Source of the DNA: Candidatus Hodarchaeota archaeon
GTDB taxonomy: Archaea; Asgardarchaeota; Lokiarchaeia; Sigyniarchaeales; SOKP01
DNA length: 64,000 nt
Direction: 5' to 3'
NCBI GenBank assembly: GCA_048886685.1
Contig: JBHLKM010000003.1
Location: forward strand, 32,001-96,000
Part shown: positions 1 to 64,000 of the stretch, in pieces
How the letters are laid out: every line of letters begins with the position of its first letter
Position numbering within the stretch: the stretch's first letter is position 1
Translations under genes and position numbers: made by a program
Notes under the pieces: generated by a model
What the model saw: only the letters and a program-made list of their open reading frames with translations
Databases searched by the model: none
What the model was told of the DNA's origin: nothing

Positions 1-2
1 AA

Positions 3-791
3 ACTTCTGTTAAGTAATTCTAAAGAAAGGTTACTTGCAATTTCAATTTCCTCTCTCAGCCTTTCATCTATTTTATAATTTACAAGTTTTATAACATTTT
101 TTGAAATCTTAACAGCATGATCAGCTATCCTTTCTAAGAAACGACTTATTTGCTGAAAGCTCACAGCACCCTCTAATGTCACACCCATTTTTTGGCATGA
201 TATTATGTCTGATAATGCAATATTTACTTGTCGCATTATTAAATAATGTAATCTATCAACTTCATTATCGTTTTTTATAATTTCTTTTGCAAAATTCACA
301 TTTCCAGTTTTAAAAGCATTTATAGAATCATCAAACATTCCTCCTGCAAGAATATACATTCGTCTTATCGTTTTTTCAAAGGCCATCTCCCTAGGATTTA
401 CTAAATCTCTAATTTTTATGAAATTATCTGATTCCTCCTCGATTTCGGGACCTATAGCGATTTGAGTGAATCTTCTTATGCAATCTTTTATATTTAATTC
501 AAATTTTTTACTTGATTTAATTGTTATTATCGAATAACCCATTATGTACGCTCCTATCAATACCCGGAACAAAAAATTATCATCTGGGAAATCATCAACC
601 ATGATATCTTTAATTTTCTGTATTTTCTCAGTTTCAAGTTGGGGTGTTATTAATAAATTACCATCCGGTTGACTTAGAATCCCTAATGTATCATTCTTTT
701 CGACACGGTGTTTTTCTATCCATGCTTTAGGTAATGATATAGTATAACTGGATCCACCAGTCCTTTGAACTTTTCGTGTTTGAAATGACAT
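3..791 (-). CDS. phoU: Phosphate uptake regulator (AbrB-type N-terminus + PhoU domains), 3' end outside window
   Basis: Not in ORF track. Manual translation from ATG at 791 gives MSFQTRKVQRTGGSSYTISLPKAWIE, the typical archaeal AbrB-PhoU start. Later DNEVDRLHYL and LERIADHA PhoU motifs. Confidence 0.9.
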   Translation of the reverse strand, partial: MSFQTRKVQRTGGSSYTISLPKAWIEKHRVEKNDTLGILSQPDGNLLITPQLETEKIQKIKDIMVDDFPDDNFLFRVLIGAYIMGYSIITIKSSKKFELNIKDCIRRFTQIAIGPEIEEESDNFIKIRDLVNPREMAFEKTIRRMYILAGGMFDDSINAFKTGNVNFAKEIIKNDNEVDRLHYLIMRQVNIALSDIISCQKMGVTLEGAVSFQQISRFLERIADHAVKISKNVIKLVNYKIDERLREEIEIASNLSLELLNRS

Positions 792-894
792 TTTAACTCT
801 TAATATCATACTTTGAATATAACTATATAAAAAAATTAATTATATATTCTTATATATCTTTTCTATATATTCTATATAGAAAATATCTCACGAA

Positions 895-2469
895 TTATAC
901 CAAATTATCCCCAATAACACTTTTATGTGGTTTTTTACCTAAGATTGTCAATAATGTTGGAACAATATCAGTTATTTTACAATAAAGAATATGTTTATTT
1001 GGGATTTCTGGAGATCCCCCAATAATTAAAGGAACATTCATGCATTCTCTTATACCCATATCGTGATGATAGATATTTTTATTCCCCTTTTTCCCATTTT
1101 TTAGATTATAAACTACGGATCCATCATTACTCAAGATTATATCTGCACTTCTGGGATTTTTAAAATGACGAGGGATTAAATCGGTGTACATTGGATAATC
1201 GAGATGGTATGTAGCACTTAACCATTCCTGAATGGAGTGAAATTTGTTATCCATTAACTTGCTGGCGCTTTCATCGTTTGAGTAATTGAAAATATCGTCG
1301 TCATCATTTTCTATTATGTATTTTGTTTTAAAATTATTACCAGTACCAGAATATTCAATAGCACCTGAGATTAATCTATTTGATTTTCTAATCTTCTTCT
1401 TTAAATGAATAATTCCTTTATCAACGGTATTATTTTCATCTCTATAATACATTAAATGACTACCTTCAATTTTGAATAAATCTTTTAACAAATTTATCTT
1501 TTTAGGACCATATCCTTCCAATTCTTCAACAGTAGGATGGGACCAACTATTTTTTATATCAGAATTAGTATTTCCTTTGAAATTAAAAAAGCCAATTCCA
1601 TCATATTTCGCTAAATTCATATTTCCCATTAAATTCCTTCGGGGATGATAATGAGTTAGTTTATTTGTTTTAAAAAAATCAAATATGTTTCCATATCTTT
1701 CTGCTTTATAATTTCCATGATCCGCGGTAATTGCAATGGCAGTGTCATCTAGATATCCCATTTTATCTAATGTCTCAACTAATAGACCAATTACTTTATC
1801 TATATGTAAAATATTTAACTTATAGATTTGGGAGTTGAAGCCAAAAATATGTAACAAAATATCAGGTGTCATGAACCACAATAACGATGCAATTGGAGGT
1901 TCAGAATCCTTAATATATTTTTTTGGTTTTTTAAAAGTATCAATTAGTTTTTTTACTAAACCGGTATCAGCTTTGACCATCATTTTTTTTATATTTCGGG
2001 AATAGTATAAAGTTATATAATACTCAGCGAGTTTAGTTTTTCTTTCTGGAAAAAAATATTTTGCTCCTCGGCTGACAAACTGAGCAATACTTGCCGTTTT
2101 TCCATCTCCTACCATTTCAAGTATTGTTTTGCATCTGTTGCCAAGATCTTTATTTAACTTATATATCTGTAGGTTTCTAGCAGCATAATCTCTTAAAAAT
2201 GGAGGAGCAATATCACGCCCCATCCAATTCATTAATGGAACGCCATGACAGAATTCTTTACGGTAATCACCTGTATATGTTCCAGTAATTAATGAGGCTT
2301 GAGTAGGATATGTAATGGGAGGAAAATCAGTTATACAATTTTTTGAATAAATTCCACTTTCCATCAATTTTTTTATGTTAGGGAGCCACCCCTTATCCAT
2401 AAACTCAAATAGATGGTCAGATCTTACATTATCTATTATACAATAGATAACTCTATTTATCTTAATCAT
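895..2469 (-). CDS. Alkaline phosphatase superfamily / type I phosphodiesterase-nucleotide pyrophosphatase
   Basis: IIDNVR, PPITYPTQASLITG (catalytic Thr), D..H, ITADHG and C-terminal VPLII...ITDIVPT motifs. Lies upstream of phoU. Confidence 0.8.
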   Translation of the reverse strand: MIKINRVIYCIIDNVRSDHLFEFMDKGWLPNIKKLMESGIYSKNCITDFPPITYPTQASLITGTYTGDYRKEFCHGVPLMNWMGRDIAPPFLRDYAARNLQIYKLNKDLGNRCKTILEMVGDGKTASIAQFVSRGAKYFFPERKTKLAEYYITLYYSRNIKKMMVKADTGLVKKLIDTFKKPKKYIKDSEPPIASLLWFMTPDILLHIFGFNSQIYKLNILHIDKVIGLLVETLDKMGYLDDTAIAITADHGNYKAERYGNIFDFFKTNKLTHYHPRRNLMGNMNLAKYDGIGFFNFKGNTNSDIKNSWSHPTVEELEGYGPKKINLLKDLFKIEGSHLMYYRDENNTVDKGIIHLKKKIRKSNRLISGAIEYSGTGNNFKTKYIIENDDDDIFNYSNDESASKLMDNKFHSIQEWLSATYHLDYPMYTDLIPRHFKNPRSADIILSNDGSVVYNLKNGKKGNKNIYHHDMGIRECMNVPLIIGGSPEIPNKHILYCKITDIVPTLLTILGKKPHKSVIGDNLV

Positions 2470-2635
2470 AATGTTAGAATTCTAAAGGTAGGGGATATAA
2501 TATTACAAGAATTAAAAAATATAATTATTATATAATATTTGAAAGCAAGGAGATCCCCATTAAACTAAATAGAAAAAATAAAGTAACTAAATGATGATCT
2601 AATCTATTGGAATGATTGTTAAAAAGATGTAATAG

Positions 2636-2737
2636 AGCCCCCGACGGGATTTGAACCCGCGACCTGCAGATTACAAGTCTGCTGCTATACCGCTTCGCCA
2701 AATAAAGCGTTCATCAATATTTTTAAGCTACGGAGGC
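2636..2737 (-). tRNA. tRNA-Thr(UGU) with a 30-nt non-canonical D-loop intron
   Basis: Minus strand: acceptor GCCTCCG/CGGGGGC, anticodon arm GCAGA-CTTGTAA-TCTGC, T arm GCGGG-TTCAAAT-CCCGT. Total 102 nt, 72 nt after intron removal. Confidence 0.92.
2694..2723 (-). other. tRNA intron at position 14/15 (relaxed BHB)
   Basis: Removal restores D-arm GCTTA-GCGGT-ATAGC with G15 matching C48. Inner helix AAATA/TATTT, bulge TA^A, central helix AGCT/GGCG, 3' site AA^G. Confidence 0.75.
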
Positions 2738-2892
2738 AACTTAAGATACCTAAATTTTTTCTATATTTTATATGAAATTGTTATAAATTTTTAATTTTGT
2801 GGTTTTGGGGCGTTTAAAAATCAACACAAATAGTTAAATGTTAACTTGAACTATTTTTCATAAATTATTAAATTATAATTTTGAGAGGAAAA

Positions 2893-3240
2893 ATGCCTTT
2901 TACAAAAGAAGATGTTGTTAGGTTGGCTTTTAAGATATACAAGAGAGGAGAACCCTTAGAAAAATCGATTTGGCGTCTTGCTGAATTATGTGTAACTATT
3001 AACAAAAATGTGAAAAATGGGTATGATATCCAGCCTTTAGAGACCGAAAATCTGGTTTTATTAATCAGAGATGACGTAAATGGTGAAATAATTCAACCTC
3101 CTGAAAGTGAGATCCGAGAAGTCGCTGAAGTGATTTTCAAAGAGGGTCCAAGTCGTTCTCAATTGGACTGGTATATTGCAGAAAAACAGCTTCTTTTAGA
3201 TGAAATTAAGAATATTATCGCTAAAAATAGAAAGGCTTAA
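2893..3240 (+). CDS. Hypothetical protein with two DUF2934-like repeats
   Basis: Internal duplication EDVVRLAFKIY...W.LAE and EIREVAEVIF...DWYIAE. ATG at 2893 is preceded by GAGG. Confidence 0.6.
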   Translation: MPFTKEDVVRLAFKIYKRGEPLEKSIWRLAELCVTINKNVKNGYDIQPLETENLVLLIRDDVNGEIIQPPESEIREVAEVIFKEGPSRSQLDWYIAEKQLLLDEIKNIIAKNRKA

Positions 3241-3403
3241 AGTAATCTCAAAGTAAATTATTTAAGCTTACTTTTTTTTATTGAATCTTGAGTTTGAAAG
3301 AAGTGTAAGAACTATTAAAATAGGAATAGTTGGTATTATAATAGATATTATACTAATTATTTATAGTTAACAATAAAATTATCATTTTTTATGGGATTAT
3401 AAA

Positions 3404-6361
3404 TTGTCGAGTTCAAGAAAAGGAAGAAAAAAGAAGGATGAGAATAAAGCTCAAACGTCCTTATTTTCTTTTGTTGATGAAAAAGAAAAAGAGAAGAAAG
3501 AACCAGAAAAAGAGCCGAAGAAAGAGAAACATATACCTTTAGAAGAAAAGAAACCAATTGAAAAAACTATAACTACTCAACAAGAAAAACCTGTAGATAT
3601 TTTGCCAGAAGAAAAACATGATATGACAAAAATTTCTCAACTTTCATATTTTAAAGGAAATGATGAGCCCTTTGGATTAAAAGAAGGTAATATAAAGTTA
3701 GAAAAAGTCCTTAGAGAAGGAGTAACCTCAAAATATATCCGTTATTTGATTGCAAAGGGAGAAATAGTCGAGAATTTAGAAAGAGGTTTATTGTTGGATG
3801 TTGATTACGATGGTGGTCAAAACAAAGCATTTTGTAAATTCTATGACTTAGAAACTGAGGATATAAAGATTTGGATTGATACCACCGAACATGAGCCTTA
3901 TTGTTTAAGTAAAGAACCAATCTCCGAATTAGAAAAATTATATTATTCAGAAAAAATAGGAGACACGGAGCAGAAAAAAAAAATAATCGATTATGCGGGA
4001 TTTAAGCGATTTGAGGAAATTACTCGATTTGATTTGTTAGCTGATAAAGAAATTAAAATTACAAAGCTATATGGTGAGACTCCTACAAATATTGGCGGTT
4101 CTGGAACGAATCTTCGTAATATCTTGGGCAAAAATGAAAAAAAGGCATGGGAAGCGGATATACGATATCATTTGAACTATATCTTTGATAGGCAACTGAT
4201 CCCTGGGTTAATTTATACAATTAAAAATGGAAATCTTGAAATATTAGATTTTGAGAAAATTAATGATAATTCCAGAAATATGGCTAATGAGCTTCGGACT
4301 CTATTTAAAGATGAGGCTCTTGAAATTCAAGAATTTTCTGAGAAATTTTTAGACATCTTTATTACGCCAATCCCCGATGTCAAGCGTGTGGCTATGGATA
4401 TAGAGGTTAAGATTGGTGAAAGAGACTATAAAATTCCTGATCCAACTTTAGCCAACCAAGAAGTAATAAGTGTGTCTTTTGTAGCTACTGATGGATTAAA
4501 AATAGTGTATATGCTTGAACGAGAAGATTATATTTTTGAAAAGCTTCATGAAGACTTTCCTCCAGATGCAAGAATTCTCCTCTTTAAATCTGAAAAAGAA
4601 TTAATAACAGAAACATTTCGACTTCTATGGAAATATCCCGTTGTTATTACTTTTAATGGTGACAATTTTGATTTAAACTATTTATCCCATCGAGCAGATA
4701 GATTGAAGATTGATAAAGATTTAAATCCTATTCATGTAAAGCGAGGTTTTGGAGTATTATCTAAAGCAGAATGTGATTTAAAAAGAGGTATCCACATTGA
4801 TCTTTTTGATTTATTCTTTAATCGAAGTATTTCAGGATATGCTTTTGGAGGTGTATATGAGAGTGCTTCACTTAATGCAATTAGTGCGGCTTTACTCGGA
4901 GAAGAAAAATATCAGCATGAAGAAATTATCCACGAAATGGAATATGATATTCTGTCGTGGTATAATCTTAAAGATTCCATATTAACGTTAGATCTTACTA
5001 AATTTAACAATTCTCTCGTTTGGAACCTGATAATATTGTTATGTCGAATAACAAAAATGCCTATCCATGATATGGTTCGAAGACAAATTTCCACTTGGAT
5101 ACAAAACATATTTTATTTCGAGCATCGTAGGAAAGGATCACTAATTCCCCGTAGATCTGAAATAGCAGAATTGAAAAAAGGAGGTATCTTATCGTCCAAA
5201 GCTGGTGACGACAAATTTATGGGTGCTTATGTCGTACCTCCCATCCCTGGAATTCACTATGATGTTGTTGTAATGGATTTTGCGTCACTTTATCCCTCTA
5301 TCATTAAGGAATATAATCTTTCATATGAAACTGTCCTATGTCCTCATAAGGATGATGAGGATAATCTTGTGAAAGGAACTCCTTATCATATATGTACACA
5401 TAAAATGGGTATCTTTGCGTATGTAGTTGGTTTTTTCCGTGATATTAGAGTAAAGTATTTTAAACCAAAATCAGGAGATAAAAATTTATCGGAAAAACAG
5501 CGTAGTTATTACCAAACTATTCAACAGGCGTTAAAGGTTTTTATTAATGGTAGTTATGGAGTATTTGGATCACAGAATTTTCCCTTGTTTTGTTTACCAG
5601 TAGCAGAAAGCACTACAGGCATAGGACAATATTCTATAAAGCAAACAATCAAAAAAGCTGAAGAATTGGGCGTAGAAGTTTTATACGGAGATACTGATTC
5701 AGTTTTTCTTAAAAACCCTACAATAGATCAAATGAAAGAAATATCAGATTGGAGTAAGAAAGAATTAGATTTAGATTTAGAAGAAGAAAAAACGTATCAA
5801 TTCTTAGCCCTCTCAGATAGAAAGAAAAATTATATAGGAATTTATAAAGATACGAAATATACAGATATAAAAGGATTAGTAGCTAAGAAGAAGAATACAC
5901 CAGAGTTTATAAAAAAAGTGTTTAATAACTTGATTGAAATCTTAAAAAACATTACGAATGATGATGAATTTTCGAAAGCACGCAATCAAATCATAGATAT
6001 AGTGAAAACCAACCTTAAAAAAATTGGAAAACCGGATACATTTACTTTAGATGATTATGCAATAAATATTGGATTACAGAAAAATTTGAAGAACTATATT
6101 AAAGTTGTTCCGCAACATGTTAGAGCCGCGATTGAACTAAAAGAAGCTACGGGAAAAGAATATCAAAAAGGTGAAACAATCAGTTTTATTAAGAGTAAAG
6201 GACCAATTGGAGCAAAAGCTATTGAACTAGCAAAACTCCAAGATATTGATACAAAAAAATACAAAGAACTTTTGACATCTGCTCTTGAACAGGTTTTTGA
6301 TGCTCTTGGCATAACTTTTGAGGAAATAAAGGGAATTAAAAAGATGGACGCATTTTTCTAA
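3404..6361 (+). CDS. polB: Family B DNA polymerase (PolB1-like)
   Basis: Exo motifs DIE, FNGDNFD, YNLKD. Polymerase motifs DFASLYPS, K...N..YG, YGDTDS. LLDVDYDG N-terminal motif of B1-type enzymes. Confidence 0.95.
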   Translation: MSSSRKGRKKKDENKAQTSLFSFVDEKEKEKKEPEKEPKKEKHIPLEEKKPIEKTITTQQEKPVDILPEEKHDMTKISQLSYFKGNDEPFGLKEGNIKLEKVLREGVTSKYIRYLIAKGEIVENLERGLLLDVDYDGGQNKAFCKFYDLETEDIKIWIDTTEHEPYCLSKEPISELEKLYYSEKIGDTEQKKKIIDYAGFKRFEEITRFDLLADKEIKITKLYGETPTNIGGSGTNLRNILGKNEKKAWEADIRYHLNYIFDRQLIPGLIYTIKNGNLEILDFEKINDNSRNMANELRTLFKDEALEIQEFSEKFLDIFITPIPDVKRVAMDIEVKIGERDYKIPDPTLANQEVISVSFVATDGLKIVYMLEREDYIFEKLHEDFPPDARILLFKSEKELITETFRLLWKYPVVITFNGDNFDLNYLSHRADRLKIDKDLNPIHVKRGFGVLSKAECDLKRGIHIDLFDLFFNRSISGYAFGGVYESASLNAISAALLGEEKYQHEEIIHEMEYDILSWYNLKDSILTLDLTKFNNSLVWNLIILLCRITKMPIHDMVRRQISTWIQNIFYFEHRRKGSLIPRRSEIAELKKGGILSSKAGDDKFMGAYVVPPIPGIHYDVVVMDFASLYPSIIKEYNLSYETVLCPHKDDEDNLVKGTPYHICTHKMGIFAYVVGFFRDIRVKYFKPKSGDKNLSEKQRSYYQTIQQALKVFINGSYGVFGSQNFPLFCLPVAESTTGIGQYSIKQTIKKAEELGVEVLYGDTDSVFLKNPTIDQMKEISDWSKKELDLDLEEEKTYQFLALSDRKKNYIGIYKDTKYTDIKGLVAKKKNTPEFIKKVFNNLIEILKNITNDDEFSKARNQIIDIVKTNLKKIGKPDTFTLDDYAINIGLQKNLKNYIKVVPQHVRAAIELKEATGKEYQKGETISFIKSKGPIGAKAIELAKLQDIDTKKYKELLTSALEQVFDALGITFEEIKGIKKMDAFF

Positions 6362-6401
6362 ATTTAATAGAAAAAAAAAAAGAAATTAGTTTTTGTTATA
6401 T

Positions 6402-6815
6402 CTACTTCTTACTAAATTCGGCTGGGTTTCCTCCAGCTTCAAGATATTCCGCATACTTTTTCAAGCTTTTTAAAAGCATTTCACCCGCGATTCCAAGTAC
6501 AGGTTCCTGACTTGCATCATCGAATTCTGCCCAAATTGTAGCTTCAACAGCATCCCCTTTTGGTTTTAAAACATATCCTAAACTTGTCATTGGACTACCC
6601 TCTTGAGTTGCTGATAGACTCTCAAGGGGATTTGTTTCTATACGAGTTGATGTTATGTCTCCAACATTTGTTTTAAAAAAATAGTTGCCTGGACCTAGTT
6701 CTGTGACTTCATTGACTACGATATTCCACCTAGCATAGTCGTTATCTTCGTCAATGATCTTAAAAATTCTCTCTTGAGAAGCGGAAATATCAAGTTTTCT
6801 TTCTACACGTGGCAT
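6402..6815 (-). CDS. SRPBCC / polyketide cyclase-like protein
   Basis: VERKLDISASQERIF..I...W N-terminus and C-terminal L..LK..AE helix. Confidence 0.7.
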   Translation of the reverse strand: MPRVERKLDISASQERIFKIIDEDNDYARWNIVVNEVTELGPGNYFFKTNVGDITSTRIETNPLESLSATQEGSPMTSLGYVLKPKGDAVEATIWAEFDDASQEPVLGIAGEMLLKSLKKYAEYLEAGGNPAEFSKK

Positions 6816-6917
6816 AAATTATACACTTTATGAATTTCAAAAAAATTTGTCAAAATTTCGATTAAATATCTTTAGAACGAGATACTTTATAAAACTTTAT
6901 GTTTTTAGGACACACCT

Positions 6918-8000
6918 TCACAAGATATAATACAACAAGCCCATAATCAAGGCACTAAAAACAGGATTTAAAATATTATCATCAACCTTAAGATTTGAGA
7001 CATCAATTATAAAGAATGTAATTGCCCCACTGAATGAAATTAAAAAAATCTCAAACATTTTTAACGAAGTTTCAAATAACCATAAAGAAATGAATGCTAT
7101 AAAAAATGAAACTAAAAATCCTGCAATATAACCAGCAATAGTCTTTTCAGATGACTTTGGAAAATGGATATTTCCAAATCGAAGTCCGAATACAGATGCT
7201 GCGCCATCTCCTAAAGTTGCTATTAGAGAAGCCGCTGCAAAAATACCAAATGGAAAAATAAAAATGGGTACAAATGATAAGGCAAGTACTACTGGTTTTA
7301 TATAATTATAATTTTCTTCACGCTTCATAGTCTTCCCTAATAGATCCAAGACATTATCAGGGATCAAATAGAAAAAGTTATGATTATCAAATATGAATGA
7401 TAATCTGATATAATCTAATGTACCGAAGATTAAGATACCTGAATAACCAGTAGTTAAAATCAAAAATCTACCAAATTGCTGTCCAGTAATTCTCCATACT
7501 TCATCAGCATTCCAGAGACCATCCCATATATAAATAGCAAAAATCCACAGAAAGATGATAATTCCAGCCGGAAATACGTGTAAAGCTTTTCGGTGGATAT
7601 CTGTCCTAATTTTGTGAGATTTTAGACTATTTAAATCATCTTCTTGTTTATCAAACCTAATTAAAAACTCCTTAAAATTTCTTTTTTCTTTAATATCTGG
7701 ATTATTCCTTAGAACTATTCGGTGTTGATAAAATAATATCAAGAAAATCAAAAAGGGGGTAAATATACAAATAAAAAATATAGATAAGATTTGAAATAAC
7801 CTAAAATATGAATTATCTATAGACAAATACAAGGGATATATCAGCCCTGAAATAATCCATAAAAAAAAGGTTAAAATACAGTTAAGAAAATTATGTTCAT
7901 TTGGAAATTTCTGATTCAGTTTAATGGCATAGTATAATAAGCCAAGTCCGCTAGATATAAAGAGAATAGTTACTGGCAATAATAAAATATCATATGCCAT
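6918..8000 (-). CDS. Membrane CTP-dependent isoprenoid/lipid kinase (dolichol/phytol/DAG kinase family)
   Basis: Multi-TM. RKALH, GDGAAS.FG..FG, KTIAG and DDN motifs. Confidence 0.75.
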   Translation of the reverse strand: MAYDILLLPVTILFISSGLGLLYYAIKLNQKFPNEHNFLNCILTFFLWIISGLIYPLYLSIDNSYFRLFQILSIFFICIFTPFLIFLILFYQHRIVLRNNPDIKEKRNFKEFLIRFDKQEDDLNSLKSHKIRTDIHRKALHVFPAGIIIFLWIFAIYIWDGLWNADEVWRITGQQFGRFLILTTGYSGILIFGTLDYIRLSFIFDNHNFFYLIPDNVLDLLGKTMKREENYNYIKPVVLALSFVPIFIFPFGIFAAASLIATLGDGAASVFGLRFGNIHFPKSSEKTIAGYIAGFLVSFFIAFISLWLFETSLKMFEIFLISFSGAITFFIIDVSNLKVDDNILNPVFSALIMGLLYYIL

Positions 8001-8082
8001 GATAACTTTAATTAAACCGTTATCTCAAAAATAACTTATGGAAAAATAGTTCTCTTAAATATATAAAAAAAATATATTAATT

Positions 8083-8997
8083 CTAAATTATTTGAGTTTC
8101 CTTTCTTAAGTACTTTTGAATAAATTTTCCTATTTTTTCAGTTGCTTTCTGACCCTCTGGTGCCCATGAACCAAACATTTGAAACATATGAATCATACCA
8201 TCCCATATATCTAAAATAACGTCAACACCAGCAGCTTTCGCTTTTTCAGCAATTCGAGTAGAGTCGCTTAGTAAAATTTCTGCCTCGCCCACTTGTATTA
8301 ACATGGGTGGTAATCCTTTGAGATCAGCATACATTGGTGATATATAAGGATTTTTGGGGTCATCATCTCCAATATATAAAGAAGCTAAGAAGAAAAGGTC
8401 ACTTGTATTCGCGAGTGGATCTAGTTTTGCTTTTGATCGAATTGTATCTCCAGTCATATCCAAATCGGCCCATGCTGAAAGTACAAGTGCTGCGGCAGGT
8501 AATGCGATACCAGTGTCTCGCAATTTCAGAAGAGTTGCTAGTGTTAAACCACCTCCTGCTGATTCTCCTCCTATAATGATATTTTGAGGTTCAATTCCCT
8601 CATTATCGATCAACCACTTGTAAACAGCAACAGCATCTTCTAATGCTGCAGGATAAGGATTTTCAGGTGCTCGACGGTAATCTATTAATAAAACTCGCGA
8701 ATTTGAGGTCCTAGAAAGCCTTGAACCAAACTCTTTATGTGTATTGATCGACCCTAAAACATAACCACCCCCATGGAAGTATAGGACAACACATTCCTCT
8801 GCGGCTTCAGGAGTGCTTATCCAAACAGCTGGAACACCGTTAATATCGACTTCCTCAATTTTTACATCCTTTGGAATTTGAAACAGAACACCTAATTGTT
8901 CAAAACGAGTACGAGTTTCTTCCACTCTTTGTTTAGCAGCAACTTCTCCTTGTTGGAATAACATTTTTATAACCCTATCCATACCTTCACTAACCAT
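8083..8997 (-). CDS. Alpha/beta hydrolase (HSL-family esterase)
   Basis: HGGGY, DYRRAPE, GESAGG, E.L..D and H.F motifs. Confidence 0.92.
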   Translation of the reverse strand: MVSEGMDRVIKMLFQQGEVAAKQRVEETRTRFEQLGVLFQIPKDVKIEEVDINGVPAVWISTPEAAEECVVLYFHGGGYVLGSINTHKEFGSRLSRTSNSRVLLIDYRRAPENPYPAALEDAVAVYKWLIDNEGIEPQNIIIGGESAGGGLTLATLLKLRDTGIALPAAALVLSAWADLDMTGDTIRSKAKLDPLANTSDLFFLASLYIGDDDPKNPYISPMYADLKGLPPMLIQVGEAEILLSDSTRIAEKAKAAGVDVILDIWDGMIHMFQMFGSWAPEGQKATEKIGKFIQKYLRKETQII

Positions 8998-9084
8998 TAG
9001 TGATTTCCCTCTATTTTTTTAAATATAAAATTTAGTAAAATAAGTAGTTTTTATGATTAAAAAAATATATCTTAAAAAAATAGA

Positions 9085-9291
9085 TTAAATAATGAATTTG
9101 ATGATTAAAAAGAGTCCAACTACTATTAATATCACAGAGATAATTATAATAATCGACATCCCAGTTGGCTCAATTTGAGCAATCCATGCATCCCATTCGA
9201 TGATTGCGAGTGATAAAAGAATAGCACCAAAAGCTATCATGAATAAACCCACTCCAATCAGAAATAAACTTGATTTTGTAGAATCTTTCAT
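9085..9291 (-). CDS. Small two-TM membrane protein
   Basis: Two hydrophobic helices, ATG start. Confidence 0.6.
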   Translation of the reverse strand: MKDSTKSSLFLIGVGLFMIAFGAILLSLAIIEWDAWIAQIEPTGMSIIIIISVILIVVGLFLIIKFII

Positions 9292-9384
9292 AATTACTCA
9301 CATTCTCTATTAGTATTAGGAAAACAGAATAATAAAATTAATTAAAATAAATTAAGAAAATATAATTAAATAGATAAATAATAG

Positions 9385-9672
9385 TTATAAACCTGTTAAT
9401 AAGATATTATCAATAACTTTATGAACTTTCTTGACGTTTTCGTCCCCAAGAGCCTTTTCTACTTCTAATTTCAAATCTAAGAGAGTACTAAAGGCTTTAA
9501 CAATGGTATTTTGAATAGCATTATTAAACCCGCTTTTATCACCTTTGATATCTTTAAACTCTTCAACTCTCTCAAGCATTACTTTCTCATATTCTTCTGC
9601 AGTTGTAGTTCGAAGCTCTACTAGTTTCCGTATCTTCATTCTATCCTCATTTTTAACAGTCTCTTCTGGCAT
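9385..9672 (-). CDS. Hypothetical protein, abutting tes
   Basis: Its ATG directly follows the upstream TAA (TAAATG). GGAGGGTG SD-like sequence upstream. Confidence 0.7.
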   Translation of the reverse strand: MPEETVKNEDRMKIRKLVELRTTTAEEYEKVMLERVEEFKDIKGDKSGFNNAIQNTIVKAFSTLLDLKLEVEKALGDENVKKVHKVIDNILLTGL

Positions 9673-11409
9673 TTAAGCTTCACCCTCCTTTTTAATTCCA
9701 CCATTACGAGCTACTTCTGGTTTAGTTTCCGTTGCCAATTGACCTGTAGTGGTATCGAACTCATTTCTAACTTTGGCAGTTATTTGCTTAGCGATTTGTT
9801 TTTCAATCTCAGGTCTGTGAATTGAATTCATTGTACAGAAACTTATCTCTTTTACTGTGTCATCTGGCATTGCTACTCCAAAATGTACAATACATCTCTT
9901 GGCTCTTTCAAGATCCATATTATATGCATCTTGGAAGTGCATGCTGGATAGTAATAGTGCACCGTAACTGAATGAGCTTATACTTTCCCAATCTCCCCGC
10001 ATCAATACTCTACTGAACAATTCCATGAGTTTTCCCGGTTTTTTCATGTATTGTAGTACGCCAAGTAAGAATCGCGCCCGAAGTTGAGTTTTATCAAGAA
10101 AATTTAGCCCCTTATCAAGAGTTTTTCCAAAATCTCCTAATAAATCTTCAAAAATTCTAAGCGGTTTCTTTTCCTTGTCTTTAATTTTAGCCCAAAAACG
10201 ATTGGCAAAATCTATAACTTTTAACGGGTCAAAATAGTCCATTATTGGTGCCATCTCTCCTGAATCGGGGTCTACTATCATGTATGAAGCGAAACCACAG
10301 TCAGGATGGCATGTAAACTCGATAGGTTCAACATCTGCTAAATAGGCTATAACTCTCCCAAACTCCACGATGGTGGTAAGTGGGTACCATGCGTTCTCCA
10401 TACTGATTTTTCCACCTGTTTGTCTCTCAATTGCTTTGAGAATATCTGCATTAGTAATACGGAGCTCTTCACGTTCTTCGAAAGCAATCCGACCGCATAA
10501 GGAAACTGGCTGAAATGTGATTCCTCGTACAACATCAATATTATCAATTGAATACTGAATGATATTACCAACCTCGATATCTGTAACTCCCTTAGCAATT
10601 GTAGCAACTAATACGATTGAATTAAGCTTTGCTTTTCGGCAATTATCAATAACTCTTTGCTTATACGACATTAAATTCTTAATTCCACGAGTCTTTTCGT
10701 ATGTAATATCATTAATCCCATCAAACTGAAAGTATAGTGTATCTAAGCCCATTTCTTTGCATTTTTTAGTGAATTCCAAGCCACCATTTTTGCGTTGAAA
10801 TCCGTAACCATTAGTAGCGACTATTACCTCTTTAAAACCATGATCTTTAGCCATTTTACAAATCTCAGGGAAATCTTTTCTAACCGTGGGCTCTCCACCG
10901 GTAAACATAATAGCAACTGCGGGAATTGGTTTACTCCTAAAGTGTGCCATTATTCTATCGATTTCCTCTAGGGTTGGTTCCACAAGATATCCACTCTGCA
11001 ATACATTTGCATAGCAAAAATTACAGTTAAAATTACATCTATTTGTGAGATCAATTAAAGCTAATGAACATGTTGATATATGTTGTTCACAGAGACCACA
11101 ATTATATGGGCATCCTCTTGGGTCATCTCCTATAAAATCTGGAGGATTTGTTTCTCCATCTTTATCAAACTGCCACACAATATTTCCATCTTTGTCTCTT
11201 ATAGCATAATGCGTCCATTTATAATATTTAGCAGAACTACTAAGTAAATCTTTAAAGTCACCATGATCCTCGCATGTCTTTCTCATCCATATTTTCTGAT
11301 CATCTTCATAGATTTCAGCCGAAATTGGTTGTAGGCATTCAGGACATACACTTCTAGTTTTCCGATAATAAGGTACGTTTAAATATTCATCATCGTCTAA
11401 ATGGTACAT
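9673..11409 (-). CDS. tes: Radical SAM tetraether (GDGT) lipid synthase
   Basis: N-terminal SVCPEC...KTC..HG, GCP..CGLC..H, CNFNCNFC SAM motif, CHPDCG, MHFQD.YN...RC..H and FC. Probable start is ATG at 11409 (track start 11454 is TTG). Confidence 0.88.
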   Translation of the reverse strand: MYHLDDDEYLNVPYYRKTRSVCPECLQPISAEIYEDDQKIWMRKTCEDHGDFKDLLSSSAKYYKWTHYAIRDKDGNIVWQFDKDGETNPPDFIGDDPRGCPYNCGLCEQHISTCSLALIDLTNRCNFNCNFCYANVLQSGYLVEPTLEEIDRIMAHFRSKPIPAVAIMFTGGEPTVRKDFPEICKMAKDHGFKEVIVATNGYGFQRKNGGLEFTKKCKEMGLDTLYFQFDGINDITYEKTRGIKNLMSYKQRVIDNCRKAKLNSIVLVATIAKGVTDIEVGNIIQYSIDNIDVVRGITFQPVSLCGRIAFEEREELRITNADILKAIERQTGGKISMENAWYPLTTIVEFGRVIAYLADVEPIEFTCHPDCGFASYMIVDPDSGEMAPIMDYFDPLKVIDFANRFWAKIKDKEKKPLRIFEDLLGDFGKTLDKGLNFLDKTQLRARFLLGVLQYMKKPGKLMELFSRVLMRGDWESISSFSYGALLLSSMHFQDAYNMDLERAKRCIVHFGVAMPDDTVKEISFCTMNSIHRPEIEKQIAKQITAKVRNEFDTTTGQLATETKPEVARNGGIKKEGEA

Positions 11410-11747
11410 TTTATTTACCCCAAATATGTTGTTATTTAATAAGTATTTATTCAAACATGTATTTATACAAAATTAGAAGTGTTTAAATTTAAATCTTTTT
11501 CTACTTTTCCAACTTTTGCGAGTATTATTTGTAAATAAACTCTAAAAAGTAAGCTTTCGGTATCTACTACCATTTTATGACTAGTTGTGAAAAACATGAG
11601 AAGAAAAAGTAAATCTTTCTAATAAAAATAAAACTTTAATTTTAAAAATCTTTTTTTAATAAATTTTTTTTTGATGGATTAAATAAGCGAAAAAAAAGAT
11701 TTTTATGAATTAGCTTCTGCTAAAATCTTTATTTCTTCGTTTGGAAA

Positions 11748-12776
11748 TTACTCTATGATATTATCAATAATGGCTCTTCCCATGATTTTTCCGTTCTTCA
11801 TTTCTTCAAAAACTTCATTGATTTCTGAGAGTTTTGCTGTTCTGCCGACATGAGTTTTAACATTACCTTCTACTGCAAATTTAACTACTTCTCGCATATC
11901 TTCTACAGTTCCCGTTAGGGATCCAGTTATTAGTAAATTATTCATTATTAGTTGAAATGGGGTTAACGTTATTGATCCCTCACTAAATGCTGGCATTCCT
12001 GCTCCAATCAGTGTTCCCCCTACTTTGAGTAATTTAATTCCAAGATTGTAGGCAGGAATGTTTGCTGCAAATATTACGCTTGCTTGAACTCCTCCGAATT
12101 CTTTTGTAACAAAACTCGCAGCTTCATTGGCATCTATTACATGGTCAGCACCGAGTTTATCAATGAACTCTAATTTTTCAGAGCCTACATCGACTCCGAT
12201 GACCTTATACCCGAAACTTTTTGCAATCTGTACCGCATAATGACCGAGTCCACCGGCCGCTCCAATAATGGCTACATTTTTGCCTTCAGATATTCCTAGG
12301 CTCCTAAGTTTTTTAATTGCCCCAAATGCTGTTAAACCTCCACATGCTAAAGGAACTTCTGTATCATTAAGTTCATCAGGGATTTTTACTAACGTTGGTG
12401 CCCAAATGGAAATATATTCACTAAATATCCCGAATATTGGCTGCCTTTTTGAGCAGTAATTCATTTTTCCGGAAAGGCAATACTCACAGGTTCCACACCA
12501 GTGCCCTCCCGTTCCACCGAGACCTAATATAACTCTATCGCCTTTCTGAATATATTCTTCGGCGCCAGGGCCCAATTCTTCAACTATTCCTATACCTTCA
12601 TGCCCTAAGGGAAAAGGAGGTGGTATCTTCATCCAATCTCCAAAAGCAAGATGTAAATCCGAGTGGCAAACACCAGCGGTGGTAATTTTTACTAAAGCTC
12701 GCTCTTCTACTGGGGAAGGTTTAGGAACGTCTAAAATACTTACTTTTCCAATTTCTGTAACTATAGCTGCACGCAT
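11748..12776 (-). CDS. Zn-dependent alcohol dehydrogenase (AdhP-like)
   Basis: GVCHSD, GHEG, C..C..C.......C and GAAGGLG motifs. Confidence 0.93.
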   Translation of the reverse strand: MRAAIVTEIGKVSILDVPKPSPVEERALVKITTAGVCHSDLHLAFGDWMKIPPPFPLGHEGIGIVEELGPGAEEYIQKGDRVILGLGGTGGHWCGTCEYCLSGKMNYCSKRQPIFGIFSEYISIWAPTLVKIPDELNDTEVPLACGGLTAFGAIKKLRSLGISEGKNVAIIGAAGGLGHYAVQIAKSFGYKVIGVDVGSEKLEFIDKLGADHVIDANEAASFVTKEFGGVQASVIFAANIPAYNLGIKLLKVGGTLIGAGMPAFSEGSITLTPFQLIMNNLLITGSLTGTVEDMREVVKFAVEGNVKTHVGRTAKLSEINEVFEEMKNGKIMGRAIIDNIIE

Positions 12777-12869
12777 TTTATTTTTTCCCTTTAATAAATG
12801 TTCGTGTAATTATTATTATTTATTTTCTGATTATAAATAATTTTTCTTAATCCCTAATACCATTTATTG

Positions 12870-13664
12870 CTATTTACCTTTAAACATAGGTTTTCTTTTT
12901 TCAAAAAATGCTTTCAATCCTTCTTGAAAATCTTCAGTTCCAGCAGTCTTTACAATGTGTTCCGCTTCTCTATTTAAATGGGTTTCTAAATTATGGGTAT
13001 AAGACTCTCTTAAGAGCTTCTTAGTAAAAGCAAAGGCCATTGGTGCTCCAAGGCTCAATTCAATGGCAAACTTTTTAACTTCTTCCACAAATTCTCCTGA
13101 TACAACAACCTTATTAACCAAATTAAATTCTAAGGCTTCTTTGGCATTGAGTATTCTGTGAAGAAAAAACATTTCATTTGCTATACTTAAACCTACAAGT
13201 TTGGGAAGATGAAAGGTAGAAGAAGAATCTGGAGAGAGTCCTATTCGTGTGAATGCGCATCCAAACGTAGCATTTTCCGAGCTTATTCTAAAATCACAAG
13301 TAGTGGCATATCCCAGGCCTGCCCCAAAACAGGCACCATTTATCGCAGCAATAGTTAGTTTATTCATATTTTTGAGAATTTTTATCCCTTTATGTAATCT
13401 ACTTGCTATTTCAGCCATGAATTCATCAGGAACTTCTGCCTTTTGAAATTCGACAACATCTCCTCCAGCACAGAAAGCTTTTCCTCTTCCAGTAAGAATT
13501 AAACATCTAATTATAGGACTTTCTGAAATTTCAATAAAAGCTGTAATGAGTTCATCAAGAAATTCAATATTGAATGCATTTAATTGCTTAGGGCGATTGA
13601 AATAAATAACTGCTAATTTATTTGATTCATCAATATCCACTTCAATTGATCTATAATCTTTCAT
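12870..13664 (-). CDS. Enoyl-CoA hydratase/isomerase (PaaG-like)
   Basis: NRP..LNA, FCAGGD, AAING...GAG, GLSPD and DF.EG..AF.EKR.P.F.G motifs. Confidence 0.92.
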   Translation of the reverse strand: MKDYRSIEVDIDESNKLAVIYFNRPKQLNAFNIEFLDELITAFIEISESPIIRCLILTGRGKAFCAGGDVVEFQKAEVPDEFMAEIASRLHKGIKILKNMNKLTIAAINGACFGAGLGYATTCDFRISSENATFGCAFTRIGLSPDSSSTFHLPKLVGLSIANEMFFLHRILNAKEALEFNLVNKVVVSGEFVEEVKKFAIELSLGAPMAFAFTKKLLRESYTHNLETHLNREAEHIVKTAGTEDFQEGLKAFFEKRKPMFKGK

Positions 13665-13762
13665 AATGTTCAGAATTAATGAATAGATTAATAGATTATT
13701 TATTCAGACTCTAATGAAGATCGAGAAATAGACTCATATTTATTCTAATGATTTAAAAAGGG

Positions 13763-15142
13763 TTACTTGAATTTTTCTTTCAATGACCTTGTTAAATCAT
13801 TCAATTTCTTTGATAATTTTAATTCAAAGGGTTGAACCTCCTCTAAATCTTTATAACTCTCTGGTAATGTCTTAATATTTTCTATATAAAATGATTGAAT
13901 ATCATCGATTTTTGGTAATTTAGTAATTAGATTTCCATTTTTAATGATTGGTTGTAATAATGGAGTTGAATCAGAGGGAGCAGGTTCATCATCAAGAGCT
14001 AAGATATCCTTCTTAAACTTACCGTTTTTATCATATACTCGATAAACCTGCTTAATCCCTGGATAAGTGATTTTTTCTTCACTAATCTTTATTTTTGGAA
14101 TGTTTTTGTACTCAATTAATTTGTAAACACCAGAAATGGTAGGATCATCCCGTGAGGTTGCTAATTCTGTTCCTATTCCGAATGCATCAATTGGTGCATT
14201 TTGATCGATTATTTCTTTAATTTTATACTCATTAAGGTCAGAACTAGCTACGATTAGAACTTTTTCACATCCATTTTGGTCCAGAATTTTTCTAACTTTT
14301 TTCGCATGATTAATCAGATCACCAGAATCTATTCTTACTCCTCGTATTTTATTTCCAAATTGAGCACATTTATCCGCTCCCTTTTCAGTGTTATAAGTAT
14401 CTATTAAAAGTATTGAATTTTCGTCATAAATTTCATAATAAGTTTTAAAACTCTCAATTTCCTTATCGAATTTTTGAACAAAACTGTGAGCCATAGTACC
14501 AGTTGAGTTAATTCCTAATTCAATATCAGCAACGACATTACTAGTTCCATTAAATCCAGCAATATAACTTGCTCTAGCGACATAAACTCCAGCAAGAGGG
14601 CTATGAGATCTCCTTGTGCCAAACTCGAGTAATACTTTATCAGGAGCGATATTTTTGATTCTTGACGCCTTTGATGCAATTAGAGTTTGAAAATTAATTA
14701 CATTTAGTAGGTATGTTTCTGCTAATTGAGCATGAATGATTGGGCCTTGAATCCTCACAATAGGTTCATTAGGAAAAAAGTAGTTTCCTTCTTTCATTGC
14801 CCATACCTCCAAATTAAATTTAAAATTAGGTAGATACACATCAAAGAAACTTGAATGAATTTTTTTAAACACTGGTTTGTTCCTTAAAAAATCAATGGTT
14901 CGTTTTGAAAATTTAGCATTTAGTAAATAATGAAGTGCCTGTTCTAAACCTGCAAAAATTAAATAATTGCGATTTTTAGGAAATTTTCTTATGAAAAGTT
15001 CAAATGTAGCAATTTCATCTTCTTCTTTGATATTATTTTCGAGGTTATATTGAAAATATGCTGCTGACATTGTGAGTTGATAGAAATCAGTACTCAAAAT
15101 CATATTATCGTTATTCACATAACCAGAACTTAAAACTGACAT
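13763..15142 (-). CDS. pncB: Nicotinate phosphoribosyltransferase
   Basis: TDFYQLTM, EFGTRR, GTMAHS, LIDTY, RIDSGD and GVYKL motifs. Confidence 0.95.
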   Translation of the reverse strand: MSVLSSGYVNNDNMILSTDFYQLTMSAAYFQYNLENNIKEEDEIATFELFIRKFPKNRNYLIFAGLEQALHYLLNAKFSKRTIDFLRNKPVFKKIHSSFFDVYLPNFKFNLEVWAMKEGNYFFPNEPIVRIQGPIIHAQLAETYLLNVINFQTLIASKASRIKNIAPDKVLLEFGTRRSHSPLAGVYVARASYIAGFNGTSNVVADIELGINSTGTMAHSFVQKFDKEIESFKTYYEIYDENSILLIDTYNTEKGADKCAQFGNKIRGVRIDSGDLINHAKKVRKILDQNGCEKVLIVASSDLNEYKIKEIIDQNAPIDAFGIGTELATSRDDPTISGVYKLIEYKNIPKIKISEEKITYPGIKQVYRVYDKNGKFKKDILALDDEPAPSDSTPLLQPIIKNGNLITKLPKIDDIQSFYIENIKTLPESYKDLEEVQPFELKLSKKLNDLTRSLKEKFK

Positions 15143-15293
15143 TTTTTTTTTGGGGTTTCTTACTTAGGTTTTTTAATTAAATATTTTAATTCTATCAATT
15201 ATAAACCTTTTTTCTGAAATTTATATGATAAAAAATTAGATAGAACTGAAACTAAAACTTATAGACGTAAAAATTGATAAAAAATTAACTTTA

Positions 15294-16169
15294 CTATTCA
15301 GAATTTAAGTTAGTTAATTTTACACTAATATCCCATAGTTTTTTAGCTAAATCCTCATTATAGGATGCTTTAACAGACTTTGCGACCTTTCTTTTCTTAA
15401 AATATTTACCACTTATACCCTCAATATCAGGAGAAGAAGCACAAAATATAGATGTTTTAGCTCCTCTTTTAGGACTTTTAACAAACAAGCTTATAAATGG
15501 GAAGAAATATTTAACAAATTTTCTGAAATTACGAATCATATTTGTTCTTACATACCCCGGATGAAGGCAGTTTATAGTTACCCCATTACCATCAAATCTC
15601 CTCGCAAATTCATAAGTAAATATAATAATTGCTAATTTAGTCATTGAGTAAGCTTTCATTTGATGGTAGTGTTTTTCTCCATTAAGGTTATCAAAATCAA
15701 TAGATTTAGCTTGTACACTTGAAGCGACGTTTACAATTCTTGCAGTTTTACTTGCTTTAAGTAAATCGAATAACAAATTACATAATAAGAAAGGAGCTAA
15801 ATAATTGACTGCTAGTGTAGTTTCAATCCCTTCTTCCGTTAGTTTACGTTTGCTAAGATTTACCCCTGCGTTATTAATAAGTACATGCAAATACTGATAC
15901 TTTTCATTAAATTCTTTGACAAACTGATGGATTGCTTTTTGAGAAGACAAATCTGCTAACATCAAGTAAACTGATTCATTATTAGATTTTCTTCTAATGT
16001 CATTTAAGGCCCGTTCACCCCTCTCTTTATTGCGGCAGACCATTACTATAGTTGCTCCCATTTTTGCTAATCCAATAGCTGTGGCCTTACCAATACCAGA
16101 ATTTGCGCCAGTAATCATACAGATTTTTCCTATCATCATATCAGATACATGATTATTGACTTTGACCAA
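15294..16169 (-). CDS. Short-chain dehydrogenase (retinol DH-like)
   Basis: TGANSGIG, LINNAG, Y...K and LHPG.V.T motifs. Confidence 0.92.
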   Translation of the reverse strand: MVKVNNHVSDMMIGKICMITGANSGIGKATAIGLAKMGATIVMVCRNKERGERALNDIRRKSNNESVYLMLADLSSQKAIHQFVKEFNEKYQYLHVLINNAGVNLSKRKLTEEGIETTLAVNYLAPFLLCNLLFDLLKASKTARIVNVASSVQAKSIDFDNLNGEKHYHQMKAYSMTKLAIIIFTYEFARRFDGNGVTINCLHPGYVRTNMIRNFRKFVKYFFPFISLFVKSPKRGAKTSIFCASSPDIEGISGKYFKKRKVAKSVKASYNEDLAKKLWDISVKLTNLNSE

Positions 16170-16267
16170 AATGAATCCCTAAATATGAGAAGAGTTAATA
16201 TCCTAATTAAAAGTAAATTAGAGAAGGTTATAAAATTAATAAAATCTTTGAAGTACCACAAACAATT

Positions 16268-17215
16268 TTAGAGCTTTTGAACTTTTCTAATGTTTTTTAC
16301 TATTATTCCCCAGAAATTATCTTTATCAAGTTTACCATTAATACTAAGCTTTTCATTGACTTTTAAATTATTATCATTCTGTAATTTTTCACTTACTCTA
16401 ATTTTTAACTTTTCGACGTTTACAATATCTTCCTCTCGAAAATCACCTTTTCGATATATTCTTGGGCCTAACTTTACATCCTTTAATGTGATATGGTAAT
16501 AAGTAGTTACATTTCCTTGAAAATCTGATTGCCTTTCAACAATGTCCAATATTTCCCCTTCATAGACAGTGATACTAATATTCAGAAATTTAATTAATAA
16601 GGCACTATCAGAACTTTCATCTATTAAACTTATTTTTCCAGCTTCATGTAGTTGCTCTCCACCTATACCCGCAGTCGATATTTTTAGTGGTTTAATACGA
16701 TCCTCAAAGTCATCTGGTAAATTTGTTAATGTCCAATCTTTTAGGTTAAAAAAACCCTCTTTTAATGAAAGAATAAATCCGACCCAAAAATGACTACAAA
16801 AACCCATATTCGAACCAATTCGACAATCGCAATCTCGATCTGGATCATCTATATTTTTGGGTGTAATAGATAAAAAAGAGCTAACCTCCCAATTGAATCC
16901 TTTAAAAGATATTTCGATTTCATGGTTTTCAGGATTCACAATATTGATCTCAGAAACACTTTCTCTATCTTCGCCATTGATTTTTTTTAATGCTAAATTT
17001 ATCCCGTCTAATATGATTTCTAATTCTTTTTGGTCGAGTAAATCTCCTAATTCTTCTTCAGATAAAGAGTCCAGAACAAATTCTATTAATTCAGATTTCT
17101 TCAATCTTGAGAATCCTTTTATCTCAAAATCTCGACATATTTTTTTCAGATCATCAACATTTAAGGAATGTAATAAATAATTCAAATATTTCTTATTATC
17201 CAGCTTCCTTTTCAT
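16268..17215 (-). CDS. HeH/Rho_N-like + SWIM Zn-finger + putative OB-fold protein
   Basis: L.VDDLKKICR...I.G.S.LKKSELI, then CDC.......FCSH (SWIM), then a beta-rich C-terminus. Confidence 0.6.
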   Translation of the reverse strand: MKRKLDNKKYLNYLLHSLNVDDLKKICRDFEIKGFSRLKKSELIEFVLDSLSEEELGDLLDQKELEIILDGINLALKKINGEDRESVSEINIVNPENHEIEISFKGFNWEVSSFLSITPKNIDDPDRDCDCRIGSNMGFCSHFWVGFILSLKEGFFNLKDWTLTNLPDDFEDRIKPLKISTAGIGGEQLHEAGKISLIDESSDSALLIKFLNISITVYEGEILDIVERQSDFQGNVTTYYHITLKDVKLGPRIYRKGDFREEDIVNVEKLKIRVSEKLQNDNNLKVNEKLSINGKLDKDNFWGIIVKNIRKVQKL

Positions 17216-17602
17216 TTTTTTAACGCCTAAGATAACAATAAAATAAGATATTACTACTCAATAATAATTTGAAAGGCTAGTTTATAATTGTATCTATCAA
17301 CATGTTTTCGATGTAAATAAATATATTAGTTATTTGAAAAATAGATTAAGCCTGTTTATCAAAATTTACTTTAAAGGAAATTTTATAAAATAAGAAAATA
17401 AGATTAGTAAATCTGTAAAAAAGCTCTCTTTTTTTTATCATTTTTCAATAATAATTTGAAAACAATGCCAAAATCCAGAAATCATTGCTATGCTGAATTG
17501 TATGAAAATGTTTAAATACAAGATTATCCTTTTTAATTAAATATAACTTTAAATAAATAAATCTTTAATTAAGCAAAATTATCTTTTAGGTGGAAATGAA
17601 AG

Positions 17603-17812
17603 ATGAGCTTTGAAAGCCCTGATTTTCTAAAATATTTTGGAGAAATCAAATTTGCCGAAGAGAATAGTATGTGTATAAATGATTTTGAACTTGCTTTAAA
17701 GAAGTATCTATTTGGAAAGAAAAAAATTCCAAGTGGGTATTACGAATTTGGTGAAAAAGATAATAATTATCTAAAGGACTTCGAGCGAGCCTTCGAAAAC
17801 TTTTTTAAATAA
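17603..17812 (+). CDS. Small hypothetical protein
   Basis: ORF with AGGTGG SD upstream. Confidence 0.5.
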   Translation: MSFESPDFLKYFGEIKFAEENSMCINDFELALKKYLFGKKKIPSGYYEFGEKDNNYLKDFERAFENFFK

Positions 17813-18029
17813 GGCAAAAAAAATCAAACTGTATTTTTGATAACTTATTTTTACATTCTAAATGTTTGGGTATTATTCATAATTTAATGAGAAACAGTTA
17901 TTATGATAAAAACAATTATAAGCTAAAATAAATAAATTTATTAGACTCACTTATCCATTACTACTTAAGTATATTTAAATAAACTTTATTTTTATACAAA
18001 TATTATATAAAATATAGTCAAACTATTCG

Positions 18030-18494
18030 GTGGGTATGACAGAAGAAGATAGAGATTTTCGTTGGACAATAAAACTGGATTGGTTAAACATCGTAAGTTT
18101 ACTTAACCTAAACAATATTAACCAGATTTCAGAATTCAAAAAAATGAAAGCTATAAGAAGACTTACTAGAGATTACGGTTCGGAAAAACTTATATCTTTT
18201 GAACCAGAATACTTAGAAAAACTAGTAGCAGATGAATTAAAAGAATTAATGAAAAAAGAATTGATGATGAATGCAAAGAAGCAAGAAAAAATAGAGAAAG
18301 AGATACGCAGTAAAGTAATACCATTTCAAAGAGGTGGTATTATTAAAATAGACCCCAGAGACTTGAAAGATTTTAATGGAGATGAGACCGATTTTCTTAA
18401 GTACTTATATAAAAAATTTCTGGGGGATAAGGATGATGATAAAGACGACGATAAAGATAAATTCAGAGAAGATAATACTGGTTATTATATTTAA
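18030..18494 (+). CDS. Hypothetical protein with acidic C-terminal DKDD repeats
   Basis: 154-aa ORF. No family recognised. Confidence 0.6.
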   Translation: MGMTEEDRDFRWTIKLDWLNIVSLLNLNNINQISEFKKMKAIRRLTRDYGSEKLISFEPEYLEKLVADELKELMKKELMMNAKKQEKIEKEIRSKVIPFQRGGIIKIDPRDLKDFNGDETDFLKYLYKKFLGDKDDDKDDDKDKFREDNTGYYI

Positions 18495-18549
18495 TCGAAT
18501 TATATAAATCTATTCTACTTTCTAACATTTCTATGAATTTATAAAAGAT

Positions 18550-20148
18550 CTAGTTGATTTTGGTTTCAATGTGCTTCAGATCTACTTTTTTAAACTTTCT
18601 GTAGCTAATATAGAAGCTCAAATAAAACAAACTAGACCAAATTATCCATGACAACGCCTGAAATACATTGACATTCAAAATATAATTAATATAATCCTCT
18701 AATACATAAAATCCAAGATCATTTAAATCACCCGGAAAATCTATCATTTCTGGATTGAGATTAATCGAAATAACCTCGTGAGTATTGTTTTTTAGAGTCT
18801 TAAAAATATTAGAAGTTGTAAGGTTTGTTGGATCAGCTAACTTAAATTTCACAAAAGTGTTTAAATCTTCATTGGTATGAATATCTGAGCCACCCAAACA
18901 AGTAAGATTATTAGATAAACAATAATCTCTTATCTTTTGATATTTCTCACCATAGCATCCGCCATTAACTATTTCAAAACCATCGACACCCCAATCTCTT
19001 AACTGATCTAGAGAATATGGAACCCCATAACCTCCATTAGGATTTGGAGCATAATTGTAATGATTAATAATAATATAACCTCCATTTGCTTTCACATAGC
19101 TTATTGTATCTGAAGCATTCATAGCTATAGGTCCTCCAGGAGTATATGATTGTAGGGGTACAATCTCTTCTGTGATACCATAATAATTCATATGTATCTC
19201 ATTTGCATTGTCCGTCCATTCCTCTGCCATAAGAATTAAAAAATCTAACCCATGATCCTCAACATACCTTTGAGCCGATTTCGAACCTCTTAAATTGTCA
19301 TGGTCAGAAAAGGCAGCTCCTGAAATTCCCTGTTTTAAATACCATTTTATTCTTTCCTCTACGGTAATCCATCCATCAGAATAAGTTGTATGTACATGAA
19401 AATCAAACATGAATTCATCATCATCAAGAGGTACAATTGGAATTATTTTATGCTGGGGAAAGGGAGTAGAGATTAAGATAATATTAGAACTGAGTAGTAA
19501 GACTCCAATCCCCACAAATAACACGATTTCTCGCTTTATTCCCTCAGGGGGTGATTTTTTTCTGTAAAATGATCTCTTAGATATATTGAGAGATAAACTA
19601 GAATGGACTAATTTAATATACATATAAACTATTTTTATGAAGATGAGAACAATGCTAATGCGGACAGCTAATTGTACAGGCACCATAAAATATCTATTTA
19701 CAAAAAAGTAGCCTTGGATCATAAACCCTATAAGAATATATATTCCAACTAGTAATATAGCGACACTTAATATTTTAAAAGAAAAAGAAATGATATCCAC
19801 TATTAGGTTAGAAATTAGTCTAAATTTTTTTGACCTAAATAAACCTATTCTCTTTAAACATAAATAAATTCCTCTCAAAATTGGATAAAATATCAAAAAG
19901 AGGAACATCCATGTGAATTTATACTCTAAAACATAGCCTATTGCGTAAAAAGGTTCAACAACATACCTCAATAATGGAAGCTTACTTTTGTAATTCGAAG
20001 AAACATCAATCTCTCCAAGAGCATCATAGAAAATAACAGTTCTTCCTCCAATAATAGATAATCCTAAAAGAAAAACAAACCAAAAGAAGAAAGCAATAGA
20101 AATGATAGTAAAAAACTTATTCTTTTTAATTAATGATAGAAATTTCAT
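18550..20148 (-). CDS. Membrane-anchored PHP-domain phosphoesterase
   Basis: N-terminal TM helices. DFHVHT.YSDG, SDHD, E, NH and GGSDIH motifs. Confidence 0.85.
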   Translation of the reverse strand: MKFLSLIKKNKFFTIISIAFFFWFVFLLGLSIIGGRTVIFYDALGEIDVSSNYKSKLPLLRYVVEPFYAIGYVLEYKFTWMFLFLIFYPILRGIYLCLKRIGLFRSKKFRLISNLIVDIISFSFKILSVAILLVGIYILIGFMIQGYFFVNRYFMVPVQLAVRISIVLIFIKIVYMYIKLVHSSLSLNISKRSFYRKKSPPEGIKREIVLFVGIGVLLLSSNIILISTPFPQHKIIPIVPLDDDEFMFDFHVHTTYSDGWITVEERIKWYLKQGISGAAFSDHDNLRGSKSAQRYVEDHGLDFLILMAEEWTDNANEIHMNYYGITEEIVPLQSYTPGGPIAMNASDTISYVKANGGYIIINHYNYAPNPNGGYGVPYSLDQLRDWGVDGFEIVNGGCYGEKYQKIRDYCLSNNLTCLGGSDIHTNEDLNTFVKFKLADPTNLTTSNIFKTLKNNTHEVISINLNPEMIDFPGDLNDLGFYVLEDYINYILNVNVFQALSWIIWSSLFYLSFYISYRKFKKVDLKHIETKIN

Positions 20149-20203
20149 ATTAACTACTTATATTGAACTTCCATATAAATATTAAAAAAACCATTTTAGG
20201 ATT

Positions 20204-21388
20204 TTAAACTAATATATATTTATCCAACGTCTTTATACATTTCTTAAATTTTTGGTAAATTACTACATCTAGAATCGGTAGTGTGTCATATATCATTTTT
20301 CTTAAATCCTTATTGTTAATCTTGCAAGAAGGTTTTATTCCTTTCAAAACTAAATATAATATAGGCACTCGAGGATTAGTTAGATGAACATTTTTATCCA
20401 AATATTTTAATGAAGATTTTAATTTATCAATTATAAATAATTCAATATCATTCTTATTTCTGATTTCAAAATTCAAGTAAACTGTTTCCCAAATATATTT
20501 CCGGTTTATTAAACGAAGGTTTTTCACTTTTTTTACAAATTCTACCCCTTTATTTGTAATTTCCACTAAAAAAATTCCTCGTTTAAATGAATTATCCATA
20601 GAACATACTGCTTCTGAAGATCCTGGATTAAAAATCCAATTATTAAGTATAAATTGCTTGTGAAAATGTCCCAGTGCTAAATAATTGACTCGATGCTTTA
20701 AGTGTTGAATTTCCTCTAGTTTGATTCCAGGAACATTTTCCATTTGACCTTCAATTCCAAAGTGCTGTAAAAGAATATTATAGAAACCATTTTCTTTTGA
20801 GATTGCCTTTCTCATTTTTAAAAGAAAAGAAATTGGTTTTTCCCCAAGGTAACGAGAGCCATAAACAACCACATTTTTGATTTGGATCTTACCACCCTTT
20901 TTTGATGTAAAATTATAAGCTTTGAACATATCTTCGGTTGGTGCTTCTAAATCAGCATCGAGGAGAATAATCAGTCCTAAACTGTTTAATAGTTTTAACC
21001 ATGATTGCCCTCGTCGTTCGAATCTCACACCTCTTGAAAACTTTCGAATATCGTGATTACCCTCTATCGCTATAATTAAAATTGAGTTTTGCGTATAATC
21101 TTTGAAATCTCTCAACATATTAACAATTTTAGTTAATTTTCCAGGTAAGATTTCTAAGGAAGTAAACACATCCCCTCCTAATATAATAAAATCAACACAG
21201 TGGATAATTGCTAATTCTAATATCTCCTGAAATGCCCGAATAAAATCATCGGATCTATAATCATTTCGGAATTGAGCAGCACCAAGGTGTATATCACTTG
21301 CATGAATAAATTTTACATTATTTTGGGACTCTTCCTTAGAGACGAGTTTTGTACGGTATTTAGCATTAAAGCAATTCTCAATAGTCAT
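20204..21388 (-). CDS. Mre11/SbcD-like DNA repair nuclease
   Basis: SDIHLG, GGDVF, GNHD, ALGHFH and PGS motifs. Confidence 0.85.
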   Translation of the reverse strand: MTIENCFNAKYRTKLVSKEESQNNVKFIHASDIHLGAAQFRNDYRSDDFIRAFQEILELAIIHCVDFIILGGDVFTSLEILPGKLTKIVNMLRDFKDYTQNSILIIAIEGNHDIRKFSRGVRFERRGQSWLKLLNSLGLIILLDADLEAPTEDMFKAYNFTSKKGGKIQIKNVVVYGSRYLGEKPISFLLKMRKAISKENGFYNILLQHFGIEGQMENVPGIKLEEIQHLKHRVNYLALGHFHKQFILNNWIFNPGSSEAVCSMDNSFKRGIFLVEITNKGVEFVKKVKNLRLINRKYIWETVYLNFEIRNKNDIELFIIDKLKSSLKYLDKNVHLTNPRVPILYLVLKGIKPSCKINNKDLRKMIYDTLPILDVVIYQKFKKCIKTLDKYILV

Positions 21389-21538
21389 AAATAATCCTAT
21401 AAATTTTCTTCGAGTAAATTATTATCAATACGATTAGCAGCCTTTTAAGTAATATAAGTCTAAAAAAGCAGTGAATAGAAAAAATTATTATTTCTTCTTG
21501 AATTATTTGACTTACTACACATATAATCTTAGGTGAAA

Positions 21539-22111
21539 ATGGAGTCTAAAGAACTAAACTACGAAATAGGTGTGATCCATGGACGTTTCCAAGTGTTGCA
21601 TAATGATCACATTAAGTATTTAATGGCAGGTAAAAAATTATGTAAATATATGATAGTTGGTATTACAAATCCTGATCCATCATTAACAAGAGATTCTGAT
21701 GCCAATCCCCATCGAAGCACTCCTCTTGCAAATCCATTAACATATTATGAACGCTATATAATGACACAGGCAGCTCTCCTTGAACAAGGGCTAAGCCTTA
21801 CAGAATTCTCTATTGTACCATTTCCTATAAACGTGCCAGATCTCATAAAGTATTATGTACCCTTAGACGCTATCTTCTTTCTAACAATATATGATAAGTG
21901 GGGTAAGCAAAAGAAAAAATATTTTCAATCTCTAGGATTAAAGATTCATGTACTCTGGGAAGTTCCTATAGAACAAAAGGGACTCAGCTCAAGTGATATA
22001 CGTGATTTAATGAGGAAAAGTGAAAAATGGGAGCACCTTGTGCCTATTAGTGTTGCAAAACTTATGAAGCAATGGAATATTGCTAAAAGACTAAAAGAAA
22101 TAAGTTCTTAA
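21539..22111 (+). CDS. Nicotinamide/nicotinate-nucleotide adenylyltransferase-like (cytidylyltransferase family)
   Basis: HGRFQ.LH.DH, NPLTYYER, S.S.IR and W..LVP motifs. ATG at 21539 follows AGGTG. Confidence 0.8.
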   Translation: MESKELNYEIGVIHGRFQVLHNDHIKYLMAGKKLCKYMIVGITNPDPSLTRDSDANPHRSTPLANPLTYYERYIMTQAALLEQGLSLTEFSIVPFPINVPDLIKYYVPLDAIFFLTIYDKWGKQKKKYFQSLGLKIHVLWEVPIEQKGLSSSDIRDLMRKSEKWEHLVPISVAKLMKQWNIAKRLKEISS

Positions 22112-22248
22112 TTATATTTTTTCATTTAGTTGAGTCTATTTATTAACAAAATCGGAATATTAAACCATTTAAATACGATTTTCAATAATTTTTAATATGA
22201 CTTCAACCATATAAGAATTAATTATTCTGTTTTTGGTGGGATAAAATC

Positions 22249-22974
22249 ATTTTATTTGAAAGTGATATAGGGAGAAAATTTATCGTCTACTTCCAAGGAT
22301 TTTTCATCTTTTATTTCTCCTTAATAACTTTTCAAGTATTAAAAAGAAGGAGGCAACGATTAAATATTATTTTTAGTGCTTTTTTTATATCCTCAACTAT
22401 GGCTAGTGTTTTAAATATAATTTACGCATCGTTAACTGAGCCATCAATTATTTTAATCCTTAATTATTTTACTAATTTTTGTATATGTTTCGCAGGAATA
22501 TTTGTTCTTGTAGTAAATTTGGTAATATTAGAATCAACAATAATTTTCTCTGTAAAAAAACAAAATAGAACCATTGTATTATATGGCCTCTTATTATTAA
22601 TCGGAATGCTACCATTTTACCTTTTGGAAGAGGGTTGGGGTGTCTGGATTGATAATAAATATAATTATCCTAGATTTTCTCCACTTTTTCTTGTTTTTAT
22701 AATTGGGTTCTCAGCTAGTTTTGCAGTTATTCCAATAATTTATACGTTTTTAAAAATTTACAAGAGTTTTGAAACGAAGGCATTGAAAAAGAAATGGGCT
22801 TTCTTTTTTGTCGGCTCCTTAGGGGCATTTAGTATACCATATACAATTTGGATTAATAATTATTATTCATTTTATAATGAAAATTTTAGACTGATCGTGG
22901 GCATTTATGCAATTTCAATGATTCTCTGGGGTTATTTGATGTATTATGGTATTGGTTTTAAGTTAAAGCGATAA
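22249..22974 (+). CDS. Seven-TM membrane protein (HisKA_7TM-like); frame extends upstream of track start 22399
   Basis: The frame is open from 22222 and encodes extra hydrophobic segments (IGRKFIVYFQGFF..., RRRQRLNIIFSAFF). No in-frame ATG/GTG/TTG there. Candidate ATT start at 22249. Confidence 0.6.
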   Translation: MLFESDIGRKFIVYFQGFFIFYFSLITFQVLKRRRQRLNIIFSAFFISSTMASVLNIIYASLTEPSIILILNYFTNFCICFAGIFVLVVNLVILESTIIFSVKKQNRTIVLYGLLLLIGMLPFYLLEEGWGVWIDNKYNYPRFSPLFLVFIIGFSASFAVIPIIYTFLKIYKSFETKALKKKWAFFFVGSLGAFSIPYTIWINNYYSFYNENFRLIVGIYAISMILWGYLMYYGIGFKLKR

Positions 22975-23168
22975 ATATCTCTACCAAATCTCTTTTTTTC
23001 TAAAAAAAAATGATTAGACGTCGTGTAACATCTAATTTCGCAATAATTTTGATAGTGTTTGTTTGCTTTATTTTCATCTTTTTCACGTGAAAATTTAGAA
23101 AATTTTATAAAGCCTTCTAGAGACTATTAATTAACCTTTTACAAAATGATCAAGGTGAGGAGATTAGG

Positions 23169-24272
23169 TTGGCAGTCATTAGTAAAAAAAATTTAATTCT
23201 CCAAGAAGAGGATATTTATTTTCAAAAATTTGTGTCTAAAAATGGAGATGAATATGGCCTAAGATTTGGAGTACCTAAAGATGCCAAAAACATTTCGATG
23301 ATATTCAAAGAAATATATGGATATAACTATCTTACTCCTTTAGTATATGATCTTGATCTTTTAAGAAGAGAATTATTAGATAAAAATAATTTTTGGTTTG
23401 TAGGCGAATCGCTAAACAACAATGAAATAGCAGGTACAGGCTTAATAAAGAAAAATAGATATATTGCACATGCAACCAAAGCGGTAACTAGAAAAAAATT
23501 TCAAGGTCTGGGAGTTACATCAAAAATAGGAGCGGCGGGCATTATTACAGTTACAAAAATGCCCCAGTTTAAAGATTGTTTAAGACTTAACATAGAAGTT
23601 CGAGGACCTCAAATCAGAGCCCAAAAACTTATTAAAAATGCTGGAGCAATCCCATTTGGTTTAGTCCCTGCTTACTATAACTATGGAGATAAGAGGGCTT
23701 TTAAAACTGAAAATAATACACCGTTTCCTCCAAATAGAGAAGAAGCGGCATTTCTTTATTCTTTAATCTTTAATACTCTGTGGAAAAAAAGAGATAAAGA
23801 AATATATCTTATAGATAATGAAGATTTCATCTTTTTTCATGATTATGTTAAAAGTCAAACTAGAAAGATGAATCAAGATGTCCTGACGTTTGAAAGAGGT
23901 AAAAAAGATAAAGGTTTTGAACTTTATGCCGTTTCAAAAGAATATCATGATGGAATTGTGAGTCTATACGGATCTGTTAAAGAAAAGTCTTTAAAGAACC
24001 TTATTAAGGTGTATAAAAATTGGAGGATTATTTTATGGCGAATCCCAACAACTCGAAATGGCGTACACTCAATGGCTCTTGCCCTCGAAAAAGGATTTAA
24101 TATGGTTGGATACGATGTAGGATTCAATAGTATGAGTCAGACGTTAAACGATTCTATAATATTAGCATACTATCCGAAAGGGGGGTCTAGCGCTTTTGAA
24201 GTAAACTATCTTGAGGAAAATAAACCACTTTTTAATAAAATTAGAGAAATATTTTACTCTCGGTTAAACTAA
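23169..24272 (+). CDS. GNAT-fold domain protein
   Basis: KKFQGLGV acetyl-CoA-binding-like motif. N-terminal LRFG...DA..I. Confidence 0.55.
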   Translation: MAVISKKNLILQEEDIYFQKFVSKNGDEYGLRFGVPKDAKNISMIFKEIYGYNYLTPLVYDLDLLRRELLDKNNFWFVGESLNNNEIAGTGLIKKNRYIAHATKAVTRKKFQGLGVTSKIGAAGIITVTKMPQFKDCLRLNIEVRGPQIRAQKLIKNAGAIPFGLVPAYYNYGDKRAFKTENNTPFPPNREEAAFLYSLIFNTLWKKRDKEIYLIDNEDFIFFHDYVKSQTRKMNQDVLTFERGKKDKGFELYAVSKEYHDGIVSLYGSVKEKSLKNLIKVYKNWRIILWRIPTTRNGVHSMALALEKGFNMVGYDVGFNSMSQTLNDSIILAYYPKGGSSAFEVNYLEENKPLFNKIREIFYSRLN

Positions 24273-24441
24273 TTAAGCACTTCTTTACTCATTATTTTAT
24301 ACATTAATATTATTGGAGTAAAGAATCTTTTAAGCAATTTATTTCTTTATCCATCTAATTCTGTAATAGTTATCTATCTCATTTTCAATAATTAATTCTC
24401 CTTGGGTCGTTATAATAATAGAGAATATCTTATATTATAGG

Positions 24442-24462
24442 ATAGGGACTAAGAGTCCCTAT
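24442..24462. terminator. Perfect hairpin between convergent genes
   Basis: ATAGGGACT-AAG-AGTCCCTAT, 9-bp stem. Confidence 0.35.
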
Positions 24463-24521
24463 TGATTCTGGAATTACGTCTCCTCTATAAACAATTCCAG
24501 TTATGTGACCATCTTTTATTA

Positions 24522-24977
24522 TTATTGAAGCAAAGAAATTACCTTTTCTTCTAAAGTTTGAGTGCCTGTTCCGAAGATTTTATCTATCGTCTTTTTAAAT
24601 GGTTCAAATTTGGAAACTTGAGTTACTTTACACCCATTATATTCTGAAATAAATTTATTAAGCAATCTATCCAATAAAGGTTTTATCGTTCTATCTAGAT
24701 ATTTTTCGAGTCGATCATCTTTATCTAATACCAAGAATGAGAGTATTTCCTGATTTTTCCCATAAAAATCTTGTATTATTCCTTTCTTAAAAACTATGGT
24801 ATATTTGCTACTTTCAAAGTACTCTATAGGTTGCATTAAGCATTCGGCAAATGTCAATAATCCACTCATTAAACCGCTTGAACATATTAAATCTGTATCT
24901 TCTTTACTCGCTCTATGATAACTAGCAAATATAACGGGAATTCCATTGAAGATAATACCGGCTTCTCGAATTAGCAT
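24522..24977 (-). CDS. Longin-like domain protein (copy 1)
   Basis: Pattern I...GII..GIP+...Y, DL..SGL+SG+..FA, IEYFES..Y.I.F, C-terminal F...Y....F..F...ID resembles Asgard longin domains. Confidence 0.65.
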   Translation of the reverse strand: MLIREAGIIFNGIPVIFASYHRASKEDTDLICSSGLMSGLLTFAECLMQPIEYFESSKYTIVFKKGIIQDFYGKNQEILSFLVLDKDDRLEKYLDRTIKPLLDRLLNKFISEYNGCKVTQVSKFEPFKKTIDKIFGTGTQTLEEKVISLLQ

Positions 24978-25458
24978 ATTAAGTCCAATAAGGGTTTAAA
25001 CCAAATCACTTAAAATTAATTTCCGAATTAAATGTACTTGTTAAGGATCGATACCAACCTTTTTAAATATTACCCCCTTAATAATATTCCGTATCGACAG
25101 AACAATAAATTTGGATAAGCTCGTAGATTTGTCGTTTCATTCAATCTATTTTATAAAGCCGTTTGAAACTTTTTTTTAAACCTTTATATATTGTCTGAAC
25201 ATTTAACCATATATAATTTAAGAATGTATGAACTAATTTTTTGCAAAAAGCAAGAATTTTGAAAGAATGTTATAGTATTCTGATTTTACTATTTTTACAA
25301 ATAATACACACAATATAAAAGACACAATCAGAATTAATATCAATAATGAATGATTATAATCATCATTATCTAAAGTATATTCAATCAATTATTATGATTT
25401 TTCTCAAAATCCTTCGGGCTATAAAAGATTTTTGGATTAATTATATGTAAACTTTCCA

Positions 25459-25914
25459 CTATTTAAGTAAAGAAGTTACCTTTTCTTCTAGAGTTTGGGT
25501 ATCTGTTCCGAAGATTTTATCTATAGTCTTTTTAAATGGCTCAAATTTGGCAACTTCAGTTACTTTACATCCAGTATATTGTGAAATGAATCTTTTAAGC
25601 AATTTATCTAAGATTGGCTTGATTGTCTTGTCCAAGTATTTTTCAAGTCGATCATCTCTATCCAATACTAAAAAAGAGAGAATTTCTCGGTTTTTCCCGT
25701 AAAAATCTTGCATCATTCCTTTCTTAAAAATTATCGTATATTTACTGCTTTCAAAATATTCTATGGGCTGCATTAAGCATTCGGCAAATGTCAGAATTCC
25801 AGTCATTAAACCGCTTGAACATATTAAATCTGTATCTTCCTTACTCGCTCTATGATAACTAGCAAATATAACAGGAATTCCATTGAAGATGATACCCGCT
25901 TCTCGAATTAACAT
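25459..25914 (-). CDS. Longin-like domain protein (copy 2)
   Basis: 132/151 aa identical to 24522-24977. Confidence 0.65.
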   Translation of the reverse strand: MLIREAGIIFNGIPVIFASYHRASKEDTDLICSSGLMTGILTFAECLMQPIEYFESSKYTIIFKKGMMQDFYGKNREILSFLVLDRDDRLEKYLDKTIKPILDKLLKRFISQYTGCKVTEVAKFEPFKKTIDKIFGTDTQTLEEKVTSLLK

Positions 25915-26119
25915 GTTAACTCCAATAAAGGTTTAAACCAAATCACGTTAAATATATATTCTTTATTACTGCTCTCTATACACATCAAAATTCACACTTT
26001 TAAATATTAGCCTATTAATAATACTGACAATGTGACAATTCAAATTAATTATGTCGAATTTATGTCGGTACCAGTATCTAGATGCAATATTCGTAGCTTA
26101 TTTAAAATAGAAAAAAAAA

Positions 26120-26362
26120 TTAAACTAAGAAAAACCATTCTTTTTGTTTTAAATCATCTTTTAATTCATTGGTTTCATGTAATTGCACCGTCGTGGATTT
26201 AAATAAATCCTCTAAAGCTTTTAAATCATAATTTAGACTAATGATATTGTTAAGGTTTGTTTTATACTGATTATCTAAGAGAATTATTTTGGAAAATAAA
26301 TCTAGATTAATTATTTTAATGTGTTCAGGGTGTTTAATACCTTTGTAAAAATTGACTTTCAT
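26120..26362 (-). CDS. Hypothetical protein
   Basis: 80-aa ORF only. Confidence 0.4.
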   Translation of the reverse strand: MKVNFYKGIKHPEHIKIINLDLFSKIILLDNQYKTNLNNIISLNYDLKALEDLFKSTTVQLHETNELKDDLKQKEWFFLV

Positions 26363-26517
26363 GTGGGAAATTACTTTAAAAGCGGATAATACCTACAAAA
26401 TATATTGTATTAAGTCTTAATAAAGATTCAAAAAAAATCCGTAGATTAATTAAAATGAATTTGTTTTTTGGATAAATTAACAAATAAAAAAAAGTAAAGT
26501 ATAGAAAAGTTAGAAGT

Positions 26518-27957
26518 CTATTTCTTTTTTCTTTTTGGTTCAATTTTCTTGATAATTATGCTCTCAGCATGGATTTTACAGTTCTTAAGGATTACTTTGA
26601 ATCCACCAGCGCCACCTACTCCAGGAATTGTCATACCAACAGTCCCCATTGGAACCATAGCACCTTCTTCTTCCCATTCTTCCTCTTCCTCTTCGACTCC
26701 TCCTATCGCAGCTTTGTATTCTTCAGTTTCTATAATCGGATGCTGAACTTTTTCTAACCATGCTGGTAATTCACTTAAATCGGCTACATCTTCTTCAGTT
26801 GCAATTTTATCCCTTATATCTTCTGGAAGAAGATCATTCACTCTATCTTTTACAGTTTTTCCCATCCATACGATTGTGTAAATCCCACCATCCAATCCAG
26901 AATTTATTCCATCAAATTTTTGATATTTAGGCGATACAATGTATTGTATGCTTATGCCATTAAAACCGGGCATTTGTTTTCCTCCCCCCGTCTGATTGGC
27001 CATTGCACTAAACGGTAATCCATTAATAGCAACTCCGTCATGATTTCGATCAATTATTCCATGACCTGCACCTGTTTCGGGAATTAAAAAGTCTATTGCT
27101 TCAAAGCAACCACAAGAGGTATGAGGATATTCCATTCCACTATAAAGATAAATTCTTTCGATTTCTCCAAGTGAGCGCTTTTTTATCATTTCATTAACTC
27201 CTGAAAATTCACCAGCTAATTCATTTAAACATTCACCCATAGGAACTTCGAATAGAGGGCCCTTTGGGTCAACTCTAGCTGCCGCTCTCGCGTCAAACCA
27301 TGAAATCGAACCACATAAACTCATACGATTAGGAGTAATACAACATGCATGCGTTGGAGCAAAAGATTGGCATAGAACGCAACCATAAAACATATCGACA
27401 TCTTCATCATTTATACTACGAGCTCTTTCATCTCTTTTATTGTATATTTCTAAGGCGAAATCATATGGTTCCTTTATTTTTTCGGGATCTGTATAGAAAG
27501 TTACCTGTGCTTTTTTAATAATTGGTAATTCGGCTTTATATAGTCTTATTAAGATGGTTCCAAGCATTTGGAGTGAATTAAATCCTTTTTCAAAAGCAGC
27601 TTTAGAAATACGCATCCAATTTGTATATCTTTGGTTTAGATGCATAATTCCGTTTACAAAATTACAAAATTCGTGAACCCTTCTTTCGAATACTGCTTCC
27701 AAATCTTCCTCAAGTTCAGGTCCAGAAACTTCTACTAAAATTCCGACTGGATAGCTTTTACCTTCCTCCATATCTTTAAGATCTGGGCCAATAAGGTTAA
27801 CCTTTCCATCTTCAATTTCTTTCGCTGTTTTAACTCGAACTAACTCGAAATGCTTCTCAATTTTAGGACCCCCAAGTTCCACATACATTTGATTTCCTCT
27901 AATACGTTCACCTTCGTAGACAGGACCAACATCTACAGGCATATCTGCAAAACTCAT
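26518..27957 (-). CDS. cdhC: Acetyl-CoA synthase (ACDS beta subunit)
   Basis: PVDVGP.YEGERIR, FYGC.LCQSFAP.H.C, CGSISW and HTSCGCFE A-cluster motifs. Confidence 0.97.
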   Translation of the reverse strand: MSFADMPVDVGPVYEGERIRGNQMYVELGGPKIEKHFELVRVKTAKEIEDGKVNLIGPDLKDMEEGKSYPVGILVEVSGPELEEDLEAVFERRVHEFCNFVNGIMHLNQRYTNWMRISKAAFEKGFNSLQMLGTILIRLYKAELPIIKKAQVTFYTDPEKIKEPYDFALEIYNKRDERARSINDEDVDMFYGCVLCQSFAPTHACCITPNRMSLCGSISWFDARAAARVDPKGPLFEVPMGECLNELAGEFSGVNEMIKKRSLGEIERIYLYSGMEYPHTSCGCFEAIDFLIPETGAGHGIIDRNHDGVAINGLPFSAMANQTGGGKQMPGFNGISIQYIVSPKYQKFDGINSGLDGGIYTIVWMGKTVKDRVNDLLPEDIRDKIATEEDVADLSELPAWLEKVQHPIIETEEYKAAIGGVEEEEEEWEEEGAMVPMGTVGMTIPGVGGAGGFKVILKNCKIHAESIIIKKIEPKRKKK

Positions 27958-28000
27958 TTCATAAATCTCCTATTTGCTTTTTTTTTTAATATTTTTTGTT

Positions 28001-28540
28001 TTATAGCTTTTCAATTAAACTTTCCAAAAATACTTTCCAATCATTATCGCTTAGATTAGGTAAGCTAAATCTGGCGTTAGGGTGTGCATATTTGTCTAAA
28101 TCAATAGTTTTAACCCAGTTCGTAAAGTTTTTGATGCGAGATAATGCTTGAGAGACATAAAATACTAGGTGACCACTGAATATGGCCATTGAATATTGTC
28201 CCTCTCCATCCAATCCACTCCAATCTTTATCACATAAGCGATCGGTGATATTAATTAGTGACATATCATACAATCTACCATCACTGATTTTATCCTTCAC
28301 ATAGCTATATGCATGACCAGTACTGACTACATGGCATTCAATTTTATTTGCGATATCTATTAAATAATCCGCTAGTTTTTTACCATCAAGCTCCCAATTT
28401 AAAGATTCTGCCCCAATGACAAAAACCTTTTTCATTGGATTTTTCAGAAAATTCGCCATTACAACAGGATTTGAAACAGAAGTGCCCATTTCAGGGCCTG
28501 GAATGTTTGCTTTTTGATACGGACGTGCCATTTTTCTCAA
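28001..28540 (-). CDS. cdhB: CO dehydrogenase epsilon subunit
   Basis: PYQKANIPGP, L.D.DW.GLDG.GQY and HPNA.FS.PNL motifs. Directly upstream of cdhC. Confidence 0.9.
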   Translation of the reverse strand: MRKMARPYQKANIPGPEMGTSVSNPVVMANFLKNPMKKVFVIGAESLNWELDGKKLADYLIDIANKIECHVVSTGHAYSYVKDKISDGRLYDMSLINITDRLCDKDWSGLDGEGQYSMAIFSGHLVFYVSQALSRIKNFTNWVKTIDLDKYAHPNARFSLPNLSDNDWKVFLESLIEKL

Positions 28541-28697
28541 TTTCCTCTGTTATTATTTTTAGCTATAAGTTGTAAAATAATTGTTTTGATTAGTTATATT
28601 TAGAATTATTAAAGACAATTTAAAAAAATTGTTTTTATTAAATTTAATCAAAAAAAGATGAAGAGACAGATATTTGAAGAAAAAGTAAGAAAAAAAA

Positions 28698-30122
28698 TTA
28701 TTCAAATTTTGGTTTTTTATCTTGCCATGGAGCAATCTCTTCAAATGCTTTTGAAACTTGTAGTATTAACAATTCTTCAAATCTTTTGCCAATAATCTGC
28801 ATCCCAATCGGGAGATCTGTCTTCTTTGTCCTACCACAGGGAATGGTAGCGGCAGGGTGTCCAGTAAAATTGAATGGGAAAGTAAATGGTTGCCAACCTG
28901 TTGGGCCAACCCTTTTTCCATTTATTTCTGTCGGTACGGGAATTCCTAATTCAAAAGCTGGAATCGCTGTAGTTGGAGTGACAAGAATATCAAAATTTTT
29001 AAAAGTTTCAGATATCACTTGATAAAATTCTTCGCGAATTTGCATAGCATTGATGAAATTTTTAATCCGGAATCGCAATCCCGTCTGAGCCCAAAGAACT
29101 AATGTAGGATCCATTTTTTCTTTCCAATCCTTTAAATAAGGACCCAGACCGTACCCGTAATCTATGACCCAATGGGAACCAAAAGCTAACGATGGATCTA
29201 GCTCTTTAAATTTCGCTTCTTCGAGTTCCCACCCAAAAGAATCAAATTTTTGAACTGAATTAACAATAGCTTTTTCCACCTCGCTATCAACAACTTTAGC
29301 GTATCCTAAATCTAAGCTATAACCAATTTTTAATTTATTAGGTTTTTCGTTTATATGCTCAGAATACTTTATATTATCTTTTGGTAAAGAATATCTATCT
29401 CCCTCGAATGGTCCCTTCATGACATCTAACATCAGTGCGGCATCTGAAACATATCTTACAATAGGACCTATTACAGATAGAGTTTGGATAATATCGGATT
29501 TTTTTCTTGGATAAATAGGGACTCTCCCAAAGCTTGGCTTAATACCGTATGCTCCGCAGAAACCCGCAGGATGCCGAATCGATCCACCTCCATCAGAACC
29601 TTGGGCTAAGGGACCCATTCCACAAACTACTGAAACTGCTGCGCCTCCACTTGACCCTCCTGATGTTCTTTCGAGATTCCAGGGATTCTTAGTTGCTCCA
29701 AAAATAAAATTATCTGTAACCCCTTTAAATCCAAATTCTGGAGTATTAGTTTTTCCTAGGATAACACAGCCAGCATCTTTCAAACGCTTTACACAAATAC
29801 TATCCTCTTCAGGAATATAATTTTCAAATATTTTAGAACCAAATGTAGTTCTCACTCCTTTAAGAAGTACTAAATCTTTTATGGAAGTGGGAATCCCATT
29901 TAAAGCTGGTTGTTTTTCATTTTTCTTAACTTTCTCATCTGCTTTTTGAGCCATTTCCCTTGCCATTTCAAAAGTAGGAGTGCAATAAGCATTAACAATC
30001 GGATTGATTTTCTCAATCCTTTCAATAATAGCTTCAGTAATTTCTTGTGAGGTTATTTCTTGAGATTTTATCTTTTCCAGCATATCACAAGCAGACATAA
30101 AACAAATCTCTTCTTTATTCAA
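28698..30122 (-). CDS. Amidase signature family protein
   Basis: IKD, GKTNTPEFG, GGSSGG and GSDGGGSIR. Confidence 0.95.
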   Translation of the reverse strand: MNKEEICFMSACDMLEKIKSQEITSQEITEAIIERIEKINPIVNAYCTPTFEMAREMAQKADEKVKKNEKQPALNGIPTSIKDLVLLKGVRTTFGSKIFENYIPEEDSICVKRLKDAGCVILGKTNTPEFGFKGVTDNFIFGATKNPWNLERTSGGSSGGAAVSVVCGMGPLAQGSDGGGSIRHPAGFCGAYGIKPSFGRVPIYPRKKSDIIQTLSVIGPIVRYVSDAALMLDVMKGPFEGDRYSLPKDNIKYSEHINEKPNKLKIGYSLDLGYAKVVDSEVEKAIVNSVQKFDSFGWELEEAKFKELDPSLAFGSHWVIDYGYGLGPYLKDWKEKMDPTLVLWAQTGLRFRIKNFINAMQIREEFYQVISETFKNFDILVTPTTAIPAFELGIPVPTEINGKRVGPTGWQPFTFPFNFTGHPAATIPCGRTKKTDLPIGMQIIGKRFEELLILQVSKAFEEIAPWQDKKPKFE

Positions 30123-30165
30123 AATTTCATCCTCTCAAATTTGATGATAGTTCTTATATTTTTTA

Positions 30166-31629
30166 TTAATTAAATATCGGTCTTTTATTTTGCCAGGGCG
30201 CAATATCTTCGAACGCTTTAGAGACTTGTAGAACAGTAACCTCATCATATCTTTTTCCAATTATTTGCATTCCTATCGGTAAACCATCGCTAGACCATCC
30301 ACATGGAATGGTTGCTGCAGGATGACCGCTCATATTGAATGGAAATGTGAATGGGGTCCATTCACCAGGAATAATCTCTACACCGTCTATTTCTTCGGGA
30401 GATTGTTTATTAATATCAAAAGCGGGGCATGCTAAAGTTGGCGTTATTAATATATCATATTTTTTAAAATGTTTATTAATACTGTGATAAATCAATTCTC
30501 TTTGGAATTCAGTATCTTTTATAACCTCTGCAGAGTATTTAAATCCTTTTTTAATCGTCCTAGCTAAATCAGGGTCGATATCCTGTTCATGATCTTTAAT
30601 GAATTGTTTAAAGGCGTATGCAAAACCCGAGGTCCAAAATCGCCATAATGTTATATGTGGGTTTTCAACCTTAATTTGGCCTGAATAGTTTGTAGAAGAA
30701 GATAATAAGCTAATTTCTTTATTTTCCTCTACTAACCAATCAAAGTTTTCGAACTTTTTCACACTATTTAATATACTATCTTTTACTTCTGAGGCAAGGG
30801 CTTTCACAAACCCTAAATCGAATGAATATCCAATCTTAGGGTTATTAGGTTCTTCTTTTAGTTTTTCAAGATAACTGTAGCTTGGTTTTGGTAATGAATG
30901 CCTGTCAATATCATCACTTCCTACCATTGCATCTAACATTAATGCTGCATCTTTCACATATCGAACAATTGGTCCACTTTGTACAAGTGTGGCTAAGCTA
31001 CCTTCCGATTTCAATGCTTCTTGAGGTATTCTTCCATAATTAGGTTTTATTCCAAAAACACCACAAAAACCACTTGGAATTCTAATAGATCCCCCACCAT
31101 CAGACCCTTGTGCTAATGGACTTAATCCAGAAGCAACCGCGGCCGCCGCCCCTCCGCTGGATCCTCCAGAAGTTCTCTCAATATTCCAGGGATTTTTCGT
31201 AGCTCCAAAAATTAGATTGTCGGTAACTCCCTTATAACCGAAAGCAGGAGTGTTAGTTTTACCTAGTATGACAATTCCCGCGTTTTTTAACCTCTTAACT
31301 AATATCGCATCTTTTTTAGGGATATAATTTTTGAATACCTTGCAACCGTAGGTCGTACGAATGCCTTTAGTATCTTTCATATCTTTTATAGAAGTTGGTA
31401 TGCCATGTAATAATCCCAATTTTACCCCTTTTTTTACAGTTTCGTCAGCTTCCCCGGCGAGCGCTCTAGCCAACTCAAAGGTAGGAGTGCAATAGGCATT
31501 TATAATCGGATTTATTTTTTCAATCCTTTCAATTAAAGTTTCTGTGATTTCAAGAGATGGCAATTCTTGCGTTTTTATTTTTTCTCTCATATCGCAAGCA
31601 GACATGAAACAAATATCTTCTTTTCTCAT
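30166..31629 (-). CDS. Amidase signature family protein
   Basis: IKD, GGSSGG and GSDGGGSIRIP. Confidence 0.95.
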   Translation of the reverse strand: MRKEDICFMSACDMREKIKTQELPSLEITETLIERIEKINPIINAYCTPTFELARALAGEADETVKKGVKLGLLHGIPTSIKDMKDTKGIRTTYGCKVFKNYIPKKDAILVKRLKNAGIVILGKTNTPAFGYKGVTDNLIFGATKNPWNIERTSGGSSGGAAAAVASGLSPLAQGSDGGGSIRIPSGFCGVFGIKPNYGRIPQEALKSEGSLATLVQSGPIVRYVKDAALMLDAMVGSDDIDRHSLPKPSYSYLEKLKEEPNNPKIGYSFDLGFVKALASEVKDSILNSVKKFENFDWLVEENKEISLLSSSTNYSGQIKVENPHITLWRFWTSGFAYAFKQFIKDHEQDIDPDLARTIKKGFKYSAEVIKDTEFQRELIYHSINKHFKKYDILITPTLACPAFDINKQSPEEIDGVEIIPGEWTPFTFPFNMSGHPAATIPCGWSSDGLPIGMQIIGKRYDEVTVLQVSKAFEDIAPWQNKRPIFN

Positions 31630-31673
31630 TTTCTCACGAACAAATTTTAAATCTTAGTTTATAATAAGTATAA

Positions 31674-33137
31674 TTAATTAAGTTTAGGTTTTTTATCTTG
31701 CCATGGAGCAATCTCTTCAAATGCTTTTGAAACTTGTAATACTGTTATGTCATCAAGTCTTTTTCCAACAATTTGCATTCCTATAGGTAAACCATCACTC
31801 GACCAACCACATGGGATTGAAGCTGCTGGATGGCCACTCATATTGAATGGATGGGTATAAGGTGACCATGATCCTAAAGGTGCATCTTTCCCTTCAATTT
31901 TAGTAGGGGAAGATATACCTAATTCAAAGGCTGGACACGCTAAAGTTGGAGTTACTAATATATCGTATTCTTTAAAATGATTACAAATATTATCATAGAC
32001 AATTTCTCGTTGAATCTCTGCTAAGTTAATTGTTTCAGGAGAGAATGAATATCCAACTTCAGCCATTTCTACTAACTCGGGATCCATTATTTCTCTGTTT
32101 TTATTAATAGCTGATTTTAGAAAATATCCTAATCCGTATGTCCATAAAACCCACCAAGGCATACTGTAATTTAGTATTTTAACTTTTCCCCTAGCAAGTA
32201 ATTCTTTAGGCGATAATAAATTTATGTTGCTTTTTTCAACAGACCAATCGAATTCCTCAAATTTTTCTACGGCATTTAATACCGATTTTTCAACTTCAGA
32301 ATGGAGAACTTGTAAGTTACCTAAATCTAAAGTGTATCCTATTTTGAGTTGTTTAGGTTTTTCCTTTAGCATTTCATAAAAACTGTAAGTTGGTCTAGGT
32401 AAAGAGTATCGATCTATGTCATCTGCTCCTATTAAAGCGTCTAACATTAATGCGGCATCTTTTACATTCCGAGTTAGAGGACCTTTATTGACAAGTGTGC
32501 CAAGATTTCCTTCTATTTTCATGGAGGTGTGCGGAATCCGTCCAAAACTTGGTTTAATGCCATATAAACCACAAAAGCCACTTGGAATTCTTATAGATCC
32601 GCCGCCATCCGATCCCAAAGTCAAAGGGCCTAATCCTGCAGCTACTGCTGCCGCACCGCCTCCTGTTGAGCCTCCACAGGTCCTTTCTAAGTGCCATGGA
32701 TTTTTTGTTGCTCCAAAAATTAAGTTATCTGTCACCCCCTTGTATCCAAAAGCAGGCAGATTAGTTTTCCCTAGTATAACCACACCAGCTTCTTTTAATC
32801 TTTTGACTGAGATATCATCTTTTACTGAGATGTAATCTTCGAATACTTTGCATCCGCAAGTAGTTCTATATCCTTTAACATCAACATTATCTTTGATAGA
32901 GGTAGGTATACCATGTAATAATCCTAATTTTTCGCCTTTCCTTACTTTTTCATCTGCTTTTTTAGCCATTTCTCTTGCTAATTCGAATGTTGGAGTGCAG
33001 ATTGCATTAATGATTGGATTTACCTTTTCTATTCTCTCTATAATTATTTCAGTTATATCCACTGAAGTTAACTCTTGATTCTTAATTTTGTCCCTCATTT
33101 CCCATGCGGACATAAAACAAATATCATTTTCAACCAT
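31674..33137 (-). CDS. Amidase signature family protein
   Basis: IKD, GGSTGG (variant) and GSDGGGSIRIP. Confidence 0.95.
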   Translation of the reverse strand: MVENDICFMSAWEMRDKIKNQELTSVDITEIIIERIEKVNPIINAICTPTFELAREMAKKADEKVRKGEKLGLLHGIPTSIKDNVDVKGYRTTCGCKVFEDYISVKDDISVKRLKEAGVVILGKTNLPAFGYKGVTDNLIFGATKNPWHLERTCGGSTGGGAAAVAAGLGPLTLGSDGGGSIRIPSGFCGLYGIKPSFGRIPHTSMKIEGNLGTLVNKGPLTRNVKDAALMLDALIGADDIDRYSLPRPTYSFYEMLKEKPKQLKIGYTLDLGNLQVLHSEVEKSVLNAVEKFEEFDWSVEKSNINLLSPKELLARGKVKILNYSMPWWVLWTYGLGYFLKSAINKNREIMDPELVEMAEVGYSFSPETINLAEIQREIVYDNICNHFKEYDILVTPTLACPAFELGISSPTKIEGKDAPLGSWSPYTHPFNMSGHPAASIPCGWSSDGLPIGMQIVGKRLDDITVLQVSKAFEEIAPWQDKKPKLN

Positions 33138-33245
33138 TTTTTCAACCTTGAAATAAATTAGTTTTAAAAATTATACAGATCTTTAATTTATCTTTCTTTA
33201 AAAAGAACTTACTTATCTTTGAGAAGCTTTAAAAATTAAAAAAAA

Positions 33246-34703
33246 TTAGTTGAATTTTGGTTTTTTATCTTGCCAAGGAGCAACTTCTTCAAATGCTTTT
33301 GAAACTTGAAGAACAGTTAATTCATCGAATCTTTTTGCAACTATTTGCATACCAATAGGTAAACCATCACTCGACCAACCACATGGGATTGAGGCTGCTG
33401 GATGACCGCTCGCATTAAATGGATAAGTAAAAGGTAACCAACCTGTAGCTGTCATATTTTTGCCATCAATGATAACTCCTGTTTTCATAGTTTCTTCTTC
33501 GATTACTTCTGATTTACCGTGTTCAAAGGCGGGACACGCTAATGTTGGGGTTACTAAAATATCAAATTTTCTGAATACTTTACATATTTCTTCATAAATC
33601 ATTTCTCTCTGGATTTCTGCAATTTTTATTTCCTTTGTTGAAAATGTATAACCAATATTAATCATATCCACTAGACCAGGATCCATTTTAACTTTTCCCG
33701 TTTCAAAATAAGGTCCAAGAGAATAAGCGAATCCTGAGCACCAAATAGTTAAAAATGTAGATTCCGGATTCCTCAATCTTATTCTGCTTTTTTCAATCGA
33801 CCATCCGAATTCCTCAAATTTTTGAATCCCATTCAAAACAGATTTCTCAACCTCAGGATCAAGAGCTTCTGCAAATCCCAAGTCCAACGAGTATCCTATT
33901 TTTAATTTTGGTGGTTTCTCATCAAGCTTTTCTAAATAACTATAATTTGGCTTTGGAACTGAATATCTGTCAGAATCATCTTGACCAGCTATTATATCTA
34001 ATACTAAAGCAGCATCCTTTACATATCTCACAAGAGGACCTCGATGAACAAATGTACCAAGATAGCCCATTAATTTCATACCACTTTGGGGAACTCGACC
34101 AAAAGTAGATTTAAGACCATAAAGTCCACAAAAACAACTAGGTATCCTAATAGATCCTCCACCATCGGATCCTACACCGATAGGACCTAAACCCGAAGCG
34201 ACAGCACCTGCCGCTCCACCACTAGATCCTCCCGTAGTTCTTTCCAAATTCCATGGATTTTTTGTAACACCAAATATTAAATTATCTGTCTCACCCTTAT
34301 ATCCGAAAGCCGGAGTGTTGGTTTTACCCAAAATCACAATACCAGCATCTCTTAATCTTCTAACAAGAACCTCATCATTCCGAGGTACATTATTTTCAAA
34401 CAATTTACTACCAAAGGTAGTTCTAATTCCCTTTGTTTCAGTTTCATCCTTAATCGAAACTGGAACTCCATGTAATAATCCTAATTTTTCTCCTTTTTTA
34501 ATGGCTTCATCTGCTCTTTTTGCTGTTTCTCGAGCCAAGTCAAATGTAGGTGTACAATATGCGTTTATAATAGGATTAATCTTTTCTATCCTCTCAATAA
34601 TTATTTCAGTTATTTCTTCTGATGTGAGTTCTTGGTTCTTAATTTTATCTGCCATTTCACAAGCAGACATATAACAAATTTCTTCTTTTTTCATATCTAA
34701 CAT
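33246..34703 (-). CDS. Amidase signature family protein
   Basis: IKD, GGSSGG and GSDGGGSIRIP. Confidence 0.95.
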   Translation of the reverse strand: MLDMKKEEICYMSACEMADKIKNQELTSEEITEIIIERIEKINPIINAYCTPTFDLARETAKRADEAIKKGEKLGLLHGVPVSIKDETETKGIRTTFGSKLFENNVPRNDEVLVRRLRDAGIVILGKTNTPAFGYKGETDNLIFGVTKNPWNLERTTGGSSGGAAGAVASGLGPIGVGSDGGGSIRIPSCFCGLYGLKSTFGRVPQSGMKLMGYLGTFVHRGPLVRYVKDAALVLDIIAGQDDSDRYSVPKPNYSYLEKLDEKPPKLKIGYSLDLGFAEALDPEVEKSVLNGIQKFEEFGWSIEKSRIRLRNPESTFLTIWCSGFAYSLGPYFETGKVKMDPGLVDMINIGYTFSTKEIKIAEIQREMIYEEICKVFRKFDILVTPTLACPAFEHGKSEVIEEETMKTGVIIDGKNMTATGWLPFTYPFNASGHPAASIPCGWSSDGLPIGMQIVAKRFDELTVLQVSKAFEEVAPWQDKKPKFN

Positions 34704-34836
34704 AGTTAGGTCATTTAAATGTATGATTCATTTTTATTTTAGATTTTAGACATAATGAATGAATATTTAATATTAATACATGATTTTTTAAATCATATTA
34801 GAAATTTTGTTATACTAATTAAGTTGAGATTAATAA

Positions 34837-35142
34837 ATGTGTGAATTTAAAATTATTAGAAAAAATGACAATTCTCAGATATTAGAGGATGTTGTTATAC
34901 TATCTTACAATGAAAATAATGAATTAATTTTAAAGGATGTTATTGGAATGGGAGAAACACTAGAATCTGCCGTAATTTTAAGTGTTAATACTATTAATCA
35001 AAAATGTGTAGTACTTGAGAATCCATTAATTAAAGATTTTATAAGTTTGATTAATAATTTAAGTGAAAATAAGTCAAGCAAACTTGAAATTGATGTAATT
35101 ATTAGTAAATTGGAAAAAATAAAATCAGAACTCAAATCATAG
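34837..35142 (+). CDS. cooT: CooT-family nickel-binding protein
   Basis: MC start (Cys2), ILEDV...L.L.DVIG pattern. Near cdh genes. Confidence 0.7.
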   Translation: MCEFKIIRKNDNSQILEDVVILSYNENNELILKDVIGMGETLESAVILSVNTINQKCVVLENPLIKDFISLINNLSENKSSKLEIDVIISKLEKIKSELKS

Positions 35143-35189
35143 AAATTGACTTAAACCAATAGTCTTTTTAAAGAAAATATACTTCTTAG

Positions 35190-36056
35190 ATGAATATGGA
35201 AGTTAAATTTTTTGAAGATATAAATGAATTTTATGATTTAGCATATTCATTTCTACTAGAACGAGAAGTTGAAAATGGCCTACAGTTTTCTATTCTTAAC
35301 TCTTTAAAAAAAAATATTAATAGGTACGGTCAAGAAAATCCTTCTCTATGCGCAATATATGAAGATAAAAATCTTAAACTCATCTCTCTAAGAACACCAC
35401 CTTATAATCAGGTGTTATCTTATACAAGTGAGTTGAAAGCAATAGAATTTTTAGTTGAAGCATTACTTAAGCGAAAAATCGAATTACCGGGAGTTTTAGG
35501 ATTTAAGGAAGGAGTAGAAAAATTCATTATGTTATGGTGTAATAAAAGAAGGGTCAAATCTCAAATAATAAGAAATGAAAGAATCTACAAGTTAGAGCAT
35601 GTAGCAGAAGAAACTCTTGGAAAAAATAAAATTATTAAAGCTACAGCTATACATGAAAATATTGTACTCCAATGGGGAAAAGAGTTTATATTGGAAGCTT
35701 TTCCCGATAGAAATCCAGATATGGTTAAACATTCATTAAGTCGACTTAGAGATGATATATACGAGGGAAAAATTTTCTTGCTTTTGGACAATAATAAACC
35801 CGTTTCAATGGCACGGAAGGGAGGAAAAAGCCCCAATGGTGTTGTTATTAATAACGTTTATACGCCTCCTTCATTGAGGAGAAGAGGATATGCAACTGGG
35901 TGTGTTGTAGCATTGAGTAAACATCTTTTGAAAAAGGGATATAAATTTTGTTTCCTATTTACAGACTTGAGTAATCCAACTTCAAATAGTATTTATCAAA
36001 AAATAGGTTTTCGTCCTATAATTGACGTTGATGAATTTCAATTTATAAAGGGTTAA
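35190..36056 (+). CDS. GNAT acetyltransferase
   Basis: VYTPP..RRRGYA and LFTD..NPTSN.IY..IGF motifs. Confidence 0.9.
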   Translation: MNMEVKFFEDINEFYDLAYSFLLEREVENGLQFSILNSLKKNINRYGQENPSLCAIYEDKNLKLISLRTPPYNQVLSYTSELKAIEFLVEALLKRKIELPGVLGFKEGVEKFIMLWCNKRRVKSQIIRNERIYKLEHVAEETLGKNKIIKATAIHENIVLQWGKEFILEAFPDRNPDMVKHSLSRLRDDIYEGKIFLLLDNNKPVSMARKGGKSPNGVVINNVYTPPSLRRRGYATGCVVALSKHLLKKGYKFCFLFTDLSNPTSNSIYQKIGFRPIIDVDEFQFIKG

Positions 36057-36141
36057 ACTTTTTAAAAATAATAAAATAAAAAAAAAGAATCGAGAAAGTC
36101 TCCTGATTTTCTCCTGAATATTTTTAGATTTTTATTAGGTC

Positions 36142-36423
36142 TTATTTTTTTGGCGGAAGAATTTCAATCTCTATGGAAGAGACATTATTATTTGTACCAT
36201 CTGTGTTTGTTATTGATTCTGTATCAATCAATATTTCTCCGTACTTGGCTCCTTTTACAAATTTATTTATTAGGATCTCTGCAACATCAACTGCTCGTGA
36301 AATAGATCGTCCTCGAGCAAGTAATCTTACTGGTTTTTCGTTTAAAACGACCATAGCAGCCATAACATAGTTTATTGATTTCTTTCTGCCAATAAAAACT
36401 TTTGTATCATCTTTTTTAGCCAA
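36142..36423 (-). CDS. albA: Chromatin/nucleic-acid-binding protein Alba
   Basis: VFIG.K...NYV.A, ARG..ISRAVDVAE and VS.IEI motifs. Confidence 0.95.
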   Translation of the reverse strand: MAKKDDTKVFIGRKKSINYVMAAMVVLNEKPVRLLARGRSISRAVDVAEILINKFVKGAKYGEILIDTESITNTDGTNNNVSSIEIEILPPKK

Positions 36424-36774
36424 TTAATACCACCTTTACAATGTTTACGTTAGGAATCACTTATTTACACTTTTACTACGTTTGTGCTCCTTAACTTTGC
36501 TTAGCTTTTGGTAAATTATCAATATGTTGTTAAGTTTATTAGCTTTAGTTAGATTTTAAAATTTATCAATTTATGAATTTTCATAGATTTTTTTTCAAAA
36601 ACCTCTGATATAACGATCTTTAGCATCATAGTTATACAACATTAAAATCTAAATAATATAATGGTAAAACTCTCATTAATTTTCAATTAATAAAAAATAA
36701 TAATAGATTAGTTCAATTTAAGTGAATTATAAAATAATAATAATAAAGCCAACAAATTCAATAATTAATATTAA

Positions 36775-38859
36775 ATGCCCGTAAATATAACTGATTTTTT
36801 GAACAAGCAATCCAATCAATTAAAGAAAAGAGATCTAATTAAATCTCCGAACTTAAAAACAATCTTCAACGTTATTAATCAACATCTATATGGAAAACTA
36901 AAGTATACTGATACAGATACTAGGGCACGTTCGAAACAAATCATAAATCTTTTATTATGTAAGTTAGTGGATGAAGTTTCTAAAAAACCTGAAGAAGAAA
37001 TAGAATTCTGTATTAAAGACGGTGAATCTCCAGAAAACTTATACAGTAGAATCCAAAGATTTTTCGATAAGAATGTTCGACAAAAATACAAAGATATTCT
37101 TGACCAAGATGAACAAATTAAGCTAACCGAAGACCTTGTTTATTTAATCGTAAATGAATTACAGCATATTTCTCTACTTCGATCTTCTAAAGATATATTC
37201 AGTGATGCATTTGAAGTATTTGTTAGTAAAATTCTTAAGGATGAGGCAGGACAGTTTTTTACCCCTCCAAATATAGTGAAATTTATGGTACATTACTTAG
37301 AGCCAGGGCTTGAAACTAAAATTTTAGATCCTGCGTGTGGACATGGAGGATTCCTTCTTGAATGTAAAGATCTCTTATGGGGCAAATGCGAATTAGAAAC
37401 TGACAAAATTAATGCTATCTCTAACTTATATGGTATTGACAAAGATTTATTCTTGGCAAAAATAAGTCGATTATATCTTGATATCTTAAGTAATGGAAAA
37501 TCTAATATATTCTGCGAAGATTCATTGAATCCTAAAAATTTTAGAGCTCCAGCCAAGGAAATTATAAAAAATAACAATTTCGACTTTATTTTTACTAATC
37601 CCCCTTTTGGTGTTAAAATCCCAATTAATGATCATAGAGTTTTAGAAAATTATCAATTAGGCCATACATGGAAAAATGTTAGTGGAAAATGGCAAATGCA
37701 AAACAAAGTGGTAAAGCAGCAATCTCCACAAGTTCTTTTCATTGAACGCTGTGTTCAGTTGCTTAAAGACAGAGGTAAATTAGGGATTGTCTTACCAGAA
37801 GGAATATTTGGAAATCCTTCAGATCGTTATATTTGGGAGTATTTAATTTCTAATGGTCAAATTTTAGGTATCATTTCATTAGACCAGAATACTTTTCAGC
37901 CCTATACTTGCAATAAAACTAGCATCTTATTTTTTCAGAAATTGAAAAATCTTCCAAATGATTATCTAATAGATTTTGCTATTGTTGAGAATGTAGGGCA
38001 CGATAAGGATGGAAAGATTTTATACAAACTTAATAAAGATGGGAGTAAACAATTGGACTCTAATGGAGAAGCAATATTAAATGATGATTTACTTGATCTG
38101 CATTTAAGATTAAACCAAGCAGAGCAATTTAATTATTTGAAAGAACAAAAAATATTCAAAATAAGGTTCAGTCAAATAAAAAACAAAGTTTTTATTCCTC
38201 TCTATTATACAGGGGTAGAAAGAACTTTAAAGAAACTAGCGAATGATGAAAAATTTGAACCTTTATCAATTAAGGAATTAGCTGAAAAAAGGATTATTTA
38301 TACTAATAAAGGAGGTTATTTACCTCGAGGAGATGAAATCGGATCTCATCTGTATGGCTTAGGTGATATTCCCTTTATAAGGACTAGTGAAATTTCAAAT
38401 TGGGAAATAAATTTGGATTCATATAAGAAAACTAGTGAAGAAGTGTATGAACTATATAAAGGAAAACAAAATATTGAACCAGGAGATATTCTACTAGTTA
38501 AAGATGGTGGTCCAAATCTAATTGGTAAAACCGCTTATATCTCTGAAATGGATGTGAAGATAATTATACAAAGTCATATTTTTCAAATAAAAACTTTAGA
38601 AAACAATGAATTCATTGATTCCCATCTTCTATTATATCTATTAAATCTTGATATCGTGCAAAAACAGATTCAAGCGATTACTTTTGTTCAAGGAACTATA
38701 GCCACTATAGGAAATCGAATTATGGAAGTAATTTTGCCATTCCCTAAGGATACATCTAAAAGGAAAGACATCTCGAAATCAATTAAACAAATTATTGACC
38801 AAAAGACAGAAATAAGAACAAAAATCCAGAACCTTTCTTTAAATTCTTTTACAATATAA
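36775..38859 (+). CDS. N-6 adenine DNA methyltransferase (HsdM-like) fused to a C-terminal TRD (HsdS-like)
   Basis: GQFFTP, DPACG.GGF, NPPF and GIVLPEG. C-terminal IPFIR.S.I...GDILL...G..IGK.A. Confidence 0.88.
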   Translation: MPVNITDFLNKQSNQLKKRDLIKSPNLKTIFNVINQHLYGKLKYTDTDTRARSKQIINLLLCKLVDEVSKKPEEEIEFCIKDGESPENLYSRIQRFFDKNVRQKYKDILDQDEQIKLTEDLVYLIVNELQHISLLRSSKDIFSDAFEVFVSKILKDEAGQFFTPPNIVKFMVHYLEPGLETKILDPACGHGGFLLECKDLLWGKCELETDKINAISNLYGIDKDLFLAKISRLYLDILSNGKSNIFCEDSLNPKNFRAPAKEIIKNNNFDFIFTNPPFGVKIPINDHRVLENYQLGHTWKNVSGKWQMQNKVVKQQSPQVLFIERCVQLLKDRGKLGIVLPEGIFGNPSDRYIWEYLISNGQILGIISLDQNTFQPYTCNKTSILFFQKLKNLPNDYLIDFAIVENVGHDKDGKILYKLNKDGSKQLDSNGEAILNDDLLDLHLRLNQAEQFNYLKEQKIFKIRFSQIKNKVFIPLYYTGVERTLKKLANDEKFEPLSIKELAEKRIIYTNKGGYLPRGDEIGSHLYGLGDIPFIRTSEISNWEINLDSYKKTSEEVYELYKGKQNIEPGDILLVKDGGPNLIGKTAYISEMDVKIIIQSHIFQIKTLENNEFIDSHLLLYLLNLDIVQKQIQAITFVQGTIATIGNRIMEVILPFPKDTSKRKDISKSIKQIIDQKTEIRTKIQNLSLNSFTI

Positions 38860-38902
38860 TAATAGAAAAATATTTACGATTTTATACTAATTACTTTTCA
38901 AG

Positions 38903-39340
38903 ATGAAGATTGAAAAATTTTCTATGAACTCATATAATCATGTGTTAAAGTTATGGAAGAAAGCAGGGATTGGTGTTGGATCCTCAGACTCGAAAGAAGA
39001 GATTGAGAGAATGTTAAAGCGAAATCCCAATCTATTCTTAATTGGAAAATTAAAAGGAGAAATTATTGCTGCAGTAATGGGTGGATTTGATGGTAGAAGA
39101 GGGTATGTCCATCATCTTGCTGTAGATCCAATTCATCAAAAAAAGGGATATGGAAAAAAATTGATGGATTATCTAATTAGTCAATTTCGAAGAATTGGTG
39201 TACATAAGATTCATCTATTTATAGAAAAACAGAATCAAGCTGTTGTAGATTTTTATAGTAATTTGAACTGGGAAATTAGAGATGATTTGATTATGATGAG
39301 TTATATACCTGATAAAACTTTGTATAAGATGCGGATCTAA
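38903..39340 (+). CDS. GNAT acetyltransferase (YpeA-like)
   Basis: MGGFDGRRG..HHLAV.P..Q.KG.G and N.....FY motifs. Confidence 0.9.
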   Translation: MKIEKFSMNSYNHVLKLWKKAGIGVGSSDSKEEIERMLKRNPNLFLIGKLKGEIIAAVMGGFDGRRGYVHHLAVDPIHQKKGYGKKLMDYLISQFRRIGVHKIHLFIEKQNQAVVDFYSNLNWEIRDDLIMMSYIPDKTLYKMRI

Positions 39341-39452
39341 GTTAGATTCATATCTTTAAAACTCTGATTTAAAGTACGCTAATCTTAAAGCTTTAAATAT
39401 TATTGAAATGAATACTATTTACATAAATAACATATTTTCAATTTGAAAGAAA

Positions 39453-41237
39453 ATGCAAATGGAAGATATACAGTATTGGGATAAAAAATGGCCTGAAGTA
39501 GTTCCAAAAAGTATAGATTATGATGAAATACCATTAGGAGAACTTCTGAAAAGGGCAGTTTATAAATACCCTGATTCTGAGGTGATATTTTTTGAGGGTT
39601 TTAGGATGACTTATAAGGAATTGGATGTATTGGTTGATCAGTTCGCTACAGGACTTATAAAATTGGGAATAAAAAAGGGTGATGTTGTAGCTATTGACTT
39701 GCCCAATGTTCCCCAATATGTAATTGGTCATTGGGCTATTCTTAGAATCGGAGCTGTTTCTAATCCAATCCTTCCTGTTAATCGGTATGTGGAAATTATT
39801 CATCAGATTAATGATTCAAAGGCTAATGCTTTAATCATTCTAGATTATTTATTTGAAGAATATCTTCATGGTAAGGATCTTACAAAAATGCCTACTCTCA
39901 AAAATATAATCTTAACCGCTACTACAGAATATCTACCTAAAATTAAGGCTAAGTTGGGAGTAGCTCTCCGTAAGATTCCTAGAATGAAAAAATGGCCTGA
40001 TAAAATAGGGAATATTACATTCAATGGGTTTCAAGAGATATTACAAATAGGGCAACCGATTAATATCCCTAAAATAGATATTGATGTTAAAAAAGAACCA
40101 GCAATCCTAATATATACAGGCGGGACAACAGGTGTACCTAAAGGTGTCATGACTTCTCATTATAATATGATTACAAATACTCAACAAATTGTAACTTGGG
40201 CATCAACACAACTCCCGGAAATGGCAAAAGTACAAGGAAAAGGAGGAATGTTATTAGTTGTACCACTAGCTCATTCCTATGGTAATATAGGAATGACTGT
40301 TTCCATAAATGAAGGGTGGAAATTAATATTACTACCACGGCCTCCAGAAAAGATATCAAAGATTTTAAACATTATTATTAAAGAGAAAGCTACATATATG
40401 CCCGCAGTTCCCACTCTTTTTATAAAAATTAATCAAGATCCTGAGTCATCCAAATATAAGGATAAGCTCACTTCACTACATGCTTGTATTAGCGGAGCTT
40501 CAGCATTACCTTTAGAAGTCAAAAATACGTTTGAAGAGCTTACCAGTGCGGTAATTGTTGAAGGATATGGAATGTCAGAATGCTCACCCATTTTAACTAT
40601 AAATCCATTTATTAAATCTCTTCAAAAAATAGGAACAGTTGGCTTTCCTTTATCAGACACCTTAATAAAAATTGTTGATATTGAAGAAGGAACAAACTTA
40701 CTACCACAATGTCCTAACGATAATTGTGAAAGTTGTGGAGCAGATGAGCTACAATATATTGGAGAAATATGTGGAACAGGACCACAAGTTATGTTAGGGT
40801 ATCTAGGAAGAAAAGAAGATACAGAATATGCTCTAAGAAAAGATTCTCAAGGTCAGATTTGGTACTATACGGCGGATATTGGTTGTATCGATAATGAAGG
40901 ATACCTTCATATAAAGGATCGAAAGAGAGATATGATAAAAAGGAAAGGACATGCTGTTTTCCCAGCAGAAGTAGAAGATTTAATTTATATGCATGAAGCT
41001 GTGAATGAAGTTGGAGTAATTGGGGTACCCGATCCAGAAACGGGTCAAGAAATAAAAGCATATATTTCTTTAAAACCAGATTATCAAGGAAAAGTGACTA
41101 AAGAACAACTCATAGAATGGTGTCAAACAAATATAAGTCTATACAAATATCCAAGAATAATTGAAATCGTTCCTGAATTACCCAAATCCGTAATTGGTAA
41201 AGTTCTCAGGCGTGAATTACGAAGAGAAGGTGAATAA
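39453..41237 (+). CDS. Long-chain fatty acid-CoA ligase
   Basis: YTGGTTG.PKG, EGYGMSE, T.D.G, DRK.DMI and PKS..GK.LRR motifs. Confidence 0.93.
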   Translation: MQMEDIQYWDKKWPEVVPKSIDYDEIPLGELLKRAVYKYPDSEVIFFEGFRMTYKELDVLVDQFATGLIKLGIKKGDVVAIDLPNVPQYVIGHWAILRIGAVSNPILPVNRYVEIIHQINDSKANALIILDYLFEEYLHGKDLTKMPTLKNIILTATTEYLPKIKAKLGVALRKIPRMKKWPDKIGNITFNGFQEILQIGQPINIPKIDIDVKKEPAILIYTGGTTGVPKGVMTSHYNMITNTQQIVTWASTQLPEMAKVQGKGGMLLVVPLAHSYGNIGMTVSINEGWKLILLPRPPEKISKILNIIIKEKATYMPAVPTLFIKINQDPESSKYKDKLTSLHACISGASALPLEVKNTFEELTSAVIVEGYGMSECSPILTINPFIKSLQKIGTVGFPLSDTLIKIVDIEEGTNLLPQCPNDNCESCGADELQYIGEICGTGPQVMLGYLGRKEDTEYALRKDSQGQIWYYTADIGCIDNEGYLHIKDRKRDMIKRKGHAVFPAEVEDLIYMHEAVNEVGVIGVPDPETGQEIKAYISLKPDYQGKVTKEQLIEWCQTNISLYKYPRIIEIVPELPKSVIGKVLRRELRREGE

Positions 41238-41315
41238 AGTTTTTTTATATTATTTTTTTTATTCATTACTATTAATAGAACTTATGAAAAAATAGAAAGG
41301 AAATAAAATTTTAAA

Positions 41316-41960
41316 TTAAAATTTTTGTCCACATTTTTTGCAAACATTTATTTTTCCATACATAGGAGAATGCCCAATATAACCTAAGACTTTAGACTTG
41401 TCTTCTTCAGTTCTTATATCTTTTCCTACTGCACCACAGTTAGGGCAAATTAATCTATCTTCACTCACATATTCCGTTGGTGCTGCTGGTTTTAATTCAG
41501 TCAGTTCGGCTTCAAATTTATTTAAGCTAGCTTTTTGTTCTTCAATCATTTTTTCTTTTTCAGAAAGCGCTTTAGAGAGTTCTTCTATTTTAAAGTCTTT
41601 TTCAGAAAGTGAATTTGTAAGTTCATCTATTTTAGAGTCTTTTTCAGATATGGAATTATTTAAATCTTCTGTTTTTTTAGATAAATCTTCAACCTGTAAT
41701 TTTAGATCTCCCGATTCAGCACTTAAATTGTCTTTTGAAGAAGCCAATTCTTTAAATTGAGTTTCTAACTCTGTTATTTTATTTTTCCCTTGTTCAAGCT
41801 CAGAATTTAAATTAGAAACTGTTTCTTCTAACCTTTTAATTTCTCCATCTTTTTTTGTCAAAGTAGCTTTAAGGTCATAAACTTCAGCTTCATATTCATT
41901 GATTTTGTTTTGTAATCCTTTTACAATTTTATGATCCAATCCTTCTGTTAGATCTTTCAT
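41316..41960 (-). CDS. Coiled-coil protein with C-terminal Zn ribbon
   Basis: Long heptad region, then CPNCG...CKKCG. Confidence 0.8.
   Translation of the reverse strand: MKDLTEGLDHKIVKGLQNKINEYEAEVYDLKATLTKKDGEIKRLEETVSNLNSELEQGKNKITELETQFKELASSKDNLSAESGDLKLQVEDLSKKTEDLNNSISEKDSKIDELTNSLSEKDFKIEELSKALSEKEKMIEEQKASLNKFEAELTELKPAAPTEYVSEDRLICPNCGAVGKDIRTEEDKSKVLGYIGHSPMYGKINVCKKCGQKF
41538..41663 (-). repeat. 3 x 42-bp intragenic tandem repeat (14-aa unit)
   Basis: LNNSISEKDSKIDE / LTNSLSEKDFKIEE / LSKALSEKEKMIEE. Confidence 0.8.
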
Positions 41961-42182
41961 TTCATCTTGAGAAATAAAAATAACACCTCTATTTTCGTTT
42001 CCTTTTACTTAAGCCATTAATTCTATTATAATGAGAAAGTGAAATTTAAATAAATGAAATTTTAGCATTAACTAATTAAATCTTACAAGAATTTTATAAT
42101 AGAATTTATATTTAAGCTTTATTTTTAAGATTTTTTATGAGTAGGAAAAAAAATTTAATTTGAAAATTCTATAGAAAATTAT

Positions 42183-42335
42183 ACGCTTTATGAAGGTGAT
42201 GTCGAATCAGGCGTTGTCCTACTAGGTCAGAGCATTGGTGTAATCGAAAGTATTGAAAGTCTGTCGGAGATTATCGAAAAATGCATAAAAGACGCAGAAG
42301 TGGTATTAAAAAGAGCATCTAATTACATAATATAA
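42183..42335 (+). pseudogene. C-terminal remnant of nitronate monooxygenase / FabK-family gene
   Basis: Manual translation TLYEGDVESGVVLLGQSIGVIESIESLSEIIEKCIKDAEVVLKRASNYII*. In-frame stop upstream at 42156 and no start codon. Confidence 0.7.
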
Positions 42336-42419
42336 ACAAAACACAAATTTATTTACTACACCGATTTTAGTTTAGATTAATATTAAATTAGTTCTATTAA
42401 ATTTTAAGAAAAAGATCGT

Positions 42420-43919
42420 TCATTCTATAGAGATAATCGTATTTCTTTTAATAGCTGAGTAATATTGAACTATACATGTTTTTCCAACTATTTCCTGAGT
42501 CTCGAAAGTTTTAAGCAATTCTGGTTTTATAACGAATGCAATACTACGACGCCCATTATCAAGAGTACCTATTACAACTCCTCTATAAAATTCCCCCGTT
42601 CGCTTATAAATAATAGAATAGCCATCAATAATGATTTTACCGTTTGCTTTTTCAACAGGTTCGGGCAAGATTTTCTTTAAAATTGATTCTTGTATTTCAG
42701 AGTCGTCCCGAACACCCCATTGTATCATAGGTGGTGTTTTACCATAGATCCCAATTGATTGTTTAGTGTTGTATCCACCATTTGCTATAACCATCACTTT
42801 TAAGGAAGGGTTGGCACGAATTGATTCAACAGTATTGACAATTGCATGTAAAGAATAATTACTCAATGGGGTGCCAAAAAATGGGAGGCCTCCTGTAAGT
42901 GTTAAATCACGTGGATCATCTTCTTCAATTCCAAGTTCCTTCATAAAGATCTCTACAACAGAAGGAAAACAACTATATAAGTCAAATTTATCAATATCAC
43001 TTAACTCTAAACCCGCTTGTTCTAAAGAAAGACGAACTCCTTCTCTTGCTGCTGGAGAATCATCAAGTCGTGGACGTCGATAGAGATCATCCACATTTTT
43101 GAATGTTGCCCCTCCCATTATATAAATCTGTTTATTTTTATCAATTTCAAGTGATTCTGCAATTTCTTCACTTGTAATTAAAATTGTCCCTGCTTGATCT
43201 ACAAAATTATTCGCGCACATACGTTTAGTATAAGGGTGTACTATAAGACGATTCTGAGGTGATGGTGTAATAATTTCTTCAGCGCTAAATTGCTTTTGAG
43301 TCCAGCTATAAGGATTTTTTGATGCAACCTTAGAAAAACGTTCAAAGAGTTTTCCCATATATTTGTTATGTTCTTCGATGCTGCGTCCAGATGAAGCTCT
43401 TAATGCTGTTTCTAAAATTGCATAGCTAGTTGTTGCAAAATATAATTGATAGTGTATACTTTCTTTCCCCAATGGCCATCTCTCCCCAATAATGTACTCT
43501 GGATCTTCTTTTTTCGGCCAATAATCAGGAGCATTCCCTTTAAATGTTTTTCTTAAAGAATAGGCAGCTTCTCCTCCTGTGATAAGAACGCAACGGTGTT
43601 TCCCAGTTGCAATTGCTTTAGCGGCTTGATTAACTAACATCTGAGGGCTTTGTCCTCCATCGGGTAAATATACTTTTTCTTTAGGAGAAATATTAAGCCT
43701 TTTCCCAAGTTCACCAGGAGCGTCTTTATATGACCATGAACTAATATTAACCATATATATAGCATCTATGAAATCACTAATGTTTTTAGCTTGTGTATCT
43801 TCTATTGCCTTTTGTCCGGTCTTTACCATTAAACTAAGGGAATCAAGAGGTTTGAGCGTATTTCTGCGTTGCGTATATTGAGCAACACCAATTATAACTG
43901 GAGTATTTTTATTATTCAT
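42420..43919 (-). CDS. Thiolase-like protein (TLP1-type acetyl-CoA acetyltransferase family)
   Basis: PVIIGV.Q, GGQSPQ, GGEA, PYTK.M, DLYSCFP and LTGGLPFFG motifs. Confidence 0.85.
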   Translation of the reverse strand: MNNKNTPVIIGVAQYTQRRNTLKPLDSLSLMVKTGQKAIEDTQAKNISDFIDAIYMVNISSWSYKDAPGELGKRLNISPKEKVYLPDGGQSPQMLVNQAAKAIATGKHRCVLITGGEAAYSLRKTFKGNAPDYWPKKEDPEYIIGERWPLGKESIHYQLYFATTSYAILETALRASSGRSIEEHNKYMGKLFERFSKVASKNPYSWTQKQFSAEEIITPSPQNRLIVHPYTKRMCANNFVDQAGTILITSEEIAESLEIDKNKQIYIMGGATFKNVDDLYRRPRLDDSPAAREGVRLSLEQAGLELSDIDKFDLYSCFPSVVEIFMKELGIEEDDPRDLTLTGGLPFFGTPLSNYSLHAIVNTVESIRANPSLKVMVIANGGYNTKQSIGIYGKTPPMIQWGVRDDSEIQESILKKILPEPVEKANGKIIIDGYSIIYKRTGEFYRGVVIGTLDNGRRSIAFVIKPELLKTFETQEIVGKTCIVQYYSAIKRNTIISIE

Positions 43920-44045
43920 AATAAAAACTGTTATATCTTATGTTTTGTAAAATTTCTAATTCATTTAAAAATTAATTAATTTTAATTATTCATATAGAAA
44001 AACTCAAAAATGTAAAACTAATAATCATAAGAAGGTGAAATTTGA

Positions 44046-45352
44046 TTGAAGAAAGTAGCAATAATAGGTATAGGCATTACACCTTTTCGAGCACGATATC
44101 TAGATAAAACATATTTCGAACTAGCATATGATGCTACAAGCCTAGCTCTCGAAGATGCCAATAAAAATGGTGCGGATATTACTCATAAGGATTTGCAGTC
44201 AACTGTCTACGGGATTTATAACGAACTATTTGAACGTCAATTCATGCCTGATATTTTTGTTAATAGCTATCTTGGCATGAATAATAAACCAGGAACACGT
44301 ATCGCTTCAGGAGGTGCAACTGGGGGATATACGGTTAGAATGGCTTATGCAGAAGTAGCTTCAGGACTTTCAGATTTATGTTTATGCATCGGAGTTGAGA
44401 AGTGTAATGATTGCTATGATGAACAAACTGGAGTGACTACTCCTGAAGTACTTAACGCCATTGCTTATAGTGCGGATATGACGTATATTATATAGTAACA
44501 TAATTACTATATGAGCGGAAGAATATCCGATGGGAAAATATTGTTTGGATGTCCCAACTATCCCCATTGATGGCAGCTTCATCATATGTTTCAATGGTTA
44601 ATGCTCACTTTGAGGAATTTGGAAATCCAACAGAAGAACAGATGGCATTAGTTTCAGTAAAAAATCATGGTAATGCAATTAATAATCCTAAAGCTCAATC
44701 GCCAATGAAAATTACAGTAGAAGATGTTATGAATTCAAGAATTATTTGTTATCCTTTTAAATTATTAGATTGCTGTCTTTATTCTGAGGCCTCTGCCGCC
44801 TTAATACTAGCCAATGAAGAAAAAGTTAAGGAATTAAAGATAGAAAAACCGATTTGGATTTCTGGAGTAGGTGCCGCTAATACAGACTGTTTTATAGGGA
44901 ATAGAGAAGATATGGGAAGGTTGTATTCAAATATTTATGCAGCAAAAGCAGCCTATAAAATGGCACAATTAGACTATGACAAAATCAAAAGTCAAATTGA
45001 TTTAGCAGAATTGCATGATGCTTTCTCTGGACAAGAGGTTATCTCCTACGAGGAATTAGGATTTGTAAAATTCGGAGAAGGCGGTAGTTGGATTGAATCA
45101 GGAGGACCACTAATGGATGGTGAATTACCATGTTGCCCTTCAGGAGGGCTTATTGGGTGTGGTCATGCTGTAGGGGCTACGGGGATTATGTCCACAGGAG
45201 AGGCAGCACTTCAATTGAGAGAAGATGCTGGAAAGCATCAAGTGAAGACAATTAAAAATGGAAGAGCTATTTCTCATTCAATTGGGGGTCCTGGTGCAGC
45301 TTATGCTGCGGTTATTGTGATGGAAAATGAGGAGGGGATTAGTAAAAAATGA
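44046..45352 (+). CDS. Thiolase-domain protein (SCP-x/aldolase type), interrupted by two putative BHB introns; exons 44046-44486, 44521-44536, 44568-45352 (413 aa)
   Basis: Track ORFs 44046-44495 and 44549-45352 are the N- and C-halves of one thiolase (GVEK; KNH.NA..NP.A; ELHDAF; GH.VGATG). Removing 34 + 31 nt joins them via EYPMG. Confidence 0.85.
44487..44520 (+). other. Putative mRNA intron 1 (34 nt, relaxed BHB)
   Basis: 11-bp inner stem TTATATAGTAA/TTACTATATGA, bulge AT^A, central helix ACGT/GCGG, bulge AA^G, outer helix CGGATAT/ATATCCG. Contains the in-frame TAG. Confidence 0.8.
44537..44567 (+). other. Putative mRNA intron 2 (31 nt, relaxed BHB)
   Basis: Central helix TGGG/CCCC, bulge AA^A, inner stem ATA..GTT.GG/CC.AAC.TAT, 3' site AT^T. 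Removal gives GGA ATG ATG in frame. Confidence 0.7.
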
Positions 45353-45843
45353 GTAATGAATTTCAAGCTCATCAGATAAGAGATATAATTAAGATTAATT
45401 ATAAATATACCATGGGAGGTCAATCCAAATTTTTCCTAGAGTTAATGAAAAATAAGAAGATTTTAGGAGCAAAATGCTCTAAATGTGGGAAGATTTGGAT
45501 GCCCCCTAGAATTAATTGCTCAGATTGTTATGTACCTGCTGAATGGAAAGAAGTGAAACAAACTGGTATCATAGAAGTGAGTACAATTGTCTGGTTTACC
45601 ACCTCCGCTTTTATCAAAAATATTCCATATGCTACAGGATATATTAAATTAGACGGAGCTGATACAGCCCTATTGCAAGGAATTTTTTCAGATAATTTAG
45701 TGCCATCAAAAATTAAAAAAGGGAAACGTGTGAGAGCTGTATTTCAAAAAGAAAGAGAGGGAAAAATGACAGATTTCTTTTTTGTTCCTGAAGATGAGTA
45801 TGAGAATTGGATAAATAAACCAGAATACGAAGGAGGAGATTAG
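45349..45843 (+). CDS. DUF35 Zn-ribbon/OB-fold protein
   Basis: C..CG....PPR..C..C. ATGA overlap with the thiolase stop. Confidence 0.9.
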   Translation: MSNEFQAHQIRDIIKINYKYTMGGQSKFFLELMKNKKILGAKCSKCGKIWMPPRINCSDCYVPAEWKEVKQTGIIEVSTIVWFTTSAFIKNIPYATGYIKLDGADTALLQGIFSDNLVPSKIKKGKRVRAVFQKEREGKMTDFFFVPEDEYENWINKPEYEGGD

Positions 45844-45845
45844 TA

Positions 45846-46217
45846 TTGGGAGTTGCGAGTGAAGCTTTAAAAAAAATTATTGAAAGGATGAATAAAATAT
45901 CTAAAGCTCAACAAGTGTTTGTTACGGATATTGGAGGGAATTCAGTAAATTGGAATATGGTATTTCAATTTAATTTAGATAATGAAGATCCATTTTATTT
46001 GGTAATTGAAAATCAAAAGGTAGATCTTAAACCTGGTACTGCACATGAAACAGAAATCGTAATGTCTGGAGATAATAATGCAATCGTAAAGATTTGCAAT
46101 GGTAAGGGGGATTTCACGCATGCTATCAGTCGTGAAGAAATAACAGTGGAAAAAGGTAAAGTTATAGATGTTATTAGATTAACTAGAGCAATAACAATTG
46201 TTTTAAAAGCAGAATAA
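45846..46217 (+). CDS. SCP2 sterol/lipid-binding domain protein
   Basis: FQF.L....FYL.I and I..G..D...A.....I.VE pattern. In thiolase operon. Confidence 0.7.
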   Translation: MGVASEALKKIIERMNKISKAQQVFVTDIGGNSVNWNMVFQFNLDNEDPFYLVIENQKVDLKPGTAHETEIVMSGDNNAIVKICNGKGDFTHAISREEITVEKGKVIDVIRLTRAITIVLKAE

Positions 46218-46416
46218 AATATATTTGAGTTTTTTTTTATTTTCTTATTAATAACTTATTTTAGGAAATTTAGAATTTTCATATCATAGATAATTCAAAG
46301 TTTTTACAGATAGATAGAAATCTTTATATATGAGCTATTGAAATATATCTCAGTTTAATTTATCCAAAAATAACAATTAATATAATATTATAAAAATTTA
46401 AGAGGGAATTATATAA

Positions 46417-47211
46417 ATGAAAAGAGAACTTGCAGTAATAGGGATTATTGCTGGTATTGCAGTAGGATTCGGGCTTGGATGGTTTATACCTCCACTTCTC
46501 ACCCAACCAGAGGGTAAATCTTTAATAAATCAGATTAAGGACAGAGGTGAATTGATTGTCGGAACTAGCGCGGATTATCCCCCTTTTGAAAACTTTACCT
46601 GGCCTTATACAGGTGAGATCCAAGGTTTCGACGTCAATGTATCACAATGGATCGCTGATGAGTTGGGTGTTGATCTTGTAATGACTCACATAGATTTTAC
46701 TCAACTAATTTCTGCTTGTAAGGCTGGCACAATTGATATGGTTGCGGCCGCAATGACGTATACAGAAGAGCGTGCTGAAAGTTTGGCACCTTCCATAACC
46801 TATATTAATTCAAGCAATGTTGTCATGGTTAAGAATTCTTCATCGCTTACTACAATTACTGATTTAACAGAACTAGTAGGGGTAGGGACAATTGGCTGTC
46901 AATCAGGTACTGTATTTCAATGGGATTTGGAAGAAATTCCCGGTATATCTTTTGTTGCTTATCCTAGTGCTATCGTCCTTATGACAAATTTACTTGCTGA
47001 CAATGTTGTAGCAGCATATGTAGATAAGGCAACTTTTGAGTTCTATAATCGAACAGAAAACCTCAGGATTATTTATGATTCAGGAACTGAGCCTTTATCA
47101 TTATGGACTAGACATGGAGAACCAGAACTGCTATACGTTATAAACGAAGTCATTTTAGACGCCTATATTACCGGAACGATGTCTATCTTAATAGATGAAT
47201 GGTTTGGGTAA
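46417..47211 (+). CDS. Polar amino acid ABC transporter substrate-binding protein
   Basis: N-terminal anchor. L.VGTSADYPPFE, GFD and G.Q.GT motifs. Confidence 0.92.
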   Translation: MKRELAVIGIIAGIAVGFGLGWFIPPLLTQPEGKSLINQIKDRGELIVGTSADYPPFENFTWPYTGEIQGFDVNVSQWIADELGVDLVMTHIDFTQLISACKAGTIDMVAAAMTYTEERAESLAPSITYINSSNVVMVKNSSSLTTITDLTELVGVGTIGCQSGTVFQWDLEEIPGISFVAYPSAIVLMTNLLADNVVAAYVDKATFEFYNRTENLRIIYDSGTEPLSLWTRHGEPELLYVINEVILDAYITGTMSILIDEWFG

Positions 47212-47442
47212 GTGATGTTCCAGATTTCCCCCAAATTATTCTAAATCAAGAAGGATTTACCCTAATACATTTCTGCTGTCTGTCCTATGTTTATTTTAAG
47301 GATTTTTTGGGGAAAATCCTAGACCAAATATTTTTTTTTTTTTAACCATTTTTAAATCTTAAAATAAATAAACTTCTCGAATTTTCTAAATTAAAGTAAG
47401 GAAATTAATGATTACAAGTCTTATATTATGATCCAGAAATAA

Positions 47443-48570
47443 TTGAAAAAATTCAATAACCAGATGATAACTATGTTGTTTCAAACAGAATTAGATTTTG
47501 TAGGTATAGGAATTGCCATTTCAATAATTATCTTCCCAATTGGTATATTTCTACTGAGATGGTATGCTAAGAAAATTGATAGGCCTCCTACGGAGGTATG
47601 GGATACTTCTTTAAAGACTGCATATATAGTCAGTTTACTATTACTACTAATAAATATTCCAATTAGTATTTTAATAAATTTTTTACTTGCTGAAAATCTA
47701 TTTTTCTTTCTAATGATTCAGTATTTTAATTACATTTTTTTTGATTTCTTTATTGGCACTTTAATTGTTATGAGAATTTATAAAAAGAAATTTGGTGAAA
47801 GTGTTCAGTTTGTTATTGTCGTTCAGCTTATTCTTTTTGGAATAGTTCTCATTTTAGGTTATGTAATATCTATTCTCTTAGGTTATATTTTTCCAGAAAT
47901 TTCTGATGCAATTTTTTTTATTCTTGAATTTGGGTTGTTTAATACTTTGTTTATAACCGCTATAAGCCTACTTACAGGCTTTTTGATTGGAATATCGTTA
48001 GCACTGATGCGTGTCTATGGTGCAAAAGAACTTGAATGGATTTCAAACGGATACGAGAAGATATTTCGTGGTATTCCACTTCTGGTTCTGATCTTAATCA
48101 TCTCTGGTGGAATGCCTGGATTATTTTTTTACCTAGAACCACTTGATAGGCTACTTGCCGGTGTAATCTTGGCACTTGGTCTTCGTAGTGGCGCCTACCA
48201 ATCTCAAATTTTTCGCGGAGCTATTTTATCCGTGAAAGCAGGTCAAATGGAAGCTGGGCGTGCACTAGGTATGAGTGGGTTTCAAAGTTTTCGATATATT
48301 GTAATGCCCCAAGCTTTACGATTGGCTGTACCTAGCTGGTCTAATGAATATGCGGTTGTAATTAAGGATTCCTCATTTGCTGGTTACTACGGAACAATTG
48401 TTGAAATGACATTAGCCGCTTATATCTGGGGATTACGGACGTTAGAATTATTTACCTTATCTATGGGCGTTGTTGCGATTGTATACTTATTATTTACCTT
48501 TCCTGTTACACAAATATTTGGTGAACGACAAACCAAGAAACTTAAGAAATTGGGAATGGGAGGTGGTTAA
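47443..48570 (+). CDS. Amino acid ABC transporter permease with extra N-terminal TM domain
   Basis: FRGIPLLV, AYQSQIFRG, GQMEA..ALG and IKDSS motifs. Confidence 0.88.
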   Translation: MKKFNNQMITMLFQTELDFVGIGIAISIIIFPIGIFLLRWYAKKIDRPPTEVWDTSLKTAYIVSLLLLLINIPISILINFLLAENLFFFLMIQYFNYIFFDFFIGTLIVMRIYKKKFGESVQFVIVVQLILFGIVLILGYVISILLGYIFPEISDAIFFILEFGLFNTLFITAISLLTGFLIGISLALMRVYGAKELEWISNGYEKIFRGIPLLVLILIISGGMPGLFFYLEPLDRLLAGVILALGLRSGAYQSQIFRGAILSVKAGQMEAGRALGMSGFQSFRYIVMPQALRLAVPSWSNEYAVVIKDSSFAGYYGTIVEMTLAAYIWGLRTLELFTLSMGVVAIVYLLFTFPVTQIFGERQTKKLKKLGMGGG

Positions 48571-48572
48571 AC

Positions 48573-49364
48573 TTGAGTGAACCTGTGCTACGGATAGTTG
48601 ATATATGGAAATCATATGAGGATTTACAAGTCCTTAGGGGAATCTCATTTGATGTAGCAGAGCAAGAGGTCAAAGTTATTTTTGGACCGAGTGGTTCTGG
48701 TAAAAGTACATTACTTCGTTGTATCAATATGTTAAATCCCCCTGAAAAAGGTGAAATATTCCTCCGTGGACAAAATTTTATGGAAAAAGGAGTTAATCTT
48801 AATGCGATGCGAGCAAGAATTGGCATGGTATTTCAACATTTTAATCTTTTTGCTCACCTCAAAGCGATTGATAATGTGAGCATTGGACTTCGCCGAGTAA
48901 AAGGCTTATCAAAAGAAGATGCTCGTAAGAAGGCACTCATTGCATTGGAGCGTGTTAAAATGGCAGAATGGGCCAATCACTATCCCGCACAATTATCAGG
49001 TGGTCAACAGCAGCGTGTAGGTATTGCCCGTGCCTTGGCTATGGATCCTGATGTGATTTTATTTGATGAACCTACTTCTGCTTTGGACCCTGAGTTAATT
49101 GGTGAAGTACTTCAAGTAATGTTGGATCTTGCTAAAGCAGGAACTACAATGGTAGTAGTCACACACGAATTAGGATTTGCAAGAGCTGTTGCATCAGAAA
49201 TGATCTTTCTCGGTGAAGGTGTAATCTTAGAGCGTGGAACTCCCCAACATTTCTTCACTTCACCTAAATCCGAACGTGTAAAAACATTCTTGAACCAGCT
49301 TGAAATTTTATACGGAACACACGAAAAGCTTCTGGAGTTGCCAAATGAGGAGGAAAATAAATGA
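48573..49364 (+). CDS. Amino acid ABC transporter ATP-binding protein (GlnQ-like)
   Basis: GPSGSGKST, LSGGQQQR and FDEPTSALDPE motifs. Confidence 0.95.
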   Translation: MSEPVLRIVDIWKSYEDLQVLRGISFDVAEQEVKVIFGPSGSGKSTLLRCINMLNPPEKGEIFLRGQNFMEKGVNLNAMRARIGMVFQHFNLFAHLKAIDNVSIGLRRVKGLSKEDARKKALIALERVKMAEWANHYPAQLSGGQQQRVGIARALAMDPDVILFDEPTSALDPELIGEVLQVMLDLAKAGTTMVVVTHELGFARAVASEMIFLGEGVILERGTPQHFFTSPKSERVKTFLNQLEILYGTHEKLLELPNEEENK

Positions 49365-50107
49365 TTATACAAACAACCCAAAATCCAATTTTAGAACTTA
49401 TTGAAGTGTTGAAATCTTGGGAGCTATTATTATCAGGTTTCTTGTTAACGATGTGGTTATATGTATGGGCACTTTTAATTGGTTTTTTTCTCGGTCTTCT
49501 CCTTAGTATCCTTCGTCAGTATGGAGGACTAATTTCCTCCCGTATTGCAGTTGTATACATCGAGATTATTCGTGGTACGCCTTTACTTGCACAATTATAT
49601 TTCATTTATTTCCTCCCCAACAGCCTAGGTATTACCATTGATATTCCAATCATTAAAACTAGCTTTAAAATCGGTCAGAACCCATTGATACTTATGGATT
49701 ACTCGATATTTGTTGGTATCCTTACATTAGCTCTCAATAGTGCAGCTTATCAAGCTGAATACCTCCGTGGAGCTATAATTTCCGTTGGGACTGAACAATT
49801 AGAAGCTGCACGATCGTTGGGTATGTCTCGCTTGACCGGTATTCAACGGGTTGTATTACCGCAAGCTTTACGCCGTGTTATTCCTGCCTGGTCTAATGAG
49901 GCTGCTTATCTTCCGAAATATACAGTACTTGTCTACTTTATTGGAGGGGTACAGGAAATTTTTTATCAAGCAGATATAATTGCTCATAGGACATTTTTTA
50001 TACTTACTACATACGTCGTTATCGCTGTTATCTTCCTAGTTACAATCACAATTATATCTAGAGGTTTGGATATTCTCCACAAGCGAACAATGATTCCGGG
50101 GCTGTAG
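49361..50107 (+). CDS. Amino acid ABC transporter permease
   Basis: IRGTPLL.Q, AYQAE..RG and Q.EAA.SLG motifs. Confidence 0.92.
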   Translation: MIIQTTQNPILELIEVLKSWELLLSGFLLTMWLYVWALLIGFFLGLLLSILRQYGGLISSRIAVVYIEIIRGTPLLAQLYFIYFLPNSLGITIDIPIIKTSFKIGQNPLILMDYSIFVGILTLALNSAAYQAEYLRGAIISVGTEQLEAARSLGMSRLTGIQRVVLPQALRRVIPAWSNEAAYLPKYTVLVYFIGGVQEIFYQADIIAHRTFFILTTYVVIAVIFLVTITIISRGLDILHKRTMIPGL

Positions 50108-50199
50108 ACTTTTTAAGTATAAATAAAACTTTTAATTTTTTTTTCATTTTTTTATTTACTTCTGATAATTCACAATTTCAATCTTTATATCTTATTTAA

Positions 50200-51051
50200 T
50201 TGTTTAAAAATATGAAAACAAAAGTATATGTAATAAAAAGAAAATCTGATGAAACGACGCAAAACGTTGTTTTACGAGTCCTCAAATCGATCCCCTTAAG
50301 GGATATTATTACTAGCTCGGAAAAAAAAATATTAATAAATCCAAATTGGGTAACTTCAGATCATTTTAGTACTGGAAATGTGACCTCGACTGATACTTTA
50401 GAAGGAATTGTTGATTATCTTATTTACGAATCTAAAATAAACCCAGAAAAAATAATCATTGCAGATGGAGGATCTTTTGGAACATCAGAAAGATTCTTTA
50501 AATTAAATGAAGTTTATCGGTTAGAAGACTATGGAATCAAAATTATGAATTTAAATAATGATGAGATTGTAAATGAGATTGAAATACCAAATCCTTTATC
50601 TTTAAAAAGAGTAAACATTGCCAAAACGGCACTAGACGCGAGCTGCATCATATCTGTACCCTCATTAAAGACACATAATATGGCTATAACGACATTAAGT
50701 ATGAAGAACATGATGGGAACGATTTATCCGAAAAGTATTATGCACTCTAATTTACACAAAAAGATAGCCGATTTAGTATCTGTGTTGCGTTCTAAAATGA
50801 AATTTCAAATAATCGATGGAATAATTGGTTCAAATGGATGGGAACTAGGAGGACAACCTATTCAAATGGATTTAATTATTGCTGGAGAAGATCCTGTTGC
50901 TGTTGACCGAGTTGGCAGTGAGATTATCGGCTTTGGGTTAAATAAAGTAAAATACTTAAAATTTGGGATGGAAAAGAACCTTGGAACAGCAAATTTTGAA
51001 GATATTGAAATCATTGGAAAACCAATAAGCGAAGTATCTTACAAATTTTAG
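50200..51051 (+). CDS. DUF362 domain protein
   Basis: ILI.PN.V, P.LKTH, T...KN.MG and D.VA.D motifs. Confidence 0.85.
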   Translation: MFKNMKTKVYVIKRKSDETTQNVVLRVLKSIPLRDIITSSEKKILINPNWVTSDHFSTGNVTSTDTLEGIVDYLIYESKINPEKIIIADGGSFGTSERFFKLNEVYRLEDYGIKIMNLNNDEIVNEIEIPNPLSLKRVNIAKTALDASCIISVPSLKTHNMAITTLSMKNMMGTIYPKSIMHSNLHKKIADLVSVLRSKMKFQIIDGIIGSNGWELGGQPIQMDLIIAGEDPVAVDRVGSEIIGFGLNKVKYLKFGMEKNLGTANFEDIEIIGKPISEVSYKF

Positions 51052-51159
51052 TGTTATCCAATAATCCTAAAGAATTATTATCTTATCTCTTCTTTATTCA
51101 AACTATTTATTATTTATCTGATTTATAATCACAATTTAAAAAATTAATTTATACTCACA

Positions 51160-52209
51160 ATGAAAGTTGTTGATTTAAGATCTGATACAGTTACCAAACC
51201 ATCACCGGAAATGTGGGAAATCGTTAAATCAATGGACAATTCTAAACTTGGAGATGATGTTCTCGGAGAAGATCCTACTGTTAATGAACTAGAAAACAAA
51301 GCAGCAAAAGTTATTGGAAAAGAAGCATCTTTATTAGTAACCTCAGGTACTCAAGGAAATCTCGTTTCACTTCTCTCACAAACTAATCCTGGGGATGAAA
51401 TCCTATTAGAAGAACAATGTCATATTATTGGACATGAAGTTGGGAGTGCTGCACGTATTGGAGGTTTGATGATTAATACTTTTTCTTCGGATAGAGGAAC
51501 TCCATCGATCGAGCAACTTCAAGATTTAATTCGGAATAAAGAAGATATACATGAGCCAGCAACCACATTAATATGTGCAGAAGATACACACAATTTTCAT
51601 GGTGGTGCGATAGTGAAACCAGAAATCCTGAGAGATTTGAATGATTTTGCTAGGAAAAATGGATTGAAATTTCATTTAGATGGTGCCAGAGTTTTTAATG
51701 CTGCTGTAGCATCAAATCTACCTGTAATCGAATTTACTAAGCATGTGGATAGTATAATGTTCTGCTTATCAAAAGGTCTATCATGTCCAGTAGGATCCAT
51801 TGTTGCTGGCTCTAAAGAATTTATTTCAAAAGCTAGGAAATTTCGCAAAATGGTTGGAGGAGGAATGCGCCAAGCAGGAATAATCGCATCCTTTGGTTTA
51901 GTAGCACTTGAACCAAAATGGATTAGAAGATTGGAAGAAGATCATAAAAATGCTAAAACCCTCGCCGACGGTTTAGAATCTTTTGACTTACCTATTAAAG
52001 TTAACATACCTGATACAAATATAGTTATCATGGAGTTCCTAAATAAGATTAGGATATTTAAAGTTATTACAGAGTTAGGGAAAGAAGGTGTCTTAGCATT
52101 TAATATTAGTAAAGATAAAATTCGTTTCGTTACTCATTATGAGATTCAAGAAAATGACATTGAATTTAGTATAGAAATAATTGGGAAAGTTTTACAAAGA
52201 TTTACCTAA
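51160..52209 (+). CDS. ltaE: Low-specificity L-threonine aldolase
   Basis: DLRSDTVT, SGTQGN, HLDGAR, CLSKGL and GGGMRQAG motifs. Confidence 0.95.
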   Translation: MKVVDLRSDTVTKPSPEMWEIVKSMDNSKLGDDVLGEDPTVNELENKAAKVIGKEASLLVTSGTQGNLVSLLSQTNPGDEILLEEQCHIIGHEVGSAARIGGLMINTFSSDRGTPSIEQLQDLIRNKEDIHEPATTLICAEDTHNFHGGAIVKPEILRDLNDFARKNGLKFHLDGARVFNAAVASNLPVIEFTKHVDSIMFCLSKGLSCPVGSIVAGSKEFISKARKFRKMVGGGMRQAGIIASFGLVALEPKWIRRLEEDHKNAKTLADGLESFDLPIKVNIPDTNIVIMEFLNKIRIFKVITELGKEGVLAFNISKDKIRFVTHYEIQENDIEFSIEIIGKVLQRFT

Positions 52210-52247
52210 AATTTAGAATTATATCATAAAAAAGGGAAAAAAAGATA

Positions 52248-52778
52248 TTAATCTTCACTTACATCTAAGTCTTTTGAGTCATCTTCAATTAAATCATAAT
52301 ATTCTATATCCTTTAAATTACCATTTGTGGATTCTGCCCAATGTACTTTAATTGGCATTCCAATATACGTATTTTTAAAATCTATATCTGGCTGTAATTC
52401 TGCCATATAATTGGTGTTGCAATTATCTTGTTGTACCATTACTACTGGTTTTTCAAGCACATCTCCCGTTTCTGGATCTTTTAAATATACTATTGTATAT
52501 GTAGAAACTTGACCTGTATCTCTTAAATCAACCCACTGATCCGGCTTAACAAGACATTTTCCACATACAAATCGAGGAGGAAAAAAGACTCTATTACATG
52601 CAGAACATTTATTAGCCACCAATTTTTTATCTTTTAGCTTTTTTAAGAATGGCTGATGATGTGTAATGTTGAATTTGTACTGATAACTTGATAAATACCA
52701 ATTACCTGGCATTGTACGGGTTTCTACATGATCTTTTTTAACATAATCCAATGATTTTCTTAAAGTTCTCTTTGACAT
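52248..52778 (-). CDS. DUF35 Zn-ribbon/OB-fold protein
   Basis: CSAC....PPR..C..C and IGM.+. Confidence 0.9.
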   Translation of the reverse strand: MSKRTLRKSLDYVKKDHVETRTMPGNWYLSSYQYKFNITHHQPFLKKLKDKKLVANKCSACNRVFFPPRFVCGKCLVKPDQWVDLRDTGQVSTYTIVYLKDPETGDVLEKPVVMVQQDNCNTNYMAELQPDIDFKNTYIGMPIKVHWAESTNGNLKDIEYYDLIEDDSKDLDVSED

Positions 52779-52785
52779 CTTATTT

Positions 52786-54033
52786 TTACCTCCATTTTCT
52801 TTGTTGTTGATCAGATAAAACCATCATAGTACATAGATTAAGCATACCACCCCATCCATGCCCAATTGCTGTATGTACTGTTTTAGGTACTTGATTACTT
52901 GCTTTTCCCATAATTTGGAGTGCTGCCACAGCAGGTCGTTCCAATGCTGATGCTCCAATAGCATTAGTTGCATTAACTCCTCCAGAACAGCAAATTGGTA
53001 ATTCGCCATTTAAAGAGGTTACTCCATTCTTATACATCTGTGGTGCAGTATTTTCTTCAAATAATCCCAGTTTTTCAACCCACATTAGTTCTTGATTCGG
53101 AAATGGAGAATATACTTCTGCATAATCAATCTCTTTTCTTGGAAAAGAAATTCCAGCTTGATTGTAAGCCATTTCTGATGATATCATAGCACCTAACTGT
53201 TCTGAAGGATCCAATTGTGCTGATCCATTTCCATCATAACCTATAACTACGGATTCATGTGCTACACTGGATACTCCATTTACATATACAGGAATATCAC
53301 ATAAATCTTTAGCTTTTTCTTCTGTTGTAAATAATACTGCACATGCACCATCTGATGCGGGACAAACCATACCATATCTTAAAGGATAAGATATATAAGG
53401 TGTGTCTAATACCTCTTCTATCGTTAAATTTGGCATTTTTAAATGACTCCACCAAGTTTTTGCTGCATTTCTTCTATTCTGTACTACAACTCTAGCCAAA
53501 TCTTCCTCTCTAATTTTTGATTTATTCATATAATTTGCTGCTTGATAAGATGCAAGACCAATTGCTCCACCAGCAGACATTATTCTAGTTAAATATTCAT
53601 AGGGAAGACCTAAAGTATTTAAAACAGAAATTTCTCCTAAGGCAACACTTGATAATCCAATACTCGTATCACCTTGAGATTGTTGTTCAAAGGCTACAGC
53701 TAGGACCGTGTCAATCCCAGGTAAGCCAGCAGCAACAGAATAATAACCAGCAATACCAACAGAACCACCTGTTGTACCACCTGTTGTGACTCTAAGTAAT
53801 GGCTTATTTCTTGCCCCCAACCAATCTGTCATCCATAATTCAGGAAGATTAGCTCCTTCGAATGCTGGCATATTACCATTTACATAAGCATCAATATCCT
53901 TAATAGAGAGAGAAGGAACTTTCTTTAAACAGTCGTTTACAGCTTCATTGACTAATTCTGCCATATTTACATCAGAGCGTTTTGAAGCATGTTCACTAAA
54001 ACCAGCTGAAATAATTGCTACTTGTCTTCCCAC
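52786..54033 (-). CDS. Thiolase-domain protein (Ltp3-like)
   Basis: GARNKPLLRV.TGGTTGG, CPASDGA and EVY.PF. Probable GTG start at 54033. Confidence 0.85.
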   Translation of the reverse strand: MGRQVAIISAGFSEHASKRSDVNMAELVNEAVNDCLKKVPSLSIKDIDAYVNGNMPAFEGANLPELWMTDWLGARNKPLLRVTTGGTTGGSVGIAGYYSVAAGLPGIDTVLAVAFEQQSQGDTSIGLSSVALGEISVLNTLGLPYEYLTRIMSAGGAIGLASYQAANYMNKSKIREEDLARVVVQNRRNAAKTWWSHLKMPNLTIEEVLDTPYISYPLRYGMVCPASDGACAVLFTTEEKAKDLCDIPVYVNGVSSVAHESVVIGYDGNGSAQLDPSEQLGAMISSEMAYNQAGISFPRKEIDYAEVYSPFPNQELMWVEKLGLFEENTAPQMYKNGVTSLNGELPICCSGGVNATNAIGASALERPAVAALQIMGKASNQVPKTVHTAIGHGWGGMLNLCTMMVLSDQQQRKWR

Positions 54034-54034
54034 T

Positions 54035-55189
54035 TTAATCACCTCCCTCTAATACATACACTATATTATTCTGAGCACACATCCCTATTTGACCTGATGC
54101 AACTGCTTTCTTAGCTCCTTTGACTTGATAACCATTAGCTTCACCTTTTAGTTGTTTTGCAGCTTCAATAATTCTTATTAAACCTGTTGCACATGGTGGA
54201 TTGCCTCCCAAAGCTCCACCAGAAGGATTTATTGGAAGATCACCATTAATATCTGAACGTAAATCTGATCCTTTACCTTTTTCAGCCAATCCTAAAGCTT
54301 CAGTAAATATTAATTCTTCATGAGCATAAGCTTCAAATAACTCAGCAACATTAATTTCATTTACTGGATCTTTTATACCGGCAGCCTCAAACGCCATCTT
54401 ACCTGCTGATGCCATAGAATTACTTGTGGATAAATCCCTATCTCCTAAATAATATGTTTCTTGATTGTATCCTACCCCAATAATCCATACAGGATTATCC
54501 GTAATTTTTAAGGCTTGTTTTTCAGGAGCTAATAACAATGCTGCAACTCCATCACAAGGTAGGGCAACCATTAACTCCCTTACCGGATCAGCATAAATAT
54601 CTGACTCTAATACATCATTGACGGATAAATTAGCATTCTGGGCTTCTTTTAACGCCAAAGGATTTTTTGAAGCATTTCTTCTATTTTTAACAGCTACTTC
54701 CGCTATATCTTCAATATTTACATTATATTTTTCCATATATGCTCTCATCTGGAAACCTGCTGCTGTAATATCATTAACATACGAAGCAGGTCTTTCCCAA
54801 GTTGGATCAGTTTCATATAGACGAGTACTATGATAAGGAAAGCATGATGCCATACTCCCACCCCAAATAACCGCTAACTTATGATTACCTGATAAAATTC
54901 TCATCAGTCCATATAAAACAGCATGAGCACCATCCATTTCTACTTTACTTTCATCTTCTAGATATGCGCCCCCTACTTCTACAGTAAAAGCATTTGAAAT
55001 TGTCCTTCCATCATAATAATCATTTGTACAAGACACAACCGTTGTAATATCTTTCTTTTTTAATCCAGCATTGTCAAGAGCACCTCGTACAGCTTCAAAA
55101 ATCATTTCATACCGCCCATAATTCGCATCTGAATACAATTTAACTTGATTATAACCAACAATTCCTACTTTTTCCATCTTTTTTATCAC
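54035..55189 (-). CDS. Thiolase-domain protein (Ltp4-like)
   Basis: DYYDGRTIS, ESKVEMDGA and NPSGG motifs. Confidence 0.85.
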   Translation of the reverse strand: MIKKMEKVGIVGYNQVKLYSDANYGRYEMIFEAVRGALDNAGLKKKDITTVVSCTNDYYDGRTISNAFTVEVGGAYLEDESKVEMDGAHAVLYGLMRILSGNHKLAVIWGGSMASCFPYHSTRLYETDPTWERPASYVNDITAAGFQMRAYMEKYNVNIEDIAEVAVKNRRNASKNPLALKEAQNANLSVNDVLESDIYADPVRELMVALPCDGVAALLLAPEKQALKITDNPVWIIGVGYNQETYYLGDRDLSTSNSMASAGKMAFEAAGIKDPVNEINVAELFEAYAHEELIFTEALGLAEKGKGSDLRSDINGDLPINPSGGALGGNPPCATGLIRIIEAAKQLKGEANGYQVKGAKKAVASGQIGMCAQNNIVYVLEGGD

Positions 55190-55192
55190 CTT

Positions 55193-55711
55193 TCACATTT
55201 TAACAAATCCTTTAATATCAGCAGGGTTTCCTGCTGGTTTTTCTTCCCATTCAGCCTTAACTTTCATCCCAAGTGATATTTCTTCTGGTTTCATTTCCAA
55301 AAGTCGGTATATCAAAGCTGTATCACTCCCCTCAATTTGTATCATTCCAATTGTTTGAGGCTTTTTGACTTTTCTACTCCCTCTGTCATTAACTCTATAA
55401 TGCGTTATCGTATAATTTAATAGAGTACCTGTATCTGGTAAGTTCACCCAATTTTTATCAAAAGCGATTTCTTCATAACATTCTCCGCATATTTTTCTTG
55501 GTGGGACGAAAACTTTGTCACATTTAGGACATTTATTACCTATAATTTTCTTACCTTCAAATGCATTGTAAAACTTGTCCATATAACGTCCAACCCAAAA
55601 GGAGAATTCTGCTCTCACAAAACCTTTATTAGCAACTATTATTTTTTCGCTCATAATTTGAATTCCTCTTTTTATTTTTGAGATTTGAATATGATTACTA
55701 TTATGATTCAC
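55193..55711 (-). CDS. DUF35 Zn-ribbon/OB-fold protein
   Basis: CPKC....PPR..C..C and GMKV. True start probably MSEKI. Confidence 0.9.
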   Translation of the reverse strand: MNHNSNHIQISKIKRGIQIMSEKIIVANKGFVRAEFSFWVGRYMDKFYNAFEGKKIIGNKCPKCDKVFVPPRKICGECYEEIAFDKNWVNLPDTGTLLNYTITHYRVNDRGSRKVKKPQTIGMIQIEGSDTALIYRLLEMKPEEISLGMKVKAEWEEKPAGNPADIKGFVKM

Positions 55712-55752
55712 ATCTTTATAACATTAATTTGAAAAAAGAAAAAGAAAAAAAA

Positions 55753-56640
55753 TTATCTTTTATATTTGAGCATAAACTCAATTAGGTCCATGTTTTTCCT
55801 GAAAACCTTTAAATGATTCTTTGTAAGATTTTCAGCTGCTAATTCTTTAAGTTCCGTTAATTCAAACTCTTTTTCGCCAATTTTTTTACTTAAAATTGGG
55901 AGAAAATCACATATAGCATGTATTTCTAACACTCTACCGTTATATTTCTTCAAGGCTAAATCACTAGCAAGAAATAGATATGCTGGTGAAATGAACTCGG
56001 GTGGGACTGTCTTATCCATATGTTGGCCCCAATTTCTTAAATCATCAGCCATTTTAGTTTCTACTCCTGCAGGCGTAAGAACGTTAACATTAATATTGTA
56101 AGGTTTTAATTCTATACTTAAGGATCTCCCCATCGCAGATACAGCTGCTTTTGAACTCGCGTATGCTACTTTTTTTTGCGCAAAATATACATTACCCATA
56201 ACTGAAGATGTCATAACAATACTTCCGCTCTTTTGCTCTATCATTTTAGGTAAAACCTCTTTAATCAAGGCAAAATAACTCAAGATGTTGAGATTAAATA
56301 ATTTTTGCGCATATTCAATAGGAGTATCAACTACAGAAGAAACATGAGTCATCCCTGCATTATTAATTAATATGTTAATTGTATCAAAGGCTTCAAAATA
56401 TTGTTTTGCACAGGTCCTTACTCCATCTAGAGTTGATAAATCTACAGCTATAGCAATTCCCTTAACTCCAAATTTCTCAATTTCTTGAACAGTATTATCT
56501 AATTGTTCTTTAGTTCGAGCAGATACAGCTACATTTGCCCCATTATTGGCAAGATCAAGAGCTACCTCTCTACCAATACCTCGTCCACCTCCAGTCACTA
56601 AAGCGTTCTTACCTTCGAGCAATTTCATAAATGTTCTCAC
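55753..56640 (-). CDS. Short-chain dehydrogenase/reductase
   Basis: TGGGRGIG, NNAG and YASSK motifs. Confidence 0.92.
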   Translation of the reverse strand: MRTFMKLLEGKNALVTGGGRGIGREVALDLANNGANVAVSARTKEQLDNTVQEIEKFGVKGIAIAVDLSTLDGVRTCAKQYFEAFDTINILINNAGMTHVSSVVDTPIEYAQKLFNLNILSYFALIKEVLPKMIEQKSGSIVMTSSVMGNVYFAQKKVAYASSKAAVSAMGRSLSIELKPYNINVNVLTPAGVETKMADDLRNWGQHMDKTVPPEFISPAYLFLASDLALKKYNGRVLEIHAICDFLPILSKKIGEKEFELTELKELAAENLTKNHLKVFRKNMDLIEFMLKYKR

Positions 56641-56802
56641 TTTTAGATTAATTCATGTAAAAATAAATAGATTATACTTATTGTTGTACCCTTGTTAAAA
56701 AATTTTTTTTTAGTTCCCAAATTTCTCTTTCTTTGAGATAAATTTTAGTAAAAAACATTATTTAAAAAATATATAACATGATAAAGAAGAAGTGACTTCA
56801 TA

Positions 56803-57678
56803 ATGGTAGAAGAATTATCAAATAAATTAGTGATAAGTGCTGCTTTAGCAGGATCTTGGCCTTCAAAACAACAAAATCCTGCTATTCCGTATACTCCTCA
56901 AGAGTTTGGAGTTGAGGCTAAAAAATGTTTGGATGCAGGCGCATCAACAGTTCATATCCACGCAAGAGATCCTGAAACAGGATACCCTACATCTGAATTA
57001 GAAAAGATTAAAGCTATCATAGATAATATAAACGAACAAGCTCCAGAAATCATAATTAATATAACTACCTCAGTAGGAAGTACGCTCGAGCAGAGAATTG
57101 CTCCTACTCAGTCATTTAAACCAGCAATATCTTCATTAAATACAAATTCAATGAACTTCAGTATGGGTAATTATAAAACTGGTGAAATTATTGCAAACGC
57201 TGATGGGGTATTTAGAAATACGTTTTATATAATCCAGAACCTTGCTAAAGCAATGAAAGAAGCTAAGACAAAACCAGAACTAGAAGTATATGACTTTGGA
57301 GGTATGTATAATATACTATTTCTCGATAAACAAGAAGGATTATTTGAACATCCTCTTCATTTTCAGTTTGTATTTGGAACATTGGGAGGAGTTCCTTTTT
57401 CATTTCAGAATCTAGCAGGTTTTCTCAATTTAATGCCCTCTGGATGTTCATGGAGTGTATGTGGAGTTGCAAAAGATCAATTTAGGGCAGGCTTATGTGC
57501 AGCAGCAATGGGAGGACACATCCGAGTAGGTTTAGAAGATAATATTCGTGTACCAGATGGTCGTCTAGCAAAAGGTTCATGGGAACAAGTAGAATGGGCT
57601 GCAAAAGTGGCAAAACTAGCAGGAAGAGAAGTAGCAACTCCAGACGAGGCACGTAAAATCTTTAATCTGCTACAATAA
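56803..57678 (+). CDS. Beta-keto acid cleavage enzyme (BKACE/Kce family)
   Basis: HIHAR, PELE.YD.G and HIRVGLEDN motifs. Confidence 0.92.
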   Translation: MVEELSNKLVISAALAGSWPSKQQNPAIPYTPQEFGVEAKKCLDAGASTVHIHARDPETGYPTSELEKIKAIIDNINEQAPEIIINITTSVGSTLEQRIAPTQSFKPAISSLNTNSMNFSMGNYKTGEIIANADGVFRNTFYIIQNLAKAMKEAKTKPELEVYDFGGMYNILFLDKQEGLFEHPLHFQFVFGTLGGVPFSFQNLAGFLNLMPSGCSWSVCGVAKDQFRAGLCAAAMGGHIRVGLEDNIRVPDGRLAKGSWEQVEWAAKVAKLAGREVATPDEARKIFNLLQ

Positions 57679-57749
57679 GCTGTAATAAATAATTTAACTA
57701 ATTATTACTTTTTATGTTAGTAAAAAAGAATAAAAAAAAGAATTAGTTA

Positions 57750-58229
57750 TTAAATTTCTTCAAAGTACAAAATATCTTTTATTGTTCCTTCTCGCTTATC
57801 TTTTGATTTTAAAACTGCTTTGACTTTTACTCCTGTGAAGTCCTTTTTAACATCATTTGACGCAATTATCCCTAACATTACACTATCAGTTCCATCGATA
57901 TCAATTAAAGCCATTACTTTAGGATTAGCCAATTTTTTGCCATGTGCGTTGAGTTTTGCTACGGTGTATAATTTTACCTCCCCTACTGGTGGTACTTCCT
58001 TCCAATTATTATCAGGAATCTCTTCAAAACAATCTTCACAATATAAACGAGGTGGGCAATATACTTTGACGCACTTCGCACATTTGCAAACTAAAAATGT
58101 ATCATTTTTCATAAGATGTTTGAAAAATCTATCACCAGCAACTCCACTTGGATAAAAATAATCTGCTTGCATATCCCCGCGCCAATGCATGGGAGACGTT
58201 GGATCGGTTTGCTTTTCTAAGAATCCCAT
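57750..58229 (-). CDS. DUF35 Zn-ribbon/OB-fold protein
   Basis: C.KC..VY.PPR.YCE.C and REG.I.DI.YF. Confidence 0.9.
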   Translation of the reverse strand: MGFLEKQTDPTSPMHWRGDMQADYFYPSGVAGDRFFKHLMKNDTFLVCKCAKCVKVYCPPRLYCEDCFEEIPDNNWKEVPPVGEVKLYTVAKLNAHGKKLANPKVMALIDIDGTDSVMLGIIASNDVKKDFTGVKVKAVLKSKDKREGTIKDILYFEEI

Positions 58230-58768
58230 TAGGATTCACCTCCTTTTAAGGGTTTGAAATATTTAATATCTGTAATAGATCCTTCCCTTTCATTTTCCGG
58301 CTTCCAAACTGCTTTTACTTTCATTCCGATCCTAATCTCGTCTTTTGTCATTTCTCCGAAATAATGCATAAATCCATGATGTGGGGGTGTTCCGTCAAGA
58401 TCAACAACTCCAACAAGAATAGGTTCTTCTATTCTCCTTGCATCGGGATCTAGATACGAGATTGAGAAGGTTTCAATAATTCCTGTATCTGGTAACTCAA
58501 CCCATTCTTCAGTGGGACCATAACAATATTCACAAAACATCCTTGGTGGCACAATGATTCGTTTACAGCTTTTACAATGAATTCCAAAAATCTTTCCTTC
58601 TTTTAATCCTTGAAGGAATTTGCTCATTGCTTGACCCAAAGACCAACTATATTGTACTTCTGGCTCCCACCAAGTATATGTGATTTTTTTATCTCGAATG
58701 TCACTTTCTCTCACGTAAGTGCCAGGAGCATGTGGTGGCCATTCTTTATACTTTTTTTTCTCTACCAT
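58229..58768 (-). CDS. DUF35 Zn-ribbon/OB-fold protein
   Basis: C..C....PPR..CE.C and IGMKVKAVW...REGSITDI.YF. Confidence 0.92.
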   Translation of the reverse strand: MVEKKKYKEWPPHAPGTYVRESDIRDKKITYTWWEPEVQYSWSLGQAMSKFLQGLKEGKIFGIHCKSCKRIIVPPRMFCEYCYGPTEEWVELPDTGIIETFSISYLDPDARRIEEPILVGVVDLDGTPPHHGFMHYFGEMTKDEIRIGMKVKAVWKPENEREGSITDIKYFKPLKGGES

Positions 58769-58772
58769 TTTT

Positions 58773-59936
58773 TTATCCCCTCCGTAGAATCATTACAGTG
58801 CCCATCTGCATGATATCGCCCCAAGCTTGCCCAATTCCCATTCTTGGGTCGCCTGGGATTTGCCTTTTCCCTGCCATTCCTTTTAATTGCCAATATAGTT
58901 CACAAACCTTTTGTCCCATTGTTGCCGCTATTGGATTCCCTACTCCTAATAAACCTCCAGAAGGACATACAGGAAGGTCGCCATCTCTCTGAGTTACTCC
59001 CTCTCTTGTGAGAATAGGTGCCTCTCCTTTTTTACATAGTAAAAGGCCTTCTAAATGATGTAATTCCTTATAAGAAAATGGATCATAAGGTTCAGCAAAA
59101 TCAATTTCTTTGCGAGGATTCTTTATTCCTGCCATTTTATAAGCCATCTTAGCGGCTTGAGCTACATATTGAGGAAAATATAAATCTCTATTAGTCCACA
59201 TCGTACTATCAATACTCCATCCTGTTCCAGCAACATATATAGGATCATCAGTGAATCTATATACAATATCTTTATTACAAAAGATTAACGCGGCAGCACC
59301 ATCACTTGGTGGACTAACATCTAATCTATTAACAGGCCAAGCCATAATTTCAGAGTTTAAAACATCTTCCACTGTGATATTAGGATCTGCTAATTGAGCA
59401 CATGGATGACCCACGGCATTTCTTTTATTCTTCACTGAAACCAAAGCGATGTCTTCTTTCTTAATTCCATGAACCGTCATGTAACGATTCATTTCCATAG
59501 CAAATAACCATACTAGATTAGGTGTAAGAGGTCTATCTAAGATTGGATCCCATATATGTCTAAAGGCGGTTTGTGGATGGGGATAAACATTTCCCATTTT
59601 TTCTTCACATACCACAAGACAGATATCAGCGACCCCTGAAGCCACATGCCACCATCCAGCAATTGGTGCAAATACTCCGGTTCCACCGCCATTAAAAACT
59701 CTCACATATGGTTTCCCTACGGCTGCAGCTCCATCCAATAGATTTTCTCCTTTCATATGTATACCATCAAAAGCATCAGGAGCACTCCCCATAACTACCA
59801 TATCAATATCATCTTTCTCTATACCAGCATCTTCCATTGCCATTTTTGTAGCTAAATATGAAAGTTCTTTTCCTGTTTCTAATAAATGTCTACGAAAAAG
59901 TGTCATACCTCCACCAATAACTGCTACTTCTTTCAT
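58773..59936 (-). CDS. Thiolase-domain protein (Ltp3-like)
   Basis: GSAPDAFDG, RVFNGGGTG, EPYDPF and GNPIAA motifs. Confidence 0.88.
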   Translation of the reverse strand: MKEVAVIGGGMTLFRRHLLETGKELSYLATKMAMEDAGIEKDDIDMVVMGSAPDAFDGIHMKGENLLDGAAAVGKPYVRVFNGGGTGVFAPIAGWWHVASGVADICLVVCEEKMGNVYPHPQTAFRHIWDPILDRPLTPNLVWLFAMEMNRYMTVHGIKKEDIALVSVKNKRNAVGHPCAQLADPNITVEDVLNSEIMAWPVNRLDVSPPSDGAAALIFCNKDIVYRFTDDPIYVAGTGWSIDSTMWTNRDLYFPQYVAQAAKMAYKMAGIKNPRKEIDFAEPYDPFSYKELHHLEGLLLCKKGEAPILTREGVTQRDGDLPVCPSGGLLGVGNPIAATMGQKVCELYWQLKGMAGKRQIPGDPRMGIGQAWGDIMQMGTVMILRRG

Positions 59937-59951
59937 TTTTTTTCCACCTCC

Positions 59952-61229
59952 TTATCCCCTCCTAAAAATTGCTACTGCTCCAGTTCCAGAAGGAATTCCA
60001 CGCCATGATTGTGCAAGTCCCACTTCAACATCTGGTACTTGTCTCTTACCAGCATGCCCACGCAATTGAGTTACTATTTCTAAAGATTTTTGCATTCCAG
60101 TAGCTTCAAGACAATTACCAACTCCTAATGAACCACCCGATGTGTTGGTTGGAAGTGACCCATTGATTTCTAGTGCACCCTCTTCAATCAAATGCCCAGC
60201 TTCACCAGGTCTGGCAAAACCTAGTGCTTCTAGGTGTTGGAGCTCCTTATAAGAAAATCTATCATCAACTTCAGCAATACCAATCTCATTTTTGGGTTCT
60301 ATTATTTTAGCCATTTTATAGGCCATTTTAGCGGCGATTCTCGCATAATCAGCATCCATTCCTCTTGTTGAGAGCCATGGTGTTTCTGATCCATAGCCGA
60401 AACCTTCTAAATAGATTAGTTCGGTGCCTAAACTCTTCGCGGTCTTATCATCTGCAAGTACAAAACATATAGCACCATCAACTAATGGAGCAATATCTAA
60501 ACTTTTAACCGGCTTAAAAAGATATTCCGATTTCATTACATCTTCAACTTCTATCTTTGCTTCATAATCAGAATAAGGATTAAAAAAAGCGTTTCTTTTA
60601 TTTTTCACAACTACAGCTGCACATTGTTCTTCTGTTGTACCAGTTTTTTTAAGATAATGTTGCATTTCTAGTCCTGCTAAAAAGTAGGGATGTATTCTTT
60701 CCTTTTCATCAGATCTACCTATTAAGTGCTTAGGATTTTCAGGAGGATATTCAGGACTTCCTGCATAATTTGGTCGTTCAACAGGACCACTAATAGGTTT
60801 TTCAAATCTTGGATCAAACGCATGAAGAACAATATCTCCGTAAGTTAATAAATCAGAAGCTTTACTATGCGCTTCAACAGCAACCACATCAAGATATCCA
60901 GTTTTTATTTGCATATAGGCATTTCCGAGTCCTTGTATTCCATCTCCACTTACAGTGCAACATGGCCTTAATAATGCTCCTATTTGGTCTGGAACAAATT
61001 CATCAAAAATACTAAATCCTTCCCAAAAATCTTCTGCACAAGTTATAAAACTATCGACGTCTTTCCTCACATCAATACCCGCATCAACATAAGCTTTTTT
61101 ACAAGCTTCATACATTATATCTTTCCATTGCATATCTGGCGTCATTGAATTGAAATCTGTATGTCCAATTCCAATGACACACACTTTTCTACTCATAAAA
61201 GTACCTTTTTCATTTTTTTTGAATTTCAA
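59952..61229 (-). CDS. Thiolase-domain protein (Ltp4-like) with ~30-aa loop insertion
   Basis: EDFWEG.SI.DE..PDQ.G, EVDDRF and SGGSLG.G motifs. Probable start MSRKV. Confidence 0.88.
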   Translation of the reverse strand: MKFKKNEKGTFMSRKVCVIGIGHTDFNSMTPDMQWKDIMYEACKKAYVDAGIDVRKDVDSFITCAEDFWEGFSIFDEFVPDQIGALLRPCCTVSGDGIQGLGNAYMQIKTGYLDVVAVEAHSKASDLLTYGDIVLHAFDPRFEKPISGPVERPNYAGSPEYPPENPKHLIGRSDEKERIHPYFLAGLEMQHYLKKTGTTEEQCAAVVVKNKRNAFFNPYSDYEAKIEVEDVMKSEYLFKPVKSLDIAPLVDGAICFVLADDKTAKSLGTELIYLEGFGYGSETPWLSTRGMDADYARIAAKMAYKMAKIIEPKNEIGIAEVDDRFSYKELQHLEALGFARPGEAGHLIEEGALEINGSLPTNTSGGSLGVGNCLEATGMQKSLEIVTQLRGHAGKRQVPDVEVGLAQSWRGIPSGTGAVAIFRRG

Positions 61230-61511
61230 ATATTTCTGCTAAAAGATTTTATTTTTATAATATATTCGATAATTTATTGTTAGGTTTCATTTTGATTAAA
61301 AGATTTCTAATTAAGGCAGATGAAAACGAGTGGGAAAAATTTCCTATTCTATATAAATCAATAATCTCTAAACAATGCCCTTAAGTGTTTTCTATTACTT
61401 AAAGAGTTTAAATTAAAGATTTGATACACAAGGTAAATCTTTATTTTTAATTCATTTTTAAATAATATTGTAAAAAATTCATTAATGTTAAAAATGAATT
61501 GATGATAAGTT

Positions 61512-62846
61512 ATGGATACGAGAATAAGTGAGTTTGAGCCTATTCGAATCCAGCGATATGTTCCTGAGTTGGATTTATTGAGCAATCCAGTTCTGAATGC
61601 TAAAGAAAAGGAATTTTTGGCAGATCTATATGATTTCATGGAGAAAGAACTCGATCCTGAGTTAAGAAAACTAGAGAATCTTAATTACTATGTAGAGGAA
61701 CCGACCCAAGATAAAAAGAAAGAAATAGTAGTTAGTATAATGAAAATGTTAGCAGATAAGGGATATTACTCTACAATACTTAATGCTGAGGATTTTGAGG
61801 TTGGTAGAATTACAAGAAATGCTCTTATAGCATTTGCTATATGTGGGGGACGGTGGAGTGAATATAGTGAAAAATATATTGCCGGAAATTATAGCATTGA
61901 AATGGGAAGACTATCGGGAGGAACACTCTATTGTAACCCCGTTAATTATGCTTCTGACGAGACGCAAAAAGAACGATTTTTAGTACCAGTTGCTATTGAT
62001 GGTCAAATTGGAGCTTCAGCAATGACAGAATTTAACGCTGGTTCAGATATTTTTAGTATGGAACTAAGATTGCACGAAAGAGATAATAATTTAATTGCCA
62101 AAGGTAAGAAATTGTTTATTACAAATGGGATGATCGCTGACTATATAGTTCTTTATGGGCGATTAGATAATGGACAATTAGGTGCTGTGGTAGTTGATAC
62201 GGAACATCAGAAGCTAAAGAACTTCAGAAGCACCAGGGTTCGAACTTATGGAATGACTGATGCTTTTGTAAGTCGTTTAATCTTTGATAGAGTAGAGATC
62301 CCAAAAGAAAATATGCTTCACGGTAATGGACTTGATATTGCATTTCACCAATTGACTGAGGAGAGATTAGTCATTAGCGCTGAGGCGCTTGGAGATGCCA
62401 TGAAAAAACTTCTTTATTCACATGCTTATGCTCTTCAACGTATGCAATTTGAAAAAAGACTACACCAATATCAAGTTATTCGATTTCCCATTTCTAAAAA
62501 AATCCGAGAGCTAAACCTAATGTTTTCAGCATTAATACAATACGCACGACAGATGGATGAACATCCAGAATTGGGAGATTCTAAATTAATGGCTGCTAAT
62601 GCTATGGGGTTAAAAATCAGCGCAACTGAGTTGGGATTTGAGAGTGCTATCCATTGCTTCAGAACTCTGGGAGGACGTGGATTCACACGTCAATATGCAA
62701 ATGAAATAGGATTGTTAGATCCATATTGTATGCTCCACGGGGGAGGCAGTAATTATGTTTTAGAGGATAGTGAATCACGAAGATTCTTTAAACATAAACC
62801 TACAAGACGAGAAGTTGAGGATATTATTCCAAAAATAGACTATTAA
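61512..62846 (+). CDS. Acyl-CoA dehydrogenase
   Basis: AMTE..AGSD, G.K.FITNG, R.QF...L..YQ and GGRGF motifs. Confidence 0.9.
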   Translation: MDTRISEFEPIRIQRYVPELDLLSNPVLNAKEKEFLADLYDFMEKELDPELRKLENLNYYVEEPTQDKKKEIVVSIMKMLADKGYYSTILNAEDFEVGRITRNALIAFAICGGRWSEYSEKYIAGNYSIEMGRLSGGTLYCNPVNYASDETQKERFLVPVAIDGQIGASAMTEFNAGSDIFSMELRLHERDNNLIAKGKKLFITNGMIADYIVLYGRLDNGQLGAVVVDTEHQKLKNFRSTRVRTYGMTDAFVSRLIFDRVEIPKENMLHGNGLDIAFHQLTEERLVISAEALGDAMKKLLYSHAYALQRMQFEKRLHQYQVIRFPISKKIRELNLMFSALIQYARQMDEHPELGDSKLMAANAMGLKISATELGFESAIHCFRTLGGRGFTRQYANEIGLLDPYCMLHGGGSNYVLEDSESRRFFKHKPTRREVEDIIPKIDY

Positions 62847-62975
62847 TAATATTCTCTTGAAGGTTAAATAGATTTTCTTGAAAGCTTAAACACCAATATT
62901 CCAAAGTTATTTTAGTTTTATTATAAATCTTAAGAGAATAAATTATTAAATATCTTGACCTAATTATTTTAGATA

Positions 62976-63950
62976 ATGGTTTCTTACGATACCCAAAGCT
63001 TTGATATCACCCATTTAGTAAAACAATATCGAGGAAAGAAATTAGAAGAATTATATCAAGAAAATCATCATATAATTAGGAATAAAATGGGTGAATTCAT
63101 GGAATTAATTTGGAAGGAAAATGACTTTCCATGTGATTTAAAGCTTCATCTAACTAGAAAAAAGTTATTGTATAATCTAAAAACGGTCCATTACATTGGA
63201 GAATTTATAGAAAACAGATTAAAGAGTAGAGGCATAAAAACCCTAAAGGACTTGAGATTTTTAAATTTAAGATATAGACGGTCTGCTAATTTTATTTTAG
63301 AATTAATAGAGAAAAAAGACTATAAAAATCTTAAGGAAAATAAATATATTGATGATTTAGATGTAATTTTTTGCTTTAAAATTGAGGATCTACTTTTTCT
63401 TGATATTGAAACCTTAGGATTGTTTGATAATGCTATAATTATTGTAGGAATTGGATTTTTTAGAGATAAGAAATATGAGATCCATTTATTTTTTGCTCGT
63501 AGCTTAGAAGAGGAAATTGCCATTTGTGAACACTTAAAAACGGAAATACTTCCTAAATTTAAATGTTTTATTACTTATAATGGAAAACGGTTCGATATTC
63601 CTTACATCGCTAATCGTTTCCTGTATTATTTTGATGAAAATCCCATGATTTCTGATAAGGAAATTACCTATGAAACTAGTAATACTAATTTTCATCATAT
63701 AGATCTTTATCATGTCTGTCGTCGAAGATTTAGGGGATTGTTCAAAAGATACACCCTCACAAATATTGAAGAGCAATTATTAGAAATGAAAAGACAAAAT
63801 GAGCTCCCAAGTAATATGGTTCCTATGTTTTATAAAAAATATCGATCAAATCCTAAAAGATATATTGGATTAATCAAAGAATGCATTGAACATAATTACT
63901 ATGATGTTTATTCTATGCCTCTTATCCTAAATAAGTTACTAAAAGCTTAA
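62976..63950 (+). CDS. YprB-like RNase H-fold exonuclease with HhH-like N-terminal region
   Basis: FLDIET.GL, TYNG..FD.P, H.DL and HN..DV motifs. Confidence 0.85.
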   Translation: MVSYDTQSFDITHLVKQYRGKKLEELYQENHHIIRNKMGEFMELIWKENDFPCDLKLHLTRKKLLYNLKTVHYIGEFIENRLKSRGIKTLKDLRFLNLRYRRSANFILELIEKKDYKNLKENKYIDDLDVIFCFKIEDLLFLDIETLGLFDNAIIIVGIGFFRDKKYEIHLFFARSLEEEIAICEHLKTEILPKFKCFITYNGKRFDIPYIANRFLYYFDENPMISDKEITYETSNTNFHHIDLYHVCRRRFRGLFKRYTLTNIEEQLLEMKRQNELPSNMVPMFYKKYRSNPKRYIGLIKECIEHNYYDVYSMPLILNKLLKA

Positions 63951-64000
63951 ATAAAAGGTATATTAATTTTAAGAAAAGTAGAGGATTATTTCTTATTTTT

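What the first reader, a model, noticed from the sequence alone, without database searches (positions are those of the whole stretch)
2636..44567. tRNA intron and both mRNA inserts share the same relaxed BHB geometry
Seen: the three elements are 30, 34 and 31 nt, all start with A, and all have a proper 3-nt 5' bulge and inner stem. Each has a 4-position central helix with three pairs plus a mismatch at the exon-side end (A.G in AGCT/GGCG, A.G in ACGT/GCGG, U.C in TGGG/CCCC). The tRNA intron ends GGCGAA^G and mRNA intron 1 ends GCGGAA^G. Inference: one broad-specificity endonuclease processes all three, and the tRNA is an internal control showing this deviant motif should be spliceable here. 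It also suggests short introns spread between tRNA and mRNA targets.
Basis: partly seen in the sequence, partly recalled or inferred. Interest (0 to 1): 0.8.

Follow-up and report, generated by a model that had tools for sequence, protein, structure and literature searches.

The report
tRNA-type introns in Asgard thiolase gene
In a Loki-type Asgard archaeon, one tRNA gene and one lipid-metabolism gene carry ~30-base inserts shaped for the tRNA-splicing enzyme, so this relative of eukaryotes very probably splices messenger RNAs too; the inserts share a loose shape but show no sign of having been copied between tRNA and mRNA.

Summary
The genome's only tRNA-Thr(UGU) has a 30-nt D-loop intron. 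A thiolase-fold gene has 34- and 31-nt inserts around a 16-nt micro-exon; removing them restores the intronless ortholog protein exactly. All three have three central pairs plus an exon-side mismatch. The genome encodes an (alpha-beta)2 EndA with the specificity-relaxing loop lysine, and RtcB.

The shared mismatch is a tolerated position, not a signature. It occurs in 6 of 14 coding-region introns but only 2 of 30 tRNA introns (p=0.008), and orthologs pair it. Outer helices also differ. Copying between tRNA and mRNA is not supported: no pair exceeds 65% interior identity, and the slight excess similarity is not significant under hairpin-preserving shuffles.

The larger result is at least 14 coding-region inserts in this genome (uL11, dnaG, uvrB, cdhA) and eight insert sites in this one gene across relatives, with covarying stems and non-monophyletic carriers. 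No RNA was available, so splicing is inferred. In the papers searched, coding-region introns of this kind are documented only for cbf5. This scan has already noted the phenomenon in at least 28 genomes.

The parts
2636..2737 (-). pre-tRNA-Thr(UGU), the only copy found in the genome
   Evidence: RF00005 41.6 bits; ortholog comparison; genome tRNA census
2694..2723 (-). 30-nt D-loop intron (14/15): 3-of-4 central helix, 5-bp inner stem, no exon-exon helix
   Evidence: the same intron is present in 5 related genomes, and intronless alleles occur in others
44046..44486 (+). exon 1 of a Cys-less thiolase-fold gene (147 codons)
   Evidence: PF00108 and NF004720 N-terminal part
44473..44529 (+). splice motif of insert 1: exon-exon helix 44473-79/44523-29, central helix 44481-84/44515-18, 11-bp inner stem
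44487..44520 (+). mRNA intron 1, 34 nt, phase 0, with in-frame stops and a frameshift
   Evidence: same-site 28-31-nt introns in L026, L032, L056; 3 compensatory pair changes
44521..44536 (+). 16-nt micro-exon (E-Y-P-M-G plus one base). It supplies the outer helix of intron 1 and the central helix of intron 2
44537..44567 (+). mRNA intron 2, 31 nt, phase 1; central helix 44531-34/44562-65, weak inner stem
   Evidence: same-site introns in L026 (4 of 4 pairs) and L056
44568..45352 (+). exon 3 of the thiolase-fold gene; the spliced protein is 413 aa
   Evidence: PF22691, PF02803; 250 identical, 137 synonymous and 24 changed codons against the nearest intronless ortholog
45349..46217 (+). downstream operon genes: DUF35/ChsH2-like (overlapping the thiolase stop codon) and SCP2
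   Evidence: PF01796, PF12172, PF02036

Best explanation
All three inserts are bulge-helix-bulge-type introns removed by the genome's single (alpha-beta)2 splicing endonuclease and religated by RtcB.

Shown in sequence: removal restores the ortholog RNA or protein; the junctions can form a helix with 3-nt bulges; the enzyme has the catalytic triad and the loop lysine. Inferred: EndA cuts after the second base of each bulge in both the pre-tRNA and the thiolase pre-mRNA, and the 16-nt micro-exon lets both motifs form at once, giving a 413-aa protein.

The exon-proximal helix pair is a tolerated position. It is broken more often in mRNA introns, probably because coding constraint fixes the exon side and the enzyme does not need that pair. 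The three introns share an enzyme, not a demonstrable ancestry.
For: Exact restoration of the ortholog peptide, present in 63 intronless alleles. Inserts of 28-34 nt at 8 sites of this gene in 16 other loci. Intron-1 stem 97% paired across 4 carriers with 3 two-sided changes; slid controls 25-54%. The three synonymous third positions that build the helices are G in 4 of 4 carriers and all-G in 0 of 63 non-carriers. Exons show purifying selection (137 synonymous against 24 amino-acid-changed codons). At least 14 coding inserts in the genome, 11 verified by homology, including uL11 and dnaG. EndA alpha and beta subunits and RtcB are present. Precedent: cbf5 (PMC2738675); the L1 loop in Asgard EndA (PMC5829648).
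Against: No RNA or enzyme data were obtained. The helix of insert 2 competes with more stable folds, and its shuffle probability is only 0.01-0.03. The region folds only modestly better than shuffles (z -1.84). [quoted passage not shown] The covariation test has only 4 sequences. Several tRNA registers were chosen by best motif score, which inflates their 4-of-4 count, and 5 unresolved tRNA introns were left out.
Confidence: 0.86

Rival explanations
1. Intron sequences were copied between tRNA genes and protein-coding genes. This concerns origin and is compatible with splicing.
For: Non-canonical tRNA introns (median 30 nt) and coding introns (median 30.5 nt) fall in one size class, unlike anticodon-loop introns (median 22 nt). 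There is a small excess of similarity under mono- and dinucleotide shuffles (P 0.005-0.04).
Against: The excess is not significant under hairpin-preserving shuffles (P 0.18 for this genome, 0.08 with relatives). The best pair is 65%, mRNA-mRNA pairs score the same (0.458 against 0.46), and true same-site homologs average 0.75. The three introns of the finding are no more alike than shuffles (P 0.33-0.82). The bioRxiv census also finds almost no cross-tRNA intron families in Asgard.
Confidence: 0.12
2. No splicing: the gene is expressed as two polypeptides, with the C-terminal part restarting at the ATG near 44549 or 44570.
For: Both halves are open reading frames with start codons, and the genome has about ten thiolase paralogs.
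Against: The micro-exon peptide would be lost, yet it is unchanged in all carriers. Sister inserts sit at 8 unrelated positions. Inserts in uL11, dnaG, cdhA and purA cut conserved motifs near the N-terminus or within them. Stem covariation would have no explanation.
Confidence: 0.06
3. A dead gene or an assembly error: the inserts are inactivating or artefactual.
For: The genome is an assembly with 8.4% contamination, and paralogs exist.
Against: There is no other lesion in 413 codons and a strong synonymous bias. Homologous inserts occur at the same base in independent assemblies. The inserts are not duplications of the flanking sequence.
Confidence: 0.04
4. Programmed ribosomal bypassing (phage T4 gene 60 or yeast mitochondrial byps; own knowledge) skips the inserts during translation.
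For: Size, a hairpin and an early stop codon in insert 1 resemble bypass elements.
Against: There are no matched take-off and landing codons (Tyr codon before insert 1, Glu codon at its end). Insert 2 splits a codon (phase 1). The motif recurs in tRNAs, which are not translated.
Confidence: 0.02

Closest known systems
cbf5 pre-mRNA intron of Crenarchaeota (Watanabe 2002; Yokobori 2009, PMC2738675)
   Same: Short intron inside a coding sequence with an unconventional BHB, cut by a hetero-oligomeric EndA, with patchy gain and loss.
   Different: cbf5 has one intron at one site of one gene. Here there are two introns flanking a 16-nt micro-exon, 8 sites in one gene family and at least 14 inserts in one Asgard genome. 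Splicing here is not shown experimentally.
Non-canonical (HBh'/relaxed) archaeal tRNA introns, including Asgard D-arm introns (PMC6379350; bioRxiv 10.64898/2026.10.13.758758)
   Same: The tRNA-Thr intron is an ordinary member: D-loop position, ~30 nt, 3-of-4 helix, missed by standard annotators.
   Different: Nothing substantial. The main text of that preprint has no occurrence of 'mRNA'.
(alpha-beta)2 EndA with CSL/L1 loop (A. pernix 3p1z; PMC5829648 reports L1 across TACK and Asgard)
   Same: Two subunits, catalytic triad on alpha, loop lysine conserved.
   Different: The substrate range of the Asgard enzyme has not been measured.
Haloferax HVO_1309 5'-UTR BHB intron (PMC7714728)
   Same: An mRNA substrate of the tRNA splicing endonuclease.
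   Different: It lies in the UTR and does not break a reading frame.
Thermoproteales tRNA intron transposition (as summarised in the bioRxiv census)
   Different: It predicts families of 80% identity or more across targets; none was found here (best 65%).

Membership tests
EndA-type (BHB/relaxed BHB) intron | Removal restores the host RNA or protein of intronless orthologs | tested here: met
EndA-type (BHB/relaxed BHB) intron | Both junctions fall 2 nt after the strands of a central exon-intron helix, with an inner intron stem | tested here: met
   (3 of 4 pairs; chance 0.003-0.011)
EndA-type (BHB/relaxed BHB) intron | Structure conserved while sequence changes | tested here: met
   (3 compensatory changes, only 4 sequences)
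EndA-type (BHB/relaxed BHB) intron | Cleavage by EndA and a ligated product in the cell | not testable with these tools
   no RNA run was listed
Strict canonical hBHBh' motif | Four central pairs plus both outer helices in register | tested here: not met
   3 of 4 pairs in all three; no outer helix in two, and an offset one in insert 1
Broad-specificity (alpha-beta)2 EndA | Catalytic subunit with Tyr-His-Lys triad plus a second, non-catalytic subunit | tested here: met
Broad-specificity (alpha-beta)2 EndA | CSL/L1 loop with conserved Lys (A. pernix K44) | tested here: met
   K56 aligns to K44 of 3p1z_B (PMC6379350)
Broad-specificity (alpha-beta)2 EndA | Measured cleavage of relaxed substrates | not testable with these tools
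   needs an in vitro assay
Transposed intron family (Thermoproteales-like or introner-like) | Near-identical intron sequence at unrelated targets | tested here: not met
   the only genomic copy found is part of a duplicated PFK fragment
Ribosomal bypass element | Matched take-off and landing codons at codon boundaries | tested here: not met
Group I or II self-splicing intron | Catalytic RNA core of hundreds of bases | tested here: not met
   30-34 nt; no Rfam match other than the tRNA

The most novel reading that the evidence does not exclude
Lokiarchaeia routinely splice mRNAs with the tRNA machinery: tens of ~30-nt introns per genome, including essential genes and a two-intron micro-exon. 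These introns turn over quickly and move sideways between alleles of the same gene together with a short patch of flanking exon. Carriers of thiolase intron 1 are rejected as a clade (AU p=5e-5) yet share homologous introns and some flanking codons not needed for pairing.
Probability: 0.35. Interest if true: 0.85.

Novelty: new variant of a known kind. Interest (0 to 1): 0.62.

Why it matters
If the splicing is real, protein-coding genes of the closest prokaryotic relatives of eukaryotes carry many non-spliceosomal introns. In the papers I could search this is documented for one coding sequence (cbf5). It would mean that Asgard gene sets are mis-annotated as split or pseudogenes, and that endonuclease-ligase mRNA splicing operates genome-wide in this lineage; in eukaryotes the XBP1 route also ends in RtcB ligation.

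The tRNA-Thr intron gives a ready positive control for a three-substrate assay with recombinant EndA. One gene with eight polymorphic intron sites is a tractable system for the open question of how such introns arrive. The specific claim of a shared mismatch is a modest addition, and the claim of tRNA-mRNA spread is unsupported.

Tried and rejected
RNA evidence: no RNA holder was listed for window 40000-49900, so no reads were laid. This is not evidence either way.

A stricter version lost most known introns. Homology was needed.

The apparent second copy of the PFK intron at C5:244202 looked like transposition but is a 232-bp, 95%-identical duplicate of the gene fragment with both exons.

Candidates C21:13639 (antisense of an intact gene) and C11:152593 (ordinary coding sequence in another frame) were rejected.

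The excess tRNA-mRNA similarity under simple shuffles was attributed to shared hairpin shape after a pair-preserving null.

A flank co-conversion test at sites 126, 127 and 180 gave no clear excess. ARAGORN misses or misnames many intron-bearing tRNAs. Five tRNA introns (Met/Ile C5, Gln x2, Asn, Trp anticodon) and the Leu D-loop intron had ambiguous registers and were excluded.

The spliced-alignment script timed out before the last loci; completed them. Seven literature searches found no paper on Asgard coding-region BHB introns; the library is incomplete.

Full report
Source. The window is C3:32001-96000 of a 4.4-Mb, 31% G+C assembly. Its thiolase is 85-95% identical to those of Promethearchaeota (Lokiarchaeia) MAGs.

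The tRNA-Thr(UGU) gene at 2737-2636 (minus strand; Rfam) has a 30-nt insert after nucleotide 14. Five relatives lack it and show the spliced 5' half; five carry it. The thiolase-fold gene 44046-45352 is split into three frames. Orthologs read YEYPMGMM there, and only removal of 44487-44520 and 44537-44567 restores that, leaving a 16-nt micro-exon. Each junction pair sits two bases past a central helix with three pairs and a mismatch at the exon-side end, followed by an inner stem of 5, 11 or 3 bp. With the exons fixed and the intron shuffled, three helix pairs plus three stem pairs occur in 0.3-1.1% of trials.

Are the coding inserts introns? Among about 90 related loci, 16 carry 28-34-nt inserts in this gene, at eight sites in all (near codons 126, 127, 148, 149, 153, 180, 308, 309). 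Most have stops or frameshifts, and all fit the motif. Intron 1 recurs at the same base in L026, L032 and L056 with lengths of 31, 29 and 28 nt; its stem is 97% paired with three two-sided changes. The three synonymous positions that build its helices are all G in 4 of 4 carriers and in 0 of 63 intronless alleles. The exons differ from the nearest intronless ortholog by 137 synonymous and 24 amino-acid-changed codons, with no other lesion. These points argue against a pseudogene, an artefact and a split protein. Insert 2 is the weakest: computed folds prefer other registers, although its ortholog in L026 has a full 4-pair helix.

Machinery. Two EndA genes exist. The C18 protein has Tyr139, His147 and Lys178 and the loop whose Lys56 aligns with A. 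pernix Lys44, the residue responsible for relaxed-motif cleavage (PMC6379350). The C5 protein lacks the His. RtcB is intact. That Asgard EndA is (alpha-beta)2 with this loop is already published (PMC5829648).

Is the geometry a shared signature? I built two sets for the genome. Coding introns came from motif-free comparison with 2.4 Mb of sampled relatives, the fetched loci and paralogs: 11 verified by homology (thiolase x2, uL11, a thioredoxin-like gene, PFK, uvrB, an acyl-CoA-ligase-like gene on C40, gamma-carbonic anhydrase, cdhA, a small C4 gene, dnaG) and 3 by restored motifs (second PFK intron, purA, a Cys-motif gene on C6). The gene names rest on recognised motifs and earlier scan notes rather than on family scans. 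Thirty tRNA introns were curated. Mismatches by helix position, intron side to exon side, are 2,0,0,6 of 14 for mRNA and 2,3,1,2 of 30 for tRNA (Fisher p=0.008; p=0.02 without the three elements of the finding). Twenty-two tRNA introns have four pairs, though register choice favours that count. The only other tRNA intron with this pattern is the D-loop intron of tRNA-Phe. Eight further sites in relatives have no mismatch there but four wobble pairs. The tRNA-Thr orthologs show A/G, A/A, G/A and A-U at that position. The position is therefore tolerant, and a mismatch there is typical of coding introns rather than of a tRNA-mRNA family. Outer helices differ among the three as well. A recent census warns that the relaxed class is very permissive (bioRxiv 10.64898/2026.10.13.758758), which matches my 671 descriptor hits.

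Spread between tRNA and mRNA? The three introns are no more alike than shuffles (P 0.33-0.82). Across sets the best interior identity is 61% within the genome and 65% with relatives. The small mean excess is not significant once hairpin pairing is preserved (P 0.18 and 0.08), whereas same-site homologs average 0.75 against 0.40 between sites. A common size class (about 30 nt for non-canonical tRNA and coding introns, 22 nt for anticodon-loop introns) leaves room for a common generating process, but not for recent copying.

An unexpected pattern. Carriers of intron 1 are scattered on the gene tree and the nearest relatives of this allele are intronless. A single clade is rejected with the junction region removed (AU p=5e-5), and likewise for site 180 (p=7e-5). 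Carriers share an AGY serine codon (3 of 4, against 3 of 53) and an alanine codon where most of the local clade has serine. This fits sideways transfer of an intron-plus-flank patch between alleles. An old gain with many losses is not excluded, and other sites show no flank excess.

Comparison with what is known. The tRNA intron is an ordinary Asgard D-loop intron. The coding inserts work like the cbf5 intron (PMC2738675) and meet every sequence-testable feature of relaxed EndA introns; they fail the strict BHB definition. Besides cbf5, the literature searched reports only a 5'-UTR case in Haloferax (PMC7714728). The scan itself has noted such Asgard mRNA introns in at least 28 genomes, one with claimed spliced reads for dnaG that I could not test.

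Verdict. These are real introns, very probably spliced by one enzyme (0.86). The shared mismatch is a tolerated site, and tRNA-mRNA copying is unsupported (0.12). New variant of a known kind; interest 0.62.

Noticed in passing
G000 C5:~244014-244245 (+): A 232-bp, 95%-identical duplicate of part of the PFK gene that includes its 30-nt intron (28 of 30 identical) and both flanks, then breaks off.
   Followed up: yes
G000 C1:17820-17981 (-) and C1:218424-218598 (+): tRNA-Phe(GAA) with three introns (30, 28, 28 nt), and a tRNA read as Ile(UAU) with three introns (25, 45, 30 nt). ARAGORN misnames both.
   Followed up: partly
G000 C1:221073-221165 (-): Selenocysteine tRNA called by ARAGORN.
   Followed up: no
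window 44046-46217: The thiolase-fold protein has Gly where the nucleophilic Cys usually lies and is coupled to DUF35 and SCP2 genes, an Ltp2/ChsH2-like arrangement (own knowledge; also noted by earlier readers).
   Followed up: partly
window 52786-55189 and 58773-61229 (-): Four more thiolase-like genes (28-35% identical to the spliced protein), with no inserts seen.
   Followed up: partly
window 28698-34703 (-): Four tandem genes of 474-487 aa; the two scanned are amidases (PF01425).
   Followed up: partly
L239 (G014 tRNA-Thr): The same D-loop intron plus a second insert in the T-loop. The D-loop intron occurs on two different anticodon-stem alleles (L234-236 against L238-239).
   Followed up: no
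G005 sample (L113-L192): Only about 2 distinct coding inserts in 316,000 compared codons of this relative, against about 10 in 475,000 for the window's genome, so the intron load may differ between genomes of one genus.
   Followed up: partly
window 3404-6361 (+): An intact family B DNA polymerase gene near the tRNA-Thr; it has a few in-frame insertions relative to relatives, none breaking the frame.
   Followed up: no

What the first reader, a model, noticed from the sequence alone, without database searches (positions are those of the whole stretch)
44473..44573. Two BHB-type introns and a 16-nt micro-exon in a protein-coding (thiolase) gene of an Asgard-like archaeon
Seen in sequence: the thiolase frame stops at TAG 44493 and resumes in another frame. 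Between them lies GAATATCCGATGGGA (EYPMG) in a third frame, flanked by two hairpin inserts. Insert 1 has outer helix CGGATAT(44473-79)/ATATCCG(44523-29), central helix ACGT/GCGG, 3-nt bulges AT^A and AA^G, and an 11-bp inner stem. Insert 2 has central helix TGGG/CCCC, bulges AA^A and AT^T, and an inner stem. Cutting after the 2nd nt of each bulge removes 34 and 31 nt and gives a continuous 1242-nt CDS (413 aa, ...ADMTYEYPMGMMAASSY...). This matches the D-x-x-x-E-x-P-x-G loop seen in paralogs here (DPILDRPLT, DPRFEKPISG). Established: archaeal tRNA-splicing endonuclease (EndA) cuts BHB motifs at that position, and the well-known mRNA example is the cbf5 intron of Crenarchaeota. Inference: this organism splices mRNA with its tRNA machinery. 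To my knowledge, a multi-intron gene with a micro-exon in the lineage closest to eukaryotes is not described. Standard gene callers would report this locus as a broken gene.
Basis: partly seen in the sequence, partly recalled or inferred. Interest (0 to 1): 0.96.

Follow-up and report, generated by a model that had tools for sequence, protein, structure and literature searches.

The report
Two tRNA-type mini-introns split Asgard thiolase
A thiolase-family gene of a Loki-type Asgard archaeon is broken by two hairpin inserts (34 and 31 bases) around a 16-base micro-exon; comparison with about 80 related genes shows they are maintained introns that the tRNA-splicing enzymes very probably cut out of the messenger RNA, which the papers I could search report inside only one archaeal coding sequence (cbf5).

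Summary
Confirmed. Removing 44487-44520 and 44537-44567 gives a 413-aa protein that aligns gap-free across both junctions, at 83-93% identity, to dozens of intron-less Promethearchaeota orthologs. Only the bulge-helix-bulge (BHB) cut register restores their residues.

Six other distinct sequences carry intron 1 at the same site (28-35 nt, all three frames, compensatory stem changes); five also carry intron 2. Synonymous exon bases in the helices, bulges and micro-exon are frozen in carriers (10-11/11) while others drift (about 47%). The same gene has BHB inserts at eight positions across Lokiarchaeia.

This genome has at least ten such inserts, including in its single uL11 and uvrB genes. It encodes a two-subunit EndA with the broad-specificity K-P-R loop, and RtcB. 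Carriers are polyphyletic (p-AU 1e-86), and one shares a ~115-nt, 97%-identical tract, suggesting lateral transfer of the intron pair.

Splicing is inferred from DNA, not observed. Both motifs are relaxed; intron 2 lacks its own outer helix. The scan has already reported this phenomenon, and this gene, in other genomes.

The parts
44046..44486 (+). Exon 1 of a Cys-less SCP2/Ltp-type thiolase-fold gene (TTG start, codons 1-147)
   Evidence: Thiolase_N
44487..44520 (+). Intron 1, 34 nt, phase 0, contains in-frame TAG (44493-95); 11-bp stem 44488-98/44504-14, central-helix strand 44515-18
44521..44536 (+). 16-nt micro-exon (EYPMG plus the first base of Met153); supplies the 3' strand of the outer helix of motif 1 (44523-29) and the central helix and bulge of motif 2 (44531-36)
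44537..44567 (+). Intron 2, 31 nt, phase 1; stem 4 bp + 3-nt bulge + 4 bp (TTGG/CCAA) in all six carriers; central-helix strand 44562-65; relaxed BHB/BHL
44568..45352 (+). Exon 3 (codons 153-413; HDAF at 302, GCGHA at 349)
44473..44484 (+). Exon-1 side of motif 1: outer helix strand 44473-79 and central helix strand 44481-84; codons GCG and ACG fixed in all carriers
44457..44463 (+). 5' strand of a long-range exon-exon helix that pairs with 44592-44598 and closes both motifs into one domain (predicted; invariant in all 7 aligned carriers, so no covariation test)
44592..44598 (+). 3' strand of the closing helix; Ser161 codon TCA in 8/8 carriers versus 21/68 non-carriers
45349..45843 (+). ChsH2/DUF35-like Zn-ribbon + OB-fold gene overlapping the thiolase stop (usual partner; Pfam hits just under cut-off)
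45846..46217 (+). SCP2 sterol-carrier-like gene, third gene of the probable operon

Best explanation
The two inserts are archaeal endonuclease-type (BHB/BHL) introns in a functional mRNA. Shown: the DNA anatomy, exact empty sites in orthologs, selection on the protein and on the RNA fold, and the presence of the enzymes. Inferred: the pre-mRNA folds into one domain closed by a long-range helix; the two-subunit EndA cuts after the second base of each 3-nt bulge; RtcB joins the exons; only the doubly spliced message gives the 413-aa enzyme (unspliced or intron-1-retained 149 aa, intron-2-retained 173 aa, exon skipping 147 aa). Intron 1 has the stronger motif and probably goes first (weak inference). 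The intron pair is polymorphic among Lokiarchaeia and has probably moved at least once between lineages by recombination together with its exon flanks.
For: Spliced protein gap-free against full-length orthologs, 83-93% identical to the ~45 closest. DNA alignment to 17 intron-less congeners shows exact empty sites with no duplication. Only the BHB register restores TYEY and GMM; neighbouring registers give stops or other residues (read from the sequence). Intron 1 at the same site is 28, 29, 30, 31, 34 or 35 nt long in different carriers, and every complete spliced ORF is 411-420 aa. 96% of cells paired and three pairs with two-sided changes in the intron-1 stem; slid controls 34-46%. Strain variants in read-set contigs change U-A to C-G and U-G to C-G. 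Synonymous exon sites in helices, bulges and micro-exon are 10-11/11 identical to four distant carriers, other synonymous sites at background 39-56%; non-carriers 4-7/11. Eight insert positions in this gene, all with BHB geometry. Motif-free genome comparison: 7/13 frame-breaking inserts pass a strict BHB rule versus 4/51 in-frame indels and 2.4% of random sites. Single-copy uL11 and uvrB are interrupted in the same way. EndA alpha with His and K-P-R loop, EndA beta, RtcB present.
Against: Both central helices have one non-standard pair. Motif 2 has no outer helix and its BHB register has low predicted probability (0.04-0.14). The gene is one of more than ten thiolase paralogs, so it is not itself essential. 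The 'paired' exon set was defined on this window's fold, partly after seeing the alignment, and carriers share ancestry at the site. Covariation counts rest on 7 related sequences.
Confidence: 0.9

Rival explanations
1. Pseudogene inactivated by small hairpin insertions (MITE-like or replication-slippage palindromes).
For: Non-essential, paralog-rich family; most orthologs lack the inserts (56 of 78 rows have none); in-frame stop.
Against: dN/dS about 0.05 with no other lesion. The same two inserts persist in sequences 76-80% identical elsewhere. No target-site duplication and no other copies in the genome. Compensatory changes. The same inserts interrupt the only uL11 gene.
Confidence: 0.03
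2. The gene is expressed unspliced as two polypeptides (149 aa, and a C-half starting at ATG 44549 or 44570) that assemble, or by ribosomal frameshifting or bypassing.
For: An in-frame ATG lies inside insert 2 (ORF 44549-45352); both halves look intact.
Against: That ATG is absent from the other carriers. The micro-exon, which would be untranslated, keeps EYPMG in every carrier. Insert lengths cover all three frames at one site, so no single recoding event fits. Boundaries coincide with BHB cut points at eight independent sites.
Confidence: 0.03
3. The inserts are removed at RNA level by something other than EndA/RtcB, or excised at DNA level in part of the population.
For: Intron-less alleles occur in the same sediment samples; motif 2 is weak.
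Against: Those alleles differ at many other positions (e.g. CCA for CCG, 55 differences in 268 nt), so they are other strains, not excision products. About 30 nt cannot hold a group I or II ribozyme (established knowledge). The geometry is that of EndA substrates and resembles tRNA introns of the same genome.
Confidence: 0.03
4. Assembly artefact.
For: The genome is a MAG with 8% estimated contamination.
Against: An identical contig from another study and variant forms of both inserts in JGI and GenBank assemblies.
Confidence: 0.01

Closest known systems
cbf5 pre-mRNA intron of Desulfurococcales and Sulfolobales (Watanabe 2002; Yokobori 2009, PMC2738675; reviewed in PMC10485636)
   Same: Short intron inside a coding sequence, relaxed BHB motif, cut after the second bulge base, two-subunit (alpha-beta)2 EndA with a CSL-type loop, patchy distribution.
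   Different: cbf5 has one intron at one site in one gene and is confirmed by cDNA and cleavage.
HVO_1309 5'-UTR BHB intron of Haloferax volcanii (PMC7714728)
   Same: EndA-cleaved intron (46 nt) in an mRNA.
   Different: Lies outside the coding sequence, so it does not break the frame; homodimeric enzyme.
Non-canonical multi-intron tRNA genes of Asgard archaea and Thermoproteales (PMC11291895; bioRxiv 10.64898/2026.10.13.758758)
   Same: About 30-nt BHB hairpin introns, several per gene, repeatedly gained, arrival route unknown; (alpha-beta)2 EndA.
   Different: Those reports concern tRNA genes only; the preprint has no mention of mRNA or cbf5.

Membership tests
Archaeal BHB/BHL (EndA-spliced) intron | Two 3-nt bulges on opposite strands around a 4-bp central helix (relaxed forms allowed) | tested here: met
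   Met in relaxed form: 3 of 4 pairs in each motif; 4 of 4 for intron 2 in L206
Archaeal BHB/BHL (EndA-spliced) intron | Exon-intron borders after the second base of each bulge | tested here: met
   Empty sites in orthologs fix all four borders at these positions
Archaeal BHB/BHL (EndA-spliced) intron | Flanking helices (intron stem and exon-exon helix) | tested here: inconclusive
   Intron 1 has both (11 and 7 bp, with covariation in the stem); intron 2 has an intron stem but no adjacent exon-exon helix
Archaeal BHB/BHL (EndA-spliced) intron | Host encodes EndA able to take relaxed substrates, and an RNA ligase | tested here: met
   Alpha subunit E 5e-34 to PDB 3p1z_B with catalytic Tyr/His/Lys motifs and loop K-P-R (K44-P45-R46 in A. 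pernix, PMC12397907); beta subunit lacking His; RtcB E 1e-167. Substrate range is inferred from sequence.
Archaeal BHB/BHL (EndA-spliced) intron | Cleavage by EndA and ligated exons or circular introns in RNA | not testable with these tools
   Needs RNA from a carrier or an in vitro assay
Group I / group II self-splicing or spliceosomal intron | Ribozyme core of hundreds of nt, or GT-AG ends | tested here: not met
   34 and 31 nt; ends AT..AA and AA..AT
MITE / insertion-sequence remnant | Target-site duplication and dispersed copies | tested here: not met
   Exact empty sites; no second copy in the genome
Canonical Cys-dependent thiolase | Nucleophilic Cys and C-terminal catalytic Cys | tested here: not met
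   RIASGGATGG, HDAF, GCGHA, HSIGG; an intron-less ortholog scores below all NCBIfam cut-offs; fits SCP2/Ltp-type thiolase-fold proteins with a ChsH2/DUF35 partner

The most novel reading that the evidence does not exclude
Lokiarchaeia run a genome-wide mRNA-splicing regime on their tRNA machinery: tens of ~30-nt BHB introns per genome, several per gene, with micro-exons whose bases serve two splice motifs (ordered, possibly regulated splicing). The introns encode no protein yet are gained at many sites and passed between lineages by recombination that carries the exon bases needed for the motif. This would be a non-spliceosomal exon-intron gene architecture in the archaeal group closest to eukaryotes.
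Probability: 0.6. Interest if true: 0.95.

Novelty: new variant of a known kind. Interest (0 to 1): 0.86.

Why it matters
A 2023 review counts two spliced archaeal mRNAs, only one in a coding sequence (PMC10485636). If this holds, splicing of protein-coding messages is routine in an Asgard lineage, with multi-intron genes and micro-exons. Many 'broken' genes in these genomes, including ribosomal proteins, would then be mis-annotated, which affects metabolic reconstructions and phylogenomics. It also makes two open questions testable: how protein-free BHB introns arise and spread (one gene gives eight sites with occupied and empty alleles), and whether uncoupling of transcript maturation from translation existed near the origin of eukaryotes. 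These introns are not homologous to spliceosomal ones, so the link to eukaryotic introns is an analogy.

Tried and rejected
RNA check: no RNA holder listed; the four runs laid were DNA contigs.

De novo genome scan for BHB motifs joining two frames: not discriminating (218,130 loose hits; 777 hits against 659 and 747 under wrong-geometry nulls), so no genome-wide count is drawn from it.

Protein-level break search against a relative's ORFs was swamped by shadow ORFs and was replaced by DNA alignment. It misses inserts near gene ends or where both genes are interrupted close together (uL11 was missed), and the second run dropped the thiolase and one other site that the first run found.

Alternative outer helix for motif 2 (CC 44527-28 with GG 44572-73): predicted probability 0.0.

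Source of the introns: no similar sequence elsewhere in the genome, tRNA introns included.

Literature: eight searches found no report of coding-sequence BHB introns in Asgard archaea; the library lacks most subscription papers.

Full report
1. Observation. The sequence is as described. The frame starting at TTG 44046 stops at TAG 44493-95; the C-terminal part lies in another frame. Removing 44487-44520 (34 nt) and 44537-44567 (31 nt) gives 1242 nt and 413 aa with one terminal stop. Every partial product is truncated: 149 aa unspliced or with intron 1 retained, 173 aa with intron 2 retained, 147 aa if the micro-exon is skipped. Motif 1 has a 7-bp exon helix, a G.A mismatch, a central helix with three standard pairs plus A.G, two 3-nt bulges and an 11-bp stem (z = -5.0). 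Motif 2 has three G-C pairs plus U.C, two bulges and a bulged stem, but no adjacent exon helix (z = -0.9), and an alternative register competes with it. Both motifs are therefore relaxed, the second more so.

2. Organism and orthologs. Close hits are named Promethearchaeota/Promethearchaeia (Lokiarchaeia). The spliced protein is 83-93% identical to the ~45 closest full-length orthologs, most 411-419 aa long, with no gap across TYEYPMGMMAASS. At DNA level, 17 congeners show exact empty sites with no duplication. Shifting either cut by one to three bases gives a stop or a residue unlike the orthologs, so the borders are fixed independently of the motif, and they fall after the second base of each bulge. 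dN/dS is about 0.04-0.05 against the three closest intron-less orthologs, similar in both large exons. The genome has no second ortholog; other paralogs are at most 35% identical over the full protein.

3. Not an artefact. A contig from a different study covers 44403-44559 with no difference (depth 2.4). Two further contigs carry variants of intron 1 in which U-G becomes C-G and U-A becomes C-G or U-G (reconstructed from the listed differences, which are incomplete). Intron-less alleles in the same sediments differ at many other sites and are other strains.

4. The same introns elsewhere. A pattern scan and a genome scan found intron 1 at the same site in six other distinct sequences (L174/L177, L175/L237, L176, L178, L206, L210). 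Lengths are 35, 28, 30, 35, 31 and 29 nt; all but L210 also have a 31-nt intron 2. These genes are only 76-80% identical to ours. Lengths in all three frames at one site exclude a single frameshift or read-through route. On the alignment 96% of cells pair and three intron-1 pairs change on both sides, while slid controls pair 34-46%. In L206 the central helix of intron 2 is a full four pairs.

5. Selection on the exon fold. Codons GCG143, ACG146 and CCG150, which build motif 1, are present in 8/8 carriers and in 8, 3 and 2 of 68 non-carriers. Against four distant carriers, synonymous sites in the helices, bulges and micro-exon are 10-11 of 11 identical, while other synonymous sites in the same stretch are at background (11-15 of 26-28); non-carriers score 4-7 of 11. 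This includes a long-range helix 44457-63/44592-98 (pairing probability 0.8-0.97) that closes both motifs. The paired set was defined on this window's fold and carriers share ancestry at the site, so this is strong but not independent evidence.

6. A gene with many intron sites. Of 78 ortholog rows, 22 have at least one insert and two have three. Inserts of 28-35 nt occur after coding nucleotides 32, 378, 381, 441, 444, 457, 539 and 922. All fit BHB geometry, and removal restores 411-420 aa wherever the locus is complete. At site 381 a synonymous exon change (GAAC to GAGC) is matched by the intron strand (GTTT to GCTT).

7. History. On a tree that omits the junction region, the seven carriers of intron 1 need six changes, and one clade is rejected (p-AU 1e-86; for our gene with L174 and L178, p-AU 0.001). 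Our gene's nearest row is intron-less L181 (85-87% identical outside the junction, 80% within it). With L174 it is 77-79% identical outside but 97% over about 115-120 nt around the introns, and unpaired synonymous sites are also elevated (23/27 against 0.51, p = 2e-4). The simplest reading is recent recombination that moved the intron pair with its flanks. Ancient presence with repeated loss would explain the patchiness but not this tract. The mechanism of first insertion is unknown; no source sequence was found.

8. Genome context. A motif-free DNA comparison with 2.8 Mb of a congener found frame-breaking inserts of 29-34 nt in uvrB, an acetoacetate-CoA ligase-like gene, cdhA, pfk, a thioredoxin, a gamma-carbonic anhydrase and this thiolase (gene names from motifs and earlier notes), plus four in the congener. 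In the larger run 7 of 13 frame-breaking inserts passed a strict BHB rule, against 4 of 51 in-frame indels and 2.4% of random sites. The only uL11 gene reads through GGPPIGPAVGP, 165 aa, only after removing 35 nt at a BHB motif; purA looks the same (not ortholog-tested). That makes at least ten inserts in nine genes; 15-25 per genome is an extrapolation. An interrupted single-copy ribosomal protein is the best argument that the cell removes such inserts.

9. Machinery. There are two EndA genes. One keeps the catalytic Tyr, His and Lys motifs and aligns best to crenarchaeal alpha subunits (E 5e-34), including the loop K-P-R. That triad matches A. pernix K44-P45-R46, which the literature links to cleavage activity and broad specificity (PMC12397907). 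The other lacks the His and is the likely beta subunit. RtcB is present. Several tRNA genes carry 27-31-nt BHB-shaped introns of similar build.

10. Mechanism. Inferred: the transcript folds, EndA cuts both bulges of motif 1 and of the relaxed motif 2, RtcB ligates, and the 413-aa protein is made. Every base of the micro-exon sits in or between the two motifs. Whether splicing is ordered is open; intron 1 has the stronger motif and exists alone in L210, whereas intron 2 was never seen alone. The product is a Cys-less thiolase-fold protein in an operon with ChsH2/DUF35 and SCP2 genes, by established knowledge of Ltp2-type enzymes probably an aldolase-like enzyme of lipid or steroid side-chain breakdown (inference).

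11. Relation to what is known. cbf5 is the one confirmed coding-sequence case; its authors note that others were predicted but not confirmed (PMC2738675). HVO_1309 is a 5'-UTR case (PMC7714728), and a 2023 review counts these two (PMC10485636). Asgard intron papers cover tRNA only. The chemistry is thus a known kind; the multi-intron, micro-exon, genome-wide and laterally exchanged form is a new variant. Earlier notes of this scan describe the same phenomenon in many Asgard genomes and this same gene in at least four others; some claim RNA support for other genes, which I did not check and do not count.

12. Verdict. Real feature; splicing by EndA/RtcB about 0.9; new variant of a known kind; interest 0.86.

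Noticed in passing
L259:1321-1355 (G000 C1:204867-204901, +): 35-nt BHB-type insert in the only uL11 gene; removal restores GGPPIGPAVGP and 165 aa.
   Followed up: yes
G005 C1 about 1129377-1129404 (within L090): The congener's uL11 has its own 28-nt BHB-type insert (central helix GCAT/ATGC) at a different site.
   Followed up: partly
G000 C3:215413-215441, C40:3422-3451, C18:88180-88213, C16:51416-51445, C1:288829-288858, C5:86550-86580, C2:178201-178230: BHB-type inserts in uvrB, acetoacetate-CoA ligase-like, cdhA, pfk, thioredoxin, gamma-carbonic anhydrase and purA genes.
   Followed up: partly
L241 and L243, after coding nt 444; L203/L205/L223 after 381 versus L002/L188/L235 after 378: Unrelated introns sit exactly one codon from other intron sites (441/444 and 378/381): insertion hot spots or intron sliding.
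   Followed up: partly
window 44046-46217: Cys-less thiolase-fold gene + ChsH2/DUF35 + SCP2 operon, likely aldolase-type lipid or steroid catabolism; a divergent second thiolase-like gene lies at 42420-43919 (-).
   Followed up: partly
Ortholog set, coding nt about 985: Many orthologs have an in-frame 15-18-nt extra stretch (some two) that is ordinary protein length variation, not an intron; this genome lacks it.
   Followed up: partly
G000 tRNA genes, e.g. C15:47740-47845, C10:147026-147130, C7:6016-6116, C6:58906-59010: About 27-31-nt BHB-shaped introns, some at non-canonical positions that ARAGORN mis-parses; a tRNA-Sec is also called on C1.
   Followed up: partly
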